This document shows positions 1 through 64,000 of a stretch of DNA of 64,000 bases, piece by piece (within the stretch, counting starts at the first letter, position 1; every line of letters begins with the position of its first letter). The translations under genes and the position numbers were made by a program. Origin of the DNA: an uncultured bacterium (GTDB lineage: Bacteria > Patescibacteriota > Minisyncoccia > UBA6257 > GWB1-50-10); the NCBI GenBank assembly GCA_963768835.1, contig CAVYJB010000002.1, positions 208,223-272,222 of the forward strand, given 5' to 3'. The notes beneath the pieces were generated by a model. The model did not search any database, was not told where the DNA came from, and saw nothing but the letters and a program-made list of their open reading frames with translations.

Positions 1-3
1 CAG

Positions 4-3000
4 TTGAATGGGGGTAACTCCGGATCGATGTCATCGTACAACTTCACCCGCAACCTCACTGTGGGCTCGAGGGGGGCCGATGTAACAGCGCTCCAGAACA
101 TCCTTATTTCAAAGGGATTTCTCCACATTACAGCCGCAACTGCCTACTTCGGTCCCGCGACCAAGGCAGCCGTTGCAGCATGGCAGGCGTCCGCTGGGAT
201 CTCCCCGGCAGTCGGTTACGTCGGTCCGTTGAGCCGCGCGGCCTTAAACGCGATGGCTTCTACGGGCGGTAACGGCGGTAATGGAGGTAACGGCGGCAAT
301 GGCGGGAATGGAGGCGTCGTGGCTCCGAGCTCGGGTTTGGCGGTCAGTTTGGCCTCCGATAACCCCGGGCAAGGCTCCTTCATCGGCGGCTCCACGCGCG
401 TCAAAGTGCTTGCTGTGAACTTCACGGCCGGCAACTCGGGCGCGGTGAACATCACCCAGCTCCAGTTCCACAAGTCCGGCGTCCTCTCGGACAGCCAGGT
501 TTCGAACGCCTACCTCATGCAGGGCGGGAAGGTAGTGGCTCAGTACCAATCGATTTCGCAGGGTGTCATCACCTTTGCGGGGTTGAACTTCTCGATTCCG
601 GCGGGGCAGACCTGGGAGTACACGTTGGGCATTGATCCGGCTACGGGCATCACAGCGGGGAACACAGTAAACTTCTCCCTGAATGCTCCGTCTGACGTCA
701 CGGCGACTGACGTGTCCAACAACCCGATTACCGCATCCGGTCCGCTTCCTCTGACGAGCAACATCTTCACCTCGGCAAGTGTCACGAGCCCGTCGCTCGC
801 TTCGCTCGGTTTCACGAACGCAGCGGTCGGCAACTCGGTCTACGCCGGGACGCAGAACGTCCTCGTCTCGCAGTGGACGACGAACGTGCAGAACAGCCCA
901 GTGAACCTTTCTTCGATCAACTTCCGGGTCGTGGGTTCCGCGAACAAGAGCGACATCAAAAATGTGAAGCTCTACATCAACGGCACCCAGGTGGGCAACA
1001 CCCTAACCTCGGTTGATCCGAGCGGGTTGGCTTACTTCGATCTCTCGGCAACGCCGGTGAAGATCTCGACAGGTTCCTCGAACGTGCAGGTCTACGCGGA
1101 CGTCATGGGTTCCCCGAGCTTCAACTTCCAGTTCGAGCTCCTGAACACCTATGACATCTACGCGATCGACACGCAGTACAACGTTCCGGTCGCAATCAGC
1201 ATCACGGGCGGCGCGGGCACAGTGGTGGCCATCAACCAGGGCCAGCTGACCGTCACGCAGTCCAGCGACTCGCCGACCTCGAACGTCGCGAAGGGCCAGA
1301 ACTCTGTAACCCTCGCGAAGTACAAGATCTACGCCGCGGGTGAAGCCGTGCGCGTGAAGTTCTTGACCTTCAACATCGTCTTCGCTACGACCGGCCTTGC
1401 TAATGGGCAGGTTCCTAGCCAGATTAAGAATGTCCAGATCGTAGACGATCAGGGACAGCAGGTAGGTAGCACCATCAACACACCTCCGACCTCCAACACC
1501 TGTGACACCAGCGGTGGGAGCAACAATGGAGCCACAGCAACAGCAGGCACCGGTGGTACCAACACCTACACCGATTGCTTCGGCAACTCGTCGTCCCCAA
1601 TCAACTACGTGATCCCGGCGAACACGACTCGTATCCTCTCCCTCAAAGCGGACATCCAGTCGGCCCCGATCTTCACGACTATCCAGGCCAACCTCAACGG
1701 GAACTACCAAAACCTGCAGGGCTTGACCTCGAGCCAGATTGCGAACACCTCGGCGGTTTCGGGTAACACCCTTACCCTCGCCGCGAACTCGCTCTCGGTC
1801 GGCATCAACACGGCTTATGGTAACCAGACGATGCCGAAGGGTTCTTCGGGACAGCACATTGGTTCCTACCTCCTCACCGCTTCGACAGCTGAGGGCGTGA
1901 ACGTGAGCAACCTGACGATTACGTTGGGTGGCCCCGCTTCTACCTCGACCGCGAACCTCGTGGTGAAGGTGAACGGAACGCAGTTCGGAAGCCAGTACGG
2001 GACGGTGTCGGCCACCGGCTACACCTTCTCGGGCACGCCGTTTATGGTCCCGGCAGGTGGCAGCGTGACGGTAGACGTCTACGCGGACATCCTGTCCTCG
2101 GCGAACGGCGCGTTGGGCACCATCACCACCCTCACGTCCTGTCAGGGCACGGGTGCGGTGTCCTTCTCGGCGGTCTCCTGTAACCCGGCTGGCGTCGGTG
2201 GCCAGGCCCTCACGATTGGCGCAGCGGCTTCGCTCGTCATCGCGGCGGACTCCAACACCCCGGCGGCAAACCAGGTTGTGATGGGTGCGACGCAGGTTCC
2301 GCTTGCGTCTTACCGCTTCACAGAGACCTCGAACGTTGAGTCGGTAAAGATCACGGACTTGCACGTCTTCCAGATGGTGGCGACTTCCACGGCGTCGACC
2401 CAGTCGGCGTTTGGTAACCTCACCTTCTACGACGCGTCGAACAACAACCTCGGCGTGGCAGGTTCCGCAGTCGTCTCGACGAACCCGGCGGCGACCACAA
2501 CCAACCCGTCCGGTCCCGGATACCTCTACTCGTTCCACTTTGTGAACCCTGTAGTGGTGCCGGCCGGCAACTCGGCTGTGATCACCCTGAAGGGCGATGT
2601 GTCGACGTACGGATCGCACGGTGCGACCGACAACACGACCTCAACCTTTATCGTCGCGACCTCGACCGACGTGGGCAACCAGACCGTGGCGCAGATGATC
2701 ACGGCGCTGGGACAGACCTCGAATGCGACGGCGAACACCTCGTTCTCGTCGGGTAACCAGGCGAACGGTAACGTGATGACCGTCCTCCGCAGCAACCTCG
2801 CGGTTACGGCGGCAGCGATGGGCGCAAGCGTGAACCGCTCCAAGGCGACCAACGACGACATCGGGTCCCTCACCTTCACGGCAAACGCGAAGGGTTCAGT
2901 GGCCCTGAACAAGGTGACTGTCACCTTCGGTGGTTCCGCTCCGTCCTCGACGAACTTCACGGCGGCGGCGGGCAACTTGATTCTCTTCGACCCCTCGACG

Positions 3001-3336
3001 GGCCTTGCGGCGGCGGGCTACACGCTTGCCACCTCGACGGCTTGTAACTCTGCGAACACCTGTTCGGCTGTGTTTACCTTCGGTAGCAGCACGAATGGGT
3101 ACCAGATCTCGGCGGGTACGGCGAAGACCTTCACGGTGCGTATTGCCAACGAGAACTCGAACATGCTGACGGGTGCCAATGGTGTGACGGAATCTCTCTC
3201 CGCGACCATCCAGAACGTGGGTGATGTAACATTCACCGACGGCTTGGATTCGACCGCGGTAGCGAACATTGCCGTCCCCGTGACCAACCCGGTTCCGCTG
3301 ACGATCAACTCGATCGGCTTCACGCAGGGTCAGTAG
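4..3336 (+). CDS. Giant Ser/Thr/Asn-rich surface protein with N-terminal peptidoglycan-binding (PG_binding_1-like) domain and a (GGN)n linker; 5' end probably lies upstream of the window
   Basis: The ORF runs in frame from position 1 (frame 1 is open from the first base); the track ORF begins at a TTG. The N-terminus 'RGADVTALQNILISKGFL...YFGPATKAAVAAWQ' matches the PG_binding_1 pattern. It is followed by a GGNGGNGGNGGNGG run and about 1000 aa of low-complexity T/S/N/G/V-rich sequence typical of beta-rich cell-surface proteins. The antisense 538-aa Arg-rich ORF is a GC artefact. Confidence 0.6.
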   Translation: MNGGNSGSMSSYNFTRNLTVGSRGADVTALQNILISKGFLHITAATAYFGPATKAAVAAWQASAGISPAVGYVGPLSRAALNAMASTGGNGGNGGNGGNGGNGGVVAPSSGLAVSLASDNPGQGSFIGGSTRVKVLAVNFTAGNSGAVNITQLQFHKSGVLSDSQVSNAYLMQGGKVVAQYQSISQGVITFAGLNFSIPAGQTWEYTLGIDPATGITAGNTVNFSLNAPSDVTATDVSNNPITASGPLPLTSNIFTSASVTSPSLASLGFTNAAVGNSVYAGTQNVLVSQWTTNVQNSPVNLSSINFRVVGSANKSDIKNVKLYINGTQVGNTLTSVDPSGLAYFDLSATPVKISTGSSNVQVYADVMGSPSFNFQFELLNTYDIYAIDTQYNVPVAISITGGAGTVVAINQGQLTVTQSSDSPTSNVAKGQNSVTLAKYKIYAAGEAVRVKFLTFNIVFATTGLANGQVPSQIKNVQIVDDQGQQVGSTINTPPTSNTCDTSGGSNNGATATAGTGGTNTYTDCFGNSSSPINYVIPANTTRILSLKADIQSAPIFTTIQANLNGNYQNLQGLTSSQIANTSAVSGNTLTLAANSLSVGINTAYGNQTMPKGSSGQHIGSYLLTASTAEGVNVSNLTITLGGPASTSTANLVVKVNGTQFGSQYGTVSATGYTFSGTPFMVPAGGSVTVDVYADILSSANGALGTITTLTSCQGTGAVSFSAVSCNPAGVGGQALTIGAAASLVIAADSNTPAANQVVMGATQVPLASYRFTETSNVESVKITDLHVFQMVATSTASTQSAFGNLTFYDASNNNLGVAGSAVVSTNPAATTTNPSGPGYLYSFHFVNPVVVPAGNSAVITLKGDVSTYGSHGATDNTTSTFIVATSTDVGNQTVAQMITALGQTSNATANTSFSSGNQANGNVMTVLRSNLAVTAAAMGASVNRSKATNDDIGSLTFTANAKGSVALNKVTVTFGGSAPSSTNFTAAAGNLILFDPSTGLAAAGYTLATSTACNSANTCSAVFTFGSSTNGYQISAGTAKTFTVRIANENSNMLTGANGVTESLSATIQNVGDVTFTDGLDSTAVANIAVPVTNPVPLTINSIGFTQGQ

Positions 3337-3381
3337 TCCGGACCGATTGTCCTAGGTTTTCTGGTAGCGTAAACCAGACTT

Positions 3382-3415
3382 CCAGCCCCTCCTTCGGGAG
3401 GGGCTGGTCGTTTTT
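3382..3415 (+). terminator. Rho-independent terminator after the giant surface protein gene
   Basis: Stem ccagcccctcc / ggaggggctgg with ttcg loop, followed by tcgttttt. Confidence 0.6.
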
Positions 3416-3458
3416 AGAGGGAGGAGGCCCTGCCTGGAGCGAGAATTGAGTTTTTAAA

Positions 3459-4853
3459 ATGGGTAGGGTACACTGGAGGAGCGTTTTTCTTATGCCCCAC
3501 TGGTTCAAGCTTTCGAAATTTTTCCTCATTGTAGCAATCGTGAACGTGGTCATCGTCACGACCTCGACGCTCTTCCCGTTCATTGTCGGGAAGTATGCGT
3601 GGTTTCGGACGAGCGTGGACCTCGCTCTCATCACATTTCTCCTCGGGGTTCTCATGGGGGGCGTAGAGGCCACCGATATTCTCGCGCGGCTGAAGCGCAT
3701 TGCGCGCTCGCCCCTCGCTATCGCCGTCACGGTCTTCGTGGCGATGTTTTTGCTTGCTTGCCTCTTCGGCGTCGACCCCCACAACTCTTTCTGGTCCAAC
3801 TTTGAACGGGGCGAGGGTGGATTCCAGGTGCTCCACCTATGGATTTTCTTTGCGCTTCTTGTGGCGCTTTTCCGCACGGACCGCGATTGGTGGAAAGCGT
3901 TCGGGTGGTTCATGGGGGCCGGGATCGTAATGGCGCTCTATGGCATTGGGGCGGGGTTCCAGTGGCAAGGGTTTATCGGTATTCCATTCACGCAGCCTTC
4001 CTACCGCCTCCAAGGCACTATAGGAAACCCAGCTTATGTGGCAACTTACCTTCTCTTTCTCCTGGCATACACTATCTATTTTTTCCTTGATGCGTACCGC
4101 AAACGCCCTCGCGCCGGCGGCGCCATTGCCATCATCGCGTCTTTTGTCGTTCTTCTCGCAGCCTTCTATTTTGCGGCGACTCGTGGGGCTTTCGTAGGAC
4201 TTATCGTGGCGGCCCTCGCATTCCTTGCATACTTTGCATACAGCCATAAAGCATGGCGCAAGTGGCTTATCGCTATCGGCGTGGCCATGGTGGCACTTGT
4301 GATACTCGGGGTGAGCCTCAAAAACAATCCGATAATGCAGAAGATTCCTGGCTCGCGCATCTTCGACCTCTCGTTCACCACGCAGACGTTCCATGATCGC
4401 ACTGTGATTTGGAAGATGGCGTGGGACGGTTTCCTGGCGCGCCCCGTCTTCGGCTGGGGTCCCGAGAACTTTATCAAGGTCTTCGACACGCATTTCAATA
4501 TTGTTTACTTCACGCCCCCGGGTGCGTTCGGGGCCTGGTTCGATCGGGCGCACAGCCTTATCTTTGATTACCTCGCAGAAACAGGCATTATCGGGTTCTT
4601 GAGCTTCGCAGCCGTCTTTGTTGTCTTTTTCCTTGCATTTATCAAGGCGCGGCGACCTGGCTCCGGGGCAGTCCTCGCAGAGAAACCAATCGTTCTCCAA
4701 GCGCTCGTTTTTGCAGTCCCGTTCGCGTACCTCACGCAGGGGCTCGTACTTTTCGATGTGCTGCCCACCTACACAAATGTCTTTTTCTTCCTCGCTCTCG
4801 CGACCTATCTTTTCGCGCGCGGAAACCACACGGAGCATAAACCCCAGTCATGA
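3459..4853 (+). CDS. Wzy_C-family polytopic membrane protein (O-antigen ligase/polymerase or O-oligosaccharyltransferase-like)
   Basis: About 10 or more predicted TM helices. Contains the Wzy_C signature 'AHSLIFDYLAETGIIGF' (H-x-x-x-x-x-YL-x-ETG-x-x-G), which is conserved in WaaL, Wzy and PglL-type enzymes. Confidence 0.6.
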   Translation: MGRVHWRSVFLMPHWFKLSKFFLIVAIVNVVIVTTSTLFPFIVGKYAWFRTSVDLALITFLLGVLMGGVEATDILARLKRIARSPLAIAVTVFVAMFLLACLFGVDPHNSFWSNFERGEGGFQVLHLWIFFALLVALFRTDRDWWKAFGWFMGAGIVMALYGIGAGFQWQGFIGIPFTQPSYRLQGTIGNPAYVATYLLFLLAYTIYFFLDAYRKRPRAGGAIAIIASFVVLLAAFYFAATRGAFVGLIVAALAFLAYFAYSHKAWRKWLIAIGVAMVALVILGVSLKNNPIMQKIPGSRIFDLSFTTQTFHDRTVIWKMAWDGFLARPVFGWGPENFIKVFDTHFNIVYFTPPGAFGAWFDRAHSLIFDYLAETGIIGFLSFAAVFVVFFLAFIKARRPGSGAVLAEKPIVLQALVFAVPFAYLTQGLVLFDVLPTYTNVFFFLALATYLFARGNHTEHKPQS

Positions 4854-5515
4854 CGCAGGAGACCACGACAAACGACAAACACCCGCTTCTCCGGTACTTC
4901 GTCTGTACCGCGGGCATCATTCTCGCGTTCCTTGGCATCGTCTACGGTTCCTTCCTGCCGTTCACGCGATCACAGCGTTTCATTCAGGCCTTGAATGCTT
5001 TGGGTGGTGGACAGATCAAGTCGTTCCAGGATTTCCAAACCACCTTCGATGGAGTCTTCAACTATTATGCTCCGGTGGGCAATGAAGAGGTGGCAAAGTT
5101 TCTCGCAGGTGACGTGATGCAGCTCGTAAGTCAACCTGGGCAGCCGGAGGCCATCGCGCGCATGGTGGTGCAATATATCGAACCGCACATGTTCAAGAAC
5201 GATGTGCGACACCTCCTCTCCCTCGGACAGATGTATTACACGCTCTGGAAGAACTATGGGAAATCCTCAGATTATGTCACGGCGGAAGGATACTACCTTA
5301 AAGCTCTCGCAATCGGCCCCAAACTCCCACCAGTTCTCTACAGCCTCCTTTCGATCTATGCCGAAGCAGGACAAATCGCAAAGGTGAAAGCGGTGGCCGA
5401 AACCATTCTCACGTACTGGCCGCAAGATACGAGTGTGCAGCAAGCGCTCGCTGCCGCGAACGTGGCACTGGCGAGTTCCACAGCTACCTCAACGTCCGCT
5501 CAAAAGCACAAGTAA
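4850..5515 (+). CDS. Hypothetical membrane-anchored protein (N-terminal TM, helical/TPR-like C-terminal part)
   Basis: ATGA start/stop overlap with the upstream gene suggests translational coupling. There is a single N-terminal hydrophobic helix. No recognisable catalytic motif. Confidence 0.4.
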   Translation: MTQETTTNDKHPLLRYFVCTAGIILAFLGIVYGSFLPFTRSQRFIQALNALGGGQIKSFQDFQTTFDGVFNYYAPVGNEEVAKFLAGDVMQLVSQPGQPEAIARMVVQYIEPHMFKNDVRHLLSLGQMYYTLWKNYGKSSDYVTAEGYYLKALAIGPKLPPVLYSLLSIYAEAGQIAKVKAVAETILTYWPQDTSVQQALAAANVALASSTATSTSAQKHK

Positions 5516-5528
5516 GGGGCAAGTAGGA

Positions 5529-5568
5529 ATAGCGCGTTTGCCAACGGACGGCAAACGCGCTATTTTTA
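5529..5568 (+). terminator. Rho-independent terminator
   Basis: Perfect 12-bp stem agcgcgtttgcc / ggcaaacgcgct with aacggac loop, followed by atttttatt. Confidence 0.6.
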
Positions 5569-5621
5569 TTCGAGTATTTTCATATAAAAAAACATCCATT
5601 CACGAATAAGAGAGGGACGAT

Positions 5622-7397
5622 ATGGCGGCGAAAAAGCGGGTGATTCTCGTGGGTCGCTACCACATCATCGAGCCCTTGGGGATTCTGTATCTTCTAGGGG
5701 TCGCAAAGCGGTTGGATTGGGATACGCAGGTGGTGCTTGTGAGCGCGTTTGATTTCGGACCTTTGTTCGAGGAGATCCGTCGCGCAAAACCGGACATCGT
5801 TGGGTTCTCGATCTGGACAGGGTATCATCTGCCCATGTTCGAGGCTTGCGATAAGGTTCGCGCGCTCGGAATCTCCGTTATCATCGGAGGTCCGCACGCG
5901 ACATTCGCCACCGAGCAGTGCGCGGAACATGCCACATGGGTCGTAAAAGGGGAGGGGTTCCGGAATTTCAGGAGGATTCTTGAGGGCGAACTTGAGCCGG
6001 GGGTCCATTTCGACGACGTGCGTATGGCAGAAGGCTTCCCGATGCCGGACCGCGCGCTCGTGTATCGCACCTACCCCGCACTGGGGTTGAATCCCATCAA
6101 GAGCATCATCGCTTCTGTGGGATGCCCCTTCAAGTGCAGCTACTGCTACGCTCCGCACTACAACGATTTGTACGGCGGATTTCTTCTCACGCTCCGGCCC
6201 ATCGACCAGATCATCGAAGAAGCCATCATTATGCGAGACCGTTGGGCGCCTCGGATGGTCTATTTCCAGGACGATATCTTCGGCTTTAACATTCCGTGGC
6301 TTCGAGAGTTCTCGAAGCGGTGGAGAGACGAAGTCGGGATTCCCTGGCATTGCCAAATACGCCTGGAGCTTACCCGCGACGAGGAACGGTTAGACCTGTT
6401 CCGTGAAGCGGGTTGTACCGGCATCACACTTGCCATTGAGTCTGGGAACGCATTCCTCCGGGAGTTCGTCCTTCTCCGGCCGATGCCCGACAACCTTATT
6501 GTGGAGGGTATCCAGCGGATTCGGGCCCGCGGTTTCACGCTGCGGACCGAGCAGATCCTGCAGGTGCCCTTCAGCAATCGTCGGACGGATCTTCAGACGC
6601 TCGAGCTCAATAATCGATTGAATCCCGAGATCGCCTGGACCTCCATCCTTTCGCCGTACGGAGGGACGAATATGGGACGCATCGCGAAGCAGTTCGGATT
6701 CTTTGACGCGAACAATGACGCGTTGCAGGATACGTTCTTCAACCGAAGCGTTCTGCGTCACGTTCGGGACGGCATCGAGACTTTGGAGCCGGTAGTCGCG
6801 AAGGCGCTCCAGGGGAAGGGTGACAACCCATTGCTCCGAATGCGCGTGGAGCCTAACGGTCGGAACAAGGCGCAGGTGTATCTTATGCGCCACGACCCCA
6901 CGGCCCGCGAGGAGCCGGTATGCGAGCTCAAATTCCTTTCTCAAAAAGAGAACGAGCGTTATCGGGATGAGGGAGTCGTGCTCCAACGGCTTTTCGACTG
7001 GTTCTCCCGCGTTCCCAAAGGTTCTGAACTTGCGGAACGGTTCCTTGAGCTTCCTTCGGAAGCGTGGAGCTGGGAGAGGCTGGGGCGGATGACCGAGAAG
7101 CATCTCGGGGACCTCGGCTATGGGGAGCGGATGCGGGATTGGAAGCTTCAACTCGCGCATGAGCTCGGGGTCACACCCGATGCGTTGCCGCGGGGGGTTG
7201 CTGAGAATCCCTTCTACTTCTGCTTTTTCCCATCGGCGGCGGGGTTTGCGCGGACGGTCATCGCGCGGCACGCCTTCGAGCAATCGTCGTTCGAAGCGGA
7301 ACTCTCCATTCTCGGGCGGGAAGTTCGGTACTGGCTCTATGATCATGCGCTCTATCGGATTGAGGGCGCGGAGGAACCTATCACCGTGGATGCATGA
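5622..7397 (+). CDS. B12-binding radical SAM protein (class B radical SAM, methyltransferase-like)
   Basis: CxxxCxxC motif 'CPFKCSYC' preceded by an N-terminal Rossmann-like region of the kind seen in B12-binding radical SAM enzymes. RBS agagggA lies upstream of the ATG, and an AT-rich promoter-like stretch precedes it. Confidence 0.65.
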   Translation: MAAKKRVILVGRYHIIEPLGILYLLGVAKRLDWDTQVVLVSAFDFGPLFEEIRRAKPDIVGFSIWTGYHLPMFEACDKVRALGISVIIGGPHATFATEQCAEHATWVVKGEGFRNFRRILEGELEPGVHFDDVRMAEGFPMPDRALVYRTYPALGLNPIKSIIASVGCPFKCSYCYAPHYNDLYGGFLLTLRPIDQIIEEAIIMRDRWAPRMVYFQDDIFGFNIPWLREFSKRWRDEVGIPWHCQIRLELTRDEERLDLFREAGCTGITLAIESGNAFLREFVLLRPMPDNLIVEGIQRIRARGFTLRTEQILQVPFSNRRTDLQTLELNNRLNPEIAWTSILSPYGGTNMGRIAKQFGFFDANNDALQDTFFNRSVLRHVRDGIETLEPVVAKALQGKGDNPLLRMRVEPNGRNKAQVYLMRHDPTAREEPVCELKFLSQKENERYRDEGVVLQRLFDWFSRVPKGSELAERFLELPSEAWSWERLGRMTEKHLGDLGYGERMRDWKLQLAHELGVTPDALPRGVAENPFYFCFFPSAAGFARTVIARHAFEQSSFEAELSILGREVRYWLYDHALYRIEGAEEPITVDA

Positions 7398-7410
7398 TGG
7401 ATCGGATACC

Positions 7411-7445
7411 AAGTGGCCTGCAGGATATTCTGCAGGCCACTTTTT
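7411..7445 (+). terminator. Rho-independent terminator after the radical SAM gene
   Basis: Perfect 13-bp inverted repeat aagtggcctgcag ... ctgcaggccactt with a 6-nt loop, followed by ttttt. It lies inside the 5' extension of track ORF 7413..8711, so the downstream gene must start later. Confidence 0.7.
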
Positions 7446-7484
7446 GTAATACCATCGACCACTTGGTATAGTTGGAGGAACGAT

Positions 7485-8711
7485 ATGCGGCCGAATGCGC
7501 TCCAACGGATTGAGTTGGCGGTGGTCCGCGGTTACACCGCGTTTCTGAACGCGCTCCTCTCCGCGCTCGAGAAACTGCTTTTTAGACCCCTTACCGCGGA
7601 ACCCAAGAATATCCTCATCTTTAAGGGGGGGAATATTGGGGATATCGTTTGTGCTATCCCGCTTTTCATCGCTATCCGGCGGACCTATCCCAAAGCGCAC
7701 ATCACGCTTATGACCTCGCCGGGCATGCGCGGTATCCCCGGCGCACCCGAACTTCTTACGGGCGCATGGTTTTTGGATGCCATCGAGGTCTACGATTCTA
7801 AGGACATCGATTCATGGGTGAAGCTTCGGCGGTTTGGGGAACGTATCCAGAAGAGGGGATACGACCTCTTCATCCATGTTCCTGTCCATGACTGGATGAA
7901 GTTTCGTACGTTCGTGCGGAACATGCTTTTCATTCGTCTCATGGGCTTCCGGCACGCATTCGGGTTCCGCGTCCGCACCGTCATTCGTCTTTTTCGCAAG
8001 ACACAACTTGATTACACATTCGAAACCAAAGAAGTGGAATCGCTCCTCGAGCTTTTTCGGAAGAACGGCATCCGCGCGGACCGCGTTGAGTTTGATTTTC
8101 CAGTTTCTGCTGCGGATGAAATTCAGGTAGAAGAACTCTTGAAAAAACAATGGCCAGACTTCGAGAAATGGAGTGCGGCCGGTGGGTTGCTCGTCGGTCT
8201 CCACGACGGGAGCAAACGGAAAGAAAAACAGTGGCCGCCAGAACGATTCGGGGAGATGGGGCGCTACCTAGAAAACGCCCACCACGCACGGTTTGTTATT
8301 CTCGGAGGTCCGGCAGATCGAGTGGAAGCGGCGGCTATAAAAGGTTTTCTTGCTTCTCCGGAAGATGCTCTGATCGTGGCAGGCGAACTTTCCATTCTCG
8401 AGGTGGTAGCTCTCCTGCGTCGCGTAAGCTTCCTCCTTTGTATTGACAGCGGAATGATGCACATCGCGGGAGCTCTCGGGAAGCCGACGGTGGGGCTTTT
8501 CTCCATCCTCGGCGTCCTTGGAAGATGGCATCCATATGGTGATAATCACGAAGGGCTTTTCCATCGTTTTTTGAAGTGTAATTACCATACTGTGGAATGC
8601 GTGCGAGAGAGTATGGAGGCCATTACGGTTCCTGAGGTTAAGGCTGCTTGCGACCGCGTGATCCGGCGGCTGCACGAAAACAAAGGACGGACGAAGAAGA
8701 ACCATGAATAG
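7485..8711 (+). CDS. Glycosyltransferase family 9 (ADP-heptose:LPS heptosyltransferase-like)
   Basis: GT9 pattern 'ILIFKGGNIGDIVCAIPLF' and C-terminal 'GGPADR...IDSGMMHIAGALGKPTVGLF'. Start chosen at ATG 7485, which has GGAGG 7 nt upstream and lies downstream of the terminator. Confidence 0.6.
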   Translation: MRPNALQRIELAVVRGYTAFLNALLSALEKLLFRPLTAEPKNILIFKGGNIGDIVCAIPLFIAIRRTYPKAHITLMTSPGMRGIPGAPELLTGAWFLDAIEVYDSKDIDSWVKLRRFGERIQKRGYDLFIHVPVHDWMKFRTFVRNMLFIRLMGFRHAFGFRVRTVIRLFRKTQLDYTFETKEVESLLELFRKNGIRADRVEFDFPVSAADEIQVEELLKKQWPDFEKWSAAGGLLVGLHDGSKRKEKQWPPERFGEMGRYLENAHHARFVILGGPADRVEAAAIKGFLASPEDALIVAGELSILEVVALLRRVSFLLCIDSGMMHIAGALGKPTVGLFSILGVLGRWHPYGDNHEGLFHRFLKCNYHTVECVRESMEAITVPEVKAACDRVIRRLHENKGRTKKNHE

Positions 8712-9630
8712 TTTTAAAGATAACATTCCGGAACCGTTCACAGGTCCTGCGACAGTTCCCGATTCGGAGGCAGAGCGACACATGCTCCAGGAAGCCAATC
8801 GAAGTTTCTGGGAGAAACACCCAATGCGTTATGACTGGAAGGAGCGTGTTGCCTATCCCGAATTCAGCCGAAAGTTCTTTGAGGAGATTGATCGACGTTT
8901 CTTTGAGGACTCGCGCGAGTACGCGCCATGGAGGGAGGTTCCATTCGAACGATTTATCGATTTCGCGGCACTCCCTCACATGGATGTTCTCGAGATTGGG
9001 GTCGGGAATGGGAGCCACGCGGGGCTTCTCGCCGCGCGCGCGAAGTCTTTTACCGGTATCGATCTTACTGGCTACTCCGTGCGGGCCGTCACGGAGCGGT
9101 TCAAGGTTTTCGGTCTGCGCGGGAAGATTCTTCAGATGGACGCCGAAAGGTTGGAATTCCCGGATGCGAGCTTCGATTTTGTCTGGAGCTGGGGCGTCAT
9201 TCACCATTCCTCGAACACGCCCCGGATTCTCCGGGAAATCCGCCGCGTGCTTCGGCCAGGCGGCACCGCCGCTATCATGGTTTATCACCGCGGATGGTGG
9301 AACTACTATGTGGTTGGGTTCCTCCGAGGCATTGTATCAGGGACGCTCTTGCAGACGAGGTCGCTTCACACGAGCATCCAGCTCCAGACTGACGGTGCCA
9401 TTGCGCGTTACTACTCGAAGCGTGACTGGCGGGCGCTCGCGCAATCAATAGGTTTTGGGTGTCGGCAGACAGGCATTTTCGGTCCTAAATCCGATGTGCT
9501 ACCACTTCCAGCTAGCGCTTTTAAGAACGTATTGCGGAGGGTTCTACCAGACTTCTTCTCGCGCTTTCTTACACACACCCTTAGCATGGGAGGCTTTCTT
9601 GTATCCGAGCTCTCCACCCCTCTTCGCTAA
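8704..9630 (+). CDS. Class I SAM-dependent methyltransferase (Methyltransf_11-like)
   Basis: Motif I 'VLEIGVGNGSHAG' and post-motif 'DASFDFVWSWGVIHH'. Paralogous to 28041..28823. Confidence 0.65.
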   Translation: MNSFKDNIPEPFTGPATVPDSEAERHMLQEANRSFWEKHPMRYDWKERVAYPEFSRKFFEEIDRRFFEDSREYAPWREVPFERFIDFAALPHMDVLEIGVGNGSHAGLLAARAKSFTGIDLTGYSVRAVTERFKVFGLRGKILQMDAERLEFPDASFDFVWSWGVIHHSSNTPRILREIRRVLRPGGTAAIMVYHRGWWNYYVVGFLRGIVSGTLLQTRSLHTSIQLQTDGAIARYYSKRDWRALAQSIGFGCRQTGIFGPKSDVLPLPASAFKNVLRRVLPDFFSRFLTHTLSMGGFLVSELSTPLR

Positions 9631-9637
9631 CCATTCC

Positions 9638-10573
9638 ATGACAATCGCGAGAAAAAAACGGAGCGTTCGTGAGGCAATTCGAGATACATTCGTGAAGACG
9701 GTGCGGTTTTTGCAGCGGGGGCACGGGTGGGGGCGGTTCAAGATCGTCAACATCCTATGGAACTTCGGTTATTCCACCGTAAAGGGTCTAATGAAAAACC
9801 CGAATGGGACCGTACCCGTCGGTCGGTTCCAGATGCGTCTGGATCCGGAGGATTCACTCGGCCTCTCGGTCTTTGGCGTCTACGAGCCCTTCTCGACAGA
9901 AGTGGTAAAACAACGGGTGGAACACGGCCAGGTGGCCGTGGATGTGGGAGCGAACATTGGATACTATACGTTACTGCTAAGCGACCTCGTCGGGACCACT
10001 GGAAAGGTGTTTGCGTTTGAGCCGGACCTGGGCAACTTTTCTATTCTGAAAGGGAACCTCGACGCGAATCATTGCCTGAATGTCATCCCGGAACAGGAAG
10101 CTCTCTCTGACGAAACAGGGAACGGGAAGCTCTACCTAAACCGTGAAAACCGAGGCGATCACCGTATCTTCGCCTCGGAGAAAAAACAGAAATCTGTGGC
10201 CGTGCGGACCGTATGCCTCGACGACTACCTTGAGAGGTTTCAGCAAAGGATTGATTTTGTGAAGATCGACGTTCAGGGCGCCGAGTACCGAGTACTCCGA
10301 GGCATGGAGAAGACGCTTCGCCGGAGCCCGAACGTAAAGATCCTTATGGAATATTGGCCGTACGCGCTGCGGGCAGCTGGTGCGGAGCCCCGCACGACTC
10401 TCGAGTTCCTCTCTCGAATGGGATTCGATTTGTGGAATGCCGACGAGCATCGAAAAGCGCTCATGCCTCTCACTGATCTGAGTGCGTTCCTCGCAGCATT
10501 CCCTCCCGAGAACACTGATTCGGTGAATCTCTTTGCTGCGAAGCGCGAAGCGGGCTCTTTTGTCGCGGTTTGA
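9638..10573 (+). CDS. FkbM-family methyltransferase
   Basis: 'VAVDVGANIGYYTLLL...KVFAFEPD' and 'DFVKIDVQGAEYRVLRGM' are characteristic of the FkbM domain. Start moved to ATG 9638 to avoid overlap with the upstream gene; the track ORF starts at 9455. Confidence 0.65.
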   Translation: MTIARKKRSVREAIRDTFVKTVRFLQRGHGWGRFKIVNILWNFGYSTVKGLMKNPNGTVPVGRFQMRLDPEDSLGLSVFGVYEPFSTEVVKQRVEHGQVAVDVGANIGYYTLLLSDLVGTTGKVFAFEPDLGNFSILKGNLDANHCLNVIPEQEALSDETGNGKLYLNRENRGDHRIFASEKKQKSVAVRTVCLDDYLERFQQRIDFVKIDVQGAEYRVLRGMEKTLRRSPNVKILMEYWPYALRAAGAEPRTTLEFLSRMGFDLWNADEHRKALMPLTDLSAFLAAFPPENTDSVNLFAAKREAGSFVAV

Positions 10574-10604
10574 CGGAGATATCCTTTCTCGCTAGCATAA
10601 CCCT

Positions 10605-11651
10605 ATGAAGTACGCGCTCGTGACCGGCGTGACGGGGCAAGACGGCTCCTATATGGCGGAGCTCCTGCTTTCTAAGGGATACACTGTGTACGGGGTCGTA
10701 CGTCGGTCCTCTGTTTTTAACACCGAGCGCATCGATCATCTTATCCACGACCGGCACGAGAAAGGCGTGAAGTTTTTCCGCCTGCATGCCGACCTCTCCG
10801 ATGCGGGGAGCCTCTACAAAATCATTCGCGAGGTCCAGCCTGACGAGGTATACCATCTCGGGGCACAGTCGCATGTGCGGCTAAGCTTCGATATGCCGGA
10901 GTATACCGCCGATGTCACAGGCGTGGGGACTCTTCGGCTCCTCGAAGCGGTCCGAAACTTCGAGGCCACAAATCCCAGCAAGAAGATCAAGTTCTACCAG
11001 GCTTCGAGCTCCGAGATGTTCGGCTCCTCCCCCCCTCCTCAAAACGAGCGGACCCGTTTCGAACCCCAAAGCCCCTACGGCGTCGCCAAGGTTTTCGCGT
11101 ACCAGTCGACGGTGAACTATCGGCGGGGGTTCCAGATGTTCGCGGTGAACGGTATCCTCTTCAACCATGAATCGCCGCGGCGGGGCGGCACCTTTGTTAC
11201 ACGCAAGATTACTCGTGGGGTCGCCGCCATCGCGGCGGGGAAAATCGAGAAGCTTTTCCTCGGGAACCTCGAGGCCAAGCGCGACTGGGGGTATGCACCG
11301 GAGTTTGTGGAGGCGATGTGGCGGATGCTCCAAGAGCCCGAGCCCGACGACTATGTCGTCGCGACGGGGGAGAGCCACACGGTGCGGGAGTTCGCGGAAC
11401 GGGCATTTGGGCACGCCGGTATGGATCTTATCTGGGATGGCGAAGGTTTGAATGAAAAAGGCATAAACCGGAAGACCGGCCGGATTGTGGTGGAGATCGA
11501 CCCCTCCTACTTCCGTCCCACGGAGGTGGACGATCTTCGTGGGGACGCCTCGAAGGCGCGTGAGCGGCTCGGCTGGAAACCCACCGTCACCTTCGATGAG
11601 CTCGTGCGCATCATGGTGGAGAGTGACCGGGAGGGGACCGGCACTCGATAG
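10605..11651 (+). CDS. gmd: GDP-mannose 4,6-dehydratase
   Basis: N-terminus '[35 protein letters not shown]' plus '[17 protein letters not shown]' (YxxxK) and '[10 protein letters not shown]' are near-canonical Gmd sequence. Confidence 0.85.
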
Positions 11652-11690
11652 GCTGTTCGCATTCCCGCAATCAGTATCACGCATCGAACA

Positions 11691-12896
11691 ATGAAGAAGT
11701 ACCGACTTGCGATCGTCACGTCGCACCCTATTCAGTATCAGATCCCGTTCTTCCGGAAGCTCGCCGCGCACCCCGCGATCGACCTCACGGTCTATTTCTC
11801 GTGGGATTTCGGCATCCGGAAGCCGGAGTTCGATGCCGGTTTCGGACAGAAGATTCAGTGGGACGTCCCGCTCCTCGAAGGATACCACTACAAGTTCCTA
11901 AAGAACCTCTCGTGGAAGCCCTCGACTGCGAGCCTTTGGGGCCAGGTGAACCCCGGTATCCTTCCGGAGCTGCTTCGGAACCGCTACGACGCCGTCTGGG
12001 TCCAGGGCTATCGGTTCCTTACCGATTGGTTCGCATTTTTCGCCGCCAAACTTTCTGGAACCCCCATCTTCTTCCGAGGTGAATCTAATCTTTTAAACCA
12101 GAGTAAGGACTGGAAGAAGCTCCTCATAAAGAAAGCCACCGTCGGGAATCTTTTCAAAATTATCTCAGCGTTCCTTTCGATCGGTACACTGAACCGCGAG
12201 TACTATCTTTCCTACAAGGTCCCACCGGAGCGGATCTTCCTTCTTCCGTTCTCGGTGGACGGTGAGTTTTTCGAGCGAGAACGCGGGCGCTGGTCCACTC
12301 GTGTTGCGGAAACGAGGGCGGAGATTGGAGCCACGAAGGACACCGTGGTCATCCTCTATTCCGGCAAGATATACGGGGACAAAGGACCAGGCGCCCTCGA
12401 CCTTCTGAAGGCATTCGAAAAACTAGGTCCCAACCCCGGGGCAGCATTGCTTTTCGTGGGAGACGGGAAAGACAAACCGACGCTTGAGGCTTATGTGCAG
12501 GAGCATAAGCTATCGCACGTCGCCTTCGTCGGTTTTAAGAACCAGACGGAGCTCTCGAGGTACTACAGTATCACCAATATCATGGTGCTTCCGTCCCATA
12601 CCGAGACCTGGGGGCTCGTCGTGAACGAGCTCATGTACTTCGGAGCCGCCATCATCGCATCCGACCGCGTGGGATCGGCGTACGACCTGGTCCGCGACGG
12701 AGTAAACGGCTATCGATTCCCCGTTGGCGATATTAACGCGCTTCGGCACTGTCTGGAGCGGCTGATCAAGAATCCGACGCTTCGAGCTACCATGGGCACT
12801 GCGTCGCGGGAGATCATCGGTACCTGGGGACTCGACGAGATCGTCGAAGGTGCGCTCAAAGCGCTCGAACAGTTCGGGCGACACAGGCAGAGTTGA
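11691..12896 (+). CDS. Glycosyltransferase family 1 (GT4-type, Glycos_transf_1 domain)
   Basis: C-terminal 'VLPSHTETWGLVVNELMYFGAAIIASDRVGS' resembles the EX7E-type retaining GT-B motif. Confidence 0.6.
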   Translation: MKKYRLAIVTSHPIQYQIPFFRKLAAHPAIDLTVYFSWDFGIRKPEFDAGFGQKIQWDVPLLEGYHYKFLKNLSWKPSTASLWGQVNPGILPELLRNRYDAVWVQGYRFLTDWFAFFAAKLSGTPIFFRGESNLLNQSKDWKKLLIKKATVGNLFKIISAFLSIGTLNREYYLSYKVPPERIFLLPFSVDGEFFERERGRWSTRVAETRAEIGATKDTVVILYSGKIYGDKGPGALDLLKAFEKLGPNPGAALLFVGDGKDKPTLEAYVQEHKLSHVAFVGFKNQTELSRYYSITNIMVLPSHTETWGLVVNELMYFGAAIIASDRVGSAYDLVRDGVNGYRFPVGDINALRHCLERLIKNPTLRATMGTASREIIGTWGLDEIVEGALKALEQFGRHRQS

Positions 12897-12931
12897 CGCT
12901 CCGCGCCTTTGGACGCTAGAATTGTTAAACA

Positions 12932-13831
12932 ATGGCTACTTTGGAGGGTAGGGTGGTGCTTATCACCGGCGGCACCGGAAGCCTAGGCCGCGAACTTACA
13001 AAGAAGATACTCCCTCTTGCGAAAGAGGTACGGATCTTCTCGCGCGACGAGGATCGACAGGTAGCGATGCGCAGGAAATTCCTAACGTGCCGCTACATTT
13101 TGGGCGACATTAAGGATTATTTTTCTATTCGGGATGCAGTACGTAACGTCGATGTCGTCATTCATACTGCCGCCTTTAAACATATCGATCTTGGTGAGGA
13201 GCAGCCGACCGAGTGTGTGGAAATCAACGTGGTAGGCTCCCTGAATGTTATCCGCGCCTCCAAGGAAGAAGGCGTTGGAATGGTTGTGGGCATCTCGACG
13301 GATAAGGTGACCCATCCTCAGAGTGTCTACGGATGCTCGAAGCACATCATGGAAAAGCTCTTTGCGGAAGCGGGGCGATCCGGTGCGAAGACAAAATTCA
13401 TCGTTTGCCGCTTCGGGAATCTTATTGGGAGCGCCGGCTCTGTCATCCCGCACTGGATCAAGCTTGCGGAGCAGGGGAAAGACTTGATGGTTACGAACCG
13501 CAGCATGACACGCATCTTTATCTCTCTTCCGGACGCCGCAAACCTCATTCTTGAAGCCATTCAACAGGAGAAGCCTTTCGTATTCAAGCAGACAAAAGCC
13601 GCGAAGATGTGGCGCGTCGCGGAGATCATCGCCGATGGTCGGGTGAAGGTTGTGGAGGGTAAACCACGTCCTGGTGAAAAAATCCACGAAGACCTCATCG
13701 CAGATTACGAAAGCTACAACGGCGGGAAACCTTTCGGTTCACAGAATGCGGAGCTTATGACGGACACCGAGATCCGCGGGATGGTAGAAATGGCGAAAAT
13801 CTCGAACGGCCAGAAGGTGGAGGTCTCATAA
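12932..13831 (+). CDS. Polysacc_synt_2 (CapD/PseB-like) nucleotide-sugar 4,6-dehydratase/epimerase, short form
   Basis: 'VLITGGTGSLGRELTKKIL...RIFSRDEDRQ' matches PseB/CapD 'TGGTGSFGK...SRDE.KQ'. Confidence 0.6.
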   Translation: MATLEGRVVLITGGTGSLGRELTKKILPLAKEVRIFSRDEDRQVAMRRKFLTCRYILGDIKDYFSIRDAVRNVDVVIHTAAFKHIDLGEEQPTECVEINVVGSLNVIRASKEEGVGMVVGISTDKVTHPQSVYGCSKHIMEKLFAEAGRSGAKTKFIVCRFGNLIGSAGSVIPHWIKLAEQGKDLMVTNRSMTRIFISLPDAANLILEAIQQEKPFVFKQTKAAKMWRVAEIIADGRVKVVEGKPRPGEKIHEDLIADYESYNGGKPFGSQNAELMTDTEIRGMVEMAKISNGQKVEVS

Positions 13832-13839
13832 CTATTCCC

Positions 13840-14916
13840 TTGCCGACACCCGCCCTGAACCTCCTCTTCGTCGGCGACCTGAACGAAGAAGGCCGGAGCT
13901 TCCAGCGTTACCGCACGTTTCAGGATCTTGGACTCTGCGTCCGGGGTATTTCGTTTGTCCCAGTGCGTACAGACGGGAAGGATCCTTATCACATCTCGTA
14001 CCTTGCTCGTCTCTGCTCGAAAATTGGGTTCCCGCCGGACCTCACAGGCGCGAACCAAGCCATCCGTGACGCGCTGCAAAGGGGCTCCTTCGACGTCGTG
14101 TGGATTGAGAAAGGGAATGCGGTGCGCCCTTCGACGCTACGCTTCGTCCGCACGCAGCATCCTTGCCCGGTACTCGTCTCTTGTTCGGAGGACGACATGT
14201 ATGCGCGGCATAACCACTCCCTTTATTACCGATGGGGGCTCAAGTATTACGACGTCATTTTTACAACAAAAACATACAACCTTACTGAGCTCCCACGGTG
14301 GGGCGCGCAGCGAGTGGAACTATTCCTCGACGCGTATGATGAGAAGATACATCGCCCGTTGGAGCTTACCCCAGAGGATCGAGCAATGTACGGAGCGGAG
14401 GTCGGTTTCGTAGGGACCTTTGAACGCGATCGGGCTGAGACAATGCTCTATCTTGCGGAGCACAACATTCCCGTCGTGGTATGGGGAGATGGTTGGGGGG
14501 CATGGGCAGGGCGGCATCCGAACCTCACTATCCGCGCCCGCGCTGTCTACGGTGACGAATACGTGAAGGCGATTATAGCCACAAAAGTGAATCTCTGCTT
14601 CCTTCGGAAGGTGAACCGCGATGAAACCACGAGCCGAACAGTGGAGATTCCCGCATGTGGCGGTTTCATGGCCGCGGAACGGACAACCCGCCACCTCGAG
14701 TTCTTCGAAGAGGGGAAAGAGGCTGTATTTTTCGGTTCGCGAGAAGAACTTCTGGACCTCGTGCGGCGGTATCTTCCAGACGGGACGGGACGGGCACGTA
14801 TCGCCGTAGCGGGGCTTACTCGCTGTCTTCGGAGCGGCTATAGCCACCGAGCCCAGCTCACCAAAATGCTTTCGTTGACCCGCGGAGTCCCGGTTGCTAG
14901 GATGGAAAAGCAGTGA
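13840..14916 (+). CDS. CgeB-like protein (DUF3880 + Glyco_trans_1_2-like C-terminus), putative glycosyltransferase
   Basis: C-terminal 'RTVEIPACGGFMAAERT...FFEEGKEAVFF' resembles the CgeB / Glyco_trans_1_2 family. Recognition is weak. Confidence 0.4.
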   Translation: MPTPALNLLFVGDLNEEGRSFQRYRTFQDLGLCVRGISFVPVRTDGKDPYHISYLARLCSKIGFPPDLTGANQAIRDALQRGSFDVVWIEKGNAVRPSTLRFVRTQHPCPVLVSCSEDDMYARHNHSLYYRWGLKYYDVIFTTKTYNLTELPRWGAQRVELFLDAYDEKIHRPLELTPEDRAMYGAEVGFVGTFERDRAETMLYLAEHNIPVVVWGDGWGAWAGRHPNLTIRARAVYGDEYVKAIIATKVNLCFLRKVNRDETTSRTVEIPACGGFMAAERTTRHLEFFEEGKEAVFFGSREELLDLVRRYLPDGTGRARIAVAGLTRCLRSGYSHRAQLTKMLSLTRGVPVARMEKQ

Positions 14917-15032
14917 GCCTTATGCTGTGTTTAACACGCCATCCTGCGAAAAGCTCTCTCTCGGTATTTCCGGAGAAAAACCCTCGGAGAAAGTAAGTAG
15001 CTGTTTAGCAATAAATAGAGAAAAACAATAGC

Positions 15033-15929
15033 ATGTTGCCGAAACTAAGATTACTTTTTCATATTATAAGATCCACAAAAAACTGGATTTATGTAGCGAT
15101 TTCTCGTCTGAGAAATAAAAATTTCACTGCCCATTTCCGGAATGGCAAAACGATGAACGTGAACGCTGGAACGTGGTCGGATTACGCTAGCTACGTCTAC
15201 CTTTTTTCTTTAATAAATGGCGCAAAGATTGAGGGCGACATCCTCGAGTTTGTCTATGGGAAGCCATTGAAATTCACGTTCGGCAAGTGGGGATTTGGAA
15301 CGATCGCGGAGGTGTTTGGGAAGGATGAGTATAAAAAGGTATTCAATGTCAGAGGCAAGGTTGTTGTCGATGTCGGCGCAGCATTTGGAGACACAGCGAT
15401 ATATTTTTTAATGAACGGGGCAAAATACGTCCACGCATTTGAACCCATGCCTGGGTATTTCCGACTCGCTGAATCTAACATCCGACTGAATAAGCTTACG
15501 GAAAAATGTAATGTATCGCTTACTGCAGTGGGGGGGTTGCCAGGGAGTTTGCGTATCAACCCTGATTCTGACAATATGTTCGGCAAAGATCAGCAAGTGC
15601 CATCAAAAGGGAAGGTGAAAGAGGAAGTGGTGCCCGTGGTTACTCTCCAGCACATTGTCGAACAGCGCGGCATTCAGGACGGTTGTCTGAAGATAGACAC
15701 CGAGGGATTTGAGTATGAAATCATTCAGAACACGCCGCCAGAGATTCTACGAAAATTCTCCGACATATTTATTGAGTACCATTATGGATATGAAGGCATA
15801 GAGCCATATTTACGGAACGCTGGATTTAAGGTTTTTCACACAAAACCGATATATCACTATATGCCGGTATACAAGGAAGAAGCCGCCAAAACCATGTTCG
15901 TTGGATATGTGATAGCAAAAAGGCAATGA
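15033..15929 (+). CDS. FkbM-family methyltransferase, in a low-GC islet
   Basis: 'VVVDVGAAFGDTAIYF...YVHAFEP' and 'CLKIDTEGFEYEI'. The gene and its flanks are conspicuously AT-rich compared with neighbouring genes. Confidence 0.6.
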   Translation: MLPKLRLLFHIIRSTKNWIYVAISRLRNKNFTAHFRNGKTMNVNAGTWSDYASYVYLFSLINGAKIEGDILEFVYGKPLKFTFGKWGFGTIAEVFGKDEYKKVFNVRGKVVVDVGAAFGDTAIYFLMNGAKYVHAFEPMPGYFRLAESNIRLNKLTEKCNVSLTAVGGLPGSLRINPDSDNMFGKDQQVPSKGKVKEEVVPVVTLQHIVEQRGIQDGCLKIDTEGFEYEIIQNTPPEILRKFSDIFIEYHYGYEGIEPYLRNAGFKVFHTKPIYHYMPVYKEEAAKTMFVGYVIAKRQ

Positions 15930-16056
15930 GGGAGCGGAAGCGGTACTAAGGAAGGGAGGCATTCTAGAAGTAGCTATAGTAAAAAATTCTTGATTAGAAG
16001 ATATTTTCTTCGCAAAAACCTTCTTTCGTCTGATGGAATTACTATAGATTAAATTA

Positions 16057-17028
16057 ATGTCTGAAACCACTAAAACAAGAGATGATAGCATGCTGTTGAG
16101 TATCTGCATTCCCACTTATGATCGCCCTAAGCAGGTGGAACGACTCCTGAGGGAGCTCCCGCCCCAGCTCGTTCCCGGCGTGGAAGTCATAATCCGTGAC
16201 GATAGTTCCAACAACGAAACAGAGCGACTCATAGAGTCCCATCGGGCCGATCCCCGCATCCGATATTTTAGAGGTGAGCGCATGGGCGTTGATCGCGCTA
16301 TATTGTTTTTAGTAAAAGAGGCAAAGGGTGAATACGTTTGGCTTTTCGGTGATGATGAGATGGTCGATGGTGCAGCGGGCTACATCATATCCGTTCTCAA
16401 GCGATTCCCTAAGATTTCCTTTATGTACCTTAATGCCCGCAGTTCTAATTCAGAACAAGCAGCTTTTGATTTTGGAGAAGACAGATTTTTCCTCGACCGC
16501 AACGAGGTTATTGAGAAAATTGGTCATCTCTTAACCTTTATCTCAGCCCTCGTTTTTAAGAGAAGCGAAGCTCTGACTGGCGTTCGTCAGTCCGAAAAAT
16601 ATGCGGATAGCGCACTACTCGATTTTTATTTAGTGCTCCATATCCTGTCAGGTACTGGCCGATTTTACTTTATTAACAAACCCCTGATTATTACGGATCC
16701 CAAAATGCCCGACGAGCCTCTGTGGTATGACAGTTACCGGGTATTTATCGTCAACGTGTCGAACATACTTCACGAGTTTGATGGTAAGTTTCGTAAGGAA
16801 TCCATTAGACGATTATTGAAGGAGCACTTCGGGAGGATTTTGAAAGCGATTCTAGTGTATCGAGTCAAAAGCTACACCCATGATTGGGGGTCAGAATCCA
16901 TAAAAACAGGCAATCTCCTCAGATTCATGTGGAGCTTTCCAGAATTTTGGATGAGCCTACCGTTCCTCATGATGCCGCGGGCTGTCTTAAGACCGGTTTA
17001 TCGGGCGTACAAATCTTTCAAGCGGTAG
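16057..17028 (+). CDS. Glycosyltransferase family 2
   Basis: 'LSICIPTYDRPKQVERLL...VIIRDDSSNNETERL' and a DD motif 'LFGDDEM'. Paralogue of 20216..21208; they share the C-terminal 'WSFPEFW..LPFLMMPRAVL' motif. Confidence 0.6.
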   Translation: MSETTKTRDDSMLLSICIPTYDRPKQVERLLRELPPQLVPGVEVIIRDDSSNNETERLIESHRADPRIRYFRGERMGVDRAILFLVKEAKGEYVWLFGDDEMVDGAAGYIISVLKRFPKISFMYLNARSSNSEQAAFDFGEDRFFLDRNEVIEKIGHLLTFISALVFKRSEALTGVRQSEKYADSALLDFYLVLHILSGTGRFYFINKPLIITDPKMPDEPLWYDSYRVFIVNVSNILHEFDGKFRKESIRRLLKEHFGRILKAILVYRVKSYTHDWGSESIKTGNLLRFMWSFPEFWMSLPFLMMPRAVLRPVYRAYKSFKR

Positions 17029-17039
17029 TTCCAAGACGA

Positions 17040-17897
17040 TCAGTGTTCGCGTTCCACCAAGAAATTTCCTGAACTGAGAGCGAGTACCTCGTCGGGCGTC
17101 ATGGGTTCAAGTTTCTTTTTCTCTTCATTGACGTATCGGAAAGAAAAGCCCATTCGCGCGAGCGAGAGCACGCACTCGCGGGGGTCATCTCCCGCCGCGC
17201 GGACATCGGGCATTGAAAATTCAATGAGCATCGTCAAATTACTGCTGCGAGCGAGCACCTCGGGCATGCCGCGCAGTACCTTTGCCTCAGCTCCCTGCAC
17301 ATCGATTTTGACGAAGTCAACTTTCGAACCCTTCGGGATACATTCGTCAATCTTTACCGTCTTAACCTGGACCGACCTCCGTTCGCCACTTCCTTCTTTG
17401 TAGATTCGGTGATCTCCGGTATTTTCTTCTGAAAGATAAAGTTGCGTTGTTGCGGTAGTGTCCGCGGCTGCAGCGGGGATTACAACGATACGGTCCGACA
17501 TGTCATTTTTGCGAACGTTTTGGTTGAGGACGGAAAGGTTCTCAGGGTCTGGCTCCAAGGCGAATACCTTACCCCGTGGTCCCACGGCGCGCGCTGCCAG
17601 GATGGTGTAGTAGCCGATGTTTGCCCCCACGTCAACGACGATGGCGCCTTGGTGGAGCCGCTCTAGGAAAACACTCGATTCGAACGGTTCCCATGTACCT
17701 TTCAGGATCAAAGCGTCAGCGATGACGTGGTCCTGCGGGTTGAGCTGTATCTGCATTCCCGAAACCGATGCGCTTCGAGGCTTCAGCAAGCGATACAGAA
17801 AGTCGTGGAGCGCGCGGGCAACCGGAGAGCGCGTGATCCAGCTTCCGCGTGTCAACCCGGTCAATGACCGGTAGAGTCGGAACATCGCGCTTTTCAT
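17040..17897 (-). CDS. FkbM-family methyltransferase
   Basis: 'VVDVGANIGYYTILAARAVGPRGKVFALEPD' and 'DFVKIDVQGAEAKVLRGM'. Close paralogue of 9638..10573. Its start overlaps the stop of the upstream minus-strand gene. Confidence 0.65.
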   Translation of the reverse strand: MKSAMFRLYRSLTGLTRGSWITRSPVARALHDFLYRLLKPRSASVSGMQIQLNPQDHVIADALILKGTWEPFESSVFLERLHQGAIVVDVGANIGYYTILAARAVGPRGKVFALEPDPENLSVLNQNVRKNDMSDRIVVIPAAAADTTATTQLYLSEENTGDHRIYKEGSGERRSVQVKTVKIDECIPKGSKVDFVKIDVQGAEAKVLRGMPEVLARSSNLTMLIEFSMPDVRAAGDDPRECVLSLARMGFSFRYVNEEKKKLEPMTPDEVLALSSGNFLVEREH

Positions 17898-18670
17898 AGT
17901 CCTTGGAGCAGCTTTCCTATCACGCCTATAATGACGGCATTCGCGCTAGGGAATGGGTGCCCATAAATGCAATTTTCCACCTCGGAGAACGGAACCTCCT
18001 TCCATTGATTATCAGCCGTCATCCTTTTTAAAAAATAAACGCGGTCGAACAGCTTCCGCCCTTCACGAAACCACCGATCTACATGAGGATTGAACCCCCA
18101 TGGCATCGTAATAATCGCAGTCCCGTTCGGCGCGAGGCATCGTTCGCGAATCGTTACAAGTGTCCGCAAAATCTTTTCGGGATCCCGTGGGGTTTCGTCC
18201 CATCCCACATGCTCGAGCGTTGAAATGCTTACAACAAGATCGTATGGCTTTTCAGGGTGGAACGTAGCTATGTCCTCATGGATAATCCCAAAGCCGGGCT
18301 CGTATTTATCTAGTACCGTGTGGCGATATGCGTTCGAATAATTAAGTAACACGTTCCCGATTTCAAGTATGCGCTCAGCGTGGGAATCGCGGACCAGAGC
18401 TCCGATAATCGAAACCTCTACCGTCCGTTCGTTTTTCCACGAATGGTTGTACGTATGGCGCGTGTAAGAATACGGCTTTCCCTGGAAAGAGAATTTCTTA
18501 GGGGAGGAGAGACGGAAGAATGTATTAAGGAAAAAATCGCGCAATCCGCGGGCAGGCACCGCAATTACTTTTAAAAAAATGCCTCCTACTCCACTTTCCT
18601 GATATCGCAGGCGAACCCTTTCTATTGTTGAGCGAAGCGAGTTTCCCATAATTTCTCTTAAAACTAACAC
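17894..18670 (-). CDS. Hypothetical protein, possibly a degenerate class I methyltransferase fold
   Basis: 'ILEIGNVLLNY' could be a degenerate motif I, and 'DLVVSISTLEHV' resembles the post-motif II region. Weak call. It is co-oriented and overlapping with the downstream FkbM gene. Confidence 0.4.
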   Translation of the reverse strand: MLVLREIMGNSLRSTIERVRLRYQESGVGGIFLKVIAVPARGLRDFFLNTFFRLSSPKKFSFQGKPYSYTRHTYNHSWKNERTVEVSIIGALVRDSHAERILEIGNVLLNYSNAYRHTVLDKYEPGFGIIHEDIATFHPEKPYDLVVSISTLEHVGWDETPRDPEKILRTLVTIRERCLAPNGTAIITMPWGFNPHVDRWFREGRKLFDRVYFLKRMTADNQWKEVPFSEVENCIYGHPFPSANAVIIGVIGKLLQGL

Positions 18671-18808
18671 GGCTGATTTATCTCATCAAGCTCTTGGGTG
18701 GGGTTAGGGTATGATGGGCGATTGGCTCAACTTGAGGAGGTTCGCGTTCGTCCCTCTCCTCTCATCTCATAGACAAAATTCAGCTCATTTGCTATCTTAG
18801 AAAGTATT

Positions 18809-20122
18809 ATGAAAGCTGAGATTTTGCGGGAGATTAAAACTTGCCGCGCGTGCGGATCAAGCAATCTAAAACCGATTTTATCACTCGGGGATCTTTATGT
18901 TTCAGATTTTATGGATGTCAACGATAGCGCCAGCAACGCCAATAAGGTTCCTCTTGAGTTGGTGCTTTGTAGCGTCGCTGATGGAGGTTGCGGTCTCTTA
19001 CAGTCAAGACACACCGTTTCCCACGAAGCGATGTATCGGAATTATTGGTACCGATCCGGCATCAATAAAAGCATGACCGATGAACTAAATGGTATCGCAG
19101 CGAAAGCGGAATCCATCCTACCGCTTAAGTCGGGCGACTTCGTGATCGATATTGGTTCAAACGATGGGACGCTTCTCCGCGCCTACACAGTGGAAGGTCT
19201 CCGGCGGATTGGGTTCGAGCCTGCGCGGAACATCGTCGAGAAATACGGGCGAGAGGGGATTACCGACGTGATTACCGACTTCTTCGGCTACAAGGTATGG
19301 CGGGAGAAATTCGGTAACGCTCGCGCGAAAATCATCACAGCAATCGCGATGTTCTATGATCTGGACGACCCTAACGCTTTCGTGGCAGATCTGGCCAAGT
19401 GCCTAGATGATAATGGTGTCGCGATAATCCAGATGCTTTACCTGCCGTCCTTTTTGAAACGAAACGCATTCGATGGTATTTGCCACGAGCACCTAGAGTA
19501 TTATTCCTTACTTTCCGTAGAAAACCTTTTAAAGCGGCACGGCCTTGAAATAGTTGATGTTGAGATGCGGGAGCACATAAACGAAGGCAGTTTTCGGGTC
19601 TATGCGCGAAAAGTTGGTGGGGCGGGATCTCTGAACGTGGGGCCCGGGGCCAAGGAGCGACTGGAAAGAATGCGTGCCGAAGAACAAAAACTTGGATTGG
19701 GCAGCGAGGAAGTCTATAAGGATTTTGTCCGTCGCATCCTCGCGATTAAAGACAAGACCGTTTCCTTCATAAAAAAAGAAGTTGCGAGCGGGAAGAAGGT
19801 TTATGCCTATGCCGCATCCACTAAAGGCAACACTACCCTGCAATTCTTTGGTCTCGACTCCGGTCTTATAAAAGCTATTGCCGACAGGAATCCGGACAAA
19901 TGGGGCAAGAAGACTATTGGAACCATGATTCCTGTAATCTCCGAGGAGCAATTTCGCAAAGAAAGACCGGACTATACTCTCGTTCTGGCGTGGCACTTTC
20001 TTCCGGAATTTGTGAAGAGAGAATCAGATTATCTGAATAATGGGGGAAAGTTTATAGTTCCTCTCCCAGAATTTAAAATCATCGATAAAACGGTGTTGGC
20101 ATCGGTCTCGCGGAAACCTTGA
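18809..20122 (+). CDS. SAM-dependent sugar C-methyltransferase, TylC3/TcaB9 family (Methyltransf_13/14-like)
   Basis: The N-terminal zinc-ribbon 'CRACGSSNLKPILSLGDLYVSDF' matches the CxxCG...LxLGxxP...F signature of NDP-hexose C3-methyltransferases. A SAM-binding core 'VIDIGSNDGTLL' follows. Start ATG 18809 is preceded by an AT-rich divergent promoter region. Confidence 0.6.
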   Translation: MKAEILREIKTCRACGSSNLKPILSLGDLYVSDFMDVNDSASNANKVPLELVLCSVADGGCGLLQSRHTVSHEAMYRNYWYRSGINKSMTDELNGIAAKAESILPLKSGDFVIDIGSNDGTLLRAYTVEGLRRIGFEPARNIVEKYGREGITDVITDFFGYKVWREKFGNARAKIITAIAMFYDLDDPNAFVADLAKCLDDNGVAIIQMLYLPSFLKRNAFDGICHEHLEYYSLLSVENLLKRHGLEIVDVEMREHINEGSFRVYARKVGGAGSLNVGPGAKERLERMRAEEQKLGLGSEEVYKDFVRRILAIKDKTVSFIKKEVASGKKVYAYAASTKGNTTLQFFGLDSGLIKAIADRNPDKWGKKTIGTMIPVISEEQFRKERPDYTLVLAWHFLPEFVKRESDYLNNGGKFIVPLPEFKIIDKTVLASVSRKP

Positions 20123-20215
20123 TTGTCACACCGGTCGGGCAGAATCATCGTGTCTGCGGAACAACTGCGACGCATTCTGTCCGCACCCTCCTTACAAGAT
20201 TAACCCAATATCCAC

Positions 20216-21208
20216 GTGAATGATTCTAAGGATAGAAAATTCCTACTTACTGTTGCCATCCCAACCTACAATCGGCCAAGAGAGATCGATCGGCTTCTCC
20301 GTGGTCTTGTCCCGCAAATCACACCAGAAATTGAAGTATATATTCAAGACGATGGCACAAATGACGAGACCCAGGCAGTTGTTTTCAGACATTTTGAAGG
20401 GAAGGAGGGCGGCTTAACCTACGTTCGAGGCAAAAAGCTGGGCGTCGATAATGCCATTCTTCTCACGGTCGAGCATGCACATGGCGGGTATGTTTGGACC
20501 TTCGGCGATGACGACGAGATGGCGGCTGAAGCGCTTGAAAAAGTAACAAGCATTCTCAAGAAGCATCCCAACATCACATTTATTTGGGCTAATTTTCGGG
20601 CGGCTTACATGGATAAGCCCGTTATCGATCTTGGTGGCGACAAGTTTTTCAAAGACCGTAACGAGGTCCTAACCGACGTCAATAACAGGATTGGCCTGCT
20701 ATCCACCCTGATCTTTAAAAAAAGCGAGGCTATGTCTGCCATGCCGTTAGCTCGGAAGAATGTCGGTTCCTGGTGGTCACTTATCATGCTGGTACTGGAG
20801 GTTCTTTCAAAAGACGGGAAGTTCTATTTTCTGCAAGGCCCGTATGTAACCGCCCATCCGACACCCCCGGCCGAGCTTAAGGCGTATGGTTTCCACGACC
20901 TCGGTTTCCAGGGCTTCGCTGTCAATTTCTACAAAATTTTCGGACCCTTCCGCAAGAAATTTGATCGTAGGGCGATCAGAAGAGTTCTAAAGTTGAACTT
21001 TGGCAGTGCTTGGCGCGGTGTTATCATGGGGGAGTTGCGAGGATCAGAAACTACTCGTGGTAAGGTGGGTCAGATGATCAAGCTTTACTGGAGTTATCCG
21101 GAATGCTGGATTGCTGCGCCACTCTTCTTAATGCCGAGACCCGTGCTCGCAATTCTCTACAAGCTTTATAAAAAGGTGATCCGGCACGGATACCGGGAAG
21201 GCAATTAA
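20216..21208 (+). CDS. Glycosyltransferase family 2 (paralogue of 16057..17028)
   Basis: 'LTVAIPTYNRPREIDRLL...YIQDDGTNDETQ', DD motif 'FGDDDEM', and C-terminal 'WSYPECWIAAPLFLMPRPVL'. Starts at GTG 20216. Confidence 0.6.
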   Translation: MNDSKDRKFLLTVAIPTYNRPREIDRLLRGLVPQITPEIEVYIQDDGTNDETQAVVFRHFEGKEGGLTYVRGKKLGVDNAILLTVEHAHGGYVWTFGDDDEMAAEALEKVTSILKKHPNITFIWANFRAAYMDKPVIDLGGDKFFKDRNEVLTDVNNRIGLLSTLIFKKSEAMSAMPLARKNVGSWWSLIMLVLEVLSKDGKFYFLQGPYVTAHPTPPAELKAYGFHDLGFQGFAVNFYKIFGPFRKKFDRRAIRRVLKLNFGSAWRGVIMGELRGSETTRGKVGQMIKLYWSYPECWIAAPLFLMPRPVLAILYKLYKKVIRHGYREGN

Positions 21209-21212
21209 CGTT

Positions 21213-21971
21213 ATGGAGGATCTGCTTGTCCGTTTGGTGGGATACATCGCGACGGTGCTCCACGGTGATGCCGCCGTCTTCGACCGGTGGCTTTGGCTTC
21301 GGAAGCATATCTTGCGAGGGCCCCGGCGCACCCTCGACGCTGGGTGCGGTACTGGGGCGTTCGCGATGTACGCCGCAAAAGCAGGGAACGAAGTGGTTGG
21401 TATCTCCTTCCATCCGCGGGAGAACGAGGTGGCTGCGCGGCGGGCGCGTATCCTCGGTCTCACGAATATCCGATTTGTGACAGGTAACTTGGGGGAGCTG
21501 AGCGCTATGCGAGCGGCGCTCGGGTCCTTCGACCAGGTTATCTGTTTCGAGACCATGGAGCACATCATGGACGACCGAAAGTTGCTGCGCGATCTGGCTT
21601 CCATTCTCCGACCCGGCGGAAGACTGCTTCTTACAGTTCCCCACCTTCACTACCATCGAATGCCAGGGGATAGCATCTCGAAAGTGGAGGACGGCCGACA
21701 TGTCCGGTGGGGGTACACACCCGAACAGCTAAGGAAAATGTTTGAAGAGGTGGGGCTCAAGGTGCAGACCACAGAGTATCTCACTGGGTATGCCGTGCAG
21801 CATGCTATTCAAGCGGAACGCGCGGTCTTAAAGGTCTTAGGCCCCCGACTCGCCTGGCTTATTACCTTTCCACTCCGGCTCGGGAGGATTATAGACCCAC
21901 TTCTTATGCGCCTTACCTCCTATCCCGCGTTCACAGTCGGCGTGGTGGGTGAAAAGCCGATTAACGCCTGA
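21213..21971 (+). CDS. Class I SAM-dependent methyltransferase
   Basis: Motif I 'LDAGCGTGAFAMYAAKAGNEVVGIS' and 'GGRLLLTVP'. Confidence 0.6.
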   Translation: MEDLLVRLVGYIATVLHGDAAVFDRWLWLRKHILRGPRRTLDAGCGTGAFAMYAAKAGNEVVGISFHPRENEVAARRARILGLTNIRFVTGNLGELSAMRAALGSFDQVICFETMEHIMDDRKLLRDLASILRPGGRLLLTVPHLHYHRMPGDSISKVEDGRHVRWGYTPEQLRKMFEEVGLKVQTTEYLTGYAVQHAIQAERAVLKVLGPRLAWLITFPLRLGRIIDPLLMRLTSYPAFTVGVVGEKPINA

Positions 21972-22004
21972 TTATCTGGGCTTCGCCCTCAGGAGAAACT
22001 TTTA

Positions 22005-22718
22005 ATGGTGAACTTTGCGAGGAGATACTATCATCGGATTCGACTCACTCTCTGGTCGGTTTTCCATCTGCCAAAGAAATTATTTGTTGCTGATACAAAT
22101 CTGTTTTTTCCTGCATGGAATTGGCAGGTGGCGCTTCTTTGTAAGGTGCCCTCTACGATCATTCAGAACGGGCGCATGACCTATGAGCCCATCGAGCGCG
22201 AACACTTCCTGGGACTTTTGGAAAAGGGAGATATTTTCTTTGATGTGGGGGCAAACATCGGATATTATTCTCTCCTTGCGGCAGGGCACGGGGCCAAAAA
22301 AGTTTTTGCATTTGAAATACTTGATGAGTACGCCTCTATCGCAGAGAAAGCGTTTAAGCTTAACCATATCGATGGAGAGGTCATAAGATGCGGCGTTGGG
22401 AAAGGAGACACTCCCATTTCTTTCAATGATTCTCTCGCTGGCAAATCCGGGCGTACACCTCTCGCGCTTGATGATTTTTCGAAAAAGAGCGGCATGTATC
22501 CCGACGTAATCAAGATGGATATCGAAGGGTTTGAAGGCGAAGCCTTGCAATATGCAACGGAAATATTAAAGAGAAAGCCTTCAATCGACATCTCCGTCCA
22601 TTCAAAGTTTCTTGAAGAAAAAGGAACAAGTGGTGAGGCGGTACTTAGCCTCTTGGCGGGATTTGGGTATCGCGTTCAGTATGAATACGGAGGAACGCAT
22701 TTTATGAAGGCGAAGTAG
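22005..22718 (+). CDS. FkbM-family methyltransferase
   Basis: 'FFDVGANIGYYSLLAAGHGAKKVFAFE' and 'IKMDIEGFEGEAL'. Confidence 0.6.
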   Translation: MVNFARRYYHRIRLTLWSVFHLPKKLFVADTNLFFPAWNWQVALLCKVPSTIIQNGRMTYEPIEREHFLGLLEKGDIFFDVGANIGYYSLLAAGHGAKKVFAFEILDEYASIAEKAFKLNHIDGEVIRCGVGKGDTPISFNDSLAGKSGRTPLALDDFSKKSGMYPDVIKMDIEGFEGEALQYATEILKRKPSIDISVHSKFLEEKGTSGEAVLSLLAGFGYRVQYEYGGTHFMKAK

Positions 22719-22741
22719 GATGGGTTAGAGATGAAAAATCT

Positions 22742-23911
22742 ATGAAAACCATTGTTTCGGTCGGCGGGCGATTTCATGCGTTCAATCTTGCTGCGGAACT
22801 GGCGAAACAGGGACACCTCGAACGCCTCATCACTTCCTACCCCGCATTCGAGGTGGCGAAGTATGGTATCCCGCGAGGGTCTATATGTTCTATGCCAGCG
22901 AAAGAGGTGCTGGAGCGCGCTTGGGGTCGGCTGCCACGATTCCTCCGTGTGGCGTGGAACCCACAGTTCTTCTTTGCAGAATTCTTTGATGAAAGAGCGG
23001 CTCGGAGAGTTGTCCCCGCCGACATTTTCGTTGGATGGTCAAGCTTCTCGCTCCACACACTCCGAAAAGCTCGGACCTTAGGTGCTCGGATCATTGTAGA
23101 ACGGGGCAGCTCCCATATTGTTTATCAGCGGGATCTCATGCGGGATGAGTATGAGCGGTGGGGGGTTGCTCCTACGTCGCTCCAGCTACCTCACCCCGCG
23201 GTGGTCGAGAAGGAGCTAAAGGAGTACGAGGAAGCGGACGCGGTTGCAGTTCCCTCGCTCTTTGTGAAGCGAACTTTTCTTGAGAAGAAGATCCCAGAAC
23301 GAAAAATAATCCATATTCCTTACGGAGTCGACCTTTCCTCGTTCCGGAGGATTCCACGGAGCGATACGAAATTTCGTGCCATCTACACTGGAGGAATGAG
23401 TTTCCGGAAAGGAACACCCTATCTTCTCCAGGCATGGAGCGAACTTCGGCTCCCAGACGCTGAACTCGTGCTCATCGGATCGATGAGCGACGAGGTGCGG
23501 CCATTTTTCAGGAAATATGCGGGGACCTTCACTTATCTTGGGCATGTCCACCAATCGGAGCTCTATCGCCACTACTCGAACGCGTCGGTCTTCGTGATGC
23601 CGTCCATAGAAGAAGGTCTTGCGCTTGTGCAACTTCAGGCGATGGCTTGCGGTTTGCCGATCCTTGCAACGACGAACACGGGAGCAGAAGATGTTGTGCG
23701 TGACGGTACGGACGGGTTTATCGTACCTATCCGCGATACGGAGGCGCTCAAGAAGAAGCTGACGTATCTCTACGAGAATAGAGAAATCTGTGCGAAGATG
23801 GGAGAGTCAGCCGCGGCTCGAGTATCACAGAGCTTTACCTGGGATGACTATGGAGCGAAGATTGTGGTTGCTTACCAGCGGTTGCTCGACGGCCTCTCGG
23901 TACGGAACTAG
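22742..23911 (+). CDS. Glycosyltransferase family 1 (GT4)
   Basis: 'VFVMPSIEEGLALVQLQAMACGLPILATTNTGAEDVV' is a classic Glycos_transf_1 motif. Confidence 0.65.
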   Translation: MKTIVSVGGRFHAFNLAAELAKQGHLERLITSYPAFEVAKYGIPRGSICSMPAKEVLERAWGRLPRFLRVAWNPQFFFAEFFDERAARRVVPADIFVGWSSFSLHTLRKARTLGARIIVERGSSHIVYQRDLMRDEYERWGVAPTSLQLPHPAVVEKELKEYEEADAVAVPSLFVKRTFLEKKIPERKIIHIPYGVDLSSFRRIPRSDTKFRAIYTGGMSFRKGTPYLLQAWSELRLPDAELVLIGSMSDEVRPFFRKYAGTFTYLGHVHQSELYRHYSNASVFVMPSIEEGLALVQLQAMACGLPILATTNTGAEDVVRDGTDGFIVPIRDTEALKKKLTYLYENREICAKMGESAAARVSQSFTWDDYGAKIVVAYQRLLDGLSVRN

Positions 23912-23913
23912 AC

Positions 23914-25407
23914 ATGTCTATGATCGAAAAATTTAGAGCTATTCTGCTTAAGAAACGGGGTGCGCGGCAGACCGTTTTCAAGAATTTCCTCTGGCTCCTG
24001 ACCTCAAACGTGGGGACCCGCATACTCCGAGGAGCCGTCACGCTCTATGCGGCCCGGGTCCTCGGAGACGCCGGATACGGGGTTTTCGCGTACGCGTTTG
24101 GACTCGCCGGCCTCTTCGTGTTTGTAAAAGACATTGGGGTGGATGTGGTGTTGACGAGGGAGGTCGCGAAGAACCCTGAGGCGCGGCCGGCGTACCTTGC
24201 GACGTCATTCTGGATTGAGCTCGGGCTTCTCGCTATTACCCTTCCACTCCTTCTCTTCGTCGCGCCCCTTTTCAGCAAGAGCCCGGAAGCTACCACACTC
24301 ATCCCTCTCGTTGCGCTTAGCTTCATTTTGGACGATCTCCGAGACCTCTTCGTCGGGTTCTTCCGCGGCACAGAGCGGATGGAATTCGAGGCGTTTGTGG
24401 TTGTGGGCGGTAATCTCCTTCTTACCATCCTCGGTTTTGCCGCGCTCCTCCTCCGGCCCACCCCCCATACCCTTGTCCTCGCTTACGTGGGGTCCTCCGT
24501 TGCGGGGCTCCTTCTCGCTTGCGCGTTCCTCCGGGGTTCTTTCTGGGATCTTTTTACGCGTTTTCGGAAGGAGCTTATAAAACCTATCTTTGTGGCGGTC
24601 TGGCCGCTGGCCCTCTCGTCTCTTGCGGGCGTCCTCTTTCTCTTTGACGTCGACACGGTGATGCTCGGATGGTGGAAGAGCACTGCGGATATTGGGCTCT
24701 ACGGAGCCGCTCAGCGCTTCGTCGGCGTCGTGAGCGCGCTCTCGGTGCTCGTTGGCACAAGCGCATTCCCCGCTCTCTCGCGGTTCGTGCACCAAGGGGA
24801 TCGTGCGAAGGCGCGGGAGTTAATTGAACGTATCCTCGCGGTTCTCTACCTCATTTCGTTGCCGATTATTGTAGGAGGCGTACTTCTTCGGGGACCTCTC
24901 ATGGGGTTCGTGTTCGGTGCGAGCTACGCGCAGGGCGGTCTCGCCTTCGCAGTCCTTCTCCTCACAATGCTTGGGGGCAACGCTCTGGGGTTCTATTCGG
25001 GCATCATTTTCGCCCATAACCAGCAGAAGCGGACCGTCATATTCACGATTATCGCCGGCTTCCTGAATGTCGGGTTTAACTTCCTTCTCATCCCGGTCTA
25101 CGGTGCGGCGGGCTGCGCCGCTGCCACAGTCATCGCGGACACCGTCTACACAGGTGCCCTCTGGTGGCTCTCGAAGCGGTCCATTTCATTCACCGTGCTC
25201 CCGCACCTCGTGAAGATTGCCATCGCCTCCGCCCTGATGGGGGTTCTTGTCGCCATCCTTGCGGCTTTAGGCGTGCATGTTCTTATCTCCGTCGTGGCCG
25301 GAGCCGCGGTCTACTTCCTTCTCCTCCATCTCCTTAAGGAGCCGGTCCTGAAGGAAGTCCTAGGCCTCGCAGGGTTCCTTCGCAAGTCGGAATCCACACC
25401 AGCATGA
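23914..25407 (+). CDS. Wzx-type oligosaccharide flippase (Polysacc_synt / MATE-like family)
   Basis: Roughly 12-14 predicted TM helices. The N-terminus 'RQTVFKNFLWLLTSNVGTRILRGAVTLYAARVLGDAGYGVF' is typical of the PST family. Paralogue of 38980..40479. Confidence 0.65.
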   Translation: MSMIEKFRAILLKKRGARQTVFKNFLWLLTSNVGTRILRGAVTLYAARVLGDAGYGVFAYAFGLAGLFVFVKDIGVDVVLTREVAKNPEARPAYLATSFWIELGLLAITLPLLLFVAPLFSKSPEATTLIPLVALSFILDDLRDLFVGFFRGTERMEFEAFVVVGGNLLLTILGFAALLLRPTPHTLVLAYVGSSVAGLLLACAFLRGSFWDLFTRFRKELIKPIFVAVWPLALSSLAGVLFLFDVDTVMLGWWKSTADIGLYGAAQRFVGVVSALSVLVGTSAFPALSRFVHQGDRAKARELIERILAVLYLISLPIIVGGVLLRGPLMGFVFGASYAQGGLAFAVLLLTMLGGNALGFYSGIIFAHNQQKRTVIFTIIAGFLNVGFNFLLIPVYGAAGCAAATVIADTVYTGALWWLSKRSISFTVLPHLVKIAIASALMGVLVAILAALGVHVLISVVAGAAVYFLLLHLLKEPVLKEVLGLAGFLRKSESTPA

Positions 25408-26582
25408 AGGTTCTCCATGTCGTTCTGAGCTACCTGCCCGCCTACGCGCACGGCGGCCCCATCCTCTCGGTCCACTCCCTAAATAAGTCGCTTGTGAAGG
25501 AAGGGGCGGATGTGACAGTTTTCACGACGAACATCAATGGCCGAGGGCGCATCGACGTGCCGCTCGGGCAGGAGGTCACGGTGGATGGCGTGAAGGTCTG
25601 GTACTTCCCAGTTTCTTTCCCCGAGGCATGGGTCTATTCCAGAGATCTCCATCGAGCTCTCCGGGAACGGACCAAAGAGTTCGACCTTGTGCACATCACC
25701 TCTGTTTTCCTCGCCGCCTCAACCCTAGGTGCCCACTACGCAAAGAAGTTTGGGAAACCCTATATCATTTCTCCGCGTGGAAGCCTGATGCGGGAAACTT
25801 TAGGGAGGAAGAATATGTTGGTAAAGAAGGCCTACGTCGCCCTCGTTGAGAAGCAGAATCTTCGTGGTGCAGCCGCGATCCACTTCACGGCTCCAGCGGA
25901 AGAGGAAGAGTACCGGGCCGCGGGATTACCGCTCCGTCGTTCGTTCGTCATACCCAACGGCATTGATCCGGAGGGGTTCGACGAATCTCTCGGTGGGGAC
26001 ACGTTCCGAAAGCGGTGGGACATCCAACCGGATCAACGAGCCGTGCTCTCCATGGGCCGCATCAATTGGAAAAAGGGTTTCGACACGTTGATTCCCGCTT
26101 TTGCTATCGTGGCCAAAGAAGATCCACGTGCCGTGCTCGTTATCGACGGGACCGACGACGAGGGATACCGAGCGGTCGTAGAGCGGATGATCGCAGAGTA
26201 CCACCTGGAGACACGCGTGCGTTTCACTGGCGCTTTCCAAGGGCTCGACGTTCCTGCGCTCAAGGCCAGCGCGTGCTTCGTGCTCCCGTCCTATTCAGAA
26301 AACTTCGGTATGGCCGTCGTACAGGCAATGTATCTCAAGCTTCCAGTTGTGGTGACTCCGGGTGTCGCGCTTGCGAAGTCGGTGCAACAAGCGGGCGCCG
26401 GCAGAGTTGTAGAAAAAACCCCAGACGCGGTTGCGGGTGCTATTCTAGAAATACTCCGAAGCTCCGCGGAAGCACGCGCGATGGGGGCACGGGGCCGAAC
26501 GCTCGTAGAGAAAGAGTACCTAGCGGAGCAGGTCGCGAGAGCGTTCAAGGCGCAGTATAGTATTGTCATCCATGCCTGCTAG
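25404..26582 (+). CDS. Glycosyltransferase family 1 (GT4)
   Basis: N-terminal 'MKVLHVVLSYLPAYAHGGP' and C-terminal 'VLPSYSENFGMAVVQAMYLKLPVVVT'. Confidence 0.6.
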   Translation: MKVLHVVLSYLPAYAHGGPILSVHSLNKSLVKEGADVTVFTTNINGRGRIDVPLGQEVTVDGVKVWYFPVSFPEAWVYSRDLHRALRERTKEFDLVHITSVFLAASTLGAHYAKKFGKPYIISPRGSLMRETLGRKNMLVKKAYVALVEKQNLRGAAAIHFTAPAEEEEYRAAGLPLRRSFVIPNGIDPEGFDESLGGDTFRKRWDIQPDQRAVLSMGRINWKKGFDTLIPAFAIVAKEDPRAVLVIDGTDDEGYRAVVERMIAEYHLETRVRFTGAFQGLDVPALKASACFVLPSYSENFGMAVVQAMYLKLPVVVTPGVALAKSVQQAGAGRVVEKTPDAVAGAILEILRSSAEARAMGARGRTLVEKEYLAEQVARAFKAQYSIVIHAC

Positions 26583-27189
26583 CTTCTATGAACGTTATTG
26601 GGGGGAACGCGAAGGGGAGCACCTCACGGATTTCCTCGAGAAATGGCCGAAACTCCGTCCGCACATTCCACTTGCGGACGGTATCACCATTGTTGATTTT
26701 GGTTGCGGCGCCGGCGCGGTGCTTCAGGAGATTCGGAAACTGAACCCCCACGCTCGCCTCATTGGTCTCGATGTGTCGGAGCGCGCGTTGAAGAGGGCGA
26801 AAAACGCCTTACCCGGCGGGCAATTTCATCACATTGAGGATGGCGGCGCATTTCCCCTTCCAGACCGTTCCGTGGACTTTCTCTTTTCTTCTGAAGTCAT
26901 CGAGCACGTGTACGACACTGAGAATGCGTTTGCGGAGATGGCGCGCGTGGTGAAGAATGGAGGCAAGGTACTTCTCACAACGCCGTATCACGGGTTCGTG
27001 AAGAACCTCGCAATCGTCTTCTTCGGTTTCGACCGGCACTTCAGCCCCACGGGGCCCCATGTCAGGTTCTTTTCGAGAAAGAGCCTTATAGCCCTTTTCC
27101 AGAAGAACGGGTTCCAGGTACTCAAAGAGGGATACTACGGGCGCTTCTACCCGCTCTCGCACTCCATCTACATCCTTGCGGAAAAATAA
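26563..27189 (+). CDS. Class I SAM-dependent methyltransferase
   Basis: 'IVDFGCGAGAVLQEI' and 'GGKVLLTTPY'. Confidence 0.55.
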   Translation: MSSMPASFYERYWGEREGEHLTDFLEKWPKLRPHIPLADGITIVDFGCGAGAVLQEIRKLNPHARLIGLDVSERALKRAKNALPGGQFHHIEDGGAFPLPDRSVDFLFSSEVIEHVYDTENAFAEMARVVKNGGKVLLTTPYHGFVKNLAIVFFGFDRHFSPTGPHVRFFSRKSLIALFQKNGFQVLKEGYYGRFYPLSHSIYILAEK

Positions 27190-28054
27190 TCCTATGAAAC
27201 TTCCTGTCACCGTCATCATTTTGACGAATAACGAAGAAAAGAACCTGCCGCACGCGCTCCGGAGCGTCGTGGGCTTTGCTCACGAGATTGTGGTAGTAGA
27301 CTCCGGGAGCACCGACCGCACGGTGGAGATTGCCCGCACGAGCGGCGCACGCGTCATTGTGCACGTGCCATACGAGAACCAAGCCCGGCAGTTCAACTGG
27401 GCTTTGGACAACGCTGATATCAAAAGCGAGTGGATCTTTCGGCTGGATGCCGACGAGTGGCTCATGCTGGAGCTCGTGGCGGAACTGGAGAAGGAGCTCC
27501 CCCGTGCGGCGAAAGAGACCGGCGGCTTTCTCATGAAGCGGCGGGTGTATTTTATGGGGCGCTGGATCAGACATGGGGGTTACTACCCGACCTGGATCCT
27601 GCGTCTCTTCCGGAACGGGCAGGCGCGCTACGAAGACCGCGCGATGGATGAACATCTTGTGGTTTCGAAGGGGCGCGTAGAACGCCTGGAGAACGATTTT
27701 GTGGATGAGAACCGTAAAGGGCTCGCTAATTGGATTGCAAAACACAACGACTTCTCAACGCGAGAAGCATTGGAGCGGCTTCGGGAGCGTACGGAGATGC
27801 AGGGAAAAATGGCGGGATCTCTCGAAGGTGCACAAGCGGAACAGAAGCGCTGGGTCAAGAACAATCTCTATCTTAAGTTCCCGCTCTTCCTGCGCGCGTT
27901 TGGTTATTTTCTCTATCGCTACATAATCCGCCTCGGATTCTTAGACGGGCGCGAGGGTCTCATTTTCCACTTTCTCCAGGGTTGCTGGCACCAGTTCCTT
28001 ATCGACGCGAAGGAATTCGAACTGAAGAGAGCGGGGAGCCATGGCGGACACTAA
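27176..28054 (+). CDS. Glycosyltransferase family 2
   Basis: 'VTVIILTNNEEKNLPHALRSV...VVVDSGSTDRT' and 'RLDADEW' (DxD). Confidence 0.6.
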   Translation: MRKNNPMKLPVTVIILTNNEEKNLPHALRSVVGFAHEIVVVDSGSTDRTVEIARTSGARVIVHVPYENQARQFNWALDNADIKSEWIFRLDADEWLMLELVAELEKELPRAAKETGGFLMKRRVYFMGRWIRHGGYYPTWILRLFRNGQARYEDRAMDEHLVVSKGRVERLENDFVDENRKGLANWIAKHNDFSTREALERLRERTEMQGKMAGSLEGAQAEQKRWVKNNLYLKFPLFLRAFGYFLYRYIIRLGFLDGREGLIFHFLQGCWHQFLIDAKEFELKRAGSHGGH

Positions 28055-28823
28055 GACGGGCCTGAAAGAGCGCATCCGCGCGTATTGGGACGCCTCGCCC
28101 TGCGGAACGCTCGGAGACGTGCCGCAAGACCCGGACCGTGCCTATTTCGAGGGTGTGCGGGAGCGACGGTATCGTCTGGAGCCTTGGAGTGACCGAGGTA
28201 TATCGGGGGAGACGATCCGGGGTAAACGAGTGCTTGAGATCGGGTGCGGGTTGGGCACGGACGGGGGTGAGCTTGTACGTCGAGGCGCCACCTACACCGC
28301 CATTGACGCATCAGGGGAATCCTTGGAGCTTGCGCGACGCTTTTTCTCGCTCGAGGGGTTTGCGGGCACTTTCGTGCAGGCCGATGCCGAGCGCTTGCCT
28401 TTCCCTGATGCCAGCTTCGAGTTCGTATATTCGTGGGGCGTCTTGCATCACACGCCCGATATCCGGAAGGCCATCGCGGAAGTGCAACGGGTCCTTGTGC
28501 CAAACGGCAGTTTCTGCATCATGCTCTATAACCGGTGCTCACTCGTCGGCTTCCAGCTCTGGGCCCTCCATGGTCTCCTGCGTGGGAAACCATTCGTTTC
28601 CTGGCGAACGCTTTTTGCTGAACACCACGAAAGCCCTGGTACGCAGGCATTCACTAGACATGAGATGCGAGAACTTTTCCATGATTTTTCATCCGCGAAG
28701 CTTTGCACGGTTGTGACGCCCTATGACGCGCGCGTTGCCCATCGGCGATTTCTTCCGAAACCGCTGCGCGTGCTCATCCCCCGCTCGCTCGGATTCTTCC
28801 ATGTCATGAGCGGAACGAAGTAA
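28041..28823 (+). CDS. Class I SAM-dependent methyltransferase (paralogue of 8704..9630)
   Basis: 'VLEIGCGLGTDGGEL...YTAIDAS' and 'DASFEFVYSWGVLHH'. Confidence 0.6.
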   Translation: MADTKTGLKERIRAYWDASPCGTLGDVPQDPDRAYFEGVRERRYRLEPWSDRGISGETIRGKRVLEIGCGLGTDGGELVRRGATYTAIDASGESLELARRFFSLEGFAGTFVQADAERLPFPDASFEFVYSWGVLHHTPDIRKAIAEVQRVLVPNGSFCIMLYNRCSLVGFQLWALHGLLRGKPFVSWRTLFAEHHESPGTQAFTRHEMRELFHDFSSAKLCTVVTPYDARVAHRRFLPKPLRVLIPRSLGFFHVMSGTK

Positions 28824-28849
28824 GAAAAATACCGGCTTCTCGCCGGTTG

Positions 28850-30076
28850 TTATTTTCTAACCACCGAAGTGAGAAGTTCGTGGAGTTTCACCGCGATGAC
28901 CCGCCGGTCATAGTGTTTTTCCGCGTATAGTCTCCCGTTTTTCCCCAGCTCTTTCGCTTCCTTCGGGTCTCGGTATACGCGGAGTATGGTTTCCGCGAGT
29001 GCTTTGGGATCCTCCGGATGGATGACGAACCCGCATTCCGCCGCGCGGATGATTGCGGCGCCCTCGCCGTTGATGTTGATGACGACCGGGCGTTCGGCTC
29101 CCATGTAGTCGAACATCTTCGACGGGATAACATCCTTGAAGAGCGGCATGTTCTTGTAGGGGATGATCGCGAGCCCCGCGCGGGCAGCGAAGGCTGGCAT
29201 TTCTTCGCGCGGTCGTCCACCGGTGAAGATAACGTTCGAAAGGCCGTATTTCTTAGTAAGCGTCTCGCACCCCGCCTTCTTTGCGCCCTCTCCCACGATA
29301 AGGAAGACAATATCCCTTTCGTTCTTCAATATATTTGCGGCCTCGATGATTATTTCCGGAGCTTGCGCAAGCCCCAGGAGACCCGTATAAAGCGCGACGA
29401 ACTTCCCCGCGAGGTTATAGCGGGCATCCACGGTTGCGTGGTCCGCATCCGGCGTGAAAAGGTCGAGATCCGCGCCGTTCGTGATAAGCGCAAGCTTGTC
29501 CTCCGGCACGCCCTTCTCGGTGACAAGGCGGCGACCGATGCCTTCCGCGTTTACCGCGACCCGCGCGCTTGCGCGGTAGGCCTTCCGTTCGAACCGCTCC
29601 ATCAAACGAAAGAAAAGGTTTTTTCGGAGCATGCCGACCGCGAACGCGGACTCAGGCCAAATGTCGCGGATATCCGCGACAAGCGGCACGCGTCGGAGTT
29701 TCGCGATGACGTATCCGGCAAAGAGGACGGGTAGGGGTGGGGAGGAGGCAAAAATGACGTCGGGCTTCGGAACGCGCAGTCCCGCAAGCGTGGCCGACTT
29801 GAAGAACGAGCCGTACATCATGATGCGGTCCAGGAAACCTCTCCGTGGGGTGATCCAAACCCATGTACGCACGACCGTGACGCCATTCTCCTGCGTTTTT
29901 GAGAAAAGCCTATTTTTGTATCCGGGGAAAAGAACGCCCTTCGGGTAGTTCGGTGGCTCACAGATGACCGTGACCTCGTCGCCCAGCTCGGTGAGAAGCT
30001 TCGAAAAGGACCCGTGTCGGTGTGCCGGCGCGTTCGTTTCGGGGGGGAAGAATTGAGTGAGGAGGAGAACTTTCAT
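28850..30076 (-). CDS. Glycosyltransferase family 1 (GT4)
   Basis: 'MKVLLLTQFFPPETNAPAHR' is the canonical GT4 N-terminus. Start placed at that Met (30076) rather than at the 15-codon longer track start. Divergent from 30115 (+). Confidence 0.6.
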   Translation of the reverse strand: MKVLLLTQFFPPETNAPAHRHGSFSKLLTELGDEVTVICEPPNYPKGVLFPGYKNRLFSKTQENGVTVVRTWVWITPRRGFLDRIMMYGSFFKSATLAGLRVPKPDVIFASSPPLPVLFAGYVIAKLRRVPLVADIRDIWPESAFAVGMLRKNLFFRLMERFERKAYRASARVAVNAEGIGRRLVTEKGVPEDKLALITNGADLDLFTPDADHATVDARYNLAGKFVALYTGLLGLAQAPEIIIEAANILKNERDIVFLIVGEGAKKAGCETLTKKYGLSNVIFTGGRPREEMPAFAARAGLAIIPYKNMPLFKDVIPSKMFDYMGAERPVVININGEGAAIIRAAECGFVIHPEDPKALAETILRVYRDPKEAKELGKNGRLYAEKHYDRRVIAVKLHELLTSVVRK

Positions 30077-30114
30077 TTTTGCGCTTTCCCTTCTTTTAGT
30101 TATAATGCAGCTGC

Positions 30115-31359
30115 ATGTCAATCCGTAGGATTTCCGTCATCGGTCTCGGATATATGGGGCTTCCCATGGCTGCGCTTCTCGCGCAGGCAGGCTTTTCCGT
30201 TACGGGCGTGGATATTGATGCCAAGAGGGTACAGATGCTTCGGGAGGGAAAGGTGCCGTTTGACGAGCCGGGTTTCCCTGAACTTTTCAAACAAAGCTTC
30301 TCCCGGCTCGTATTTTCGAGGAAACCCGTTCCTTCGGACGCGTTCATTATAGCAGTGCCAACGCCCATCACGAAGCGGCGCACCATCGATCTCACTTTCG
30401 TCACGGCAGCGGTCCATTCCCTCGCACCCGTTCTCCGAAACGGGAACCTCGTGGTTATCGAATCCACTGTCGGTCCCGGTTCCTGCGCCGCAGCCGTAAA
30501 ACCCATCCTCGATCGGACCGGCAAACGCTATCTTCTTGCTTACTGCCCCGAACGCGCTTTTCCTGGGAAAACGCTCTATGAAATGGTCCACAATGACCGC
30601 ATTGTGGGCGGGATGAGCGCAACGTCCTCCGAAGCGGCCCGCGGTCTCTACAAGAAGTTCGTCAAGGGAAATATCTTTGTCACCGACATCGAAACTGCGG
30701 AGACGGTCAAGGTACTCGAGAATTCCTACCGCGACGTGAATATTGCTTTTGCGAACGAGGTTGCGAGGATGGCGCACACAATTGGCATCGATATCTGGGA
30801 GGTGATTCGGCTCGCGAACCGGCATCCACGCGTGGACATTATGCAGCCAGGTCCTGGCGTTGGCGGGCACTGCATCCCCATCGACCCGTGGTTCCTGGTG
30901 GAGAAAGGGAAGAAGGACGCAAAACTCATTCGTCGTTCTCTTCTTGTGAACGAAGGGATGCCGCACTTCGTGGTGGATCTTATGGAGCGGGCAGCGCGGA
31001 AGTATAAGTTAAAACCAAAGAATATTGCGATCCTGGGCGTCGCCTACAAAAAGAACGTGGATGATACCCGTGAAACTCCCGCGGAGCGAATCATCGAGAG
31101 ACTCCATGAGCTGCGGTACTCTGTCCGGTGTGCCGACCCTCTCGTGAAGCATTTCTATGAGCCGCTCTTTGGAGCGAAGGAGGCGCTTGCCTGGGCCGAC
31201 GCGGCCATTCTGGTCACTGACCACGACGCATTCCGGAAACTTTCCTTTACGCACCCAAAACTGAAGCTTGTGGTAGATACCCGCAACGCGCTAACTGAGG
31301 GGCAGCGGAAGCAACTCCGTCGCAAGAAAGTCGTCACGTTGGGGAAGGGTGTACAATAA
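30115..31359 (+). CDS. Nucleotide-sugar dehydrogenase, UDP-ManNAc / UDP-GlcNAc 6-dehydrogenase family (WecC/WbpA-like)
   Basis: 'ISVIGLGYMGLPMAALLAQAGFSVTGVDIDAKRV' Rossmann motif, and 'GGHCIPIDP' containing the catalytic Cys. Confidence 0.75.
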   Translation: MSIRRISVIGLGYMGLPMAALLAQAGFSVTGVDIDAKRVQMLREGKVPFDEPGFPELFKQSFSRLVFSRKPVPSDAFIIAVPTPITKRRTIDLTFVTAAVHSLAPVLRNGNLVVIESTVGPGSCAAAVKPILDRTGKRYLLAYCPERAFPGKTLYEMVHNDRIVGGMSATSSEAARGLYKKFVKGNIFVTDIETAETVKVLENSYRDVNIAFANEVARMAHTIGIDIWEVIRLANRHPRVDIMQPGPGVGGHCIPIDPWFLVEKGKKDAKLIRRSLLVNEGMPHFVVDLMERAARKYKLKPKNIAILGVAYKKNVDDTRETPAERIIERLHELRYSVRCADPLVKHFYEPLFGAKEALAWADAAILVTDHDAFRKLSFTHPKLKLVVDTRNALTEGQRKQLRRKKVVTLGKGVQ

Positions 31360-31365
31360 GTTGGT

Positions 31366-33534
31366 ATGAAGCAGGTATTCCAAAATCCGAAGTCCGGGAA
31401 GACGAACGTCGAGGATGTCGCAGCGCCCTCGGTGAGCCATGGCCGCGTGCTAGTCCGGAACCACTACTCCGTCATCTCCGCCGGAACCGAGCGGAGTATT
31501 ATCGAACTCTCGAAAAAGAGCGCGCTTGAGAAAGCCAAGGAGCGCCCGGACTACGTGCAGAAGTTCTTCCGCACGGTCCAGACCAAAGGGATCTTCGCTG
31601 CATGGCAAATGGTGCAGGCGAAGCTCTCGGTTCCTATCGCACTTGGCTACTCCTCCGCGGGTGAGGTGCTTGAGGCGGGGAGCGGCGTTGAAATGATAAA
31701 ACCCGGTGACCGCGTCGCGTGTGCAGGGCAGGACCACGCGTCGCACGCGGAGATAGTTTCGGTTCCGAAGAACTTAGTAGCGAAGATCCCGGAGGGTGTC
31801 GCGGATGATGAAGCGGCTTTTACCACACTTGGCGCCATTGCGCTTCAAGGTATCCGGCAGGCGGAGCTTACACCAGGGGAAAACGTAGCTGTGGTGGGGC
31901 TGGGGCTCCTAGGCCAGATTGGTGTTCGCATGCTCAAGTCTTACGGTCACCCCGTGCTAGGAATCGACGTGAACCCCGCGCAGGTGGCATTCGCGGAGAA
32001 GAACGGTCTTAACCAAGGATGCGTTCTGGGGCAGGACGACCCTGTGGCGGTTAGCCAGCGATTCACAGACGGCCGTGGGGTAGACGCTGTTATTATCTAT
32101 GCGAGCTCGAAAAGTGACGAACCCTTGAAGCTCGCGGTTTCCATTTCCCGCGAGAAGGGCCGCGTGGTGCAGGTGGGAAGCGTCCTCGCGAACATCCCCT
32201 GGCGTGATTTTTACCAGAAAGAGCTGGCGTTCTTTTCCTCCCGCTCCTACGGCCCGGGCCGTTATGACCGGCGCTACGAGGAAGGCGGGGAGGATTATCC
32301 CGTGGGCTATGTACGGTGGACGGAGCAGCGGAACATGGAGGAGTTCCTGCGCCTTCTTGCGGAAAAGCGCGTGAATGTCCGCGATCTTGTGACGAAAACT
32401 TTCCCCATTGCGGAGGCGGAGGCGGGGTATCGCTTTATCTTCGAATCGCAGCAACTGGTGCACGGCGTTCTTCTCTCGTACCCGGAGGGGCGACTTGCAG
32501 AAACAACCCTTCGCATTACGGAGCCTGTGCAGGGGGCGCTCGTGCCGCAGCAAAGCGTGCGAGTCGGGATCGTGGGTGTTGGGGCTTTTATGACGGGGAC
32601 CGTAGTGCCGCTCCTCAAGAAGATGAAGGACGTCTCCGTGCGCGCCGTCTGCGATTCACGCGGGCTTATTGCGAAGAATTTTGCTACCGCACTCGGCGCG
32701 GAGTACACCACCTCGGATTACCACAAGGTCCTCGAGGACCGCGCGGTGGATCTTATCGTCTGCGCGACGCGTCACAGTTCGCACGCAGCCATCGCGGAGG
32801 CGGCGCTCGCGGCGGGCAAAAGCATCTATGTCGAGAAGCCGCTCGCGCTGAACTCCGAGGAGCTTGAGAATGTGCTTCAGGTTGCGGCGTCGTCGAAGGG
32901 GCGACTCCTTGTTGGGTTTAACCGCAGATTCTCGCTGCATGTCCGAAAAACCCGCGAGGCGTTCTTGAAACGAACCACCCCGGTCCAGATGCTCTACCGC
33001 GTGAACGCGGGGCCGCTCGACAAGGATTTCTGGGGTTATGATCCTAAGGAGGGTGGCCGTATCCTTGGTGAAGGTTGCCACTTTGTGGATACGCTCCAGT
33101 ACATCGTCGGCGCGCCGGCGGTGCGAGTAAGCGCAACTGCGGTGCCGGTCCAGGGCGCGGTCACTCATGAAGAGAACTTCACTGTGACCATTGAGTATGC
33201 GGATGGGTCCCAAGGAACTATCGTCTACACCGCGCTCGGGAACTTCCGGGCGCCGAAGGAGTACTTCGAAGTTTATGGCGGGGGGACCGTCTGCAAAGTA
33301 GACGATTTCAAAACGGGAAGCATCATGCGACCCTCGGGTACGGAGAAACTAAACCTCTGGAAGCAGGACAAGGGCTATGCCGCGGAACTCTCCGCGTTCC
33401 TAGACGCGCTCCGGAGCGGCGCGCGCTCACCGATGCCGCTTGAGGACATCCGCACGGTCCACGAAACCACCTTCGCCATCCTTGAGTCCCTCCGAACCGG
33501 AAAGCCGGTCACCGTCCATGGGCGGGCGGCTTGA
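31366..33534 (+). CDS. Bi-domain oxidoreductase: N-terminal MDR/zinc-type alcohol dehydrogenase fold fused to a C-terminal Gfo/Idh/MocA-family oxidoreductase
   Basis: N-terminal 'VISAGTERS' and 'VVGLGLLGQIGVRM' indicate the MDR fold. C-terminal 'VRVGIVGVGAFMTGTVVP' and 'VDLIVCATRHSSHAAIAEAALAAGKSIYVEKPLA' are GFO_IDH_MocA hallmarks. Confidence 0.6.
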   Translation: MKQVFQNPKSGKTNVEDVAAPSVSHGRVLVRNHYSVISAGTERSIIELSKKSALEKAKERPDYVQKFFRTVQTKGIFAAWQMVQAKLSVPIALGYSSAGEVLEAGSGVEMIKPGDRVACAGQDHASHAEIVSVPKNLVAKIPEGVADDEAAFTTLGAIALQGIRQAELTPGENVAVVGLGLLGQIGVRMLKSYGHPVLGIDVNPAQVAFAEKNGLNQGCVLGQDDPVAVSQRFTDGRGVDAVIIYASSKSDEPLKLAVSISREKGRVVQVGSVLANIPWRDFYQKELAFFSSRSYGPGRYDRRYEEGGEDYPVGYVRWTEQRNMEEFLRLLAEKRVNVRDLVTKTFPIAEAEAGYRFIFESQQLVHGVLLSYPEGRLAETTLRITEPVQGALVPQQSVRVGIVGVGAFMTGTVVPLLKKMKDVSVRAVCDSRGLIAKNFATALGAEYTTSDYHKVLEDRAVDLIVCATRHSSHAAIAEAALAAGKSIYVEKPLALNSEELENVLQVAASSKGRLLVGFNRRFSLHVRKTREAFLKRTTPVQMLYRVNAGPLDKDFWGYDPKEGGRILGEGCHFVDTLQYIVGAPAVRVSATAVPVQGAVTHEENFTVTIEYADGSQGTIVYTALGNFRAPKEYFEVYGGGTVCKVDDFKTGSIMRPSGTEKLNLWKQDKGYAAELSAFLDALRSGARSPMPLEDIRTVHETTFAILESLRTGKPVTVHGRAA

Positions 33535-34492
33535 TTACTGGAGGCGTATCGCTTCGGTCTACCTCTTAGGGGCGCCGAGCGCGGTCACATTTTGGCACGA
33601 AAAACCTGCCGTGTCGGAGGGCGTGGATATGCATTCTCTCGGGGCCTATTACATGACCTTCGCGGATAAAGCGCGCTATACGGGGCCACGCGACGAGAAA
33701 GGCGTTATCAAGTTGGATTATCACGGATCTATCGGTGTGCGGTACAACCCTATCGCCGTTGCGCAGTACGGCCTCGCGCATTGGAATCTTTTCTTGAAAA
33801 CAAAAGATCACAGGCATTTAACCGAGGCGACGGCACAAGCGGATTGGTTGGTGGGGAATCTCGAGGAGAACGAAAAAGGCGTGCCGGTCTGGAAACATCG
33901 CTTCGCGTGGCGGTATGCGCAAGAACTCAAGCCCGGGTGGTACTCAGGACTCGCCCAAGGGAGTGGCATCTCGCTTCTCTCGCGCATCTACACCGCGACA
34001 AAGGATGAAAAGTACCGCGCGGCTGCGCAACGTGCCTTCCGAGCGTTCGTCACCAATGTGAAGGATGGGGGAGTGCAGGTGAAGGATGAGGAAGGCAACC
34101 TCTGGCTCGAAGAGTACATCGTTAAGCCACCGACCCATATCCTGAATGGTTTTCTCTGGACGCTCTGGGGTGTCTGGGATTACTGGCTTTTGACCGGTGA
34201 CAAGGTTGCGCACGATCTTTTTGACCGCTGCATCGCGACGCTCAAAACGAATCTCCCGCGCTACGATATCGGATTTTGGTCTCTCTATGATCTCTCGGAG
34301 CAGAATCTCAAGATGGTCGCCAGCCCTTTCTACCACCATCTGCATGTAGTCCAGCTTGGTGTCACACACATTCTAACCAGCGAGGAGGTGTTCGGGTTAT
34401 ACGCCAAGCGCTGGAGTCGTTATGCGCTAAATCCTCTCTACTTTGGCCTCGCGGTTGCCTACAAAGCGTTCTTTAAGATTTTTTATTTCTAA
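33518..34492 (+). CDS. D-glucuronyl C5-epimerase C-terminal-domain-like protein
   Basis: 'PGWYSGLAQGSGISLLSRIYTAT' resembles the 'WYSAMAQGQAIS' core of the C5-epimerase C-terminal domain. Start chosen at ATG 33518, which overlaps the upstream stop by 17 nt. An alternative start is Met at 33623. Confidence 0.45.
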   Translation: MGGRLDYWRRIASVYLLGAPSAVTFWHEKPAVSEGVDMHSLGAYYMTFADKARYTGPRDEKGVIKLDYHGSIGVRYNPIAVAQYGLAHWNLFLKTKDHRHLTEATAQADWLVGNLEENEKGVPVWKHRFAWRYAQELKPGWYSGLAQGSGISLLSRIYTATKDEKYRAAAQRAFRAFVTNVKDGGVQVKDEEGNLWLEEYIVKPPTHILNGFLWTLWGVWDYWLLTGDKVAHDLFDRCIATLKTNLPRYDIGFWSLYDLSEQNLKMVASPFYHHLHVVQLGVTHILTSEEVFGLYAKRWSRYALNPLYFGLAVAYKAFFKIFYF

Positions 34493-34503
34493 CCCCCGCT
34501 CAT

Positions 34504-35055
34504 ATGCCGAAGAAGAATATTGAAATAGAGTATCGCGCGCGTTTTGACGAGAAGAAACACATTGAGCTTCAAAAATTCTTGAGCGCAAAAGCGCAGGATT
34601 TAGGGCAGGACGACAAGGATGTCTATTTCTTTCTATTTCCGGACAAGCTCGTGAAGACGGTGAATAATATATCAAAGAAGACCGCGAAGATCGTTCTAAA
34701 ACTGAATAAGATTGGCAAGGGAAGCATTTTCGAGGAAATTGAGATTCCCATCAATTCAGGAGACTTCGATAAAGCGACAAGGCTTTTTGTCGCGCTTGAG
34801 ACGGGCGAGTATATGCACTCGTTCCAGAAACGGCACAACTATCTCTATAAAGGCGTTGAACTAGCGCTGAAGTGGAGCGAGACGTGGGGCTATCATCTGG
34901 AACTCGAAATTGTCATGGATGATGCCGAGGGGAAAGGAGATGCCGAAAGAAAGATATCCGCAGTTGCAGAAGAGTTAGGGATTAAAACCATGACAGACCA
35001 AGAGCTTTCGGAGTTTACGCAGGCTGCGGAGGCGGAATACAAGAAGCAGAAATGA
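34504..35055 (+). CDS. CYTH-domain protein (triphosphate tunnel metalloenzyme / CyaB-like)
   Basis: N-terminal 'NIEIEYRARF' matches the ExExK/R opening beta-strand signature of CYTH. Basic/acidic residues alternate along predicted beta-strands. The gene is low-GC. Confidence 0.4.
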   Translation: MPKKNIEIEYRARFDEKKHIELQKFLSAKAQDLGQDDKDVYFFLFPDKLVKTVNNISKKTAKIVLKLNKIGKGSIFEEIEIPINSGDFDKATRLFVALETGEYMHSFQKRHNYLYKGVELALKWSETWGYHLELEIVMDDAEGKGDAERKISAVAEELGIKTMTDQELSEFTQAAEAEYKKQK

Positions 35056-36005
35056 ACAAGATTTTGGACTCTACGAACTTTGTCGTTCAGGACTCCCGTT
35101 CTGTGAAAATCAACAGAATAAAGGTCTCTGAATTCTCGAAGATTTTCAAGCAGGAGGAAACTAATGACTTACTGAGCCAGGCCCCATTCGATTTTTCGGG
35201 ATTCAGTGACGATGAAAGGTTTAGATTTACACTCATCTTCCAGTCGATCAATTTCTGTTATTGGGGTGACCCCAAGTGGACAATTGAGCACGATGGGAAA
35301 CTCTACGATGGTGCTTGGGGCATGGTCGTCGCGCTGGGGCAAGGTATCCGAGATGGGTTTCCACTTCTCGACTTTAGGTATTGCTCGAAGATAACCAAAG
35401 ACGACCTTGGAAGAATTTTGCGGGCGAACACCGAGATTCCGCTGTTCGAAGAACGCTGGCGAATCCTCCAAGAGATTGGGTTGGTGATGTTAAGTAAATA
35501 CGAAGAGGGGTTAACCTCGCTTGTCGCTAATTCAAACTCCGATGCCGCAAGACTACTCGATGTGATCGTGCGGGATTTTCCTTCATTTAGAGATAGCTCA
35601 AGCTATCGGGGGCGAGAGGTGTTTTTCCAGAAGAGGGCTCAGCTGCTTATTACGGATCTTTGTCAGATGTTGAAGAGACAGGGTGTTATGCTCAAAAACA
35701 TTGATCAACTTACTGCTTGTGCAGACTACAAGCTCCCGCAGATTATACGACGACTCGGGATACTGGAATATGCCGACCAGCTCGCGAAAACAATCGACAG
35801 TAAGATCGAGCTCCCGCATGGGTCGGATGAGGAGGTCGAGATACGCGCTAACACCATTTGGGCAGTGGAGTATATGAAAGAAGAGATACAGAGACAAAGT
35901 CCAGATGTCACTTCAATGGAGATCGACGGTTATCTGTGGCAAGCCAGCCAGGAAAAGCCGGTTGACGAGAAGCCTTATCATCGAACAAGGACAACGGCAT
36001 ATTAG
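35052..36005 (+). CDS. Queuosine-salvage family (DUF2419/Qng1-like) protein
   Basis: 'FQSINFCYWGDPKWTIEHDGKLYDGAWGMVVAL' resembles the conserved core of the Q_salvage family. Low-GC gene that overlaps the stop of the upstream CYTH gene. Confidence 0.4.
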   Translation: MNKILDSTNFVVQDSRSVKINRIKVSEFSKIFKQEETNDLLSQAPFDFSGFSDDERFRFTLIFQSINFCYWGDPKWTIEHDGKLYDGAWGMVVALGQGIRDGFPLLDFRYCSKITKDDLGRILRANTEIPLFEERWRILQEIGLVMLSKYEEGLTSLVANSNSDAARLLDVIVRDFPSFRDSSSYRGREVFFQKRAQLLITDLCQMLKRQGVMLKNIDQLTACADYKLPQIIRRLGILEYADQLAKTIDSKIELPHGSDEEVEIRANTIWAVEYMKEEIQRQSPDVTSMEIDGYLWQASQEKPVDEKPYHRTRTTAY

Positions 36006-36029
36006 GCCCGTGGTATCCTTCCTCTAGAC

Positions 36030-36542
36030 ATGACCAATCCTTCCACAACCTGTCCCGGCTGTGGAATTGTGCTACCCGCCGGTTCAATACGAGCGAACGG
36101 GCTCGGCAACCGATCTCCTGAATGCCAGGAACTTTTCCACGAGTTGTCTTTCTACACGCTCGCGCATCCCAAGCCCTCCTTCTTTATCCATCAGTACGCC
36201 GTGGATGCCTACGCGGCGCAGCATGCGGGGCCAAAGACAAAGCCCATAACCGTGGCCTTCGCCCTGACGGGTCTCCATCTTTTCATAACGTATGGGTACT
36301 CGGGCCGAGAGGTCCAGAAGGCGCATATGTACATGGCGAAGCAAAGGAAGGAGTGGCCGACGTTCGCCATCCCGAAAACCAAGGGAGCACTCACGGTTCG
36401 GGATGTGATACAAGCTCCGGCCGGTCCGGAACGTGATAAGGCGATAAAGAACTGGGCTCGGTCGGTCTGGGCCGTATGGAGCGGTGAGCACAAGGCCGTT
36501 GCAGACCTCCTCGTGTCGCTGAACCTCCCGCCCGCTCGTTGA
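36030..36542 (+). CDS. Hypothetical Cys-containing protein (possibly DUF5946-like, zinc-ribbon N-terminus)
   Basis: 'CPGCG...SPEC' is a putative Zn-binding N-terminus. High GC, unlike the two upstream genes. No functional motif recognised. Confidence 0.4.
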   Translation: MTNPSTTCPGCGIVLPAGSIRANGLGNRSPECQELFHELSFYTLAHPKPSFFIHQYAVDAYAAQHAGPKTKPITVAFALTGLHLFITYGYSGREVQKAHMYMAKQRKEWPTFAIPKTKGALTVRDVIQAPAGPERDKAIKNWARSVWAVWSGEHKAVADLLVSLNLPPAR

Positions 36543-36670
36543 CTCCCTATCGGCTAATACGTGCGAATAAGAAAATAAGGGAATCGCTTCGTGATGCAAC
36601 GTTCTTGAAATCAGGATTTCCAGCCTCTACCATTTAGGTAGAGACCTTTCATATTCGGAGGGAAACAGAT

Positions 36671-37255
36671 ATGGGACTCTTATTACTTCTGCTTCTCGTG
36701 GTGCTCTACGCGCGATACTTGTTTGAAGACCTCCCGGAGCATAGAAGAATTCTGAGGTTGCAGGAGGCCGGGCTCAGGGCTACCAATGAGGACTGCGACG
36801 CGAGTGATGCAATGGACAACTGGCGTCTTGCGAATCCCACCATAGGGTTCGGCGACTCTGCGTATGCCCAAGAACTGGTATGGAGACGTATTGCCGCTTG
36901 GCGACGATTCATGGAGACCCACCCGCACGTGCAAGACCGCGGCTTCACCGCTTTTCTCTATTCTCTCCTCGACCAGCGCGGGTCACCGCCACCCGCCCAT
37001 CACTTACCGCTTTCTAAACGGCCTCCTACGGAGGCCGTTCTTTTTATACCTAGCCGAACCACTCGTCGTACCAGAGCGAAAGCGTTACGAGATTCCAGAT
37101 GCGGAAGTTATGCTCCACACCCCGTTCTTGGTGCGCATGGACAAGCGTGTTCACATAGTCGTAGTCGAGGATACCGCGCTCGCGGAGCTTGGAGTTCAGG
37201 ATGGCGTCCACGAAGAGTGGCGCCATTTTTGATTCTGGCTTCAGCCACTCACTAA
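36671..37255 (+). CDS. Hypothetical protein with a hydrophobic N-terminus; the 3' end is doubtful
   Basis: GGAGGG lies 7 nt upstream of the ATG, and the N-terminus 'MGLLLLLLLVVLYARYLF' looks like a signal/TM segment. The first ~110 aa look protein-like. The distal part is R/S/P-rich and overlaps the asnB-like 3' end on the other strand, so a frameshift or artefactual extension is possible. Confidence 0.25.
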   Translation: MGLLLLLLLVVLYARYLFEDLPEHRRILRLQEAGLRATNEDCDASDAMDNWRLANPTIGFGDSAYAQELVWRRIAAWRRFMETHPHVQDRGFTAFLYSLLDQRGSPPPAHHLPLSKRPPTEAVLFIPSRTTRRTRAKALRDSRCGSYAPHPVLGAHGQACSHSRSRGYRARGAWSSGWRPRRVAPFLILASATH

Positions 37256-38969
37256 GGGATGTCCCGAAGCCCTGTTTTTTACGCCAGATGATCTCGTGAG
37301 GGATGATGTCCTCGACGGCTTTTTTGAGGATGTACTTTGGCTCGTTATCCTTGAGTTTGATGTCCGCGGGGATTTGGAAGGCGAGCTCCACGAGACGGGT
37401 ATCAAGGAACGGCACCCGGCCCTCGAGGGAGTGCGCCATTGTCATCCGGTCCGCGCGCGCGAGGAGGAGCTCTGGCAGACGCTGTTTCACTTCAAGATAA
37501 GTGAGTTGCTTCAGGAAATCGGCTTTGTTGTCGATGCCCTCAAGCTCTTTATAGAAGCGTTCAATGTAGGGATAGCTCGAGGCATGGCGGATCCGCTCTT
37601 GGTAGCTTGGTGTGAGGAGCTTCTGTTTCTGGAAGTCCGAGAAGGCAATCGCGTTTCCCCAGTAGGGTTCCTGGTGATCCTTGAGGCGCCGGAAATACTC
37701 CTTATAGAAGTCGAACTTCGGGTGCGCGAGGAGCTTCGCAGCGCTCCAGGCGCCGTGCCGCGCGAAACCTGGGGTTTTCTCAAGCCAGTGCCACCAGCTC
37801 TCGTAGAGCCGGACAGCTTTAACGTAGGTGTCATACCCTGTGAAAAGCTCGTCCGAGCCTTCGCCGATCTGGATGACGATGACGCCTGCGTCGCGCGTGA
37901 GTTTGGAGAGCCAGTAGAGCGGGAAGCAGACCTGGTCGCCGTTCGGATCGTCGAAGTAGTGGGAGAACTTCGGGAGGAATTCGCGCATGTGCGCTTCGGT
38001 CGTCAGGATTTCGTGGGGTTTCGTGCCGATGCGCTCCGCGATGAGGCGGGAGTACTGGAACTCGTTGTACTTCGCGAACTCCTTCGAACCCACCGAGAAG
38101 GTTTCGACGGGCTTGCCGAGCGCCTCGCTCATCAAGGTTGCGTTCGTCGAGGAGTCGATGCCGCCTGAGAGGAAGCAGCCGAAGGGCACGTCTGAGACCA
38201 TCTGGAGTTTAATGGAATCACGCAGAAGCCGGCGAATTTCCGAGACGTAGAATTCCTCGCCCCGGCCCTCGGCGCCTTTGGCACGCGCGGGGTTCCAGTA
38301 CTCTCGCTCGGAGATAGCTCCGCCTGCGTCGATAGAGAGGAGATGCGCCGGGGGGAGCTTGCGCACATTTCGGAAGAGCGTGAGCGGCGAAGGGAGCGAG
38401 GAGAAGGTGAGGTAGTGAGAAACATTCGGTTCGTCGAGCTCCTTCTTGAAATCAGGATGGGCGAGGATTGCTTTGATTTCCGAGCCGAAATAGAAGGTCC
38501 CGTCCACGATCGCATAGTAGAACGGCTTGATGCCCATGTGGTCGCGCGCCGCAAGGAGGACTTTCTTCCGCTCATCCCAGATGACGAATGCGAACATGCC
38601 ATTCAGGCGCCCCACGAACTCCGGGCCGTACTCCTCGTACATATTGAGGATGACTTCAGTGTCCGAGCGTGACTTGAATGCGTGCCCCTTCTCCTCCAGC
38701 TCGCGCCGGAGCTCCATAAAGTTGTAGATCTCACCGTTGAAGGTGATCCAGGTGCCGCCACAGGCAGTCGTCATCGGCATATGGCCGGCCGGTGAGAGAT
38801 CAATGATCTTCAGCCTTCGGGTACCGAGCCCCACCTTCTTGTCTTGGGAGAAATAAGCCCCCGCGTCGTCGGGCCCGCGGTGCACCAAGGTATCGCGCAT
38901 GCGGACGAGATCGTCCTCACGGACAGTTTTCGAGTTCTTAAAATGGTAGAGACCAGCGATGCCGCACAT
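37050..38969 (-). CDS. asnB: Asparagine synthase (glutamine-hydrolysing) family amidotransferase
   Basis: 'MCGIAGLYHFK' gives the N-terminal Cys2 of the class II glutamine amidotransferase domain. 'GCFLSGGIDSS' is the PP-loop (SGGxDS). Confidence 0.8.
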   Translation of the reverse strand: MCGIAGLYHFKNSKTVREDDLVRMRDTLVHRGPDDAGAYFSQDKKVGLGTRRLKIIDLSPAGHMPMTTACGGTWITFNGEIYNFMELRRELEEKGHAFKSRSDTEVILNMYEEYGPEFVGRLNGMFAFVIWDERKKVLLAARDHMGIKPFYYAIVDGTFYFGSEIKAILAHPDFKKELDEPNVSHYLTFSSLPSPLTLFRNVRKLPPAHLLSIDAGGAISEREYWNPARAKGAEGRGEEFYVSEIRRLLRDSIKLQMVSDVPFGCFLSGGIDSSTNATLMSEALGKPVETFSVGSKEFAKYNEFQYSRLIAERIGTKPHEILTTEAHMREFLPKFSHYFDDPNGDQVCFPLYWLSKLTRDAGVIVIQIGEGSDELFTGYDTYVKAVRLYESWWHWLEKTPGFARHGAWSAAKLLAHPKFDFYKEYFRRLKDHQEPYWGNAIAFSDFQKQKLLTPSYQERIRHASSYPYIERFYKELEGIDNKADFLKQLTYLEVKQRLPELLLARADRMTMAHSLEGRVPFLDTRLVELAFQIPADIKLKDNEPKYILKKAVEDIIPHEIIWRKKQGFGTSLSEWLKPESKMAPLFVDAILNSKLRERGILDYDYVNTLVHAHQERGVEHNFRIWNLVTLSLWYDEWFG

Positions 38970-38979
38970 AGGTTAAGGG

Positions 38980-40479
38980 TTAGGGCAAGGGGTGCTCCGC
39001 GAGTCCTTCGCGACCCCGGAGAGCTTGGAGAATGGTACGGAGCTCGTGCACTAGAGGTTCCCGGAGGAGAAAGAGCGCCCCAACATAGACCGCGACGGAG
39101 GTGAAAAGGGTCAGCACCACCGATATCCCTCGGGCGTTCAAGACCCACGCCACGACCGCCATAATCACGGTTGCGATGGCGATGCGCGGAAGGTTTCGGA
39201 GGGTCGGGAAACGTATCATGCGCTGGCGCACGATACGCCACATAAGACCGTTGTTAAAGATGAGCGCGACGATGGTGGCGGCCGAGCAGCCAGCAATCCC
39301 GAAGGGTGGGATGAGGAGGATGTCGAAGAGGATGTTCGCAACACTTCCGAGGATCACAGGCACCGCGAGCCGTAGTTGCTGGTTGTACGCGATGGAGAGG
39401 TTCCCGAGGAGGGTCCCAGGAAAGACGAGGAGGACGGTGACGACGAGGAATCGGAAAGCCGCGGCCGCGGGGGCGTACTCCACTCCGTAGAGCAGCACCA
39501 TGAGCGGCTTTGCAAGAACGACGCCGCCGACTGCCATGGGTACTGCGACGAAGAGCACCGCGCGCATAGCCTGCTCCATCAATTCCTTGATTTTCGCCTC
39601 ACGCGCCTGCCGCACGAACCGGGACATCGCGGGGAAAATAGCGGCGGCGAGGATGGCAGGCAGAATGTAGAGGAGTTGGAGCACCTTCTGCGCGGCGGAG
39701 TAGTACCCGAGCTCCGTAGCGGTGCGCCACCACCCGAGCATCACAAAGTCGGTATTCAGCATGAAGGTGCCGAGAAGGCCAATGACGGCGATGGGGACGG
39801 CGGCTCGGAGAACGGGGCGCACGAGGCTCCGCTCGAACTTAGAGAAAATCTGCGACACCTGCTTGCGGACGATAATGAGTACGACAAGCGTGCCGAGGCC
39901 GGAGCTCGCGACGTAGGCGACGGTGAGAGCTCCGGCGGTGTGGGAAAGGGTTAGGATGACGAAGCCCGCGACCGTGATAGCGAGGTTTGTGAAGGTATTG
40001 ATGAACGCCTCAATCTCCATCTTTTCGAGGGCGCGCAGGTAGGATAGGCAAAAATCCCGCATGCCATCGAAAATAGTAAGAAGTGCCATGAAGGGGATGA
40101 GGACCCGGGCGGCGGGGATGTTCGAGAGCGACGGAGCCACGAAGATCATAATGAGGGCTGTGGCGGTCAGAAGCACCGCCTTGATCCAGAAGGTGGTGGC
40201 GAAGATTTGTAGGCGACGCTCGGGGTTTTGGCTCGCCTCGCGCGTAAGGATGTTGCTCACACCGATGTCGGCAAAGATGGTGAAAAACCCGGCGACCCCC
40301 AGCACGTAGGAGAAAACGCCGTAGTCTGCGGCTCCCAGAAGTCGCGCGGCGTAGATGATGATGGCGGCGCGGATTACACGGCCCGCAATCTGTCCGAACG
40401 AGAGCCAGAACACGTTTTTCACGATGGTCTGGCGCGTTCCGCGATTGTGGAGGAAGAACTCCCGAAGACGTGCAAACAT
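38980..40479 (-). CDS. Wzx-type oligosaccharide flippase (second copy)
   Basis: The polytopic N-terminus 'RQTIVKNVFWLSFGQIAGRVIRAAIIIYAARLLGAADYGVF' is clearly homologous to 23914..25407. Confidence 0.6.
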   Translation of the reverse strand: MFARLREFFLHNRGTRQTIVKNVFWLSFGQIAGRVIRAAIIIYAARLLGAADYGVFSYVLGVAGFFTIFADIGVSNILTREASQNPERRLQIFATTFWIKAVLLTATALIMIFVAPSLSNIPAARVLIPFMALLTIFDGMRDFCLSYLRALEKMEIEAFINTFTNLAITVAGFVILTLSHTAGALTVAYVASSGLGTLVVLIIVRKQVSQIFSKFERSLVRPVLRAAVPIAVIGLLGTFMLNTDFVMLGWWRTATELGYYSAAQKVLQLLYILPAILAAAIFPAMSRFVRQAREAKIKELMEQAMRAVLFVAVPMAVGGVVLAKPLMVLLYGVEYAPAAAAFRFLVVTVLLVFPGTLLGNLSIAYNQQLRLAVPVILGSVANILFDILLIPPFGIAGCSAATIVALIFNNGLMWRIVRQRMIRFPTLRNLPRIAIATVIMAVVAWVLNARGISVVLTLFTSVAVYVGALFLLREPLVHELRTILQALRGREGLAEHPLP

Positions 40480-40484
40480 GGGGT

Positions 40485-41795
40485 TCAGCCGTGCGAGGCG
40501 AAGAGATACCGGACGGTTTTCAGGATGATGAGGAGATCGAGAACGAGGGAACGGTTCTTGATGTAATAGATGTCATACCGCAGTTTCTCATAGGCTTCTT
40601 CAGGGGACGCGCTCGGTTTGTAGTTAATCTGCGCCCATCCCGTGAGGCCCGGTTTCACCATGTGCCGCATCCCGTAGTAGGGGAGCCGCTCGTATTGCCG
40701 CACGAGTTCCACCCGTTCGGCGCGCGGGCCCGTGAGGGAAAGATCGCCGCGGAAGACATTCAAAAGTTGGGGGAACTCATCGAGGTGGGTAAAGCGAAGA
40801 ACTCGACCGACAGGGGTGAGGCGCGGATCATGCGCTTCCGTCCAGAGCGGTCCGTGATTCTCGCGCATTGTGCGGAACTTAAAGAGTGTGAAAGGGATAC
40901 CATTCTTCCCAACCCGTTCCTGTCGAAAGATGACGGGGCCGCGAGAGGAGAGCGCAATAAGGATCGCCGAGAGAAGCATAAAAGGGGAAAATATCACAGT
41001 TGTGAGAGTCGAGATGGCGATATCGACTAAGCGTTTCAGGGCGTCGTAGAAAGGACGTCGGGTAGTGATGTTCTCCAGAAACCACGCCTCCGCGAGTTCG
41101 TCGAGGGGGATCTTCTCAAAAACGAGTTCATAAAAATCCCAAAAATTAAGGATACCAACCTCGAGAGGAAGGAGACGGTATACCGCAGAGAGCACGTCCA
41201 GGTTGCTCGCGAAGTGCGGCTGAACTACGACGAGATGAACTCGCCGATTCTCGATCGCTGTTCGTAGGATGCGAAAATCCTCCGGGTGGGGGTCCGAGAT
41301 ACGAAGCTCAATCCGATACCCCGCAGTCGGATTCTCTTTGAGGAAGTGAGCTGTTTCCTCCGCGAGAGGCGAGGTTCCTAAAAAGGCCACCCCAAGCGCG
41401 CCTGAAGCGAAGAGACGCAGGAAAAGGGAACGAATGAAGAAGTCGAGCCCAAGGAAGAGAACGCTGAAAATGAGGAGATTCGTCTTCGGCGTCAGCCGGA
41501 AAAAATCTCCGAAAAGATAGAGCGCTACTGTCGAAAGTAGGGCCGCGACAACAACGGTTGCCGTGAGAGTCGAAAGAAGCGCCGCACGGTTTGGGGCCCT
41601 CCGGTGCCGGTAGAGGTCCGCGAGGTAAAACACAAAGAGCCACAAGATAAAAAGAGCTGAGAACGGCACAAGGTGGCTCTGCCAGCTTTGGGGGAAGGCC
41701 GAAAAGCCATAACGCACAAGAAGCGCCAGGACAAGGGCGGCGTAGAGGGCGGCGAGGTCGCCGGCTAAGAGAACCAGCTTCTTCCAGGTAGACAT
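40485..41795 (-). CDS. Polyprenyl-phosphate hexose-1-phosphate transferase (WbaP/WcaJ-like initiating phosphoglycosyltransferase, Bac_transf domain)
   Basis: The C-terminal 'RPGLTGWAQINY' / 'DELPQLLNVFRGDLSLTGPRAE' block is characteristic of the Bac_transf family. It is preceded by several TM helices. Confidence 0.75.
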   Translation of the reverse strand: MSTWKKLVLLAGDLAALYAALVLALLVRYGFSAFPQSWQSHLVPFSALFILWLFVFYLADLYRHRRAPNRAALLSTLTATVVVAALLSTVALYLFGDFFRLTPKTNLLIFSVLFLGLDFFIRSLFLRLFASGALGVAFLGTSPLAEETAHFLKENPTAGYRIELRISDPHPEDFRILRTAIENRRVHLVVVQPHFASNLDVLSAVYRLLPLEVGILNFWDFYELVFEKIPLDELAEAWFLENITTRRPFYDALKRLVDIAISTLTTVIFSPFMLLSAILIALSSRGPVIFRQERVGKNGIPFTLFKFRTMRENHGPLWTEAHDPRLTPVGRVLRFTHLDEFPQLLNVFRGDLSLTGPRAERVELVRQYERLPYYGMRHMVKPGLTGWAQINYKPSASPEEAYEKLRYDIYYIKNRSLVLDLLIILKTVRYLFASHG

Positions 41796-41885
41796 ACGCT
41801 TTCCTACATCCTACCACCGTCCGGCGCCCTCGGTAAACGGCATCGGCTATTTGACGGCCTTGCTATCGCTCCGTAGAATGGTTGC

Positions 41886-42632
41886 ATGGAAACCACACCA
41901 ATCACCGAAGAGAAGCGGAAGCGCGACTACTTAATGCCGGGGAGCATCCTGGTTGCAGCCCTCCTTGTCTCCATCTCACTCGTGTACAACGCGGGGGTGA
42001 AAACCGCAACGCCGCAGGCGGCCAACCTTGGGAATGCCGCTGCTCCAAATGCTGCCGCACCGGCGGTAGCAACTGTCGGACAGCCGAAACCAATTGGGCC
42101 GACAGACCACATCATGGGAAATCCCGCAGCGCCCGTGAAGGTGATTGAATACTCGGATCTTGAATGCCCCTTCTGTAAGGAGTTCCAGCCCACAATGCAG
42201 AAGATCGTCTCTGACTATGCGGGCCAAGTCGCATGGGTTTTTAGAGAATTTCCCCTAGCGCAGCTTCATCCGAAGGCTCCGCATGAAGCGGAAGCTGCCG
42301 AGTGCGCAGCAGAGGTCGGCGGGAACGACGGATTCTGGGCTTTTATCAACCGTCTCTATGCGGTGACGCCCTCTAACAACGGGCTCGACCCCGCGCAGTT
42401 GCCACAGATTGCTGCCGATGTGAATCTCGACGCTTCAAAGTTCGCAACTTGCCTTTCGAGCGGCAAGTACGCGTCCGTGGTCGCCGCAAGTGCGGCAGAA
42501 GCCCAGTCCATCGGAGCCCAGGGGACGCCCTTCTCCGTCGTGATCACGAAGAGCGGCAAACTTTCGGTTCTGAATGGTGCGTATCCTTATGCGCAGGTGA
42601 AGGCGGTGATTGACCAAGCTCTCCAGAGCTAG
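41886..42632 (+). CDS. DsbA-family thiol:disulfide oxidoreductase (thioredoxin fold, membrane-anchored)
   Basis: Active site 'CPFCKEF' (CxxC) within a DsbA-like context, after an N-terminal TM segment. Confidence 0.65.
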   Translation: METTPITEEKRKRDYLMPGSILVAALLVSISLVYNAGVKTATPQAANLGNAAAPNAAAPAVATVGQPKPIGPTDHIMGNPAAPVKVIEYSDLECPFCKEFQPTMQKIVSDYAGQVAWVFREFPLAQLHPKAPHEAEAAECAAEVGGNDGFWAFINRLYAVTPSNNGLDPAQLPQIAADVNLDASKFATCLSSGKYASVVAASAAEAQSIGAQGTPFSVVITKSGKLSVLNGAYPYAQVKAVIDQALQS

Positions 42633-42645
42633 CGGTAACAGTCGG

Positions 42646-42673
42646 GATCCCCGCCCCGGCGGGGATCTTTTTT
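42646..42673 (+). terminator. Rho-independent terminator
   Basis: gatccccgcc / ggcggggatc hairpin with ccgg loop, followed by tttttt. Confidence 0.6.
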
Positions 42674-42679
42674 GAGATC

Positions 42680-42698
42680 TTGACGCTAGGTGTATAAT
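42680..42698 (+). promoter_or_regulatory. Putative extended -10 promoter (TGTATAAT) immediately upstream of the SPW micro-ORF; the transcript may be leaderless
   Basis: TGnTATAAT element at 42691-42698, only about 7 nt upstream of ATG 42706. The TTGACG at 42680 is too close to serve as a canonical -35. Confidence 0.3.
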
Positions 42699-42705
42699 AG
42701 AAACA

Positions 42706-42873
42706 ATGCGATGGCACCAATGGGTCTTGGTTGGGCTTGGACTCTGGCTTACCCTCGCGCCGTGGATTCTTGGGTTTTCAGATCTGAATCTTGCGACGTG
42801 GGACAGCGTGATGGTGGGAGGCCTCGTGATCGTCTTCGCGCTCTGGAACCTTTCCCCGCCGATGGTCCCCTAG
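42706..42873 (+). CDS. SPW-repeat small membrane protein (55 aa); not in the ORF track
   Basis: Hand translation gives MRWHQWVLVGLGLWLTLAPWILGFSDLNLATWDSVMVGGLVIVFALWNLSPPMVP. The repeated 'W..L.L.PW' unit and a trailing SP... element are typical of SPW-repeat proteins. Two hydrophobic helices are predicted. Confidence 0.4.
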   Translation: MRWHQWVLVGLGLWLTLAPWILGFSDLNLATWDSVMVGGLVIVFALWNLSPPMVP

Positions 42874-42915
42874 GTCCCACATCGCTTGCGCCCCAATTTA
42901 ACCATTTTATTATCT

Positions 42916-43146
42916 ATGTCAATCACAATTTATAGCACTCCCTCCTGCGTCTACTGCAAAATGCTGAAAGATTATCTCGCGCAGCGGAACATCGCCTTCC
43001 AAGAGAAAGATGTTCTCACGGATCTTAAGGCTCGCGAAGAGATGGTTGAGAAATCTCACCAGCTTGGTGTCCCAGTCGTCGATATCGACGGGCAAGTCTT
43101 CGTCGGTTTCAACCGAACGGCTATCGCGAAGGCGCTCGGTCTCTAG
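42916..43146 (+). CDS. Glutaredoxin-like protein (NrdH/Grx family)
   Basis: 'ITIYSTPSCVYCKMLKDYL' is the CxxC redox motif in a glutaredoxin context. Start chosen at the Met of MSITIYS. Confidence 0.6.
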   Translation: MSITIYSTPSCVYCKMLKDYLAQRNIAFQEKDVLTDLKAREEMVEKSHQLGVPVVDIDGQVFVGFNRTAIAKALGL

Positions 43147-43153
43147 TTCTACC

Positions 43154-44077
43154 ATGTACGACCTTACCATCGTGGGTGGTGGCCCGGCAGGGGTCGCCGC
43201 TGGCGTCTATGCGGCGCGGAAGAAAATGAACTCCATCCTCGTGACGGACGCGTTCGGAGGCCAGTCGGTTGTTTCTGCGGACGTCCAAAATTGGATTGGC
43301 ATCAAATCCGTTTCCGGCCTAGACCTCGCGCATCAGATGGAGGAGCACCTCCGCGCCCAGGAGGGGATTGAAGTGCGGGATGCGGACCGAGTGACAACTC
43401 TTACGAAGATTCCCGAGGGTTTTCATGTCACGACCGAGCGTGGGGAGCAGTGGGATACAAGAACCGTGCTCCTTACAACCGGCAGCGGACGACGGAAACT
43501 TGGTGTGCCTGGGGAAAAAGAATTTGAGGGACGTGGCGTCGCCTACTGCTCCACCTGCGACGCGCCGCTTTTTGGAGGGAAACGTGTGGCGGTGGTGGGC
43601 GGAGGGAATTCGGGTTTGGAGTCCGTCCTTGATCTAGTCCCATACGCTGCGGCTGTCTATCTCGTGCACCACAGCGTGGCCCTGAAAGGGGACCCGGTGA
43701 CTCGAGAAAAGGTGCGTGCGCATCCTAAAGTCACCGTGCTTTTGCAGGCGGAGACCAAGGAAATCGTGGGGGCGGGAGGAATGGTTACCGGGCTCCGGTA
43801 CACAGACAAGACGACGGGCGAGGAGCGGACGCTTCTGGTAGACGGCGTCTTCGTTGAGATCGGTTCGATCCCGAGCAGTGAGGTCGTGAAGGGGCTCGTC
43901 AACCTGAACGAGAGGGGCCAAGTTATCGTGGACCACCAGACCCAGCAATCGTCTGCCCCGGGTATCTGGGCGGCCGGGGATGTCACCGACGGTCTTTACA
44001 AGCAGAATAATATTTCAATGGGTGAGGCCATCACGGCAACCCTGAACATCTACGATTTCCTCCGGTCTTCCTCCTGA
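43154..44077 (+). CDS. trxB: Thioredoxin-disulfide reductase
   Basis: FAD motif 'YDLTIVGGGPAGVAAGVYAAR', redox-active 'CSTCDAPLF', and NAD(P) motif 'RVAVVGGGNSGLE'. Start taken at the Met of MYDL (43154). Confidence 0.75.
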   Translation: MYDLTIVGGGPAGVAAGVYAARKKMNSILVTDAFGGQSVVSADVQNWIGIKSVSGLDLAHQMEEHLRAQEGIEVRDADRVTTLTKIPEGFHVTTERGEQWDTRTVLLTTGSGRRKLGVPGEKEFEGRGVAYCSTCDAPLFGGKRVAVVGGGNSGLESVLDLVPYAAAVYLVHHSVALKGDPVTREKVRAHPKVTVLLQAETKEIVGAGGMVTGLRYTDKTTGEERTLLVDGVFVEIGSIPSSEVVKGLVNLNERGQVIVDHQTQQSSAPGIWAAGDVTDGLYKQNNISMGEAITATLNIYDFLRSSS

Positions 44078-44118
44078 GCCTAGTTGCCTCGTATAACAAA
44101 TGTGGTATACTACCCGTC

Positions 44119-44550
44119 ATGAGTACTATGAATAAAATCCTTCTTACCCTTGTTATTGTGCTCTTTCTCGTGTTGGTAGGCCTTTTCTTTGGGAGAGGGC
44201 TCTTCACCTCGTCGTGGACCGCCGTGTATCTCCAGAGTGGCGACCTCTACTTCGGGAGGCTCATACATTTCCCTCACTACGGTCTTACGCACGTGTATCT
44301 CTTCCAGGTAGACAAGAACAGCACACAGACCCCAGTGAGCGTGCAAAAGTTCACGAAAGTTTTCTGGGGTCCGCAGGATTTCCTATCTCTGAACCGGAAT
44401 CAGGTAGTCTGGACGACCACGCTTGACCCCCAGGGTCAGCTCGCAAAACTTCTTGATACAAACCCTGATCTCACGTCGGGAGCAAGCGCTCCAACACCCG
44501 TTCCGGGCCTTCCCACGTCTCCGGTCACGACTACGACGCCGCTCCAATAG
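44119..44550 (+). CDS. Hypothetical membrane-anchored/secreted protein
   Basis: N-terminal TM/signal segment 'ILLTLVIVLFLVLVGLFF' and a Pro/Thr-rich C-terminus. Confidence 0.35.
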   Translation: MSTMNKILLTLVIVLFLVLVGLFFGRGLFTSSWTAVYLQSGDLYFGRLIHFPHYGLTHVYLFQVDKNSTQTPVSVQKFTKVFWGPQDFLSLNRNQVVWTTTLDPQGQLAKLLDTNPDLTSGASAPTPVPGLPTSPVTTTTPLQ

Positions 44551-44603
44551 TATTTCTCGATATAACGCCAAAACCCCGCTCGCCCGCCGAGCGGGGTTTT
44601 GTT

Positions 44604-45119
44604 ATGATAAGGGAGCCTATGGAACCGGAGGCCGTCCCGTATCACGTTCGTGCCCGACGTTCTTTTGCTAGGACGAACTTAAGGCGCCGCAGAATTCGTG
44701 AGCCCAATAAAGGACAGGCCACGCTCTCCTTCGTTCTCATCGTGAGCGGCATCATTATCGAGATCGCCATTGCGGGGTCCTTCATCGCTTACTTCCTTTC
44801 GAATGCGGGGCTAGGGGAGCGGCTCTCGGCCCGCGCGCTTGCGGCTTCGGAGGCTGGCCTCCGTGACGCGGCGGAGAGAGTTGCCCGCAATAAAGATTCC
44901 TGCGCCAGCACCTGCCTCTACAATTTCGCCGTAGGGAGCGACGCGGCGGCTATCACCGTGACACGTACCGACGATCCCACCGATAACATCTACTTTTTCT
45001 CTATTACCTCTCTTGGCACCGCAGGGACACGAGAGCGGCAATTCGTCGAGACTCTTTCAGTAAACAAAACCACAGGTGTCGTCGGGCTAAGCACCATTAC
45101 TGAGCAACCTCTCCCATGA
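44604..45119 (+). CDS. Putative pilin/pseudopilin-like protein with an atypical long basic leader
   Basis: A basic leader 'RRRRIREPNKGQ' precedes the hydrophobic segment 'ATLSFVLIVSGIIIEIAIAGSFIAY'. This resembles a class III (prepilin) signal but lacks the canonical G/FTLIE. It lies directly upstream of a PilM/N-like gene. Confidence 0.3.
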   Translation: MIREPMEPEAVPYHVRARRSFARTNLRRRRIREPNKGQATLSFVLIVSGIIIEIAIAGSFIAYFLSNAGLGERLSARALAASEAGLRDAAERVARNKDSCASTCLYNFAVGSDAAAITVTRTDDPTDNIYFFSITSLGTAGTRERQFVETLSVNKTTGVVGLSTITEQPLP

Positions 45120-46630
45120 AACCGATTCTCCAAGATCTCCTCGCGCGGTTACATTCTCTCGTCGAACGCCTTACCTCGCCTCCCCGGATTGCGGGTCTTG
45201 AGATCACCGACTCTGGTCTCCAGTATCTCCGGGTTGGGAAGGACATACAGGCCTTATCGCTTCGGTTCCTCCCCGGTGTCCTGCGGGATGGAAAGATTCT
45301 TGACGAAGCGCGCATGGAAGAGACGCTTCGGCAGCTTCATGATATGGCGGAGCCAGGCAAGCTTCGCCAAATGCTCCCTGTGGTGGTCGCGCTTCCGCCT
45401 TCTCTCATCTATACGCAGTCTTTAAGTATCCCAAACGCGGGGCGCGAGCACCTCGAGGAGTCCGCTGATCTCAACCTCCAGATGATAGCGCCCATGCAGC
45501 GGGATCAGGCGTACGCAAGCTGGCAGCTCATTGCGGAGTCGCCTGACCGGTTTGAGCTCCTCGGCGCCTTTGCGGAGCGGGTGATCGTAGACCGTTTCCG
45601 TGCAATTCTTGCCCGGTGCGGCTTCGCTCCCGTGGCGCTCGAGTTTCCAAGTCTCGCCCTCTCGCGCGTTATCGTGGAGGCCGCGGGAACCTTCCCCGCC
45701 GCAGTTCTTGGGTTTCAGGTATCAAGCGACGGCCTGGAACTTTTCATCGTCCGTAGCGGTGCGCTCGTCTTCGACTACTTTCATTCTTGGCAAGCCATCC
45801 AAGGGGACCGTAGGGAAATCCCCCGCGAGCTTTTTGAACAAGTAATGGCGCAGGAAGTGCAGCGTGTCATGAATTTTGCCTTAAGCAAATTCAAGGAAAC
45901 CCTCACGCAAGTATTTCTTGTAGCGCCGGGTTTCGAGGGAGAGATAACCGAATTCCTCGTAAAACGTTTCGGTCTTCGCGTGGTCCCCTTGGAGCTCAAG
46001 TCATGGAATCTAGATTCCACGTGGTATGTCGCCCTCGGTTCCGCGCTTCGCGGTGGGATGGATCGAAGCACTGATCAATTTATCAGTCTCGCGCCCGTCC
46101 GGGCGGCCGACCTCTATTACCACGAACAAGTGCTCAGTTTTGTAGCCCTGTGGAGGAAAGTCCTTGTGGGTACGCTTGCGCTTTTTCTTCTGCTTTTCGG
46201 TGGCATCGCGTATGTTTTTTCCCGATACAATCAAGTACTCGAGGGCCAGCTTGTCTCCATTCCTATCGCATCACGACAGGGTGATTTTCTACAGCTTCAA
46301 GCCGAGGCCGCAGAGTTTAACCGTCTCGCTACGGCCGCTGCTACCGTTCAGGCTGGCGCCCAGCCTTTCGAAGCTCTTCTCACGAGCCTTCAGGGTCTCA
46401 CGGCTGCAAACCACGTATCAATCGAACGCTTGGACGTGACCTCTTTTCAGGATCCTGTGCAGCTTACCGCCGCAGCACCGGACGAAACGACCGTGATTCA
46501 GTTTAAGAACGTTCTCATCCAGGACCCCCATTTCTTTGATGTGAACTTCAGTATTGCCAACATCGTTAGGAACTCAAGCGGCTCCTACGAGTTCAGTATC
46601 GCATTTCGCTTCCGACCCCAGACGCCCTAG
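45116..46630 (+). CDS. Type IV pilus assembly PilM-like (actin-like ATPase fold) fused to a PilN/PilO-like TM + periplasmic region
   Basis: 'IAGLEITDSGLQYLRV' resembles the PilM N-terminal 'GLDIGxxSIKxVxL', and 'VVVALPPSLIYTQSLSIP' follows it. An internal TM segment 'VLVGTLALFLLLFGGIAYVF' is followed by a coiled C-terminal part. Confidence 0.4.
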   Translation: MKPILQDLLARLHSLVERLTSPPRIAGLEITDSGLQYLRVGKDIQALSLRFLPGVLRDGKILDEARMEETLRQLHDMAEPGKLRQMLPVVVALPPSLIYTQSLSIPNAGREHLEESADLNLQMIAPMQRDQAYASWQLIAESPDRFELLGAFAERVIVDRFRAILARCGFAPVALEFPSLALSRVIVEAAGTFPAAVLGFQVSSDGLELFIVRSGALVFDYFHSWQAIQGDRREIPRELFEQVMAQEVQRVMNFALSKFKETLTQVFLVAPGFEGEITEFLVKRFGLRVVPLELKSWNLDSTWYVALGSALRGGMDRSTDQFISLAPVRAADLYYHEQVLSFVALWRKVLVGTLALFLLLFGGIAYVFSRYNQVLEGQLVSIPIASRQGDFLQLQAEAAEFNRLATAAATVQAGAQPFEALLTSLQGLTAANHVSIERLDVTSFQDPVQLTAAAPDETTVIQFKNVLIQDPHFFDVNFSIANIVRNSSGSYEFSIAFRFRPQTP

Positions 46631-46644
46631 CGGGCAATGGCGAG

Positions 46645-47199
46645 CTACTCCTTATCGGGAGAGCGGAGGAGCTTCTCGAGTCCTCGAAACGCGGGCTCGA
46701 GAGTAGCTTCGTCGTAGATTTTCGAGAGGACAAAATCGCCCGCGGGGATTCGGGGTGCGCCCTGGGGGAGTTCCCGCCGAATGCCGATACGAAAACGTGG
46801 AAACGCATCGGTGCCGAGGGTAGCGATGACCGACTGGACGCCACGGTGTCCCGCGTCTCCGCGCCCAAGAGCGATACGGGTTTCCCCGAGCGGAAGGTCC
46901 GCGTCGTCGTGAACCAGTAATAGATTTTCTGGGGACACCTTATAGTATTTTATCGCTGCGCCAACCGCGCGGCCTGACTCGTTCATAAAGATGGTAGGGT
47001 ATGCGAGGGTGAAAGTTCCCGCCCGAGTCGCTTCAATCGGTAGTTTCGAAACGGAAGTAAACGCCGGCGCCCCTAAAATCTTCGCAAAATGTTCCACCGC
47101 GAGCCGTCCGGCGTTGTGGTAGGTGTGCTCATACTCCGGTCCTGGGTTCCCAAGACCCACGATGAGTCGGATGCGCGCGGGGTTGAAATCGTGCTCCAT
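46645..47199 (-). CDS. pth: Peptidyl-tRNA hydrolase
   Basis: 'LIVGLGNPGPEYEHTYHNAGRLAVEHFAK' is canonical Pth. Confidence 0.85.
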   Translation of the reverse strand: MEHDFNPARIRLIVGLGNPGPEYEHTYHNAGRLAVEHFAKILGAPAFTSVSKLPIEATRAGTFTLAYPTIFMNESGRAVGAAIKYYKVSPENLLLVHDDADLPLGETRIALGRGDAGHRGVQSVIATLGTDAFPRFRIGIRRELPQGAPRIPAGDFVLSKIYDEATLEPAFRGLEKLLRSPDKE

Positions 47200-47231
47200 T
47201 GTCCCTACAATGATGCCATACGAAAATTCGT

Positions 47232-47771
47232 ATGCGCAAACTGCTTTGGTCGTTCATCGAAGTCGTCGAAACCATCATTATCGCCGTGGTGGCGGTATTT
47301 CTCGTCCGTTCCTTCGTGGCGCAGCCCTTCCTCGTGAGCGGTTCCAGCATGGAGCCAAACTTCCAGAACGGAGATTATCTCCTGATCGACGAGCTGTCAT
47401 ATCGCTTCCGGCCGCCGGAGCGGGGCGAGGTTATTGTTTTCAGATATCCCGGGGACCACAAATCCTTTTACATCAAGCGGGTCATCGGGCTCCCCGGCGA
47501 ACGGGTGGTGGTCAACAACGACCAGGTGGCGGTCTACGACAGCGGTGCCCAGAAGGTTCTTGATGAACCCTATCTCGATGGTAATCGCACCACGGGCTCC
47601 ACAGACACAACACTCGGGCCCGGACAGTATTTTGTGATGGGCGACAACCGACCTTTCAGTTCCGACTCGAGGAGCTGGGGTCCTGTCTCAACCAGCGATC
47701 TTGTGGGGCTCGTCCGTTTCCGCCTTTGGCCGGTGAACCGTGCGATGGCATTCACCGCCCCCGCCTACTAG
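47232..47771 (+). CDS. lepB: Signal peptidase I
   Basis: 'VSGSSMEPNF' contains the catalytic Ser box (SM/EPT). 'GDYLLIDELSY' and 'IKRVIGLPGE' are Lys-box regions. Confidence 0.75.
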   Translation: MRKLLWSFIEVVETIIIAVVAVFLVRSFVAQPFLVSGSSMEPNFQNGDYLLIDELSYRFRPPERGEVIVFRYPGDHKSFYIKRVIGLPGERVVVNNDQVAVYDSGAQKVLDEPYLDGNRTTGSTDTTLGPGQYFVMGDNRPFSSDSRSWGPVSTSDLVGLVRFRLWPVNRAMAFTAPAY

Positions 47772-47821
47772 CAGAGCTACCCCTCCCATCAACTCAGCGA
47801 TCCTCTGGGATCCACTATCCT

Positions 47822-49138
47822 ATGCCTACCCCACAACCCTCCAAAAACTCTAAAAAATCTAAACCGCCCACCCTCATTCTTCCCGCCACGGTGCGCGGGA
47901 TGTCCGACATCCTTCCGAAAGATGAGATGTGGTGGAAAGCGGTGACGCAAGCGGGGACGAACGTGGCAGAGCTCCACGATTTCCACCTCATCGAAACTCC
48001 CATCCTCGAGTCCGCGGATCTCTTTGAGCGTGGGGTGGGGGATACTACCGACATCGTGGAAAAGCAGATGTATACCTTCCGGACCCGCGGAGATGACCGT
48101 GTTGCCCTTAGGCCTGAAGGTACCGCCTCCGTGATGCGCAGCTATTTAGAGCACCACCTCGGATACTTCGCGTCGCCGCTTAAGGTGTACTATGTCGGTC
48201 CGATGTTCCGCTATGAGAGACCCCAAGCGGGGCGCGAGCGACAGTTCCACCAGTGGGGCTTCGAGGTCATCGGGGACGGGGACCCGCTTTATGATGCGGA
48301 GGTTATTATGGCGACGATGGATCTTTTGGGTGCGCTCCGGCTCAAAAACCTAATCCTGAAAATTAATAGCATTGGATGCCGCGTGTGCCGGGGAAATTAT
48401 CGAGAGAAGCTCAAATCCTATTATGGTGGTCACCGCTCGAAGCTTTGCAAAGACTGTGAGCGTCGCCTCGAGCGGAACCCGCTCCGGCTTCTCGATTGCA
48501 CGGAACCGGACTGCGTGGCGCTACGGAAGGATGCGCCCATTATCCTTGACTACCTATGCCAAAACTGTAACAATCACCTGAAGACCGTGCTGGAAATCAT
48601 GGAGGATCAGGGGATCGTCTATGAGCCAGATCCTTACCTTGTTCGCGGCCTCGACTACTACAATCGTACGGTCTTTGAGGTATGGAGCCCTTCGTTCGGA
48701 TCGGCGCTCGGCGGCGGCGGCCGCTACGACTACCTTTCTGAAATCCTGAGCGGTCGCTCCGTGCCGGCCGTCGGGGTTGCGCTGGGGATTGAACGGATCA
48801 TTGAAACATTGAAAGCTCTGGAGATACCGCCGTACGTGAAGACGCGTCCTCGAATCTTCTTCGCCGCGGTGGGAGAGCAGGCGCGTAAGGCTGCCATGAA
48901 ACTGATCGGCGAACTACGGCGCAGCGGGATCCCCGTCGTGGAAGCGATTGGAAAGAAATCTCTCAAGGCGCAGCTGAAATCCGCGGACAAGATGGAGGCT
49001 CCTCTCGCGATCCTTCTCGGTCAAAAAGAAGTATTTGAAGGAAGCGTCATTCTCCGGGATATGCGGAGCGGTGCCCAAGAAACCGTCGTAGTGGCGAAAC
49101 TCACCGAAGAGGTGAAGCGGCGCCTGAAGGCTGTCTGA
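47822..49138 (+). CDS. hisS: Histidine--tRNA ligase
   Basis: Class II aaRS motifs: 'KVYYVGPMFRYERPQAGRERQFHQ' (motif 2) and 'GGGRYDYL' (motif 3 region). Start taken at the Met of MPTPQ. Confidence 0.8.
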   Translation: MPTPQPSKNSKKSKPPTLILPATVRGMSDILPKDEMWWKAVTQAGTNVAELHDFHLIETPILESADLFERGVGDTTDIVEKQMYTFRTRGDDRVALRPEGTASVMRSYLEHHLGYFASPLKVYYVGPMFRYERPQAGRERQFHQWGFEVIGDGDPLYDAEVIMATMDLLGALRLKNLILKINSIGCRVCRGNYREKLKSYYGGHRSKLCKDCERRLERNPLRLLDCTEPDCVALRKDAPIILDYLCQNCNNHLKTVLEIMEDQGIVYEPDPYLVRGLDYYNRTVFEVWSPSFGSALGGGGRYDYLSEILSGRSVPAVGVALGIERIIETLKALEIPPYVKTRPRIFFAAVGEQARKAAMKLIGELRRSGIPVVEAIGKKSLKAQLKSADKMEAPLAILLGQKEVFEGSVILRDMRSGAQETVVVAKLTEEVKRRLKAV

Positions 49139-49153
49139 CGGATTCCTCCGCGC

Positions 49154-49579
49154 ATGCCTACCTCGAAAGAGTGCCTCTTCTGTCGAATCATCCGGAAGGA
49201 GATTCCGGCCCAGATCATCTATGAGGATGCGGCGACGATGGCAGTTCTCGATGTGAACCCCCGCGCGCCGGGCCACACGATGATCCTCCCTCGCGATCAC
49301 GTGAACTCGATCTTGGAGCTCGACGACCAGCACCTAGGCCCCACCTTCCATACCGTGAAGCGGATTGTGAAAGCTCTCAAAGCCACGTTCGCGCCGGACG
49401 GCTTCACGATCGGCATCAACCACGGGCGGGCGGCGGGGCAGGCGATTGATCATCTCCATATTCATGTCATCCCGCGGTGGAGTACGGACGGAGGTGGCTC
49501 CATCCACTCCGTTGTTTCGAATCCGCCTCAGGAGTCCCTTGCTGTGCTCCGGTCGAAGATCGTCGAACACTTAACCTAA
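49154..49579 (+). CDS. HIT-family protein (histidine triad nucleotide-binding)
   Basis: 'HLHIHVIPR' is the histidine triad motif. Confidence 0.75.
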   Translation: MPTSKECLFCRIIRKEIPAQIIYEDAATMAVLDVNPRAPGHTMILPRDHVNSILELDDQHLGPTFHTVKRIVKALKATFAPDGFTIGINHGRAAGQAIDHLHIHVIPRWSTDGGGSIHSVVSNPPQESLAVLRSKIVEHLT

Positions 49580-49597
49580 CCAAATAATTTAATCGCA

Positions 49598-49813
49598 ATG
49601 GCTATTGAGATACGCAAGCGAGAGGGAGAGACCACGGGGTCGTTCCTCTACCGTTTCAACAAGAAGGTCCAACACAGCGGCCTTATTAAGGAAGTGCGGA
49701 AGCGCCAGTTCCGCGGCCGCACCGCGAACCAGCGGAAGCGTCGGCTCTCGGCGCTCTATCGCCTGGGCCGCCAACAGGATCTCACGCGTGCTCGGAAGTA
49801 CGGCAATGCCTAA
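49598..49813 (+). CDS. rpsU: 30S ribosomal protein bS21
   Basis: Short basic protein. 'FLYRFNKKVQHSGLIKEVRKRQFRGRTANQRKR' has the pattern of S21 '..ALRRFKR...G...E.RRR.FYEKP...RKR'. Confidence 0.55.
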   Translation: MAIEIRKREGETTGSFLYRFNKKVQHSGLIKEVRKRQFRGRTANQRKRRLSALYRLGRQQDLTRARKYGNA

Positions 49814-50297
49814 ACCGCTCAAGGAAGCGACGGAACCAACGCTTGCGCGACGCATCGACGCTGACACGGTCGCGGCTCTAAAGAGTGGCGACGCGGTGCG
49901 GGTCGGGACTCTTCGACTGCTTCGGACCGTTCTCCACAACCGCGAAATCGAAAAGCATGGGAAGGGGGACGACGCTCCGCTTTCGGATGCCGAGGTTCTG
50001 GATCTTATCGGGCGGGAAATTAAGAAGCGACGCGAAGCTATCGAGCTTTATGGAAAGGCGGGACGCACTGAATTGGTGACGAAGGAACAGGGTGAGCTCA
50101 AGATTCTCGAGGTGTATCTTCCTCCGCAGATGGGGGAGGCGGAGGTTCGGAACGCGGTCGAGGCGGCGGTCCTCGAGACGGGAGCCGCGGGACCCAAGGA
50201 TTTTGGGCGCGCCATGGGAGTCCTTGCGGGGCGCTTGAAAGGAAAAACGGATGCCACGCTGATCGCGCGGATCTTGAAAAATCGGCTCGGGGGGTAA
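49806..50297 (+). CDS. GatB/YqeY-domain protein
   Basis: The rpsU-yqeY adjacency is conserved in many bacteria. The sequence 'ALKSGDAVRVGTLRLL...EVYLPPQMGEAEV...GAAGPKDFGRAMG' fits the YqeY family. Confidence 0.55.
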   Translation: MPKPLKEATEPTLARRIDADTVAALKSGDAVRVGTLRLLRTVLHNREIEKHGKGDDAPLSDAEVLDLIGREIKKRREAIELYGKAGRTELVTKEQGELKILEVYLPPQMGEAEVRNAVEAAVLETGAAGPKDFGRAMGVLAGRLKGKTDATLIARILKNRLGG

Positions 50298-50300
50298 GGC

Positions 50301-50741
50301 ATGAACCGTATTATTCTGGAAGTTTCAGATAAGCGATGGGGGTCCGTCGAGAAGGCCGTTTGTGCGGCGCTCCGGCGGGCCCTTCTTCTTTTAAAGGAGT
50401 CGGGGGTCGCTCTCGAGGTCCACCTCGTAACCGATGCCGAGATGAAAAAGCTCTCGGGGGCCTACCACGGTCGTCGGGCGCCCGTGAATGTTCTAAGTTT
50501 CCCCGCCCATGCGTTCCCACATCCGACGGTGGGGCGCCGGACGCGCTATCTCGGAGAGATCTATGTGGCGCCGCAGTATGCGCGCGCGCACCATTTTGAC
50601 CCTCGCTTCCTCGTGGTGCACGGTCTCCTACATCTCCTGGGGTATACGCACCAGGGCGCTCGTGATACTATAAAAATGGAACAGCTCGAGGACCGTCTCT
50701 TGGCACGCTCCGAGCGGAAATCGGGTCCCTCTTTTGCATGA
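50301..50741 (+). CDS. ybeY: rRNA maturation endoribonuclease YbeY
   Basis: 'HGLLHLLGYTH' is the H-x-x-x-H-x-x-G-Y-x-H zinc-binding motif of YbeY. Confidence 0.75.
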   Translation: MNRIILEVSDKRWGSVEKAVCAALRRALLLLKESGVALEVHLVTDAEMKKLSGAYHGRRAPVNVLSFPAHAFPHPTVGRRTRYLGEIYVAPQYARAHHFDPRFLVVHGLLHLLGYTHQGARDTIKMEQLEDRLLARSERKSGPSFA

Positions 50742-51946
50742 TCACCAGTCTCGACATCGGTTCATCGCATATTAAAGGCATCGTCGCAGAGACGAGGAAA
50801 GGCGGCGGGCTCGGCGTGCTCGCGGCTTTCAAACATCCGTCCGCCGGCATCCGAAAAGGAACGATCGTGGATGTGGAAGAGGCGGGAGCGGTCCTCCGTG
50901 ATCTTGTGTTGGACCTCCAAAAACTTTCCAAGCACGCGACGCAGAATATTTTCGTGAATCTCCAGAGCGAGCACGTGCGCTCGCGTATATCTCAAGGCAT
51001 GGTAGCCGTCGCCCGCGCGGATCAAGAGATCCAATCGGACGACATCGACCGCGTGATGGACGCATCGCGCGCCGTGAAGCTGCCGTCGAATTACATGGTG
51101 CTTCACAATGTCACCCGGGAATACTACGTGGACGACATCGGGGACATCTCCGATCCCCTCGGTATGAGCGGAAACCGCCTAGGCGTGAGCACGCTCATCG
51201 TCGAAGCTTTCGCGCCGCAGTTCACCCAGCTCACCAAGCTTCTCGAACGCGTCGGAGCTCGGGTCGGCGGAGTGGTCTTCGGCCCGCTCGCGTCCTCGCG
51301 CGCCGTTCTTACGAAACGTCTCCGGGATCTCGGGGTTCTCATGATTGACCTCGGGTTCGGGACCACCTCTATCGCAATCTACGAGGAGAATAAGCCCTTA
51401 CACACGAAGTGTATCCCTATCGGATCGGGCCACGTGACGAACGACATCGCGATTGGCCTCAAGACCTCGATTGACGCGGCCGAGAAGCTGAAGACGACCT
51501 ACGGGTGTGCGGTGGCCAAAGATATCTCCCGCAAGGAATCCCTCCGGCTCGCGGAAGTAGACCCCTCGCTACCAGGAGAAGTCTCGCGCCGACTCCTCGC
51601 CGAGATTATCGAGGTGCGTCTTGCGGAAATTCTGGACCTCGTGGATAATGAGCTCAAATCGTTGGGGCGGAGCGTCCAACTGCCCGGCGGTGTGATCCTG
51701 ACCGGCGGGGGAGTGAAGCTGCCCGGCATGGTGGAGCTGGTGAGAAGCGAGATGAAGCTCCCGGTGCAGATCGGTTTCCCGAACCTCGGAGGGCTCGAGG
51801 TTACAAATCCCACCCACGAAGAGCTCCTCGACGATCCGGAGTTCGCGACCGCGGTGGGGCTCATCCTCTCGGCGGAAGAGCATGACCGGAAGGCGCCGCG
51901 GACTGCAGGCGGTATCCGAACCTTCTTCAAAAACTTTATTCCCTAG
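50738..51946 (+). CDS. ftsA: Cell division protein FtsA
   Basis: 'ITSLDIGSSHIKGIVAE' is the actin-fold phosphate-1 motif at the N-terminus. It is positioned immediately upstream of ftsZ. Confidence 0.8.
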   Translation: MITSLDIGSSHIKGIVAETRKGGGLGVLAAFKHPSAGIRKGTIVDVEEAGAVLRDLVLDLQKLSKHATQNIFVNLQSEHVRSRISQGMVAVARADQEIQSDDIDRVMDASRAVKLPSNYMVLHNVTREYYVDDIGDISDPLGMSGNRLGVSTLIVEAFAPQFTQLTKLLERVGARVGGVVFGPLASSRAVLTKRLRDLGVLMIDLGFGTTSIAIYEENKPLHTKCIPIGSGHVTNDIAIGLKTSIDAAEKLKTTYGCAVAKDISRKESLRLAEVDPSLPGEVSRRLLAEIIEVRLAEILDLVDNELKSLGRSVQLPGGVILTGGGVKLPGMVELVRSEMKLPVQIGFPNLGGLEVTNPTHEELLDDPEFATAVGLILSAEEHDRKAPRTAGGIRTFFKNFIP

Positions 51947-51952
51947 ATTTCC

Positions 51953-53158
51953 ATGAAACGAGTCAGAAAAAATTTAAAAGCGCAGCTTGCGGGTCCCGCG
52001 AGGGCGACTCCGAAGCGTCTCTTGGCGCGCATCAAAGTGGTGGGTGTCGGCGGTGGTGGCAGTAACGCGGTGACGCGAATGATGGAAGGCGACCGCATCA
52101 AAGGTGTGGAGTTTATCGCGATCAACACCGACGCCCAGGATCTTGATTACGCCGCGGCGCATCGGAAGATTTATATCGGGAAAGCCCTGACACACGGGCT
52201 CGGCACCGGCATGAACCCGGAGCTCGGGAAGCAGGCCGCGGAGGAGAACCGCTCCGAGATTGGAGAAGCGGTGGAAGGAGCCGACATCGTCTTCGTAACA
52301 GTCGGGCTGGGTGGCGGGACCGGTTCGGGTGCGGGCCCCATCGTAGCCGAGATCGCCCGTGAAAAGGGCATTCTCACCATCGGCATCGTCACGAAGCCGT
52401 TCGCGTTCGAAGGTACTCAGCGCGCGACCATCGCGCAGGACGCAGTGAACCGACTGAAAGATAAGGTGGACGCGCTCGTCGTTATCCCGAACGACCGGAT
52501 CTTCAGTCTTATTAGCAAGGATACGCCCCTCGTGCGCGCGTTCGGTTTTATCGACGATGTCCTGAAGAACGGCGTGCAAGCCATCGCGGAGCTTATCAAC
52601 GTGCCCGGCATCATCAACGTGGATTTTGCGGACATTCGGACGACTCTCAAGGACGCCGGCTCGACCCTTATCGGCATCGGAATAGCCTCGGGCGGGGATC
52701 GGAGCGTCAAGGCGGTGGACCAAGCCATCAACTCACCCCTTCTCGAAGTTTCTATTGAAGGAGCGAAAGGAGTGCTCTTTTCCATCGCAGGAGGACGAGA
52801 CCTCAAAATGTCCGAAATCCATGATATCGCAAAGACAATTGCCGGGAATCTTGACCCGGCTGCCCGGGTTATCTTCGGCGCGTACCACGACCGGAGCCTG
52901 CGGGATAAAAGCATTAAAGTCACGGTTATCGCGACCGGTTTCAATGGAGTGCTTCGGGAAAAACTCTCGACCTTACCCTCCCTCTTTGTGGATGAAGGTT
53001 TCCCGGGGAAGCGGGAGGTAGGGAAATCCCCCATGCCCCCCCGGAACGAAGAGGAACGGGAGAGGGAGAAGGAGAAAGGCGAGAAATCGGACGCTCCCAA
53101 GGTTTCGAAGGCTGACCAGTGGGAAATTCCGGCCTTCATGCGGAAGAAGAAACGCTAA
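51953..53158 (+). CDS. ftsZ: Cell division protein FtsZ
   Basis: Tubulin signature 'GGGTGSGAGP', 'VGVGGGGSNAV', and a C-terminal basic tail ending 'IPAFMRKKKR'. Confidence 0.9.
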   Translation: MKRVRKNLKAQLAGPARATPKRLLARIKVVGVGGGGSNAVTRMMEGDRIKGVEFIAINTDAQDLDYAAAHRKIYIGKALTHGLGTGMNPELGKQAAEENRSEIGEAVEGADIVFVTVGLGGGTGSGAGPIVAEIAREKGILTIGIVTKPFAFEGTQRATIAQDAVNRLKDKVDALVVIPNDRIFSLISKDTPLVRAFGFIDDVLKNGVQAIAELINVPGIINVDFADIRTTLKDAGSTLIGIGIASGGDRSVKAVDQAINSPLLEVSIEGAKGVLFSIAGGRDLKMSEIHDIAKTIAGNLDPAARVIFGAYHDRSLRDKSIKVTVIATGFNGVLREKLSTLPSLFVDEGFPGKREVGKSPMPPRNEEEREREKEKGEKSDAPKVSKADQWEIPAFMRKKKR

Positions 53159-53173
53159 GAGATTCTCTCTAGA

Positions 53174-53196
53174 GACCGCCTGCGGGCGGTTTTTTG
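53174..53196 (+). terminator. Probable rho-independent terminator after ftsZ
   Basis: Short hairpin gaccgcc-tgcg-ggcggt followed by ttttt. Confidence 0.4.
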
Positions 53197-53423
53197 TCGG
53201 GAAGGAAGCCGGATCCTCTCGGGCCCCACCCCTTTTGCTCAGAAATTTGACCGACTTCGGTCAGGACCCACCGTATACCCTTTCCGAGGTTCCGTGTCTT
53301 GACGGCGGAGCTCCTTTCCGTCGTTTTCAAAAATGGGGAGAGTTATCCACACCTCGTAAATGGAAAAAGCGTGACCTAGAATGTCTGAGTCGTTCTGAGC
53401 ACCAAACTATTTTCAAAAGTCCC

Positions 53424-55664
53424 ATGCCATTCAAGTCGGTACGGAAGCGAGACGGGAGTATTGTTTCTTTCGATGCGTCGCGGATCACGGCAGCTATCCT
53501 CAAGGCCATGCTCGTCACGAAAGAAGGCGCTGAGGAGGAGGCAAAAAAGATCGCGGAGAAGGTTGTGAAAGAGCTCTCAACGCTGTACCGGTCGGACCAC
53601 ATACTTGGCATTGAGGAAATCCAGGATACCGTGGAGCGGGAACTTATTCTTGCGGATTACGCGGGCACCGCGAAAGCTTACATTCTCTACCGGCAAGAAC
53701 GCTCGCGGCTTCGAGAGCAACGCCGACAGATTCCCGAGCGCGTGAAGCAGCTCGCGGAGGAGAGTAAGCGATATTTTCGAAACGCGCTCGGCGAGTTTGT
53801 CTACTACCGTTCGTACTCGCGCTGGATCGAAGAAGAAGGACGGCGCGAGACCTGGATCGAAACCGTGGACCGCTACATCGCGTTCATGCGCGAGAAGCTT
53901 GGCACGAAACTCACTGACGACGAGTACGCCGAAGCGCGCGTCGCGATCCTCCGACAGGAGACGATGCCCTCAATGCGGCTTCTCTGGAGTGCGGGGGAGG
54001 CAGCACGCAAGACGAATGTCTCGGCTTACAACTGTTCCTTCATCGCGCCGACGAAGCCTCGTGATTTCGCGGAGATTATGTACCTCTCGATGTGCGGTAC
54101 GGGCGTCGGGTTTTCTGTAGAACAGCAGACGGTTCAGATGCTCCCACAGATTTCACGACAAACCGGCGAACGACTGCCGACGCACGTGGTCGGTGACAGC
54201 AAGGAGGGCTGGGCCGACGCGCTTACCCTCGGTCTCACCTCGTGGTTTGAAGGAAAGGATATTGATTTTGATTTCTCGCAGCTTCGTCCGCAAGGTGCGC
54301 GCCTCAAAACGATGGGTGGCAAGAGCTCAGGCCCCGAGCCGCTCCGCGCCGTCCTTGATTTTTCGCGACGCAAGATTCTTGCGAAACAGGGTCGGCGCCT
54401 CACGCCGATTGACGTGCACGATATCGTTTGCAAGGTTGGCGAGGTCGTGGTGATGGGAGGTGTGCGGCGCACTGCGCTCATCTCGCTCTCGGATCTCGAC
54501 GACCCCGAGATGCGTTTCGCGAAGACCGGGCAGTTCTATCTCACAGAGCCCCAGCGCGCCATGGCGAACAACTCCGCGGTCTATCTTGAGAAGCCTCCGG
54601 CGAGCGTCTTCCTCGACGAGTGGATCGCACTCGCGAAGAGTGGGACGGGGGAACGGGGCATCTTCAACCGCGGAGGTCTCCGCACGCAGATACCCGCGCG
54701 CCGCTGGGATCTTATCAAAGACCGCGCTGCCACGACTGGGACGAATCCGTGCGGAGAGATCAACCTGCTTTCAAAGGAGTTCTGCAACCTCACGGAGGTG
54801 GTGGCGCGCGCCGAGGATACTGAGGAGGATTTGATGAAGAAAATGCGGGTTGCGACCATCCTAGGGACCTACCAATCCACCCTCACTCAGTTCCCATATC
54901 TTTCGAAGGAATGGACGGAAAACTGTGAACAGGAGCGGCTTCTCGGGGTTTCCATCACCGGCCAGTGGGATTGCCCTGCGCTCCGTGACCCTGGGGTGCT
55001 CCGCCGGCTGCGTGACCACGCGCTTGAGGTGAATCGCACATATGCGAAGCGCTTTGGTATCAATGCGTCAGCAGCTATTACGTGCGTGAAACCATCCGGA
55101 ACTGTCTCGCAGCTTGTCGATGCCGCCTCTGGTCTCCACCCGCGGCACGCTCCGTACTACATCCGCCGTATCCGTGTCGCGGCGTCGGACGGTCTCTTCC
55201 AGATGTTGCGTGACCAGAAGGTGCCATACTACCCCGAGGTGGGACAGTACGTGGGGAACGCCTCGACCTATGTTTTCGAGTTCCCTGTGAAAGCGCCGGA
55301 AGGTTCCACGTTTAAGAACGACATCTCCGCAATCGAGCAGCTTGAGTGGTGGCGGATGGTGAAGGAAAACTACACCGAGCATAACCCGTCGGTGACCATC
55401 TCAGTGGGGGAGAATGAATGGATCGAGGTCGCAAATTGGCTCTACCATCACTGGGATATTCTGGGCGGCCTCTCCTTCCTTCCGCGCGAAGACCATGTCT
55501 ATGCACTAGCCCCCTATGAAGAGATTACTGAGGAGCGTTATCGCGAGATGGTCGCGAGTCTCCCGGACGTGGACTTCTCTCAGATCCTTCTCTACGAAAA
55601 GATGGACGAGACGCAAGGTGCGAAGGAGCTCGCCTGCGTGGGCGGGGTCTGCGAGATACAGTAG
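53424..55664 (+). CDS. Ribonucleotide reductase with N-terminal ATP-cone, probably class II (adenosylcobalamin-dependent, NrdJ-like)
   Basis: ATP-cone N-terminus 'VRKRDGSIVSFDASRITAAILKAM'. Catalytic region 'NPCGEINLLSKEFCNLTEV' has the thiyl-radical Cys loop. No separate small-subunit gene is adjacent, and the length of about 750 aa fits monomeric class II. Start taken at the Met of MPFKS (53424) rather than the longer track ORF. Confidence 0.65.
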   Translation: MPFKSVRKRDGSIVSFDASRITAAILKAMLVTKEGAEEEAKKIAEKVVKELSTLYRSDHILGIEEIQDTVERELILADYAGTAKAYILYRQERSRLREQRRQIPERVKQLAEESKRYFRNALGEFVYYRSYSRWIEEEGRRETWIETVDRYIAFMREKLGTKLTDDEYAEARVAILRQETMPSMRLLWSAGEAARKTNVSAYNCSFIAPTKPRDFAEIMYLSMCGTGVGFSVEQQTVQMLPQISRQTGERLPTHVVGDSKEGWADALTLGLTSWFEGKDIDFDFSQLRPQGARLKTMGGKSSGPEPLRAVLDFSRRKILAKQGRRLTPIDVHDIVCKVGEVVVMGGVRRTALISLSDLDDPEMRFAKTGQFYLTEPQRAMANNSAVYLEKPPASVFLDEWIALAKSGTGERGIFNRGGLRTQIPARRWDLIKDRAATTGTNPCGEINLLSKEFCNLTEVVARAEDTEEDLMKKMRVATILGTYQSTLTQFPYLSKEWTENCEQERLLGVSITGQWDCPALRDPGVLRRLRDHALEVNRTYAKRFGINASAAITCVKPSGTVSQLVDAASGLHPRHAPYYIRRIRVAASDGLFQMLRDQKVPYYPEVGQYVGNASTYVFEFPVKAPEGSTFKNDISAIEQLEWWRMVKENYTEHNPSVTISVGENEWIEVANWLYHHWDILGGLSFLPREDHVYALAPYEEITEERYREMVASLPDVDFSQILLYEKMDETQGAKELACVGGVCEIQ

Positions 55665-55704
55665 CGACTAGGAGAGAACGACTCCCGATAAAATAAGGAC
55701 AAGA

Positions 55705-55730
55705 AAGCCCGTCGCGAGACGGGCCTTTCG
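55705..55730. terminator. Bidirectional hairpin terminator between the RNR gene (+) and tRNA-Lys (-)
   Basis: gcccgtc-gcga-gacgggc hairpin, flanked by a short T tract on the + strand (ctttcg) and, on the - strand, by gctttctt. Confidence 0.5.
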
Positions 55731-55739
55731 TTAACGTTG

Positions 55740-55812
55740 TCCCCCCACTAGGAATCGAACCTAGAACCTTCTCCTTAAAAGGGAGCTGCTCTACCAATTG
55801 AGCTATGGGGGG
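55740..55812 (-). tRNA. tRNA-Lys (anticodon UUU)
   Basis: The reverse complement folds as a canonical 73-nt cloverleaf. D-arm TAGCTCAATTGGTAGAGC. Anticodon loop CTTTTAA with a GCTCC/GGAGA stem. Variable loop AGGTT. T-arm CTAGG-TTCGATT-CCTAG. Acceptor CCCCCCA/TGGGGGG with discriminator A. CCA is not encoded. It resembles E. coli tRNA-Lys except for the C1:G72 acceptor. Confidence 0.7.
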
Positions 55813-55935
55813 TTCGGGGGCAGTTAGATTCTAAGAGGGTTCGAGCCTTTAGGCAACCCGGTCGAGACGCGATGAATTCTCGAAGAGTGTATAATATACC
55901 CAGTCAATCAAAAGGTCTCCTTTTTTAACCCAACC

Positions 55936-58900
55936 ATGAAGAAGTTTTCCATTCTCCTGTTCGTGTGCGCGGTAGTCGTCGGTTCGGTAGGAGCGGCAAC
56001 GGTTCTGCCGCCGGTCGAGGTACATGCGGCGTCCCAGTGGTACGTATCCCCGAACGGAAGTTCGGGAGGCAGCGGCTCGCAGTCGAGTCCGTGGGATCTC
56101 CAGACGGCGCTGAACGGCGGTCCGTCCGGACAAGTGCAGCCCGGCGACACCGTCTGGCTCTTGGGTGGGACGTACAACGGCACGTACACCGTGAACATCT
56201 CGGGAAGCTCCGGCAACTACATCACCATCCGTAACTGGAACGGCCAGCGAGCGACCATCAACCAGAACATGTGGAACAACCAGAGCGCCATCCTCAGCGT
56301 GAACGGGTCGTACCTGCAGATTTGGGGGCTCGAGATTGAGAGCACCGCTCCAACCAATAATCCTTGGATGAGTGACGGCATCGGTTTCTCGCCCAACGTG
56401 ACCGAGACCGACGACCGCATCATCAACTGCGTCGTTCACGATGCCGGGGGCATCGGCATCTCGAACCTCAACGGAGTCGAGCGCACGGAAGTGAACGGCA
56501 CGCTCATGTACTACAACGGGCGCAGCCCCATCAGCGACCAAAACGGGAACGGGGCGTACGGGACGTATACGCAGAACGTCGGCTCGAACGGGCAGAAACT
56601 CTATCAGGATAACTTCGTCTTCTCGAACTGGTACTACGGAGCCCATGTCTACACACAGGATTCGAGCATCGACAACTTCAAATTCGACGGGAACACGATG
56701 TTCAACAACGCGTGGTTTCGGAGCTGGCGCGGGGGGCAACAGACAATAACTCCCGGCACCTACGACGCCAACTTCATTCTGGGCGGCGTGACGGCACATA
56801 ACCTCGTTTTCACGAACAACTATATGTATTTCCCCGGAGCATCCACTGTATCCATCCCTACCGATGATGTTGGGCGGGAGACCATTGGGTTCAACGGCAC
56901 CGTGCCGCCGTCTCCGGACATTGAAGGCAACTATTTTATCCGCGGGAAGATCAACGTCAGCATGTCGACTCCCGTATTCAAGAACAATCACTTCTACGAT
57001 AATGTCTCTTTTGGTGATGCGGGGGGGACGCTCGCGAGTGGCTACGACACAGCGGACGGGAACACCTACAGCACTCCGCCGAATACGGTTATCGTCCGGA
57101 AGAATAAGTACGAGACAGGGCGGGCGAACATCATTGCCTACAACTTCAATCTGAGCCCGACAGTCACGGCGGATGTCTCGAGCGTGCTCCAACCCGGCGA
57201 TAGCTATGTTGTAAAGGATGTGCAGGACTTCTATGGAACGACGGTCGCGGCAGGTACTTACACCGGCGGCTCGATTACGATTCCGATGGACCCGGCGCAC
57301 CACACTATTTCGACCGCTGTGGACCAGCCTATTGCACCAGTCCAATCCGCCCCCGAGTTCGCGGCGATGGTGCTCATGCGAACCTCCGGCGGCGGGGGAG
57401 GTAGCACTCCCTCCCTTTCTATTTCCCCCTCTTCTCTCTCCTTCTCTGCCCAACAAAACGGCTCAACACCGGCAGCTCAATCGGTTTCCCTCTCGAACAC
57501 GGGTGGAGGTACGCTCCCTTCGTGGGGCGCCTCAGGAAATCAGTCTTGGCTTTCTGTAAGTCCCTCCTCGGGTTCGGGGAATGGGAGCATTTCCGTTTCC
57601 GCGAACCCCTCAAGCCTCGCTGCGGGGACGTACGCCGGTACCGTGACCGTTACCGCGTCAGGCGCCTCGGGGAGTCCTCAGAATATCTCAGTCTCTTTCA
57701 CTATCTCGGGTGGCGGAGGTGACACCACTTCGCCCACTGTCTCCCTCACGGCTCCCGCGGCGAACGCGACCCTCACCGGCACCGCAACTCTCTCTGCGTC
57801 CGCCGCCGACAATGTGGGAGTCACGAAAGTGGAGTTTTATGTGGACGGTTCTCTTCTCTCGACCGACACCTCTTCCCCGTACGCCGCGTCCTGGAACACG
57901 GCCAATGTTTCGAACGGCTCTCACGCTCTCCAAGCTAAAGCGTATGACGCGGCAGGGAACGTGGGCACCTCGGCAGCGGTTGGCGTTACCGTCTCCAACG
58001 TCACGACCGATACCACCGCCCCCACCATCACCCCGACCGCGCCTGCCGTGGGAGCGACCCTCTCTGGAGTCGCGACCCTCTCCGCCACGGCCTCCGACCC
58101 CGATGATGCGGTCTCCTCCCTCTCCTTCTATGTGGACGGCTCCCTCCTCTCGACCGACACCACGAGTCCCTATACCGCCTCCTGGGATACCACCAGTGTT
58201 TCGAACGGTTCTCACACCATCTCCGAGAAAGCCTGTGACACCCACAGCAACTGTGCGACGACGCAGGGCTATACGGTCACAGTTTCGAATGGCGGAGGAG
58301 GTGGCGGTGGTGGAAGCGGCGTCTTCTCCCTCGGCGATACGGTCCGCGTGGTTCTCACGACAGATTGTGTGAACGCCCGCGACAGCGCCTCCCTCTCTTC
58401 GAACATCTACAAATGTGAGGTGGCGGGTACCCAAGGCACGGTCCTCGCGGGTCCCACTCCCGATTCTGCCTCCGGCTACACCTTCTGGAAGATCGCGTAT
58501 ACCGATGGCGTGACGGGATGGTCGGCCGACAAGTACCTTGAGAAAGTGAGTGGTGGCGGAGGCGGAGGAGGTGGCGGTGGTGGAAGCGGCGTCTTCTCCC
58601 TCGGCGATACGGTCCGCGTGGTTCTCACGACAGATTGTGTGAACGCCCGCGACAGCGCCTCCCTCTCTTCGAACATCTACAAATGTGAGGTGGCGGGTAC
58701 CCAAGGCACGGTCCTCGCGGGTCCCACTCCCGATTCTGCCTCCGGCTACACCTTCTGGAAGATCGCGTATACCGATGGCGTGACGGGATGGTCGGCCGAC
58801 AAGTACCTTGAGAAAGTGAGTGGGAGCAGTGCTCTTCCTGTCCTTTCAGCCTCTCCCTCCTCCCTCTCATTCTCCGCTTCGCAGGGCGGCAACGCTCCCG

Positions 58901-61176
58901 CTCCGCAATCGATCGGTGTCTCCAACGCAGGTGGCGGCACGCTCTCCTGGAGCGCGACCGGCAACGCCACCTGGTTCTCCGTTGCTCCCTCCTCGGGCAC
59001 GAACGGAGGCTCTATTGCGGTGAGCATGAGCCCCGCGGGTCTCGCCGCAGGCACGTACACGGGCGCCGTCACCGTCGCGGGCGCGGGCTCGGCGGGGAAC
59101 AAGTCCATCCCAGTCTCCCTTGTTGTTGTGGGGGGCAACTGCAATCCTAATGCCAACCCTGGCGCCACTATCCCTCCCCCTTCTGGTTCTTCCCCCTCCC
59201 TCTCCGTCTACCAGGACTCGGTCCTTCCCCCCTGGCAGAAAGCCTCCTTCCGTGGCGTCTACACGTACAATTCCACGGCGCAGGTCCACTCCGGTTCCGC
59301 CTCCATCAAGGCAGTCTCCCAGCCCACAGGCTCCGTGAGCCTCCAGTCCTGGACCTCTCCTCAATCGATCTCCGGCTACACCACCTTCCAGTTCTGGGTG
59401 TACCCCACGACCCCTATCACGCTTCACACCACCCTCCAGGGTCCCTCCGGTGTCTACGGAGCCCCCGCCTCTGGCACGCTCCCCGCGAACCAGTGGAGTC
59501 AAATCACGATTCCTCTCGCGAACTACAAGCTCCCTGCAGGCTTCCAGCTCACCCGCATCTATATCGGGGGCATCGGCACCGCCACCACCTGGTATCTCGA
59601 TGACGTGGGGTTTGGGGGTGGGGGAGGAACCCCGGCCGCCAACACCTCCGGCGCTTCCAACCCTTCTTCCTGTGATACCACTCCGCCCACCGTCTCCCTC
59701 ACGGCTCCCGCGACAAACGCGACTGTCTCTGGCACCGTCTCTCTTACTGCCTCCGCCTCTGACAATGTGGGCGTCACCTCCGTCTCCTTCTATGTGGACG
59801 GCTCTCTCCTCTCGACCGACACCTCCTCCCCCTATATAGTATCCTGGGATACCACTAGTGCCTCGAACGGCTCCCACACGCTCACCGCCAAGGCTTATGA
59901 CGCGGCCAACAATGTGGGCACTTCGGCGTCCGTTACCATCACGGTTTCGAATGCTGTGGTGGCACCACCAAGCTCTCCCGTGTCCTCCTACGGTCCCGGT
60001 ATCGGTGCCGACTCCCTGAACAACCACCAAATCTCGAGCATTGACGTCGATTACCGCTTCCGTGCCGCAGTAACCGGCGCCGTGAAAAATATCATTTGGT
60101 ACGACATCTTCACGCCGGGCACTAGCGATTCGGGATATAGCAACGGAACGGGCGGGAGCGTCAGAATCTGCTTGCAGACCGATGATGGCACTGCCAGCCA
60201 CTTGGCGTCCGGCACCAACCTTGCTTGCGTCGATGACCTCGCGCCTAAGACCGGCTTCTTCCCGGTTGAAACCTTTTCCACGCCGCCGACCCTGACGGCG
60301 GGGCAGCTCTACCACATCCACTGGCACAATTTGGACCCGTCGCCCGACGCCAACCACGTCTCGGTGGATGGTATATTCGTCTGGGATGCCACGACGCCGC
60401 GACAACCGACCTACTCTGACACCGATCTCGCGGTTTTCCGCGGCACAACACTCCAACCTCGCGATACGCCCATCTTTCAAGCGACCTACACCAATGGCAC
60501 CGTGCAGGGCGTTGGCTACATGGAGTTCTGGGTGGCCACTGCGCCTGCGGTGTCCGGTGCGAACCAAGTACGCGAGCAATTCACCGTGACCGGCGGTGAC
60601 AAGGTCGTGTCGAGCCTTTCGCTCCGCATGATGCGGGACAGCACAAGCGCCGGCACGAGCCCGCTCACGGTCACGCTCGAAACCGTAGCGGGGACCATCA
60701 TCGAACGTGGCACCATTCCTGCCGTCACTTTCCCCCTCGGAACAACCAATGACACAGCAAGCAACCACAACGCGTGGGGGACCCTCACGTTCTCGACTCC
60801 GCATACGCTGACTTCCGGTCAAACTTATCAGTTCGTTCTCTCGGCTCCGGCGGACACCACATATCGGGTGCAGCCGATGGAACGCGGGAATAACTACAGC
60901 TTCATTGCGCCGACGTTCTTCGGGGACGGCTTCGGGCAATTCTCGGCCGATGGCGGCACCACCTGGTCGGGTTTCAACCAGCCCGGCGGCCGCACGAACA
61001 ACAACAACGCCGATGTGCAGTTCTATTTCAGTCTTGGGACGGTTGTTGCGGCTTGGTACAAACCGACGGCGACATCTCCGGCGATCGGCAAGGCAACCTC
61101 GCTGTCTCAGGTAACGGATGATTATTTCGGCAGCACGAGGGGAGCACCGCCCGATATGGGAGCAGTGAACCACTAA
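55936..61176 (+). CDS. Giant secreted multidomain surface protein: signal peptide, right-handed beta-helix (pectate-lyase-like) region, BACON-like domains, Ig-like (Big) repeats, two tandem SH3b-like modules with poly-Gly linkers, and a C-terminal beta-rich region
   Basis: Signal peptide 'MKKFSILLFVCAVVVGSVGAATV'. Asn/Gly-rich repeats periodic in 'NG..Y' suggest a beta-helix. 'PSLSISPSSLSFSA...GTYAGTVTVTASG' is BACON-like. 'TSPTVSLTAPAANATLTGTATLSASAADNVGVTKVEFYVDGSLLSTDTSSPY' are Ig-like repeats (4 or more). 'GDTVRVVLTTDCVNAR...GYTFWKIAYTDGVTGWSADKYLEKV' is SH3b-like. The long antisense ORFs here are GC artefacts. Confidence 0.7.
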   Translation: MKKFSILLFVCAVVVGSVGAATVLPPVEVHAASQWYVSPNGSSGGSGSQSSPWDLQTALNGGPSGQVQPGDTVWLLGGTYNGTYTVNISGSSGNYITIRNWNGQRATINQNMWNNQSAILSVNGSYLQIWGLEIESTAPTNNPWMSDGIGFSPNVTETDDRIINCVVHDAGGIGISNLNGVERTEVNGTLMYYNGRSPISDQNGNGAYGTYTQNVGSNGQKLYQDNFVFSNWYYGAHVYTQDSSIDNFKFDGNTMFNNAWFRSWRGGQQTITPGTYDANFILGGVTAHNLVFTNNYMYFPGASTVSIPTDDVGRETIGFNGTVPPSPDIEGNYFIRGKINVSMSTPVFKNNHFYDNVSFGDAGGTLASGYDTADGNTYSTPPNTVIVRKNKYETGRANIIAYNFNLSPTVTADVSSVLQPGDSYVVKDVQDFYGTTVAAGTYTGGSITIPMDPAHHTISTAVDQPIAPVQSAPEFAAMVLMRTSGGGGGSTPSLSISPSSLSFSAQQNGSTPAAQSVSLSNTGGGTLPSWGASGNQSWLSVSPSSGSGNGSISVSANPSSLAAGTYAGTVTVTASGASGSPQNISVSFTISGGGGDTTSPTVSLTAPAANATLTGTATLSASAADNVGVTKVEFYVDGSLLSTDTSSPYAASWNTANVSNGSHALQAKAYDAAGNVGTSAAVGVTVSNVTTDTTAPTITPTAPAVGATLSGVATLSATASDPDDAVSSLSFYVDGSLLSTDTTSPYTASWDTTSVSNGSHTISEKACDTHSNCATTQGYTVTVSNGGGGGGGGSGVFSLGDTVRVVLTTDCVNARDSASLSSNIYKCEVAGTQGTVLAGPTPDSASGYTFWKIAYTDGVTGWSADKYLEKVSGGGGGGGGGGGSGVFSLGDTVRVVLTTDCVNARDSASLSSNIYKCEVAGTQGTVLAGPTPDSASGYTFWKIAYTDGVTGWSADKYLEKVSGSSALPVLSASPSSLSFSASQGGNAPAPQSIGVSNAGGGTLSWSATGNATWFSVAPSSGTNGGSIAVSMSPAGLAAGTYTGAVTVAGAGSAGNKSIPVSLVVVGGNCNPNANPGATIPPPSGSSPSLSVYQDSVLPPWQKASFRGVYTYNSTAQVHSGSASIKAVSQPTGSVSLQSWTSPQSISGYTTFQFWVYPTTPITLHTTLQGPSGVYGAPASGTLPANQWSQITIPLANYKLPAGFQLTRIYIGGIGTATTWYLDDVGFGGGGGTPAANTSGASNPSSCDTTPPTVSLTAPATNATVSGTVSLTASASDNVGVTSVSFYVDGSLLSTDTSSPYIVSWDTTSASNGSHTLTAKAYDAANNVGTSASVTITVSNAVVAPPSSPVSSYGPGIGADSLNNHQISSIDVDYRFRAAVTGAVKNIIWYDIFTPGTSDSGYSNGTGGSVRICLQTDDGTASHLASGTNLACVDDLAPKTGFFPVETFSTPPTLTAGQLYHIHWHNLDPSPDANHVSVDGIFVWDATTPRQPTYSDTDLAVFRGTTLQPRDTPIFQATYTNGTVQGVGYMEFWVATAPAVSGANQVREQFTVTGGDKVVSSLSLRMMRDSTSAGTSPLTVTLETVAGTIIERGTIPAVTFPLGTTNDTASNHNAWGTLTFSTPHTLTSGQTYQFVLSAPADTTYRVQPMERGNNYSFIAPTFFGDGFGQFSADGGTTWSGFNQPGGRTNNNNADVQFYFSLGTVVAAWYKPTATSPAIGKATSLSQVTDDYFGSTRGAPPDMGAVNH
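58291..58823 (+). repeat. Perfect tandem direct duplication (2 x about 263 bp, 270-bp register) inside the giant protein gene, encoding an SH3b-like module plus poly-Gly linker
   Basis: 58291-58553 and 58561-58823 are identical base for base by visual alignment (ggcggaggaggtggcggtggtggaagcggcgtcttctccc ... aagtaccttgagaaagtgagtgg). The copies are separated by 7 bp of Gly-codon run. Confidence 0.9.
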
Positions 61177-61215
61177 TTACTCGACAGGAGTAAGTTCAGC
61201 TCGGTTTATACCCGC

Positions 61216-61250
61216 AAGTCCGCCCTTCGAGGGCGGACTTTCTGTTATTT
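61216..61250 (+). terminator. Rho-independent terminator after the giant protein gene
   Basis: aagtccgccc / gggcggactt hairpin with ttcga loop, then tctgttattt. It is followed by TTGTCA ... TGGTATAAT promoter-like elements upstream of the next gene. Confidence 0.55.
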
Positions 61251-61333
61251 GTCACCCGTGCATTCTGGTATAATAGAGCTAATAAACGGCGCCAGTCGGC
61301 GCTAAAGTCGAAGACATACAAAAGCAAATTCTT

Positions 61334-64000
61334 ATGCTTTATTCTTCTCCGTCGGTTCTTGGTCGATCGTCCCTTTGGCGCGTCGCCCTCTTCGGGGCGC
61401 TTGCTGTTTTTATACTAGTCGCCATGCCGCACCACGCGGCCGCGCAGACGAGTTCCGGGTTCTTCAACACGGTCTACTACGATAGCAGCAATGAAGAAGC
61501 TTTCGGCATGCAGTGGGGCGGCGTCGATACCGGTGTGCCGCCCGAGGACGTCGACTGGCAAAACCTCCACTTCACAGATGTCATCCAGTTCAACGGGAAC
61601 GACACCGTGCAGTCGGGCGCGCCCTACTCCAACGTGTACGTGACGAACGGTACCCCGTCGTCTATGGCAAACGTGCTCGTGTACGGTCCGAACTGCGACC
61701 CGACGACGCAGACGTGCCGTGATTATCTGCATGGCAGCAATGGTCTTATCACGCTCGCGCATGCGGCGGGGGCTCGTGTCATCTACAACATTCAGGCGGT
61801 TGATGGTTCGGCGCTTGGCAGCATCACGAGCGGGTCCAACGCCGCGGCGACGACCCAGACTTTTGTGAACTCGCTCATGACCTTTGTCACCGCAGAAGGA
61901 TATGATGGCGTTGAGATCGACTGGGAGTCGTACGATCCGACCGTGGCGCAGACCTCGCTTCTCACGAACACGCTCCGTACGGCGCTCGATGCCTCGGGCT
62001 CCGCGTTCAACGGGACGCGCAAAATGATCATCTGGGCCGCGGGCGGCGGGCAGGCAGACTTGTTCGACTCCTCACTCGACTCGAAAGTCGATCAGTACGA
62101 TCCGCAGTTCTATGGACTCTATGATTCGTCGCTGAACACGGGTACTCCTCCGTGGTATGTTGTGCCCCTTCACAACTCCTCGAATCCCAACTGCGTCAGC
62201 CAGAACACGCGGTCGCTCGACGGCGTCGGCGGGTCTCCGGAGGTGAGCGCCCTCTGGTGGGCGAGGTTGCACGACCCGAAGAAGATCGGCATCGGTCTTG
62301 CCTCGGCGGCGACCATCTTTGTGGGTTCGAACCAGCTCTGTGCGGGGAATGTGACCTCGATGCACTACGGGCACTATCAGCATGGGCTCAGTCTGGCCTC
62401 GAATGGGGGGACGGTCGGGTATGACACCCAGACCCAGAATGCGTATATCTCCGGGACGGCGATATCGACTCTTGCCGCGGATGACCAAGGTCTTGGGGTC
62501 GGCGCGAACCAGCCATTCTTCCTCTCTTACGAGAACGCCCAGAGCATTCAGGCAAAAGTGACGTGGGCAAAAGCGAACGGGCTCGGGGGAATTATGATGT
62601 TCGAGCTCCGCGATGATCTTGACTCCACGAAACCGAGCGGTGGGGGCAGGTTCCCGGTCGAGGAAGCGGTCGCGGCAGCCCTCGGCGGAAGCACTGGGGG
62701 TGGTGGTGACACCACGCCCCCCACCGTCTCCCTCACCGCCCCTTCAGGTGGGGCCACAGTCTCGGGTACCGTAACGGTCTCTGCTACCGCCTCCGATAAC
62801 GTGGGAGTCACACAGGTCAGCTTCTACGACGGTTCGACGCTCATCGGCAGCGATTCCTCCTCCCCCTACTCGGTTTCTTGGAATACCAGCGGTCTTTCTG
62901 GGACTCAGGTCCTTACCGCCAAGGCCTATGATGCGGCAGGGAACGTGGGTACCTCCGCCTCGGTCAGTGTGACGGTGTCGAGCGGTGGCGGCGGCGACAC
63001 CACGCCCCCCACCGTCACCCTCGCGAACCCCGGGAGCACCCTCTCCGGCACCATCTCCCTCTCCGCTACCGCCTCCGACAACGTGGGCGTCACGAAGGTG
63101 GAGTTCTATGTGGACGGCACGCTCCTCACCTCCGACACCACGAGCCCCTACACCGCAAGCTGGAACACGACCAATGTCTCGAACGGCTCCCACACCCTCC
63201 AGGCCAAGGCCTATGACGCGGCAGGGAACGTGGGAACCTCCGCCTCGGTCAGTGTGACGGTCTTGAACACGGCGGTTGACATCACTCCTCCCTCCGTCAC
63301 CCTGAACGGACCCCAGAATGGTACCTCGGTCTCCGGCTCCGTCTCCCTCTCCGCCACCGCCTCGGATGTCGATGACGCGGTCTCTGCGGTCACCTTCTAC
63401 GACGGCACGACTGTCATCTCAATCGACACCACCTCCCCGTACCAGGCCATCTGGAACACCACCTCCCTCGTGAACGGCAGCAGTCACACCCTCACGGCCA
63501 AGGCCTGCGATACCCACAAAAATTGTGCGACCACCCCAGGGATCACAGTCATGGTGAACAACACGGTCGTGAGCACCCCTCCCTCCATCTCCCTTACGGC
63601 TCCTGCCAATAACACCACTGTCCAGGGCACCGTGACCCTCTCCGCCTCCGCCTCGGCGAACGTGTCGGGCGCCACCATCGCAAGCGTCCAGTTCTACGTG
63701 GACGGCACCTCCATCGGCACGGACACCACCTCCCCCTACAGCATTTCCTGGAACACCTCCGGACTCTCTGCAGGATCCTCCCACACCTTGACCGCCAAGG
63801 CGACGGACTCCGCGGGCAACACCGCGACCTCTCAGCCGGTCACGGTTGCCCTTGCTAACGTAAACCCAGGTGCCGTGACAGTCGCGATCACGGCGCCTTC
63901 CGCGGGCTCGATCGTGAGTTGCTCCACAGGCGTTACCGCGACCGCCACAGGAGGCTCTATCACGGGAGTTCAGTTCCGGGTGGACAACCAGAACCTCGGT
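61334..64000 (+). CDS. Secreted glycoside hydrolase family 18 (chitinase-like) protein with five or more C-terminal Ig-like repeats; 3' end beyond the window. Not in the ORF track because no stop codon lies in the window
   Basis: Hand translation from ATG 61334 gives an uninterrupted ORF to the window end. Signal peptide 'MLYSSPSVLGRSSLWRVALFGALAVFILVAMPHHAAAQT'. GH18 catalytic motif 'GYDGVEIDWES' (DGxDxDWE). Repeats 'DTTPPTVSLTAPSGGATVSGTVTVSATASDNVGVTQVSFYDGS...' are homologous to the Ig-like repeats of the 55936..61176 protein. Confidence 0.65.
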   Translation, partial: MLYSSPSVLGRSSLWRVALFGALAVFILVAMPHHAAAQTSSGFFNTVYYDSSNEEAFGMQWGGVDTGVPPEDVDWQNLHFTDVIQFNGNDTVQSGAPYSNVYVTNGTPSSMANVLVYGPNCDPTTQTCRDYLHGSNGLITLAHAAGARVIYNIQAVDGSALGSITSGSNAAATTQTFVNSLMTFVTAEGYDGVEIDWESYDPTVAQTSLLTNTLRTALDASGSAFNGTRKMIIWAAGGGQADLFDSSLDSKVDQYDPQFYGLYDSSLNTGTPPWYVVPLHNSSNPNCVSQNTRSLDGVGGSPEVSALWWARLHDPKKIGIGLASAATIFVGSNQLCAGNVTSMHYGHYQHGLSLASNGGTVGYDTQTQNAYISGTAISTLAADDQGLGVGANQPFFLSYENAQSIQAKVTWAKANGLGGIMMFELRDDLDSTKPSGGGRFPVEEAVAAALGGSTGGGGDTTPPTVSLTAPSGGATVSGTVTVSATASDNVGVTQVSFYDGSTLIGSDSSSPYSVSWNTSGLSGTQVLTAKAYDAAGNVGTSASVSVTVSSGGGGDTTPPTVTLANPGSTLSGTISLSATASDNVGVTKVEFYVDGTLLTSDTTSPYTASWNTTNVSNGSHTLQAKAYDAAGNVGTSASVSVTVLNTAVDITPPSVTLNGPQNGTSVSGSVSLSATASDVDDAVSAVTFYDGTTVISIDTTSPYQAIWNTTSLVNGSSHTLTAKACDTHKNCATTPGITVMVNNTVVSTPPSISLTAPANNTTVQGTVTLSASASANVSGATIASVQFYVDGTSIGTDTTSPYSISWNTSGLSAGSSHTLTAKATDSAGNTATSQPVTVALANVNPGAVTVAITAPSAGSIVSCSTGVTATATGGSITGVQFRVDNQNLG

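Follow-up and report, generated by a model that had tools for sequence, protein, structure and literature searches.

A conserved module of a WaaL-fold Wzy_C enzyme, a TPR-like partner and a wall-anchored surface protein in Patescibacteria: a candidate surface-protein O-glycosylation system

Patescibacteria are abundant, mostly uncultured and dependent on contact with a host, and their surface molecules are largely unknown. The window analysed here, a 64,000-nucleotide stretch of DNA from one such bacterium, ultra-small and expected to lack an outer membrane, encodes a Wzy_C-family membrane protein between a giant Ser/Thr-rich secreted protein and a glycan locus, which raises the question of which acceptor this enzyme glycosylates. 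The original prediction had proposed a general, PglL-like protein O-glycosylation system rather than an O-antigen ligase. The giant Ser/Thr-rich protein, the terminator behind it, the Wzy_C and TPR-like reading frames and the glycan locus on which it built were all found in place, as follows.

4..3336, + strand: candidate acceptor, the C-terminal 1110 aa of a secreted protein (from Pfam PG_binding_1, the full-length neighbour, AF2 and Foldseek)
3382..3415, + strand: intrinsic terminator-like hairpin with T-run, closing the surface-protein gene (from folding, shuffles and 44 loci)
3492..4853, + strand: WaaL-fold Wzy_C glycan transferase, 453 aa, about 12 transmembrane helices
4182..4184, + strand: codon of invariant Arg231 in an ATRG motif, aligning with WaaL R191 (C. 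metallidurans) and R215 (E. coli)
4398..4400, + strand: codon of invariant Arg303, aligning with WaaL R265 (C. metallidurans) and R288 (E. coli)
4542..4553, + strand: codons of the D351-R352-A353-H354 motif (from the family alignment of 116 sequences)
4850..5515, + strand: partner subunit, 221 aa, one transmembrane helix and a TPR-like helical domain (from coupling, family matches and fusions)
5522..5570, + strand: strong hairpin and U-rich tail 3' of the partner gene (-31.2 kcal/mol, z -7.2)
5622..41795, no single strand: presumed donor-glycan locus (from domain matches)

The enzyme is a member of the Wzy_C/WaaL-like GT-C superfamily (O-antigen ligase-related). The open reading frame 3459-4853 matches the Pfam family Wzy_C (PF04932) with an E-value of 2.5e-20 (73.2 bits against a curated cutoff of 31.7), and the same family is matched by all 31 family members examined. 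Translation likely starts at ATG 3492 rather than at the alternative upstream ATG 3459: the sequence GGAGGA lies about 9 nt 5' of ATG 3492, and both the homologs and P0001, a database entry of 453 aa, begin at the equivalent position. The protein has the polytopic fold of WaaL, with about 12 helices and a large outer loop ahead of the helix carrying the catalytic His. R231, R303 and H354 are invariant in the 116 aligned sequences, as are D351 and R352, and A353 is kept in at least 90% of them. The residues aligning with WaaL R191, R265 and H313 are thus all retained; His354, the counterpart of H313, also aligns with a His of the PDB chain 9RMK, an 'Oligosaccharyltransferase' that is the second-best PDB sequence match and that we take as PglL-like from its sequence. 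The outer loops of the family hold invariant motifs of their own (FPFIVGKY, SNFERGEGG and GNPAY). In profile comparison, WaaL (E 1.7e-9) comes closer to the family than 9RMK does (6.7e-6). Neither the Wzy_C domain nor the WaaL fold can tell lipid ligases from O-oligosaccharyltransferases (PMC12645811).

The gene 4850-5515 is translationally coupled to the enzyme gene, its start overlapping the Wzy_C stop by ATGA. It encodes a single N-terminal transmembrane helix followed by a TPR-like domain; its own match to TPR_19 stays below threshold (E 1.2e-3), and 18 of 28 members of the partner family match TPR_19, the best at 2.8e-6. The partner was present in all 72 loci having downstream sequence: in 7 as a fusion with the enzyme, in 55 no more than 150 bp away and in 10 farther away on the same strand. 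Four fusion proteins (P0018, P0031, P0059 and P0112) align to it. The suggestion that this protein could be an accessory to the enzyme is therefore well borne out by its presence in 72 of 72 loci and the seven natural fusions. The family possesses an extra helix and a TPR-like domain in addition to the WaaL-like core, contributed by the partner in trans and, in 7 of the 72 loci, in cis. We infer that the TPR-like domain faces outward because of the WaaL-like 12-helix topology and the natural fusions. It is not homologous to Wzy_C_2, and TPR domains are also found in polysaccharide export machinery. In this genome, the hairpin at 5522-5570 brackets enzyme and partner as a two-gene unit; it is not conserved, being found in only 2 of 40 other loci.

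The upstream reading frame 4-3336 is truncated by the window edge. The complete protein, seen in L001:1728-5219, has 1163 aa and begins with an N-terminal signal peptide that lies outside the window. A PG_binding_1 match (Pfam, E 8e-9) is followed by a disordered Gly/Asn linker and then by about 1000 aa of Ig-like beta-sandwich domains. The AF2 model (pLDDT 87.3) has an all-beta body, for which Foldseek returned Ig-like arrays. Ser and Thr make up 24% of the residues, against 10.6% in the remaining window proteins, and Lys, Arg, Asp and Glu together 6.7%, against 23.7%. The family is found in Patescibacteria with lengths of 1100-1190 aa and identities of 47-60%, and the protein is probably abundant. 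Its gene ends in a hairpin (3382-3407) with an 11-bp stem, nine GC pairs, a UUCG loop and a folding energy of -29 kcal/mol, after which the T-run follows; no shuffled sequence folded as stably. A comparably strong hairpin was found 3' of the orthologous surface-protein gene in 44 of 44 loci, against 0-3 of 44 for control windows placed within that gene and 6 of 44 for those within the Wzy_C gene. The strong terminator shows that surface protein and enzyme are transcribed separately.

The linkage of the two genes is conserved whichever of them a search starts from. We collected 80 related Patescibacteria loci seeded from the Wzy_C enzyme. Of 54 such loci, 42 encoded the surface protein (about 1140 aa) upstream and on the enzyme's strand; it was undetected there in the other 12, one of which (L064) has a 1150-aa open reading frame in that position that escaped detection. 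Starting from the surface protein in metagenome loci, a Wzy_C-family gene followed immediately downstream in 31 of 42; these enzymes were mostly a longer second paralog, which bears a genuine, fused C-terminal TPR array. The linkage is not universal: in three long contigs, an HU gene follows the surface-protein gene, and in LiPW_15 the surface-protein and enzyme genes lie on different contigs. The relatives of enzyme, partner and surface protein all come from Patescibacteria/CPR, with MAGs as the source of the homologs, and the enzyme keeps about 50% identity across the class-level lineages Jorgensen-, Wolfe-, Lipton- and Brennerbacteria. Enzyme, TPR partner and surface protein are thus a widely conserved gene module, which sits beside a variable sugar-synthesis locus.

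Glycosyltransferases number about ten in that locus (5622-41795): one GT9, five GT4, three GT2 and one Glyco_trans_1_2. It also has about ten methyltransferases, enzymes for nucleotide sugars, an AsnB homolog, two Wzx-type flippases and a Bac_transf initiating phosphoglycosyltransferase, with a few unrelated genes interspersed at 34504-37255. The flanking sugar-gene content varies between related loci. Within the window, we found no second Wzy-like membrane protein, no match to the Wzz and LCP families and no lpx or kdt genes.

We consider the three genes best read as a surface-protein O-glycosylation module resembling Gram-positive S-layer glycosylation, and we give about an even chance to the enzyme being an O-oligosaccharyltransferase dedicated to its neighbouring surface protein. 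The downstream locus would assemble a methylated oligosaccharide, carried by polyprenyl diphosphate, for a Wzx flippase to bring to the outer face of the membrane. There, the enzyme might transfer the glycan en bloc onto Ser/Thr/Tyr hydroxyls of the secreted protein, using the outward-facing Arg231, Arg303 and His354. The membrane-anchored TPR-like partner might sit beside the active site on the outer face, where it could recruit or present the protein acceptor. Gene linkage points to the conserved wall-anchored Ig-domain protein encoded just upstream as the likeliest acceptor.

The most serious competitor, which we regard as unlikely, holds that the enzyme is a lipid ligase of the TacL/WaaL type. 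It would move the carrier-linked glycan to a membrane glycolipid or another non-protein anchor and yield a lipoglycan like type IV lipoteichoic acid, with the TPR partner as a subunit for assembly or regulation, and the gene of the surface protein would be a mere conserved neighbour from the envelope. The original prediction had argued that organisms of this apparent type generally lack lipid A, so that a ligase onto it would have nothing to act on. A lipid A-core acceptor is indeed unlikely, because the relatives of all three proteins are Patescibacteria/CPR, which are placed in a monoderm clade (bioRxiv 10.1101/2021.05.31.446380). The further step from no lipid A to a protein acceptor overlooks TacL, a monoderm Wzy_C ligase with a glycolipid acceptor, and the 453-aa core resembles WaaL and TacL, of about 400-420 aa (PMC5727136). 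WaaL is also the closest relative in both sequence profile and fold, the locus includes a gene of the GT9 'heptosyltransferase family', and the strong terminator separates the enzyme from the surface-protein gene, to which it is unlinked in some genomes. Against a lipid ligase speaks the TPR partner, obligatory here and sometimes fused, of which there is no sign in the description of TacL or in the WaaL structure examined; the literature ties TPR to the protein-directed WsfB, PglL and WsaA/WsaB (PMC2943079). A lipid acceptor would also leave unexplained why two paralogous Wzy_C enzymes with TPR domains are linked to the 3' end of one secreted-protein gene, as seen from both directions of search.

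It is quite improbable that the enzyme acts instead as the Wzy polymerase of the adjacent Wzx-dependent locus, joining repeat units on the membrane's outer face with the TPR partner as a chain-length or export co-factor. Wzy_C does occur in polymerases, two Wzx flippases are encoded in the locus together with an initiating phosphoglycosyltransferase, the window offers no other polymerase candidate, and an NCBIfam model of an oligosaccharide repeat-unit polymerase gave a weak, sub-threshold match (E 1.5e-3; 17.6 bits, the cutoff being 40). Polymerases of the Wzy type are as a rule very divergent, follow the structure of their repeat unit and usually come with a Wzz or PCP co-polymerase, whereas this enzyme keeps about 50% identity across class-level lineages while the adjoining glycan genes change. 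Moreover, its invariant Arg, Arg and His align with residues of the WaaL ligase, E. coli WaaL aligns with it in register but neither of two E. coli polymerases, WbbH and WzyE, gave a meaningful alignment, and a Wzz co-polymerase is unmatched in the window. Flippase-dependent oligosaccharide pathways that work without a polymerase are normal in protein O-glycosylation. The general system of the original prediction fares no better in our estimate, in which it has a slim chance: a PglL-like O-oligosaccharyltransferase would act on many secreted proteins, including those encoded at 55936-61176 and from 61334 onward, and the upstream protein would be just one target. The two other large proteins exist and share its Ser/Thr-rich, low-charge composition without being homologous to it, 9RMK is the second-best PDB sequence match, and PglL has been reported with a C-terminal TPR motif. 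Homologs of the 55936-61176 protein, the one used for this search, were however not found near the module in the 80 other loci. PglL_A and Wzy_C_2 are absent among the matches listed (E up to 1) for the 31 family members, four fusion proteins included, where the matches cover 25 of 29 matched families and each of the remaining four matched at most one member. This leaves the enzyme unlike PglL in detail. By profile, too, it is nearer to WaaL than to 9RMK. General PglL enzymes are usually unlinked to their substrates and dedicated ones linked (PMC12645811), and the conserved linkage to one candidate resembles the latter. Protein O-glycosylation itself thus gains from the conserved linkage and from the split or fused Wzy_C and TPR arrangement; the generality that had been proposed does not.

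The dedicated O-oligosaccharyltransferase reading names a testable trio: a probably abundant surface protein anchored in the wall, the likeliest enzyme pair for its decoration and a variable locus as the presumed glycan source. Its confirmation would bring S-layer O-glycosylation of the Gram-positive style into a deep-branching phylum and offer a naturally occurring pair, split in some loci and fused in others, in which the TPR-directed action of a WaaL-fold enzyme on a protein acceptor could be studied. Should the acceptor prove to be a lipid, the module would instead stand for a lipoglycan pathway, in organisms whose envelopes are thought to be minimal. As a more tentative extension, which we hold possible though doubtful, the conserved protein of about 1140 aa might be the major S-layer-like surface glycoprotein of Paceibacteria-type Patescibacteria, to which two paralogous two-part O-oligosaccharyltransferases, each a WaaL-like core with an outward TPR domain, add lineage-specific, heavily methylated glycans. 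These episymbionts would then wear a hypervariable sugar coat over a conserved protein scaffold, a combination that could govern how hosts are recognised and phages evaded.

Among known systems, the closest are WsaA/WsaB of Geobacillus stearothermophilus and WsfB of Paenibacillus alvei, a likeness that, as with TacL below, is drawn from their published descriptions. WsaB and WsfB are predicted Wzy_C S-layer O-oligosaccharyltransferases; WsfB, like PglL, carries a C-terminal TPR, and WsaB is adjoined by the 168-aa TPR protein WsaA (PMC2943079). The present enzyme likewise combines Wzy_C with a fused or adjacent TPR in a monoderm lineage beside a glycan cluster. As in the slg clusters, that cluster includes glycosyltransferases, methyltransferases, an initiating phosphoglycosyltransferase and an AsnB homolog, the counterpart there being WsfA, and the surface-protein gene is likewise monocistronic and, as in Geobacillus, near the glycan cluster (PMC2943079). 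[quoted passage not shown] Compared with S-layer proteins, the candidate acceptor is anchored through PG_binding_1 and is unusually conserved, and its S-layer-like role is putative.

With WaaL (C. metallidurans, PDB 7TPG/7TPJ; E. coli), the enzyme shares the 12-helix core and the aligned Arg, Arg and His, at an identity of only about 17%; it differs in its obligatory TPR partner, none being seen for WaaL, in its own outer-loop motifs and in a monoderm host lineage where a lipid A-core acceptor is unlikely. TacL of Streptococcus pneumoniae is also a monoderm Wzy_C enzyme with a core of similar size and moves a carrier-linked polymer en bloc (PMC5727136), but its acceptor is a glycolipid, and neither a TPR partner nor linkage to a surface protein is described for it. 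The Gram-negative enzymes PglL, PglS, TfpO and TfpM have a Wzy_C/WaaL-like core with a catalytic His as well. They add a C-terminal helix and a periplasmic domain to it, as in PglS with its 13 helices and C-terminal domain (PMC12800693), and the fused form found here may match this arrangement. In the family studied here, unlike the PglL group, PglL_A and Wzy_C_2 went undetected, the extra domain is TPR-like and usually a separate polypeptide, and the candidate substrate is not a pilin. What it has in common with the dedicated O-oligosaccharyltransferases, which are typically encoded beside their substrates (PMC12645811), is a candidate substrate encoded next door.

The left end of the window holds a gene for a large surface protein, a Wzy_C enzyme and a small partner protein, with a glycan locus downstream. 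The features are as follows:

4-3336, forward strand: surface-protein ORF, 1110 aa, with a PG_binding_1 domain; truncated by the window edge
3382-3415, forward strand: terminator-like hairpin (11-bp GC-rich stem, UUCG loop) with a T-run
3492-4853, forward strand: Wzy_C gene (Pfam E 2.5e-20), start probably the ATG at 3492, with GGAGGA about 9 nt upstream of it
4850-5515, forward strand: partner ORF, 221 aa, whose start codon overlaps the Wzy_C stop (ATGA)
5522-5570, forward strand: strong hairpin directly after the enzyme/partner pair
downstream of 5522-5570, up to about 41.8 kb: glycan locus of mixed gene content, from domain matches

An identical 13-kb contig carries the full-length surface protein of 1163 aa with an N-terminal signal peptide (L001:1728-5219), and the ATG at 3492 agrees with the homologs and with a 453-aa database entry (P0001). 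The partner shows a weak TPR signature and, at its N terminus, a single hydrophobic helix. The glycan locus encodes about ten each of glycosyltransferases (one GT9, five GT4, three GT2 and one Glyco_trans_1_2) and methyltransferases, together with a B12-binding radical SAM enzyme, a GDP-mannose dehydratase and further nucleotide-sugar enzymes, as well as two Wzx-type flippases, an AsnB homolog and a Bac_transf initiating phosphoglycosyltransferase, after which housekeeping genes follow (Pth, LepB, HisRS, FtsA, FtsZ and RNR). Polytopic membrane proteins in the window are limited to the Wzy_C protein, both flippases and the initiating transferase; an unknown 504-aa protein (45116-46630) was considered as a hidden Wzy polymerase and rejected for its single hydrophobic segment. 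Methyltransferases are unusually dense at 8704-28823, where about ten, five of them FkbM-type, suggest a heavily methylated glycan. At 5622-8711, the radical SAM gene, which has a homolog in only one of 80 related loci, lies directly upstream of the gene for the 'heptosyltransferase-family' GT9 enzyme, although the organism is presumably a monoderm and GT9 is familiar chiefly from the LPS core and autotransporter Ser-heptosylation. The ORF at 33440-34492, which overlaps the preceding gene by 95 nt and probably starts later, carries a D-glucuronyl C5-epimerase C-terminal domain (E 6e-47); the best-known role of this family is in heparan sulfate biosynthesis.

The enzyme has more than 1200 homologs, of which the named ones belong to Patescibacteria at about 50% identity (Minisyncoccia/Paceibacterota, Jorgensen-, Wolfe-, Lipton- and Brennerbacteria). 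Across 116 aligned sequences, each predicted outer loop contains invariant motifs, and the invariant residues include R231, R303 and D351-R352-x-H354. A PDB search with the single enzyme sequence gave zero matches, and only the family profile, compared with all PDB sequences, reached WaaL (7TPG, E 1.7e-9) and 9RMK (E 6.7e-6), a 610-aa chain titled 'Oligosaccharyltransferase', which we took to be PglL-like on the strength of its sequence. In the family profile, R231, R303 and H354 align with R191, R265 and H313 of WaaL. The hhalign comparison with the single E. coli WaaL was weak (E 0.078) but in register (R215, R288), and those with the E. coli polymerases WbbH and WzyE gave only noise without an alignment; we counted these weak single-sequence comparisons as supporting evidence only. 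On the basis of such profile and residue comparisons, the enzyme is a WaaL-fold transferase that would act on a carrier-linked glycan.

The partner belongs to a family of about 190–205 aa with invariant motifs, restricted to Patescibacteria, and TPR_19 was matched by 18 of its 28 members. In our locus survey, which sampled a single genome for each species and retained 80 of the 112 confirmed loci, the partner followed the enzyme in all 72 loci having downstream sequence: 7 are fusions, 55 have the partner within 150 bp and 10 have it slightly farther along the same strand. Natural enzyme-partner fusions also occur among the Wzy_C homologs of about 650 aa (P0018, P0031, P0059 and P0112). If the enzyme shares the WaaL topology, both ends of its core are cytoplasmic and the partner adds one helix, so the TPR-like domain would be located on the outer face.

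The enzyme is likewise linked to the surface protein: of 54 enzyme-seeded loci, 42 have the surface-protein gene upstream on the same strand, directly adjacent in 21 and with one intervening gene in the other 21; an additional locus (L064) has an undetected 1150-aa ORF at the surface-protein position, and LiPW_15 is an exception with the two genes on separate contigs. The intervening gene is a longer Wzy_C paralog in about 17 of the 21 loci. This paralog of 750–920 aa shares the 12-helix core (hhalign probability 100%, 27% identity), carries a genuine C-terminal TPR array and directly follows the surface-protein gene in many Patescibacteria (L024, L034, L042, L045, L083 and most of L091-L167; for example, L101:10385-12628); it is absent from the window. 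Of 42 informative metagenome loci seeded with the surface protein, 31 have a Wzy_C-family gene next to it, downstream on the same strand. We rejected the notion that the short enzyme always follows the surface-protein gene, because the Wzy_C neighbor in those 31 loci is almost always the long paralog and three chosen long contigs have an HU gene there instead. The upstream context of the surface-protein gene is conserved (L002/L003, L088 and L089): it holds genes for an HtrA-like protease, ClpB and an unknown protein of about 235 aa, often joined by one for a DeoR-type regulator. Hence the surface-protein gene has a fixed place in the chromosome, and what lies downstream of it, the enzyme and the glycan genes, resembles a variable addition.

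A strong terminator follows the surface-protein gene in 44 of 44 loci, compared with 0–3 of 44 control windows inside the same gene and 6 of 44 inside the Wzy_C gene, and the partner gene is followed by one in only 2 of 40 loci. This pattern suggests that the surface-protein gene, as a structural gene, is highly expressed and transcribed on its own and that the enzyme/partner pair is usually co-read with the downstream sugar genes.

The surface protein is not an idiosyncratic low-complexity protein but a member of a conserved family of 1100–1190 aa with 47–60% identity, annotated only as 'peptidoglycan-binding protein'. The structural model (pLDDT 87.3) comprises a helical peptidoglycan-binding domain, a Gly/Asn linker that is disordered, and beta-sandwich domains that span about 1000 residues and resemble the Ig-like arrays of PrgB, integrin legs, alpha-2-macroglobulin and an archaeal S-layer protein. 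Between conserved cysteines lies a variable Ser/Thr/Gly-rich loop (residues ~490-527 of ORF 4-3336, positions ~1470-1585), modeled with low confidence inside the otherwise well-predicted Ig-domain array, which is a plausible candidate glycosylation site. Similarity of the surface protein is decoupled from that of the enzyme: L083 combines an enzyme of 39% identity with a surface-protein match at E 6e-255, and L004 an enzyme of 54% identity with one of only E 5e-84. These and other loci point to surface-protein subfamilies or gene exchange.

Two other large proteins in the window are also secreted and S/T-rich, and we rejected paralogy among the three because BLASTP found no similarity. The 1746-aa protein at 55936-61176, with BACON_2 and Big_7 domains, is low-charge like the surface protein but not homologous to it, and no homologs of it were found near the module in the 80 other loci. 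The ORF at 61334-64000, which runs past the window end, encodes a GH18 chitinase-like domain (Pfam E 6e-21, DGVEIDWE motif) and, after it, five or more Big_7 Ig repeats; its product could be a surface-displayed hydrolase of wall or host glycan.

The enzyme's fold and conserved residues, its partnership and its linkage to the surface protein are established by these data. As to the acceptor and the chemistry, we infer, as the best explanation, a two-part O-oligosaccharyltransferase dedicated mainly to the neighboring surface protein, a reading whose chances we consider evenly balanced. The original prediction, a general PglL-like system of protein O-glycosylation, pointed in the right direction but to the wrong family, as neither PglL_A nor Wzy_C_2 was detected in the enzyme family. 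We regard such a general system as improbable. Fold-library searches gave no PglL-like match and hence no fold comparison of WaaL with O-oligosaccharyltransferases.

A lipid ligase is a less remote alternative, albeit still unlikely. According to a recent review, neither the WaaL fold nor Wzy_C by itself tells lipid ligases apart from O-oligosaccharyltransferases that act on proteins (PMC12645811). Lipid A-core is an unlikely acceptor because CPR bacteria have been placed in a monoderm clade (bioRxiv 10.1101/2021.05.31.446380). The original step from a missing lipid A to a protein acceptor overlooks TacL, the lipoteichoic acid ligase of Streptococcus pneumoniae. TacL, the main counter-example, is a Wzy_C ligase that serves a monoderm and whose acceptor is a glycolipid (PMC5727136). 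That the enzyme is a polymerase seems as improbable as the general system. NCBIfam gave the enzyme only a sub-threshold polymerase match, which we did not count as evidence. In other genomes, the genes flanking the module are often glycan genes (epimerase/dehydratase-type in 36 loci, GT4 in 27–28 and AsnB-like in 22) and differ from locus to locus, and a constant terminal enzyme amid variable glycan genes is the expectation for a ligase or an oligosaccharyltransferase whose acceptor is fixed, not for a repeat-unit polymerase.

The module offers testable candidates for the main surface glycoprotein and the glycosylation machinery of a poorly understood phylum; our literature searches found no description of it in Patescibacteria/CPR. 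Its nearest parallel among described systems is Gram-positive S-layer glycosylation, in which WsaB of Geobacillus stearothermophilus and WsfB of Paenibacillus alvei are predicted O-oligosaccharyltransferases, both with Wzy_C. WsfB, like PglL, carries a TPR motif at its C terminus; WsaB is without one but adjoins WsaA, a TPR protein of 168 aa. The S-layer genes are monocistronic and, in Geobacillus, near the cluster, and WsfA is an asparagine synthase homolog (PMC2943079). Each of these points has a counterpart in the module. Similarly, the layout of PglS, with 13 helices and a C-terminal periplasmic domain (PMC12800693), equals the fused enzyme-partner form of this family.

Follow-up and report, generated by a model that had tools for sequence, protein, structure and literature searches.

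What kind of glycan would a bacterium build from a locus in which methyltransferases are about as numerous as glycosyltransferases, and does this density set the locus apart? We addressed these questions for a ~37-kb locus in a 64-kb stretch of DNA (hereafter "the window"). Our preferred reading, to which we give a probability of roughly 0.6, is a composite, Wzx-dependent surface glycan locus that resembles S-layer glycosylation clusters and would make a heavily O-methylated heteroglycan with a 3-C-methyl-6-deoxyhexose. We regard as very likely the broader reading that the locus is Wzx-dependent, hypervariable in its centre and makes a methyl-rich surface glycan.

Host and gene content of the locus

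Judged by its FtsZ, whose neighbours (68-77% identity) are named Patescibacteria, Jorgensenbacteria or Paceibacterota, the host belongs to the Patescibacteria (CPR), in line with the small-genome uncultured host proposed in the initial annotation. Pfam and NCBIfam searches reproduced all of the earlier domain calls at their coordinates, and revealed nine glycosyltransferases (GTs), a WbaP-type initiating transferase (PGT), two Wzx, one Wzy_C and nine secure SAM methyltransferases (MTs; 4 FkbM, 4 class I and 1 TylC3/MtmC-type sugar 3-C-methyltransferase). Both Wzx-type flippases claimed earlier were recovered (23914 and 38980, minus strand), whereas the ~10 GTs became nine (GT9, GT1/GT4-type, GT2) with the Bac_transf PGT extra, and "at least 11" MTs proved too many, the count being nine secure and two uncertain (17894, minus strand, and the radical SAM gene at 5622). 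The proposed MT:GT ratio of ~1:1 holds at 9-10 to 9. The assembly genes are:

3386..3416, plus: terminator-like GC hairpin, then T-run, seen in the sequence itself; left boundary of the glycan operon
7413..8711 (called gene 7485-8711, from L135), plus: GT9 glycosyltransferase (PF01075, 85.5 bits)
11691..12896, plus: GT4 glycosyltransferase a (PF00534, 108 bits)
13840..14916, plus: Glyco_trans_1_2 glycosyltransferase, cassette member (PF13524, 88 bits)
16057..17028, plus: GT2 glycosyltransferase a, low-GC cassette (PF00535; GC 0.46)
20216..21208, plus: GT2 glycosyltransferase b, low-GC cassette (PF00535, 68.7 bits; 38% identity to GT2 a)
22742..23911, plus: GT4 glycosyltransferase b (PF13692/PF00534)
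23914..25407, plus: Wzx flippase 1 (PF01943, 122 bits; 14 hydrophobic segments)
25404..26582, plus: GT4 glycosyltransferase c, start of the conserved right arm (PF00534/PF13579)
27176..28054, plus: GT2 glycosyltransferase c, conserved arm (PF00535; 47-59% homologs in 12 PGT-centred loci)
28850..30121, minus: GT4 glycosyltransferase d (PF00534/PF13579)
38980..40479, minus: Wzx flippase 2, conserved PGT partner (PF01943, 120 bits)
40485..41795, minus: polyprenyl-phosphate hexose-1-phosphate transferase, WbaP/WcaJ type (PF02397, 207 bits; TIGR03025, 337 bits vs cut-off 296)

The locus encodes two Wzx flippases, but its single PGT is the sole initiating enzyme of the window; it may make one glycan or two.

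Composite architecture and horizontal exchange

Where a single ~37-kb locus had been proposed, we instead found a composite with conserved ends, a hypervariable centre and three unrelated genes. The left end (S-layer-like protein, Wzy_C and TPR partner) and the right end (GT4/GT2/MT, Wzx, and PGT next to housekeeping genes) both recur in related CPR genomes. At the right end, GT4 c, to judge from its matches (50-63% identity) to >120 clusters bearing the names Patescibacteria, Jorgensenbacteria or Brennerbacteria, is conserved across Patescibacteria; 50 of the 80 PGT-centred loci contain a Wzx homolog, which in most loci listed follows immediately downstream of the PGT. The centre differs in relatives, which carry a GDP-heptose-type pathway, 1-4 MTs and tandem radical SAM genes, and in one Jorgensenbacteria relative the number of FkbM/class I MTs between Wzy_C and a second PG-binding gene is zero. 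The low-GC cassette (Gmd, C-methyltransferase, FkbM, GT2; GC 0.44-0.49 vs 0.55-0.61) is common to Nitrospira moscoviensis, where it is GC-poor too (0.46-0.52), Sulfuricaulis, Acidiferrobacterales and other Patescibacteria; the C-methyltransferase itself also occurs in DPANN archaea, and five related loci hold homologs 53-56% identical to the 13840 glycosyltransferase. The best explanation of these patterns is that the ends would be vertically inherited in the CPR clade and the hypervariable centre horizontally fed.

Surface protein and candidate transfer genes at the left end

Three genes supply a likely acceptor and transfer machinery, a role that the initial annotation overlooked:

4..3336, plus: S-layer-like surface protein, candidate glycan acceptor (PF01471 PG_binding_1)
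3459..4853 (called gene 3492-4853, 453 aa), plus: Wzy_C-family membrane protein (PF04932, 73 bits vs cut-off 31.7)
4850..5515, plus: single-pass membrane TPR protein, WsaA-like, conserved Wzy_C partner (beside Wzy_C in 9 loci)

The S-layer-like protein, whose gene has its 5' end outside the window, is 1163 aa at full length (full sequence from L135) and consists of a signal peptide, a PG-binding domain, a (GGN)n linker and then ~1000 aa with 23.5% S+T, 8.8% N and 7% charged residues. In L005 its homolog immediately precedes Wzy_C, and in L136/L138 it adjoins Wzy_C; this adjacency was not found in L012 and L038. With ~10-12 hydrophobic segments and zero NCBIfam or PDB sequence matches, the Wzy_C protein is a candidate O-oligosaccharyltransferase, ligase or polymerase, its domain fitting all three. 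In the TPR-protein family, TPR_14 matched 4 of 8 members and TPR_19 3 of 8 (best E 1.8e-6).

In known S-layer glycosylation (slg) clusters, an O-OTase of the Wzy_C type, a small protein with TPRs and an S-layer gene nearby likewise occur together with a PGT resembling WbaP, a methyltransferase and an Asn-synthase homolog, and the centre is low in GC (PMC2943079). These clusters export via Wzm/Wzt ABC transporters, however, whereas the present locus has Wzx; its Wzy_C and TPR pair would be analogous to WsaB/WsaA or PglL. We infer linkage of the glycan to the S-layer-like protein only tentatively.

Methyltransferases interleaved with glycosyltransferases

Eight secure MTs are of the FkbM or class I type:

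8704..9630, plus: class I SAM methyltransferase MT11_a, its start overlapping the stop of the GT9 gene (Methyltransf_11, 82.8 bits; motif VLEIGVGNG)
9638..10573, plus: FkbM methyltransferase a (PF05050, 81 bits; TIGR01444, 118 bits vs 37.7; motif DVGANIG)
15033..15929, plus: FkbM methyltransferase b, low-GC cassette (PF05050, 59 bits; GC 0.44; 45-47% homologs in Nitrospira and Acidiferrobacterales loci)
17040..17897, minus: FkbM methyltransferase c (PF05050, 82.5 bits; weak V_cholerae_RfbT match; 41% identity to FkbM a)
21213..21971, plus: class I SAM methyltransferase b (Methyltransf_23/11/31/25/12 all above cut-off; motif LDAGCGTG)
22005..22718, plus: FkbM methyltransferase d, low-GC cassette (PF05050, 45 bits; TIGR01444, 63 bits; GC 0.46)
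26563..27189, plus: class I SAM methyltransferase c, overlapping GT genes on both sides (Methyltransf_11, 74.9 bits; 59% homolog in one related locus)
28041..28823, plus: class I SAM methyltransferase d, conserved arm (Methyltransf_11, 84.6 bits; 53-55% homologs in L055 and L071)

The four FkbM genes named earlier (9638, 15033, 17040 minus, 22005) all exceed the PF05050/TIGR01444 cut-offs. From the "five or six" class I enzymes, those at 8704, 21213, 26563 and 28041 pass the Methyltransf_11/23/25 cut-off, but the one at 17894 (minus) falls below that of Pfam. SAM motif I is intact, and TM segments number zero, in all nine secure MTs. The class I enzymes match solved structures in the generic SAM core only, with D-glucose O-methyltransferase 6uv6 among the top named PDB matches of class I d; a close solved relative of FkbM c was not found. 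The initial annotation had linked FkbM enzymes to the mycobacterial methylated polysaccharides, but "FkbM" was not mentioned in the MMP/MGLP literature we retrieved. As divergent paralogs (25-41% identity), the MTs of the locus are implied to differ in specificity. GTs and MTs alternate with overlapping codons (7413>8704>9638; 20216>21213>22005>22742; 25404>26563>27176>28041), and since the MTs are so interleaved and often translationally coupled, we interpret them as glycan-tailoring rather than housekeeping enzymes, as originally suggested.

Methyltransferase density relative to other loci

The 64-kb window has 10 MT-fold genes, every one of them between 8.7 and 28.8 kb, and the probability of at least 10 among 33 genes is 6e-10 to 3e-6, assuming that 2-5% of genes are methyltransferases. 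This density (10 in 20 kb) is the highest seen, against 1-8 (mean 3.2) in 42 related loci. PGT-centred CPR loci have a median of 0 and a maximum of 3 MTs (pooled MT/GT 0.27), an imperfect baseline in that the ±10 kb around the PGT of this window is also without MTs, and E. coli O-antigen clusters have at most one, in a handful of serogroups only (PMC7685785). The density thus exceeds both, the E. coli clusters by far, as had been claimed for ordinary O-antigen loci. Uniqueness did not survive comparison, as cultured Nitrospira moscoviensis carries an MT-rich version of this cassette (5 firm and 1 weak MT to 7 GTs in 21 kb), and so do other MAGs, with up to about 7 MTs. The locus is the top of a continuum of MT density, not a lone outlier.

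Putative sugar C-methylation genes and two uncertain methyltransferases

These five genes are:

5622..7397, plus: B12-binding-domain radical SAM enzyme (PF02310+PF04055; motif CPFKCSYC)
10605..11651, plus: GDP-mannose 4,6-dehydratase, Gmd (TIGR01472 equivalog, 522 bits vs cut-off 415)
12932..13831, plus: PseB/FnlA-like short SDR, Polysacc_synt_2 (PF02719, 229 bits; TIGR03589, 221 bits, below cut-off 408)
17894..18670, minus: class I MT-fold protein, degenerate SAM loop (Methyltransf_23, 22.6 bits, below cut-off 27)
18809..20122, plus: NDP-4-keto-6-deoxyhexose 3-C-methyltransferase (C-MT), TylC3/MtmC/TcaB9 type

The TylC3-type call at 18809 was borne out by Methyltransf_13+23+14, by full-length matches to MtmC 4rv9 (2.6e-58), the solved "sugar 3-C-methyl transferase" 5t64 and TcaB9, and by retention of CxxC..C..C (Zn), VIDIGSNDG (SAM) and HEHLEY. 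Of 50 related loci, 24 have a Gmd ortholog (≥46% identity) no more than 10 kb from the C-MT, in four directly adjoining it, and for Coxiella virenose a route through Gmd and a TylCIII-type enzyme has been put forward (PMC3539893). A GDP-linked 3-C-methyl-6-deoxyhexose is thus a rather probable product, with GDP the presumed nucleotide of the C-MT. A dedicated GDP-sugar 4-reductase or epimerase was not found in the locus, only Gmd and the PseB-like SDR, which is either a UDP-HexNAc 4,6-dehydratase-type enzyme or the missing 4-ketoreductase; MtmC-type bifunctionality of the C-MT is just a possibility.

The 17894 protein aligns to the class I profile (hhalign 96.8%), but its motif I is a conserved LEVGN (LEIGN) without the GxG glycine loop, and it may be inactive. 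Eight homologs of it lie in C-MT-bearing loci, directly beside the C-MT in five and 2-5 kb away in three. The radical SAM enzyme, previously counted as a methyltransferase, keeps its domains, but that assignment is uncertain: every NCBIfam match is far below cut-off, and Foldseek with an AF2 model (pLDDT 95.4) returned AprD4 (6.6e-18), MgmA (1.8e-16), then OxsB, TsrM, CysS and TokK, so that AprD4, a sugar diol-dehydratase, is as near as true methylases are. By its model, it may be a C-methylase or instead an AprD4-like sugar dehydratase, and hence not a methylase.

Putative uronic acid genes, an oxidoreductase and inserted genes

30115..31359, plus: NDP-sugar 6-dehydrogenase, UDP-ManNAc-DH-like (TIGR03026, 408 bits vs 190; NF008286, 378 bits, below cut-off 459)
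31366..33534, plus: bi-domain ADH_zinc_N + Gfo/Idh/MocA oxidoreductase (54-55% homologs in L055 and L071)
33440..34492, plus: glucuronyl C5-epimerase-like protein (PF06662, 160 bits; 58-61% homologs in L055 and L071)
34504..36542, plus: CYTH, Q_salvage and DUF5946, three inserted genes without glycan role (domain matches)
37050..38969, minus: AsnB-type glutamine amidotransferase (TIGR01536, 510 bits vs 267)

In L055 and L071, two relatives with synteny, homologs of the three inserted genes, two of which (CYTH, Q_salvage) have GC 0.45-0.47, were not found at the equivalent position. An ORF at 36671-37255 looks spurious. The AsnB-type enzyme, with 60-68% homologs beside Wzx2 and PGT in relatives, probably amidates a uronic acid. 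The "hydrophobic glycan" predicted earlier is conjecture; the dehydrogenase, C5-epimerase-like and AsnB-type genes indicate (amidated) uronic acids.

Proposed assembly pathway

With acceptor substrates and reaction order inferred, the glycan would be started on polyprenyl-PP by the WbaP-type PGT and elongated by the nine cytoplasmic GTs. Gmd would supply GDP-4-keto-6-deoxymannose, which TylC3/MtmC-type C3 methylation would turn into a branched 3-C-methyl-6-deoxyhexose, and the dehydrogenase, C5-epimerase-like protein and AsnB-type enzyme would provide (amidated) uronic acids. Each encoded beside a GT, often with overlapping stop/start codons, the eight soluble O- (or N-/ester-) methyltransferases (4 FkbM, 4 class I) would methylate single residues of the growing lipid-linked glycan at the cytoplasmic face. 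Wzx would then flip the glycan for transfer by Wzy_C and its membrane TPR partner, the likeliest acceptor being the product of the gene just upstream, the PG-anchored S-layer-like protein rich in Ser/Thr. Rather than machinery of a new kind, the locus is the extreme form of a locus type that varies and is shuffled horizontally.

Glycan assembly genes between 3459 and 41795

All candidate genes between 3459 and 41795 were scanned against Pfam, and key ones also against NCBIfam. Every domain call of the initial annotation, which had described a ~37-kb glycan assembly locus with extreme methyltransferase density, was recovered in these scans. The observation as such is confirmed, and its interpretation as the source of a heavily methylated, hydrophobic glycan is partly supported. 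We list the genes that carry the argument below, with the scores that identify them.

Glycan assembly and methyltransferase genes of the locus (coordinates or gene start, strand, identity, evidence)
3459-4853 (called gene 3492-4853), plus strand: Wzy_C-family protein (Pfam, 73 bits)
5622-7397, plus strand: radical SAM enzyme with a B12-binding domain (PF02310, 46 bits; PF04055, 51 bits)
7413, plus strand: GT9 glycosyltransferase (Pfam)
8704, 21213, 26563 and 28041, plus strand: four class I SAM methyltransferases (Pfam)
9638, 15033, 17040 (minus strand) and 22005: four FkbM-family methyltransferases, a to d (PF05050, 45-82 bits against 22.7; TIGR01444, 63-118 bits against 37.7)
10605-11651, plus strand: GDP-mannose 4,6-dehydratase, Gmd (equivalog, 522 bits against 415)
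11691, 13840, 22742, 25404 and 28850 (minus strand): five GT1/GT4-type glycosyltransferases (Pfam), that at 25404-26582 (plus strand) being GT4_c
16057, 20216 and 27176, plus strand: three GT2 glycosyltransferases (Pfam)
17894-18670, minus strand: MT23-like gene (below the Pfam threshold)
18809-20122, plus strand: three-domain sugar C-methyltransferase (Pfam)
23914 (plus strand) and 38980 (minus strand): Wzx1 and Wzx2 flippases (PF01943, 122 and 120 bits; 14 hydrophobic segments each)
40485-41795, minus strand: WbaP/WcaJ-type initiating transferase, PGT (PF02397, 207 bits; TIGR03025, 337 bits against a cut-off of 296)
Other sugar-nucleotide genes: a PseB-like SDR, an NDP-sugar 6-dehydrogenase, a bi-domain ADH/Gfo oxidoreductase, a glucuronyl-C5-epimerase-like gene and an AsnB-type amidotransferase

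Pfam thus places nine glycosyltransferases in 3459-41795, and the PGT is the only initiating polyprenyl-phosphate sugar-1-phosphate transferase of the window. Domain scans detected no Wzz/PCP chain-length regulator in any ORF scanned, and neither a second Wzy-like membrane protein beside the single Wzy_C nor Wza/Wzc among them; by Pfam, 3459-41795 holds the two Wzx flippases instead of an ABC transporter (Wzm/Wzt). The GT9 gene belongs to the heptosyltransferase family, yet the locus contains no heptose pathway. The window's FtsZ (51953-53158) is identical to a database protein from a 552-kb contig, and its nearest relatives, at 68-77%, are named as Patescibacteria, Jorgensenbacteria, Paceibacterota or Minisyncoccia, in agreement with the small-genome uncultured lineage proposed earlier (sample of origin, ERR11594402).

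Nine secure methyltransferases in one cluster

At least 11 methyltransferases had been claimed for the locus; nine are secure, and two, the MT23-like gene and the radical SAM enzyme, are uncertain. All nine are full length, retain an intact glycine-rich SAM loop and contain no membrane segment, and the four assigned to the FkbM family carry its DVGAxxG SAM loop. At 25-41% mutual identity, the paralogs are old and divergent, neither recent nor decaying duplicates. The MT23-like gene (17894-18670) adopts a class I fold by profile-profile comparison (hhalign 96.8%, E 2.8e-10), yet its GxGxG loop is replaced by LEVGN, a substitution conserved across its family, so its activity is uncertain; its product may be a partner without activity of its own or an enzyme that binds its cofactor in an unusual way. 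Members of this unnamed family sit immediately beside the C-methyltransferase in five loci and 2-5 kb away in three more (L007, L010, L011, L015, L017, L018, L041 and L045, our numbering of relative loci).

PDB searches with FkbM c (17040) and two of the class I enzymes returned matches confined to the generic SAM core, so acceptor specificity cannot be read from them. From the interleaving with glycosyltransferases and a weak RfbT-family match to 17040 (PF05575, 20.9 bits, below the cut-off of 27.9), we infer that the FkbM enzymes O-methylate sugars. Our literature search returned nothing relevant on CPR glycan methylation, on FkbM enzymes in O-antigens or on FkbM enzymes in MMP/MGLP, the mycobacterial polysaccharides for which the initial annotation had named FkbM enzymes as O-methyltransferases.

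The ten methyltransferase-fold genes of the 64-kb window all fall within 8.7-28.8 kb, a clustering with P ~6e-10 to 3e-6 if 2-5% of genes are methyltransferases. These figures speak against the notion, which we consider highly improbable, that housekeeping methyltransferases came together by chance or that a low-GC segment marks a chimeric assembly across organisms. Such an artefact could be suspected from the drop in GC to 0.44-0.49 in six genes and from the lack of an exact match for the window's Gmd and a best match of only 63% for GT4_c, with FtsZ and the radical SAM enzyme present at 100%. The low-GC genes, however, alternate on one strand with genes of normal GC, separated by short gaps, the same neighbourhoods occur in independent assemblies including a closed genome (L045), and an independent 13-kb Logan contig reproduces window positions 1-11.1 kb. 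We attribute the missing Gmd and GT4_c records to a database gap that carries no biological signal. A housekeeping role for the methyltransferases was rejected, as none reaches an NCBIfam housekeeping equivalog threshold and the genes alternate with glycosyltransferases.

Methyltransferase density in related loci

Iterated HMM searches of all ORFs found 10 methyltransferase-fold genes in the 21 kb around the window's C-methyltransferase, against 1-8 (mean 3.2) in 42 related loci of at least 10 kb. In those 42 loci the pooled ratio of methyltransferases to glycosyltransferases was 0.84, or 0.58 once the C-methyltransferase used to select them was set aside, and methyltransferases equalled or outnumbered glycosyltransferases in 20. 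Among the richer cases, Nitrospira moscoviensis NSP M-1 (NZ_CP011801, 3.293-3.314 Mb) carries three FkbM genes, one class I gene, the C-methyltransferase and a weak MT23-like gene alongside seven glycosyltransferases (Pfam), and locus L041 retains ~7 methyltransferases after a Pfam check, one FkbM gene being split in two. A baseline of CPR loci centred on the PGT gave a median of 0 methyltransferases, a maximum of 3 and a pooled ratio of 0.27; it is useful for the ratio and imperfect for density, as it can miss distal islands, and it would indeed miss the window's own, there being no methyltransferase within 10 kb on either side of the window's PGT. In E. coli, a few ABC-type O-antigen clusters have one putative methyltransferase, which acts in chain termination, and O-units are unmethylated (PMC7685785).

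The proposal of about one methyltransferase per glycosyltransferase, above ordinary O-antigen loci, therefore holds, with 9-10 against 9 in the window, at most one methyltransferase in E. coli O-antigen clusters and a lower CPR baseline. The window is the richest in methyltransferases among the cases found, yet it marks the upper end of a continuum into which a cultured bacterium also falls.

A predicted 3-C-methyl-branched 6-deoxyhexose

The C-methyltransferase consists of a Methyltransf_13 Zn-ribbon, a class I SAM domain and a Methyltransf_14 C-terminal domain. It aligns over its full length with MtmC, TcaB9 and a solved 'sugar 3-C-methyl transferase' (5t64), matches 4rv9 in the PDB search with E 2.6e-58 over residues 7-425, and retains the zinc-site cysteines (CxxC..C..C), the SAM loop VIDIGSNDG and the motif HEHLEY. 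It thus shares three-domain architecture, alignment and motifs with the actinomycete enzymes (TylC3/EryBIII, MtmC, TcaB9, 5t64); those 3-C-methyltransferases act on dTDP-sugars for antibiotics, whereas the partnership with Gmd here implies a GDP-sugar and a surface glycan.

Gmd orthologs lie within 10 kb of the C-methyltransferase in 24 of 50 loci and directly adjoin it in four, and because Gmd is such a recurrent neighbour we propose a GDP-linked substrate, probably GDP-4-keto-6-deoxymannose, giving a 3-C-methyl-6-deoxyhexose. A Fcl/Rmd-type reductase is absent, and the 4-ketoreduction may come from the PseB-like SDR or from MtmC-like bifunctionality. A route of this kind, from Gmd and a TylCIII-type 3-C-methyltransferase to virenose (6-deoxy-3-C-methylhexose), has been proposed in silico for Coxiella burnetii (PMC3539893), likewise in a surface-glycan context and likewise with an uncertain 4-ketoreductase step; the Coxiella glycan differs in being the LPS O-antigen of a diderm, with no O-methyltransferase array.

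Homologs of the C-methyltransferase at 43-66% identity are common to CPR bacteria, DPANN archaea (Nanoarchaeota, Woesearchaeota, Micrarchaeota), Nitrospira, Sulfuricaulis, Comamonadaceae and others, a distribution that crosses domains and links ultra-small symbionts with bacteria that live free.

A B12-domain radical SAM enzyme outside characterised methylase subfamilies

The enzyme encoded at 5622-7397 has the domain composition of class B radical SAM methylases, an N-terminal B12-binding domain followed by a CxxxCxxC core (cluster motif CPFKCSYC), and its fold matches class B. No NCBIfam equivalog placed it in a characterised methylase subfamily, all falling far below cut-off (best, HpnJ, 66 bits against 578; AprD4, 61 against 500; PhpK, 60 against 600). 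Its structural model (pLDDT 95.4) is nearest to AprD4 (E 6.6e-18), with the genuine cobalamin methylases MgmA, TsrM, CysS and TokK next at similar scores, and AprD4 is the top match by sequence as well as fold, at only ~21% identity. The B12-type Rossmann domain, the CxxxCxxC core and the carbohydrate context are common to this enzyme, to AprD4, a sugar 1,2-diol dehydratase and no methylase, and to the C-methylases GenK and GenD1; it differs from them by that low identity, by an extra C-terminal helical domain of ~220 residues and by the missed equivalog thresholds. Gentamicin biosynthesis offers a precedent for cobalamin-dependent radical SAM sugar C-methylation (PMC5819394).

The enzyme belongs to a highly conserved but unnamed ~590-residue B12-domain radical SAM family. 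Homologs at 50-73% identity occur throughout Patescibacteria, and Pyrinomonadaceae and Stellaceae have them too (our proteins P0241-P0360); their JGI labels, BchE or YgiQ, are wrong. Members are also encoded away from glycan loci (L137), and the Stellaceae homolog lies outside a glycan context. In a Brennerbacteria genome (L134:1-3878), two tandem B12-domain radical SAM genes, possibly related to this family and encoding 662-663 residues, stand beside a GDP-heptose-type pathway.

How methylated the glycan would be

Glycosyltransferase and methyltransferase genes follow one another in runs whose stop and start codons often overlap (7413>8704>9638; 20216>21213>22005>22742; 25404>26563>27176>28041). 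This placement of soluble methyltransferases suggests that methylation takes place per residue before flipping: the C-methyltransferase, acting after Gmd, would supply a 3-C-methyl-6-deoxyhexose for the surface glycan, and the eight other methyltransferases would methylate the lipid-linked glycan residue by residue. The module of dehydrogenase, C5-epimerase-like enzyme and AsnB would provide uronic acids, perhaps amidated, and a product that contains them need not be hydrophobic throughout.

In concept the scheme resembles mycobacterial MMP, in which alternating glycosyl transfer and O-methylation yield a heavily methylated glycan; MMP, however, is a cytoplasmic homopolymer made by a four-gene cluster (MeT1, pMeT3, ManT, MmpH) with no lipid carrier, flippase or PGT (PMC9883506). 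With three methyltransferases queried, no PDB match was labelled an MMP methyltransferase. A cytoplasmic polymer of the mycobacterial PMPS kind was rejected for this locus in view of its PGT, Wzx, Wzy_C and nine diverse glycosyltransferases.

It is distinctly unlikely, in our estimate, that the glycan is only modestly methylated and not hydrophobic, which would follow if several methyltransferases are inactive, redundant or alternatively expressed (strain or phase variation), or if they target something other than sugar hydroxyls, such as uronic-acid carboxyls, amines or the lipid carrier, as they may. The lost GxG SAM loop of 17894, the proximity of the radical SAM enzyme to a non-methylase, the class I enzymes' lack of a specificity signal and the presence of uronic-acid and amidation genes all fit such a glycan, and methyltransferases of known systems often just cap chain ends (PMC7685785; PMC2943079). 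Set against this are nine full-length enzymes with intact SAM motifs, a paralog set that is old and divergent with no decaying duplicates, and the tight coupling of glycosyltransferases to methyltransferases, which suggests tailoring of each residue.

Conserved ends and a variable centre

Relatives were collected through three independent anchors: C-methyltransferase relatives in reference genomes, PGT relatives in metagenomes, and homologs of GT4_c and the radical SAM enzyme. The first set comprises 50 loci at 43-66% identity (L001-L050), mostly from CPR bacteria and DPANN archaea, together with Nitrospira moscoviensis, a Nitrospira MAG, Sulfuricaulis and an Acidiferrobacterales MAG. It reveals a recurrent cassette (Gmd, GT1_2, an optional FkbM gene, the C-methyltransferase, GT2, FkbM, the MT23-like gene and GT2) in Nitrospira and gammaproteobacterial loci and in one Patescibacteria MAG. 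In the window the cassette genes have a GC of 0.44-0.49, against 0.55-0.61 elsewhere, and the cassette region of N. moscoviensis is likewise GC-poor at 0.46-0.52. The N. moscoviensis genome has a GC content of ~62%.

The second set, CPR contigs anchored on the PGT, keeps synteny at 45-68% identity, in the order FtsZ-FtsA-YbeY-YqeY-HIT-HisS-LepB-Pth-(TrxR-DsbA)-PGT and onward PGT-Wzx2-(AsnB)-GT4_d-(C5epi-ADH/Gfo)-GT2_c-(MT_c or MT_d)-GT4_c. This right arm recurs around homologs of GT4_c and the radical SAM enzyme, and past GT4_c the gene content differs among relatives, which hold a GDP-heptose-type pathway, one to four methyltransferases and, once, tandem B12-radical SAM genes. The variable centre of L132-L134 carries a full set of GHMP-kinase, SIS, HAD and NTP-transferase genes (GDP-glycero-manno-heptose-type pathway). 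At the other end, the left boundary formed by a giant PG-binding protein, Wzy_C and the TPR protein is repeated in a Jorgensenbacteria relative, whose island is compact and holds none of the FkbM or class I methyltransferases. Taken together, these comparisons show ends that are conserved in the lineage and, between them, a hypervariable centre supplied by horizontal transfer, as is classic for O-antigen, capsule and S-layer glycosylation (slg) loci. Wzx/Wzy O-antigen and capsule loci such as those of E. coli (PMC7685785) share with the window the PGT, glycosyltransferases, Wzx, Wzy_C, conserved flanks and a variable low-GC centre that serves as a horizontal-transfer hotspot; they differ from it in having at most one putative methyltransferase (E. 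coli O-antigen loci), against a ratio of ~1:1 with no Wzz or Wza/Wzc detected.

The ~37-kb locus of the earlier description stands as a stretch of glycan genes and falls as an unbroken one: CYTH, Q_salvage and DUF5946 genes occupy 34504-36542 (plus strand), and the ORF at 36671-37255 appears spurious. These three genes follow directly after the C5-epimerase gene on the same strand, and CYTH and Q_salvage (DUF2419, queuosine salvage) have a GC of 0.45-0.47. Neither L055 nor L071, both syntenic, has a detected homolog at the equivalent position, and 34504-36542 therefore looks like an insertion into the glycan locus. The Jorgensenbacteria relative shows small mobile insertions in the same hotspot (L136:20209-21092; L138:2135-3018), an AbiEii/DUF6922 toxin-antitoxin-like pair between the S-layer-like gene and Wzy_C and a 23S_rRNA_IVP gene between Wzy_C and its TPR partner. 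A search of the island borders for tRNA, integrase or mobility marks brought up a single tRNA, tRNA-Lys at ~55.7 kb (55739-55812, minus strand), which lies beyond the locus, just upstream of an ORF of 1746 residues (55936-61176, plus strand) with an N-terminal hydrophobic segment, in a GC-rich stretch (0.59-0.63) with three long antisense minus-strand ORFs (55849-57456, 57688-58704, 58867-61173).

Such a mosaic raises the alternative of two independent glycans made side by side, in which case the methyl load would not sit on a single molecule and the '37-kb locus' would be mere adjacency. The lineage-conserved core (~25.4-41.8 kb) would then comprise the PGT, Wzx2, AsnB, the uronic-acid module, three glycosyltransferases and two methyltransferases, and the accessory part (~3.5-25.4 kb) Wzy_C, Wzx1, six glycosyltransferases, seven to eight methyltransferases and the radical SAM enzyme. 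We regard this as unlikely, though by no means negligible. In its favour are the pair of Wzx flippases, the conservation of the right arm together with the housekeeping synteny as the left and centre vary, the finding of the C-methyltransferase cassette in Nitrospira and Gammaproteobacteria, where the CPR core is absent, and the three unrelated genes that split the stretch. The window nevertheless has one initiating PGT and one Wzy_C, the adjacency of Wzx1 and GT4_c is itself conserved (L003, L132), and a single locus of the O-antigen, capsule or slg type typically combines conserved ends and a variable centre of low GC.

A candidate acceptor, transferase and TPR triad

Upstream of Wzy_C, window positions 4-3336 (plus strand) encode most of a surface protein whose whole gene, 1163 residues in full, is present in L135 (1728-5219). 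It is built of a signal peptide, a PG_binding_1 domain, a (GGN)n linker and a region of ~1000 residues rich in S/T/N/A/G, with 23.5% Ser+Thr, 8.8% Asn, only 7% charged residues and many N-x-S/T sequons, and it looks like an S-layer protein. Homologs lie directly upstream of Wzy_C in a Paceibacterota MAG (L005) and adjoin it in the Jorgensenbacteria genome (L136, L138), making the protein a conserved left neighbour in at least three CPR genomes; the homolog is absent beside Wzy_C in L012 and L038, and most loci end before the upstream DNA. Downstream of Wzy_C follows a single-pass membrane protein of 221 residues, kept next to Wzy_C in nine loci, several members of whose family match TPR models.

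The locus thus combines a Wzy_C-domain membrane transferase with TPR in an adjacent small protein, the arrangement taken to indicate O-glycosylation (PMC2943079). In the slg clusters known from Geobacillus stearothermophilus NRS 2004/3a and from Paenibacillus alvei, which serve O-glycosylation of the S-layer protein, the Wzy_C domain is found in WsaB and WsfB; a small TPR protein, WsaA, occurs as well, and WsfB, like PglL, has TPR in cis (PMC2943079). As in the window, the surface-layer gene adjoins the slg cluster and the lowest GC falls in central strain-specific genes, and the WbaP-like PGT WsaP, the 2-O-methyltransferase domain of WsaE and the P. alvei Asn-synthase homolog wsfA have counterparts here (PMC2943079). 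The differences are that slg systems, from Firmicute hosts, export through a Wzm/Wzt ABC transporter, have one capping methyltransferase and use dTDP-rhamnose chemistry, whereas the window, from a CPR host, has two Wzx flippases, 9-10 methyltransferases and a predicted GDP-6-deoxyhexose with C-methylation, besides a candidate acceptor and a candidate O-OTase. The lack of an ABC transporter speaks against the characterised slg subtype and not against an O-OTase mechanism. This is because PglL systems use flippases.

The Wzy_C domain is common to ligases, O-OTases and some polymerases, and as the window's protein found no PDB sequence match even at E<=1 and no NCBIfam match, sequence does not separate these functions. 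Our tentative preference, at a little less than even odds, is that the surface protein is the glycan acceptor and the glycan is protein-linked. An LPS O-antigen proper was rejected as unlikely, the Wzy_C protein having matched no NCBIfam model, any for O-antigen ligase included; to our knowledge, CPR bacteria are without lipid A or an outer membrane.

Doubtful, yet to be taken seriously, is the possibility that the same chemistry yields a polysaccharide of repeat units that is secreted, linked to the wall or anchored in the membrane (a capsule, EPS or a secondary cell-wall polymer), with Wzy_C as a polymerase or a ligase to a non-protein acceptor and the surface protein there by coincidence. 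PGT, Wzx and a Wzy_C-family protein form the canonical Wzx/Wzy layout, sequence does not place Wzy_C among the O-OTases, L012 and L038 do without the upstream surface protein, and that protein's PG-binding domain means that a wall-associated polymer could equally be its partner. Conversely, neither a Wzz/PCP regulator nor a second Wzy-like protein was detected in the ORFs scanned, the conserved TPR partner has a counterpart in the O-OTase systems WsaA/WsaB, PglL and WsfB, and the adjacency of surface protein and Wzy_C is repeated in three CPR genomes.

Novelty and implications for CPR surface biology

The enzyme families, the logic of PGT, glycosyltransferases, tailoring, Wzx and Wzy_C, methylated surface glycans and C-branched sugars are all known. 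New are the number and diversity of methyltransferases at ~1:1 with glycosyltransferases; the combination of a TylC3-type C-methyltransferase, four FkbM and four class I enzymes and a B12-domain radical SAM enzyme; a CPR host with a candidate triad of S-layer protein, O-OTase and TPR protein; and a cassette common to CPR and free-living bacteria such as Nitrospira, its C-methyltransferase occurring also in DPANN archaea. With no new enzyme family involved and the chemistry predicted from genes, we rate the significance as moderate.

The boldest reading, to which we give a probability of roughly 15%, is that these CPR bacteria coat an S-layer protein with a strain-specific, hyper-methylated heteroglycan, encoded by a mobile cassette and serving as a determinant of attachment or host range. 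Most residues would be O-methylated, a 3-C-methyl-branched 6-deoxyhexose would be included, an uncharacterised family of ~590-residue B12-domain radical SAM enzymes would add a further modification, and CPR bacteria would exchange the cassette with free-living ones, Nitrospira among them, its C-methyltransferase occurring also in DPANN archaea.

Candidate handles on this biology are the S-layer/O-oligosaccharyltransferase/TPR triad, the predicted GDP-linked 3-C-methyl-6-deoxyhexose pathway and the unnamed B12-domain radical SAM family, and N. moscoviensis, which carries the same methyl-rich cassette, offers a cultured proxy. Methyl-rich glycan cassettes are common to very distant lineages. A single glycan locus with 9-10 methyltransferases takes up ~38 kb here, ~7% of a 552-kb contig, which suggests strong selection for surface-glycan diversification in this lineage. 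CPR bacteria account for a substantial part of bacterial diversity, have tiny genomes and live attached to other cells. If the boldest reading is true, the glycan would form a hydrophobic coat resistant to enzymes and phages, and would be key to the episymbiotic attachment or host range of these ultra-small cells.

Follow-up and report, generated by a model that had tools for sequence, protein, structure and literature searches.

A probable route to a methyl-branched 6-deoxy sugar through Gmd and a TylC3-type C-methyltransferase in the surface-glycan locus of a CPR bacterium

Branched sugars methylated at C3 have been described from several bacterial envelopes: 3-C-methyl-rhamnose (evalose) occurs in the O-antigens of Azorhizobium caulinodans and Burkholderia andropogonis (PMC7203242), and 3-C-methyl-mannose in that of Helicobacter pylori (PMC12961483). 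For virenose of Coxiella burnetii, a route from GDP-mannose through Gmd (CBU_0689) and a C-methyltransferase (CBU_0691), together with the GMER-like CBU_0688, was proposed in 2012 (PMC3539893). That scheme was drawn up in silico, and the pathway was still described in 2026 as not fully characterized (PMC13252051). A first-pass annotation of the DNA studied here, which read the combination of Gmd and a C-methyltransferase as pointing to such a sugar, had called it unexpected in a cell-envelope glycan; the precedents of virenose, 3-C-methyl-rhamnose, and 3-C-methyl-mannose make this an overstatement (PMC3539893, PMC7203242, PMC12961483).

The window, that is, the whole 64-kb stretch of DNA that was analyzed, encodes an FtsZ with 68-77% identity to Patescibacteria/Jorgensenbacteria FtsZ, which places its source among the Patescibacteria (CPR). 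It also carries a surface-glycan locus of ∼38 kb, running from Wzy_C at 3459 to an initiating Bac_transf gene at 41795. The locus comprises ∼11 glycosyltransferases (Bac_transf excluded), two flippases, one B12-radical SAM gene, and ten methyltransferase-fold genes, making the cluster strongly methyltransferase-rich. All genes named in the first-pass annotation are present among the open reading frames of the window where it had placed them. Pfam scans covered the called ORFs minus one of 1746 aa at 55936-61176, and a domain scan identified a zinc-ADH + GFO/IDH/MocA fusion at 31366-33534 (+ strand).

The gene at 10605-11651 (+ strand, 348 aa; PF16363, E = 2e-142) had been read as a GDP-mannose 4,6-dehydratase, Gmd, and this identity is correct: it scores 521.9 bits against the TIGR01472 gmd profile (cutoff 415), and among solved structures the GMDs score far highest (human GMD, 437 bits; E. 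coli GMD, 411 bits; RMD 2pk3, 99 bits). The catalytic motifs SSSE and SPYGVAK (YxxxK) were found, and the GC content of the gene, 60%, is similar to that of housekeeping genes. By family membership, Gmd would convert GDP-D-mannose to GDP-4-keto-6-deoxy-D-mannose and so supply the latter. ManB and ManC are not present in the 64-kb window.

The gene at 18809-20122 (+ strand, 437 aa) encodes a full-length NDP-hexose C-methyltransferase of the TylC3/TcaB9/MtmC type (C-MT), composed of PF08421 (zinc ribbon), PF13489, and PF08484 (Methyltransf_14, E = 9e-44). The motif CRACGSSNLKPILSLGDLYVSDF, which had been quoted in its support, was confirmed in the translation. Its best solved relatives, all aligned over the full length, are MtmC 4rv9 (E = 2.6e-58, 201 bits) and KijD1 5t64 and TcaB9 3ndi (∼138-144 bits), and the orthogroup relatives listed score 604-725 bits. 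These domains and full-length matches bear out the original identification, and the enzyme groups with sugar 3-C-methyltransferases rather than with non-sugar methyltransferases. The zinc cysteines are C12, C15, C54, and C61, and the SAM loop, DIGSNDG, is retained. Mapping of the active site via the TcaB9 H181N and Y222F mutant chains showed that TcaB9 Y76, E224, and H225 are conserved as Y79, E227, and H228, and that H181 and Y222 are replaced by D184 and C225, both replacements being invariant across the orthogroup. Because two of the five mutagenesis-probed TcaB9 residues are replaced, the chemistry may differ in detail.

The C-MT would deprotonate the carbon beside the 4-keto group, with H228/E227 as the catalytic pair, and then transfer a methyl group from SAM. 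By analogy with TcaB9, KijD1, and MtmC, the methylated carbon is most likely C3, and the product would be GDP-3-C-methyl-4-keto-6-deoxyhexose. Methylation at C5 instead, giving a 5-C-methyl (gem-dimethyl) 6-deoxyhexose in the manner of NovU and noviose, strikes us as decidedly improbable. NovU and CloU, C5-methyltransferases, are of the same protein family, C3 and C5 are both acidic positions of a 4-keto sugar, and the two active-site replacements could reposition the substrate. However, the three nearest solved relatives are all C3-methyltransferases, and the C-methyl 6-deoxyhexoses reported to date from envelope glycans are all 3-C-methyl (PMC3539893, PMC7203242, PMC12961483). Because sequence reveals neither which of C3 and C5 is methylated nor the stereochemistry of the product, an assignment to D-evalose in particular is not possible.

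Members of the C-MT orthogroup are tightly related (50-73% identity) and common among Patescibacteria, DPANN, and other archaea. For comparison, 80 loci were picked by similarity to a CPR query, so the sample is not unbiased. Across 78 independent loci, Gmd was the most frequent single neighbor: a Gmd-family gene lay within 10 kb of the C-MT in 45 loci (a canonical Gmd in 29 of these), an Fcl-like gene was present in 24, and one or the other was present in 54 and directly adjacent to the C-MT (≤200 bp) in 35. An NTP-transferase + SDR pair was found in 15 of the 78; apart from it, no sugar-activation family came near the Gmd/Fcl frequency. In a neighbor-joining tree, one sub-clade took in most of the loci with this pair, largely from Bathyarchaeia, and the window C-MT fell in a clade whose members all have a nearby Gmd-family gene. 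In locus L088 (C-MT 68% identical), ManC lies upstream of a series formed by C-MT, Gmd, a Gmd paralog without the catalytic Glu, NUDIX, FkbM, and a homolog of the window gene at 17894-18670; identities to the window are 61% for Gmd, 54% for FkbM, and 45% for the last gene. In locus L087 (C-MT 69% identical), the order is C-MT, Gmd, SDR, and Glu-less Gmd paralog, and the flanks have Wzy_C, TPR-like, Wzx, and GT4 genes in common with the window. Both relatives carry the C-MT, Gmd, and the Gmd paralog as an operon.

With Gmd heading the neighbor frequencies in the 78 loci, its pairing with the C-MT does not look like chance: the C-MT clade is genomically coupled to Gmd. The earlier proposal that the C-MT acts on the Gmd product is thus supported, and comparative genomics backs it more strongly than its author could know. 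The most likely joint product of Gmd and the C-MT is a 6-deoxy sugar with a methyl branch, and we consider it probable that the locus as a whole converts GDP-mannose through Gmd and the C-MT to a branched 6-deoxyhexose in a surface glycan. Counting against this, we know of no enzyme of the orthogroup, nor of any GDP-sugar C-methyltransferase, that has been assayed so far. The distance of 7.2 kb between Gmd and the C-MT, their unlike GC contents, and the lack of a ketoreductase or epimerase/reductase and of ManB/ManC in the 64 kb also count against it.

The locus also encodes a PseB/FlaA1-like short SDR (Polysacc_synt_2) at 12932-13831 (+ strand; PF02719, E = 1e-67). It scores 221 bits against TIGR03589 PseB, under the cutoff of 408, and when aligned to 2gn4 it has STDK, YGCSK, RFGNLIGSAGSVIP, and RPGEKIHE all present. 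With these motifs intact, it most likely represents a second (HexNAc) 4,6-dehydratase. It had been put forward as a candidate for the missing 4-ketoreductase, a role that we reject because the dehydratase motif set is complete and the gene is not a conserved neighbor of the C-MT. As a dehydratase, it would yield a second 4-keto sugar in the same locus, an observation that counts against the proposed pathway.

The C-MT might instead use another NDP-4-keto sugar, either UDP-4-keto-6-deoxy-HexNAc from this enzyme or a dTDP or CDP sugar from elsewhere, with Gmd feeding a branch to GDP-rhamnose or GDP-fucose via a reductase encoded elsewhere; we regard this as rather unlikely. To our knowledge, dTDP sugars are the substrates of all biochemically characterized relatives (TcaB9, KijD1, and MtmC). 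The PseB-like gene lies 5 kb from the C-MT, and Gmd and the C-MT gene differ in GC content (60% versus 48%). In addition, the sub-clade tied to an NTP-transferase and a non-Gmd SDR indicates that nucleotide specificity varies within the orthogroup. Against this, PseB-like homologs were seen in just ∼4 related loci, in none of them next to the C-MT, the window C-MT sits in the Gmd-linked clade, Gmd directly follows the C-MT in both L087 and L088, and domain scans of the window found no RmlA/RmlB or RfbF/RfbG. We give hardly any credence to a GDP-heptose derivative (GDP-6-deoxy-4-keto-heptose) as the substrate in place of a hexose. Of the 78 related loci, 16 carry heptose-pathway genes (GmhA, HddA, HddC-like), and a GT9 (heptosyltransferase-family) gene lies at 7413 in the glycan locus, but domain scans and tblastn found no GmhA, HddA, or HddC in the window, and the score of its Gmd, 437 bits against human GMD, drops to 106 against the structure of a GDP-heptose 4,6-dehydratase (7us5).

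As for the reduction step, searches of the 64 kb with Pfam (called ORFs) and tblastn (whole window, queried with Fcl-like and Gmd-paralog representatives) turned up neither GMER/Fcl nor Rmd, nor a second Gmd-like gene, a DegT aminotransferase, or a sugar nucleotidyltransferase. This agrees with the first-pass annotation and leaves no nearby fcl/rmd alternative. Related loci usually pair the C-MT with an Fcl-like SDR or with a Gmd paralog that is Glu-less; the window has neither. The Fcl-like SDRs score 233 bits to NF047922; the single Glu-less paralog tested, from L088, scores 292 bits to GMD versus 113 to Rmd and, being far nearer GMD, is not an Rmd ortholog. In related loci, reduction would most plausibly fall to the Gmd-derived paralog without the dehydratase glutamate or to an Fcl-like epimerase/reductase. 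For the window, the source must be one of three: a gene that lies elsewhere in the genome, a Gmd that is bifunctional, or an MtmC-like ketoreductase activity of the C-MT. Sixteen further related loci likewise contain just one Gmd-family gene, with no candidate for a separate reductase. Once reduced, the branched 6-deoxyhexose would be transferred by an adjacent GT2 or GT1_2 enzyme, and further O-methylation would probably be carried out by co-traveling FkbM-type and class I methyltransferases.

Candidates for these roles surround the C-MT. The FkbM-family gene at 15033-15929 (+ strand; PF05050, GC 44%), for which L010, L004, and L088 have homologs (45-54% identity) on the flanks of the C-MT, belongs to the same mobile module, as does that at 22005-22718 (+ strand; PF05050, GC 46%), which has a 47% identical homolog directly upstream of the C-MT in L010. 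The Glyco_trans_1_2 gene at 13840-14916 (+ strand; PF13524) recurs with the C-MT in eight related loci (nine with the window), with 46% identity to L019 and, in the part aligned by tblastx, 62% to L088. GT2 cluster 7, found in 10 related loci (11 with the window), includes both the candidate transferase of the module at 16057-17028 (+ strand; PF00535; 36% identity to the GT2 of L088 in the part aligned by tblastx) and the gene directly downstream of the C-MT at 20216-21208 (+ strand; PF00535), whose homologs adjoin the C-MT in L019, L087, and L088. The gene at 17894-18670 (− strand; start at 18649 in the public record, 251 aa) encodes a class I SAM-methyltransferase-fold protein of an uncharacterized family, divergent from the C-MT. 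It has just a weak PF13489 match, and the top fold matches of its AF2 model (pLDDT 92.9) are all SAM methyltransferases (NodS, ToxA, and TehB). Homologs are present in 14 of the 78 loci (15 with the window), where their median distance to the C-MT is 180 bp, and the family is also found outside glycan loci.

The C-MT cassette (about 15-23 kb) has a GC content of 44-48%, versus 57-60% in Gmd and the housekeeping genes, and appears to have been acquired horizontally and then plugged into the resident Gmd. It is very improbable that this cassette is a recently transferred, nonworking remnant whose reductase partner was lost, so that the organism makes no C-methyl sugar. Its foreign GC and the missing Gmd paralog and Fcl-like partner of most relatives fit such a history, yet the C-MT ORF runs uninterrupted over its full length and keeps all invariant residues of the orthogroup, an identical copy was recovered from an independent Logan assembly, and the 16 loci mentioned above also have no separate reductase candidate. 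The B12-binding radical SAM protein at 5622-7397 (+ strand; PF02310 + PF04055, CPFKCSYC at residue 168), once suggested as a second C-methylation enzyme, shows no link to the C-MT module: it matches no curated NCBIfam subfamily (best 66 bits versus cutoffs of 250-750), and its one weak homolog occurs in 1 of the 78 loci. Of the initial interpretation, Gmd, the C-MT, and the lack of Fcl/Rmd in the window stand and the use of the Gmd product is supported, while the SDR as reductase, the B12-radical SAM role, and the unexpectedness in an envelope glycan are not.

Compared with MtmC (the mithramycin enzyme, PDB 4rv9), TcaB9, and KijD1, which are actinomycete dTDP-hexose 3-C-methyltransferases, the window C-MT shares the three-domain architecture (zinc ribbon, SAM Rossmann, and C-terminal Methyltransf_14), the four zinc cysteines, the SAM loop, and the catalytic Tyr/Glu/His. 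It differs in forming a separate clade, in its second zinc knuckle (CX6C versus CX2C), in its genomic partner (Gmd, a GDP-sugar enzyme, versus RmlA/RmlB), and in its setting (a surface-glycan locus versus an antibiotic cluster). Gmd pathways are normally finished by Rmd (GDP-6-deoxy-D-lyxo-4-hexulose reductase, 2pk3) or GMER/Fcl, neither of which was found in the window and whose place in related loci is filled by Fcl-like SDRs or Gmd paralogs without the catalytic Glu. The Coxiella scheme follows the same logic as that proposed here, from GDP-mannose through Gmd and 4-keto C-methylation to an envelope glycan (PMC3539893), but has a GMER-like gene next door, which the window does not. CBU_0691, set beside the window C-MT by description only, is reported to be 42-44% identical to TylCIII, EryBIII, and AviG1 and is thus close to the actinomycete type. 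A methyl-branched 6-deoxy sugar is a rare but previously known type of cell-surface sugar, and this C-MT orthogroup is uncharacterized. In Azorhizobium, Burkholderia, and Helicobacter, all proteobacteria, C3-methyl-branched manno-configured (6-deoxy)hexoses are known as chemical structures, whereas the present case, in a CPR bacterium, is a set of genes.

The enzyme encoded at 18809-20122 (plus strand, 437 aa) carries three Pfam domains that all exceed their gathering scores, PF08421 (E 5e-10, residues 12-76), PF13489 (E 4e-16, residues 103-250) and PF08484 (E 9e-44, residues 259-420), giving the architecture of a zinc-binding domain, a class I SAM domain and Methyltransf_14. It aligned end to end with the solved enzymes MtmC (4rv9; E 2.6e-58 over residues 7-425), KijD1 (5.5e-41) and TcaB9 (2.6e-39), and a profile of its orthogroup, the close relatives common in Patescibacteria, DPANN and archaea, matched solved members of the family down to E 5e-71. 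The N-terminal motif quoted in the first-pass annotation was confirmed in the translation, as were the SAM loop DIGSNDG and the zinc cysteines C12, C15, C54 and C61; the last three are invariant in the orthogroup and C12 is at least 90% conserved, with the second pair spaced CX6C and not CX2C. Architecture, motif and alignments together bear out the TylC3/TcaB9-type identity originally proposed for this gene.

Active-site residues were mapped using the TcaB9 mutant chains H181N (4e2w) and Y222F (4e2x) as anchors, and invariance was judged on a 14-sequence alignment of the orthogroup. TcaB9 Y76, E224 and H225 have their counterparts in Y79, E227 and H228 of the C-methyltransferase, all three invariant; with the PDB mutant entries as a guide, we take H225/E224 to be the catalytic His/Glu pair and Y76 the substrate tyrosine. 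At the positions of TcaB9 H181 and Y222, MtmC and KijD1 retain His and Tyr, whereas the orthogroup has an Asp (D184) and a Cys (C225), again invariant. Its fold and catalytic residues thus clearly mark the protein as a sugar C-methyltransferase, and its D184/C225 signature as a member of a distinct lineage, a placement made relative to the three solved enzymes MtmC, KijD1 and TcaB9 only.

The second component is Gmd, a GDP-mannose 4,6-dehydratase encoded at 10605-11651 (plus strand, 348 aa). It scored 521.9 bits on the curated equivalog TIGR01472, passing the cutoff of 415, and both catalytic motifs, SSSE and SPYGVAK (YxxxK), are there. Against solved structures it reached 437 bits with human GMD, 106 with GDP-heptose 4,6-dehydratase and 99 with RMD. 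By these measures it is a bona fide GDP-mannose 4,6-dehydratase, as the first-pass annotation had it.

Homologues of the C-methyltransferase number in the thousands in the protein database (the best 120 are 61-73% identical), and a scan of one genome per species returned at least 584 loci, the best 80 of which were kept for neighbourhood analysis. Patescibacteria, DPANN, Bathyarchaeia and Nitrososphaeria contributed most of these, and Nitrospira, Acidiferrobacterales and Comamonadaceae a small number. ORFs called in the loci were clustered and representatives of the largest clusters annotated, with counts taken over 78 related loci. The commonest neighbour of the C-methyltransferase was a Gmd-family protein (45/78), which in 29 of the 45 loci was canonical, that is, at least 50% identical to the window's Gmd with the catalytic Glu of the SSE motif retained. 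Second came an Fcl-like SDR (24/78), whose 233 bits fall short of the cutoff set for the GDP-fucose synthase model. In 54 of the 78 loci at least one of these two genes lay within 10 kb of the C-methyltransferase, and in 35 within 200 bp. On a neighbour-joining tree, computed without bootstrap support and with the PDB enzymes as root, the window's enzyme fell in a clade in which every member has a nearby Gmd-family gene. The conserved adjacency to Gmd indirectly supports the predicted SAM-dependent C3-methylation of an NDP-4-keto-6-deoxyhexose; we consider GDP-4-keto-6-deoxymannose the probable substrate, and C3 the likelier site of methylation.

A different partnership was found in 15 related loci, where the C-methyltransferase is accompanied by a 236-aa sugar-1-phosphate nucleotidyltransferase and/or a 322-aa non-Gmd, dehydratase-like SDR (both in 12). 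They include L052, L060-L065, L069 and L073 from Bathyarchaeia, as well as L050, L075 and L083; most form one, largely bathyarchaeial, sub-clade of the orthogroup, with L050 outside it. The 322-aa SDR, which scores under every curated cutoff, stands in for Gmd in most of these loci, so the activating nucleotide probably differs there; L075 and L083 carry a Gmd paralog too.

Two relatives are particularly informative. In L088, whose C-methyltransferase is 68% identical to ours, ManC is followed further along by GT2, C-methyltransferase, Gmd, a Gmd paralog lacking the catalytic Glu, NUDIX, FkbM, a homologue of the 17894-18670 gene and GT2, with identities to the window of 61% for Gmd, 54% for FkbM (to the gene at 15033) and 45% for the 17894-18670 homologue. 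In L087 (C-methyltransferase 69% identical) the order is C-methyltransferase, Gmd, SDR and Glu-less paralog; flanking Wzy_C, TPR-like, Wzx and GT4 genes are common to L087 and the window, and a PG_binding_1 protein also precedes the Wzy_C of L087. By these gene orders, the window contains the same module minus the Gmd paralog, with its Gmd 7.2 kb upstream of the C-methyltransferase and not adjacent to it. L087, a syntenic CPR relative, also encodes two C-methyltransferase paralogs (7530-8765 and 10001-11251) flanking a GT2 gene. The latter shares just 34% identity with the C-methyltransferase of the window and has retained the His and Tyr of TcaB9 (FAHI, IYHEH). The arrangement hints at two distinct C-methylation reactions within a single locus.

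The pathway so assembled lacks an evident 4-ketoreductase. Pfam scans together with tblastn found no Fcl/GMER-like, Rmd-like or second Gmd-like gene, DegT aminotransferase or sugar nucleotidyltransferase in the 64 kb, in agreement with the earlier statement that no fcl, GMER or rmd gene lies near Gmd and the C-methyltransferase. The Pfam scans covered called ORFs across the window except a 1746-aa ORF at 55936-61176 and returned no further SDR; tblastn of the whole 64 kb with the Fcl-like and Gmd-cluster representatives recovered only Gmd itself and, at 27%, the PseB-like SDR at 12932-13831. The window is not unique in this respect, since 16 related loci also offer a single Gmd-family gene and no further candidate for the reduction. 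The 4-ketoreduction may come from a distal gene, from a bifunctional Gmd or from an MtmC-like ketoreductase activity of the C-methyltransferase itself; some GMDs are known to be bifunctional, and the dual activity of MtmC has also been noted (PMC3539893).

Many related loci contain a second, shorter Gmd paralog of 317-339 aa that scores 228-360 bits on TIGR01472, below the cutoff of 415. Examples beside the C-methyltransferase include L005 13373-14347, L019 12308-13282, L076 11218-12192, L088 12322-13284 and L087 13292-14260. In 13 loci the paralog has lost the dehydratase Glu, SSE having become SSL, SSN, SSK or SSR. The L088 member, the sole one compared with solved structures, scored 292 bits against GMD vs 113 bits against RMD, and because it is closer to the former, the Glu-less paralogs look Gmd-derived. 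They are plausibly candidate GDP-4-keto-sugar 4-ketoreductases evolved from a dehydratase, and they appear undescribed.

Two other genes had been put forward as the missing 4-ketoreductase. The CapD-like SDR (12932-13831, plus strand; PF02719, E 1e-67) aligns its STDK and YGCSK (Thr-Asp-Lys, YxxxK) to FlaA1 (2gn4), and its alignment with FlaA1 and PseB also retains the RxGN(V/L)xGSxGSV(I/V)P segment and RPGEKxHE. It falls below equivalog cutoffs (PseB 221 bits vs 407.75; FnlA 168 vs 730), and its C-terminus is divergent and shorter, the last 40 residues failing to align to 2gn4. Since STDK, YGxSK, the RxGN segment and RPGEKxHE are kept, we read the protein as dehydratase-type and not a reductase, and it shows no conserved co-occurrence with the C-methyltransferase. 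Its predicted product would be a second 4-keto sugar, with a 4-keto-6-deoxy-HexNAc expected; no aminotransferase, acetyltransferase or reductase for such a sugar was found anywhere in the 64 kb. The locus would so have a further source of a 4-keto sugar that is left an orphan. The other proposal, the bi-domain oxidoreductase at 31366-33534 (plus strand), may still be a ketoreductase, but nothing supports the idea. It was rejected as a partner of the C-methyltransferase, as a homologue occurs in 1 of 78 related loci and it sits in a separate group with WecC-like and C5-epimerase-like genes.

The 17894-18670 protein, encoded by the divergent neighbour of the C-methyltransferase gene, was likewise considered as the missing reductase. 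In 14 of the 78 loci a homologue lies near the C-methyltransferase, at a median distance of 180 bp. By fold, the high-confidence AF2 model of the protein (pLDDT 92.9) matched only SAM methyltransferases. The family, about 1000 uncharacterised proteins, occurs across bacteria and archaea, both next to C-methyltransferase genes and in settings unrelated to glycans. The glycine loop of the family is degenerate (ILEVGNVL), and NERxVE, DKYE and SISTLEHVGWD are invariant. Judged by the model, this is another methyltransferase, and it was rejected as the reductase. The B12-radical SAM protein (5622-7397, plus strand) had been suggested as a second C-methylating enzyme. It combines an N-terminal B12-binding PF02310 domain with a PF04055 radical SAM core, and has a CxxxCxxC motif (CPFKCSYC, residue 168). 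Its best NCBIfam matches, HpnJ (66 bits vs 578), the diol-dehydratase AprD4 (61 vs 500) and PhpK (60 vs 600), represent mixed chemistry and are all far under their cutoffs, so that there is no curated subfamily match, and a weak homologue occurs in 1 of the 78 loci. Nothing ties this enzyme to the deoxysugar branch.

These genes all lie in one large surface-glycan locus that, from the ORF list and the Pfam and NCBIfam scans, extends from about 3.4 to 41.8 kb of the window. It begins with Wzy_C (3459), a small TPR-like ORF, the B12-binding radical SAM protein (5622), GT9 (7413), Methyltransf_11 (8704), FkbM (9455), Gmd (10605), GT4 (11691), the short Polysacc_synt_2 SDR (12932) and Glyco_trans_1_2 (13840). 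Around the C-methyltransferase (18809) are FkbM (15033), GT2 (16057), FkbM (17040, minus strand), the 258-aa ORF with a weak methyltransferase match (17894, minus strand), GT2 (20216), a class I methyltransferase (21213) and FkbM (22005). There follow GT4 (22742), Wzx (23914), GT4 (25404), Methyltransf_11 (26563), GT2 (27176), Methyltransf_11 (28041), GT4 (28850, minus strand), a WecC-like dehydrogenase (30115), the zinc-ADH/GFO bi-domain oxidoreductase (31366), a C5-epimerase-like protein (33440) and, on the minus strand at 37050-41795, asparagine synthase, a second Wzx and an initiating Bac_transf. Downstream of the locus are the housekeeping genes DsbA, TrxB, Pth, LepB, HisS, FtsA, FtsZ and RNR. 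The FtsZ is 68-77% identical to Patescibacteria/Jorgensenbacteria FtsZ, identifying the host as a CPR bacterium.

Several further features of the window deserve mention. The FkbM ORF as called (TTG start, 9455-10573) overlaps the preceding methyltransferase (8704-9630) by 176 bp, and its true start is therefore probably downstream of 9455; the public record gives 292 aa for the SDR at 12932 and 251 aa for the 17894 protein, with starts that differ from the mechanical ORFs. Ten methyltransferase-fold genes lie within 20 kb (8704-28823) of this small CPR genome, namely four FkbM (plus the FkbM-like ORF at 9455), four Methyltransf_11/23-type, the C-methyltransferase and the 17894 protein, with the B12-radical SAM gene just upstream; this density suggests a surface glycan that is hydrophobic and methylated to an unusual degree. 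The genes at 30115-34492 and 37050-38969 (WecC-like NDP-sugar dehydrogenase, 722-aa zinc-ADH/GFO oxidoreductase, D-glucuronyl C5-epimerase-like protein and asparagine synthase homologue) suggest a modified uronic acid, possibly amidated or epimerised, and no characterised pathway could be matched to the group. Also inside the locus, at 34504-36542, are a CYTH-domain protein, a Q_salvage (queuosine-salvage) protein and a DUF5946 protein, the CYTH and Q_salvage genes being low in GC (45-47%). At 55849-61176 (59-63% GC), the 1746-aa ORF of the plus strand overlaps three long ORFs on the minus strand (535, 338 and 768 aa), none of which matched Pfam.

Base composition bears on the origin of the module. 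The genes at 15033, 16057, 17894, 18809, 20216 and 22005 have a GC content of 44-48% (GC3 48-54%), as against 60% for Gmd, 57-60% for the housekeeping genes and 55-60% for the remainder of the locus taken together with the housekeeping genes. Because of this difference, the data fit horizontal acquisition of the C-methyltransferase cassette and its insertion into a resident glycan locus in which Gmd was already present. The low-GC genes of 15033-22718 are interleaved with genes of 55-58% GC (17040 and 21213), a mosaic suggesting that the acquisition was recent and possibly occurred in several pieces. A promoter/terminator scan of 10-24 kb was uninformative (12 promoter-like sites vs 10.4 expected).

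For the window alone, the outcome is mostly well-supported annotation with little surprise. Of the first-pass reading, the Gmd/C-methyltransferase pair is confirmed and the core interpretation, a GDP-4-keto-6-deoxymannose substrate, is probably right; the CapD-like reductase, the radical SAM role and the claimed unexpectedness are not supported. Three points are new: a well-defined, uncharacterised clade of Gmd-coupled C-methyltransferases marked by D184/C225, the abundance of this clade among CPR, DPANN and archaeal genomes, and its occurrence here in a CPR locus that holds ten genes of methyltransferase fold. Species-level genomes encoding the orthogroup number in the hundreds, and many belong to CPR or DPANN, a breadth implying that C-methylated, heavily O-methylated deoxyhexoses may recur on the hydrophobic surfaces of these organisms. 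A bolder joint reading would make the D184/C225 clade a dedicated GDP-sugar C-methyltransferase lineage and C-branched 6-deoxyhexoses common on ultrasmall episymbionts (CPR, DPANN) and several other archaeal groups; in loci like this one, with Gmd and the C-methyltransferase but no separate reductase, the C-methyltransferase (like MtmC, the solved enzyme closest to it) or Gmd would also perform the 4-ketoreduction, or the glycan would hold an unreduced 3-C-methyl-4-keto sugar. We regard this combination as unlikely.

To our knowledge, no GDP-sugar C-methyltransferase has been characterised. With its large size, sharp conservation and well-defined partners (ManC, Gmd, and the Glu-less Gmd paralog or Fcl-like SDR), the orthogroup lends itself to working out how C-branched sugars are made by the GDP route. 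The same logic of Gmd and a C-methyltransferase, with a GMER-like reductase, was proposed in 2012 for Coxiella virenose (PMC3539893), a medically relevant but hypothetical pathway that a 2026 preprint still describes as incompletely characterised (PMC13252051). A C-methyl 6-deoxyhexose had been deemed unexpected in a cell-envelope glycan; besides Coxiella, precedents are known in the 3-C-methyl-rhamnose of the O-antigens of Azorhizobium caulinodans and Burkholderia andropogonis (PMC7203242) and the 3-C-methyl-mannose of Helicobacter pylori (PMC12961483), and given these cases such a sugar is rare, not new.
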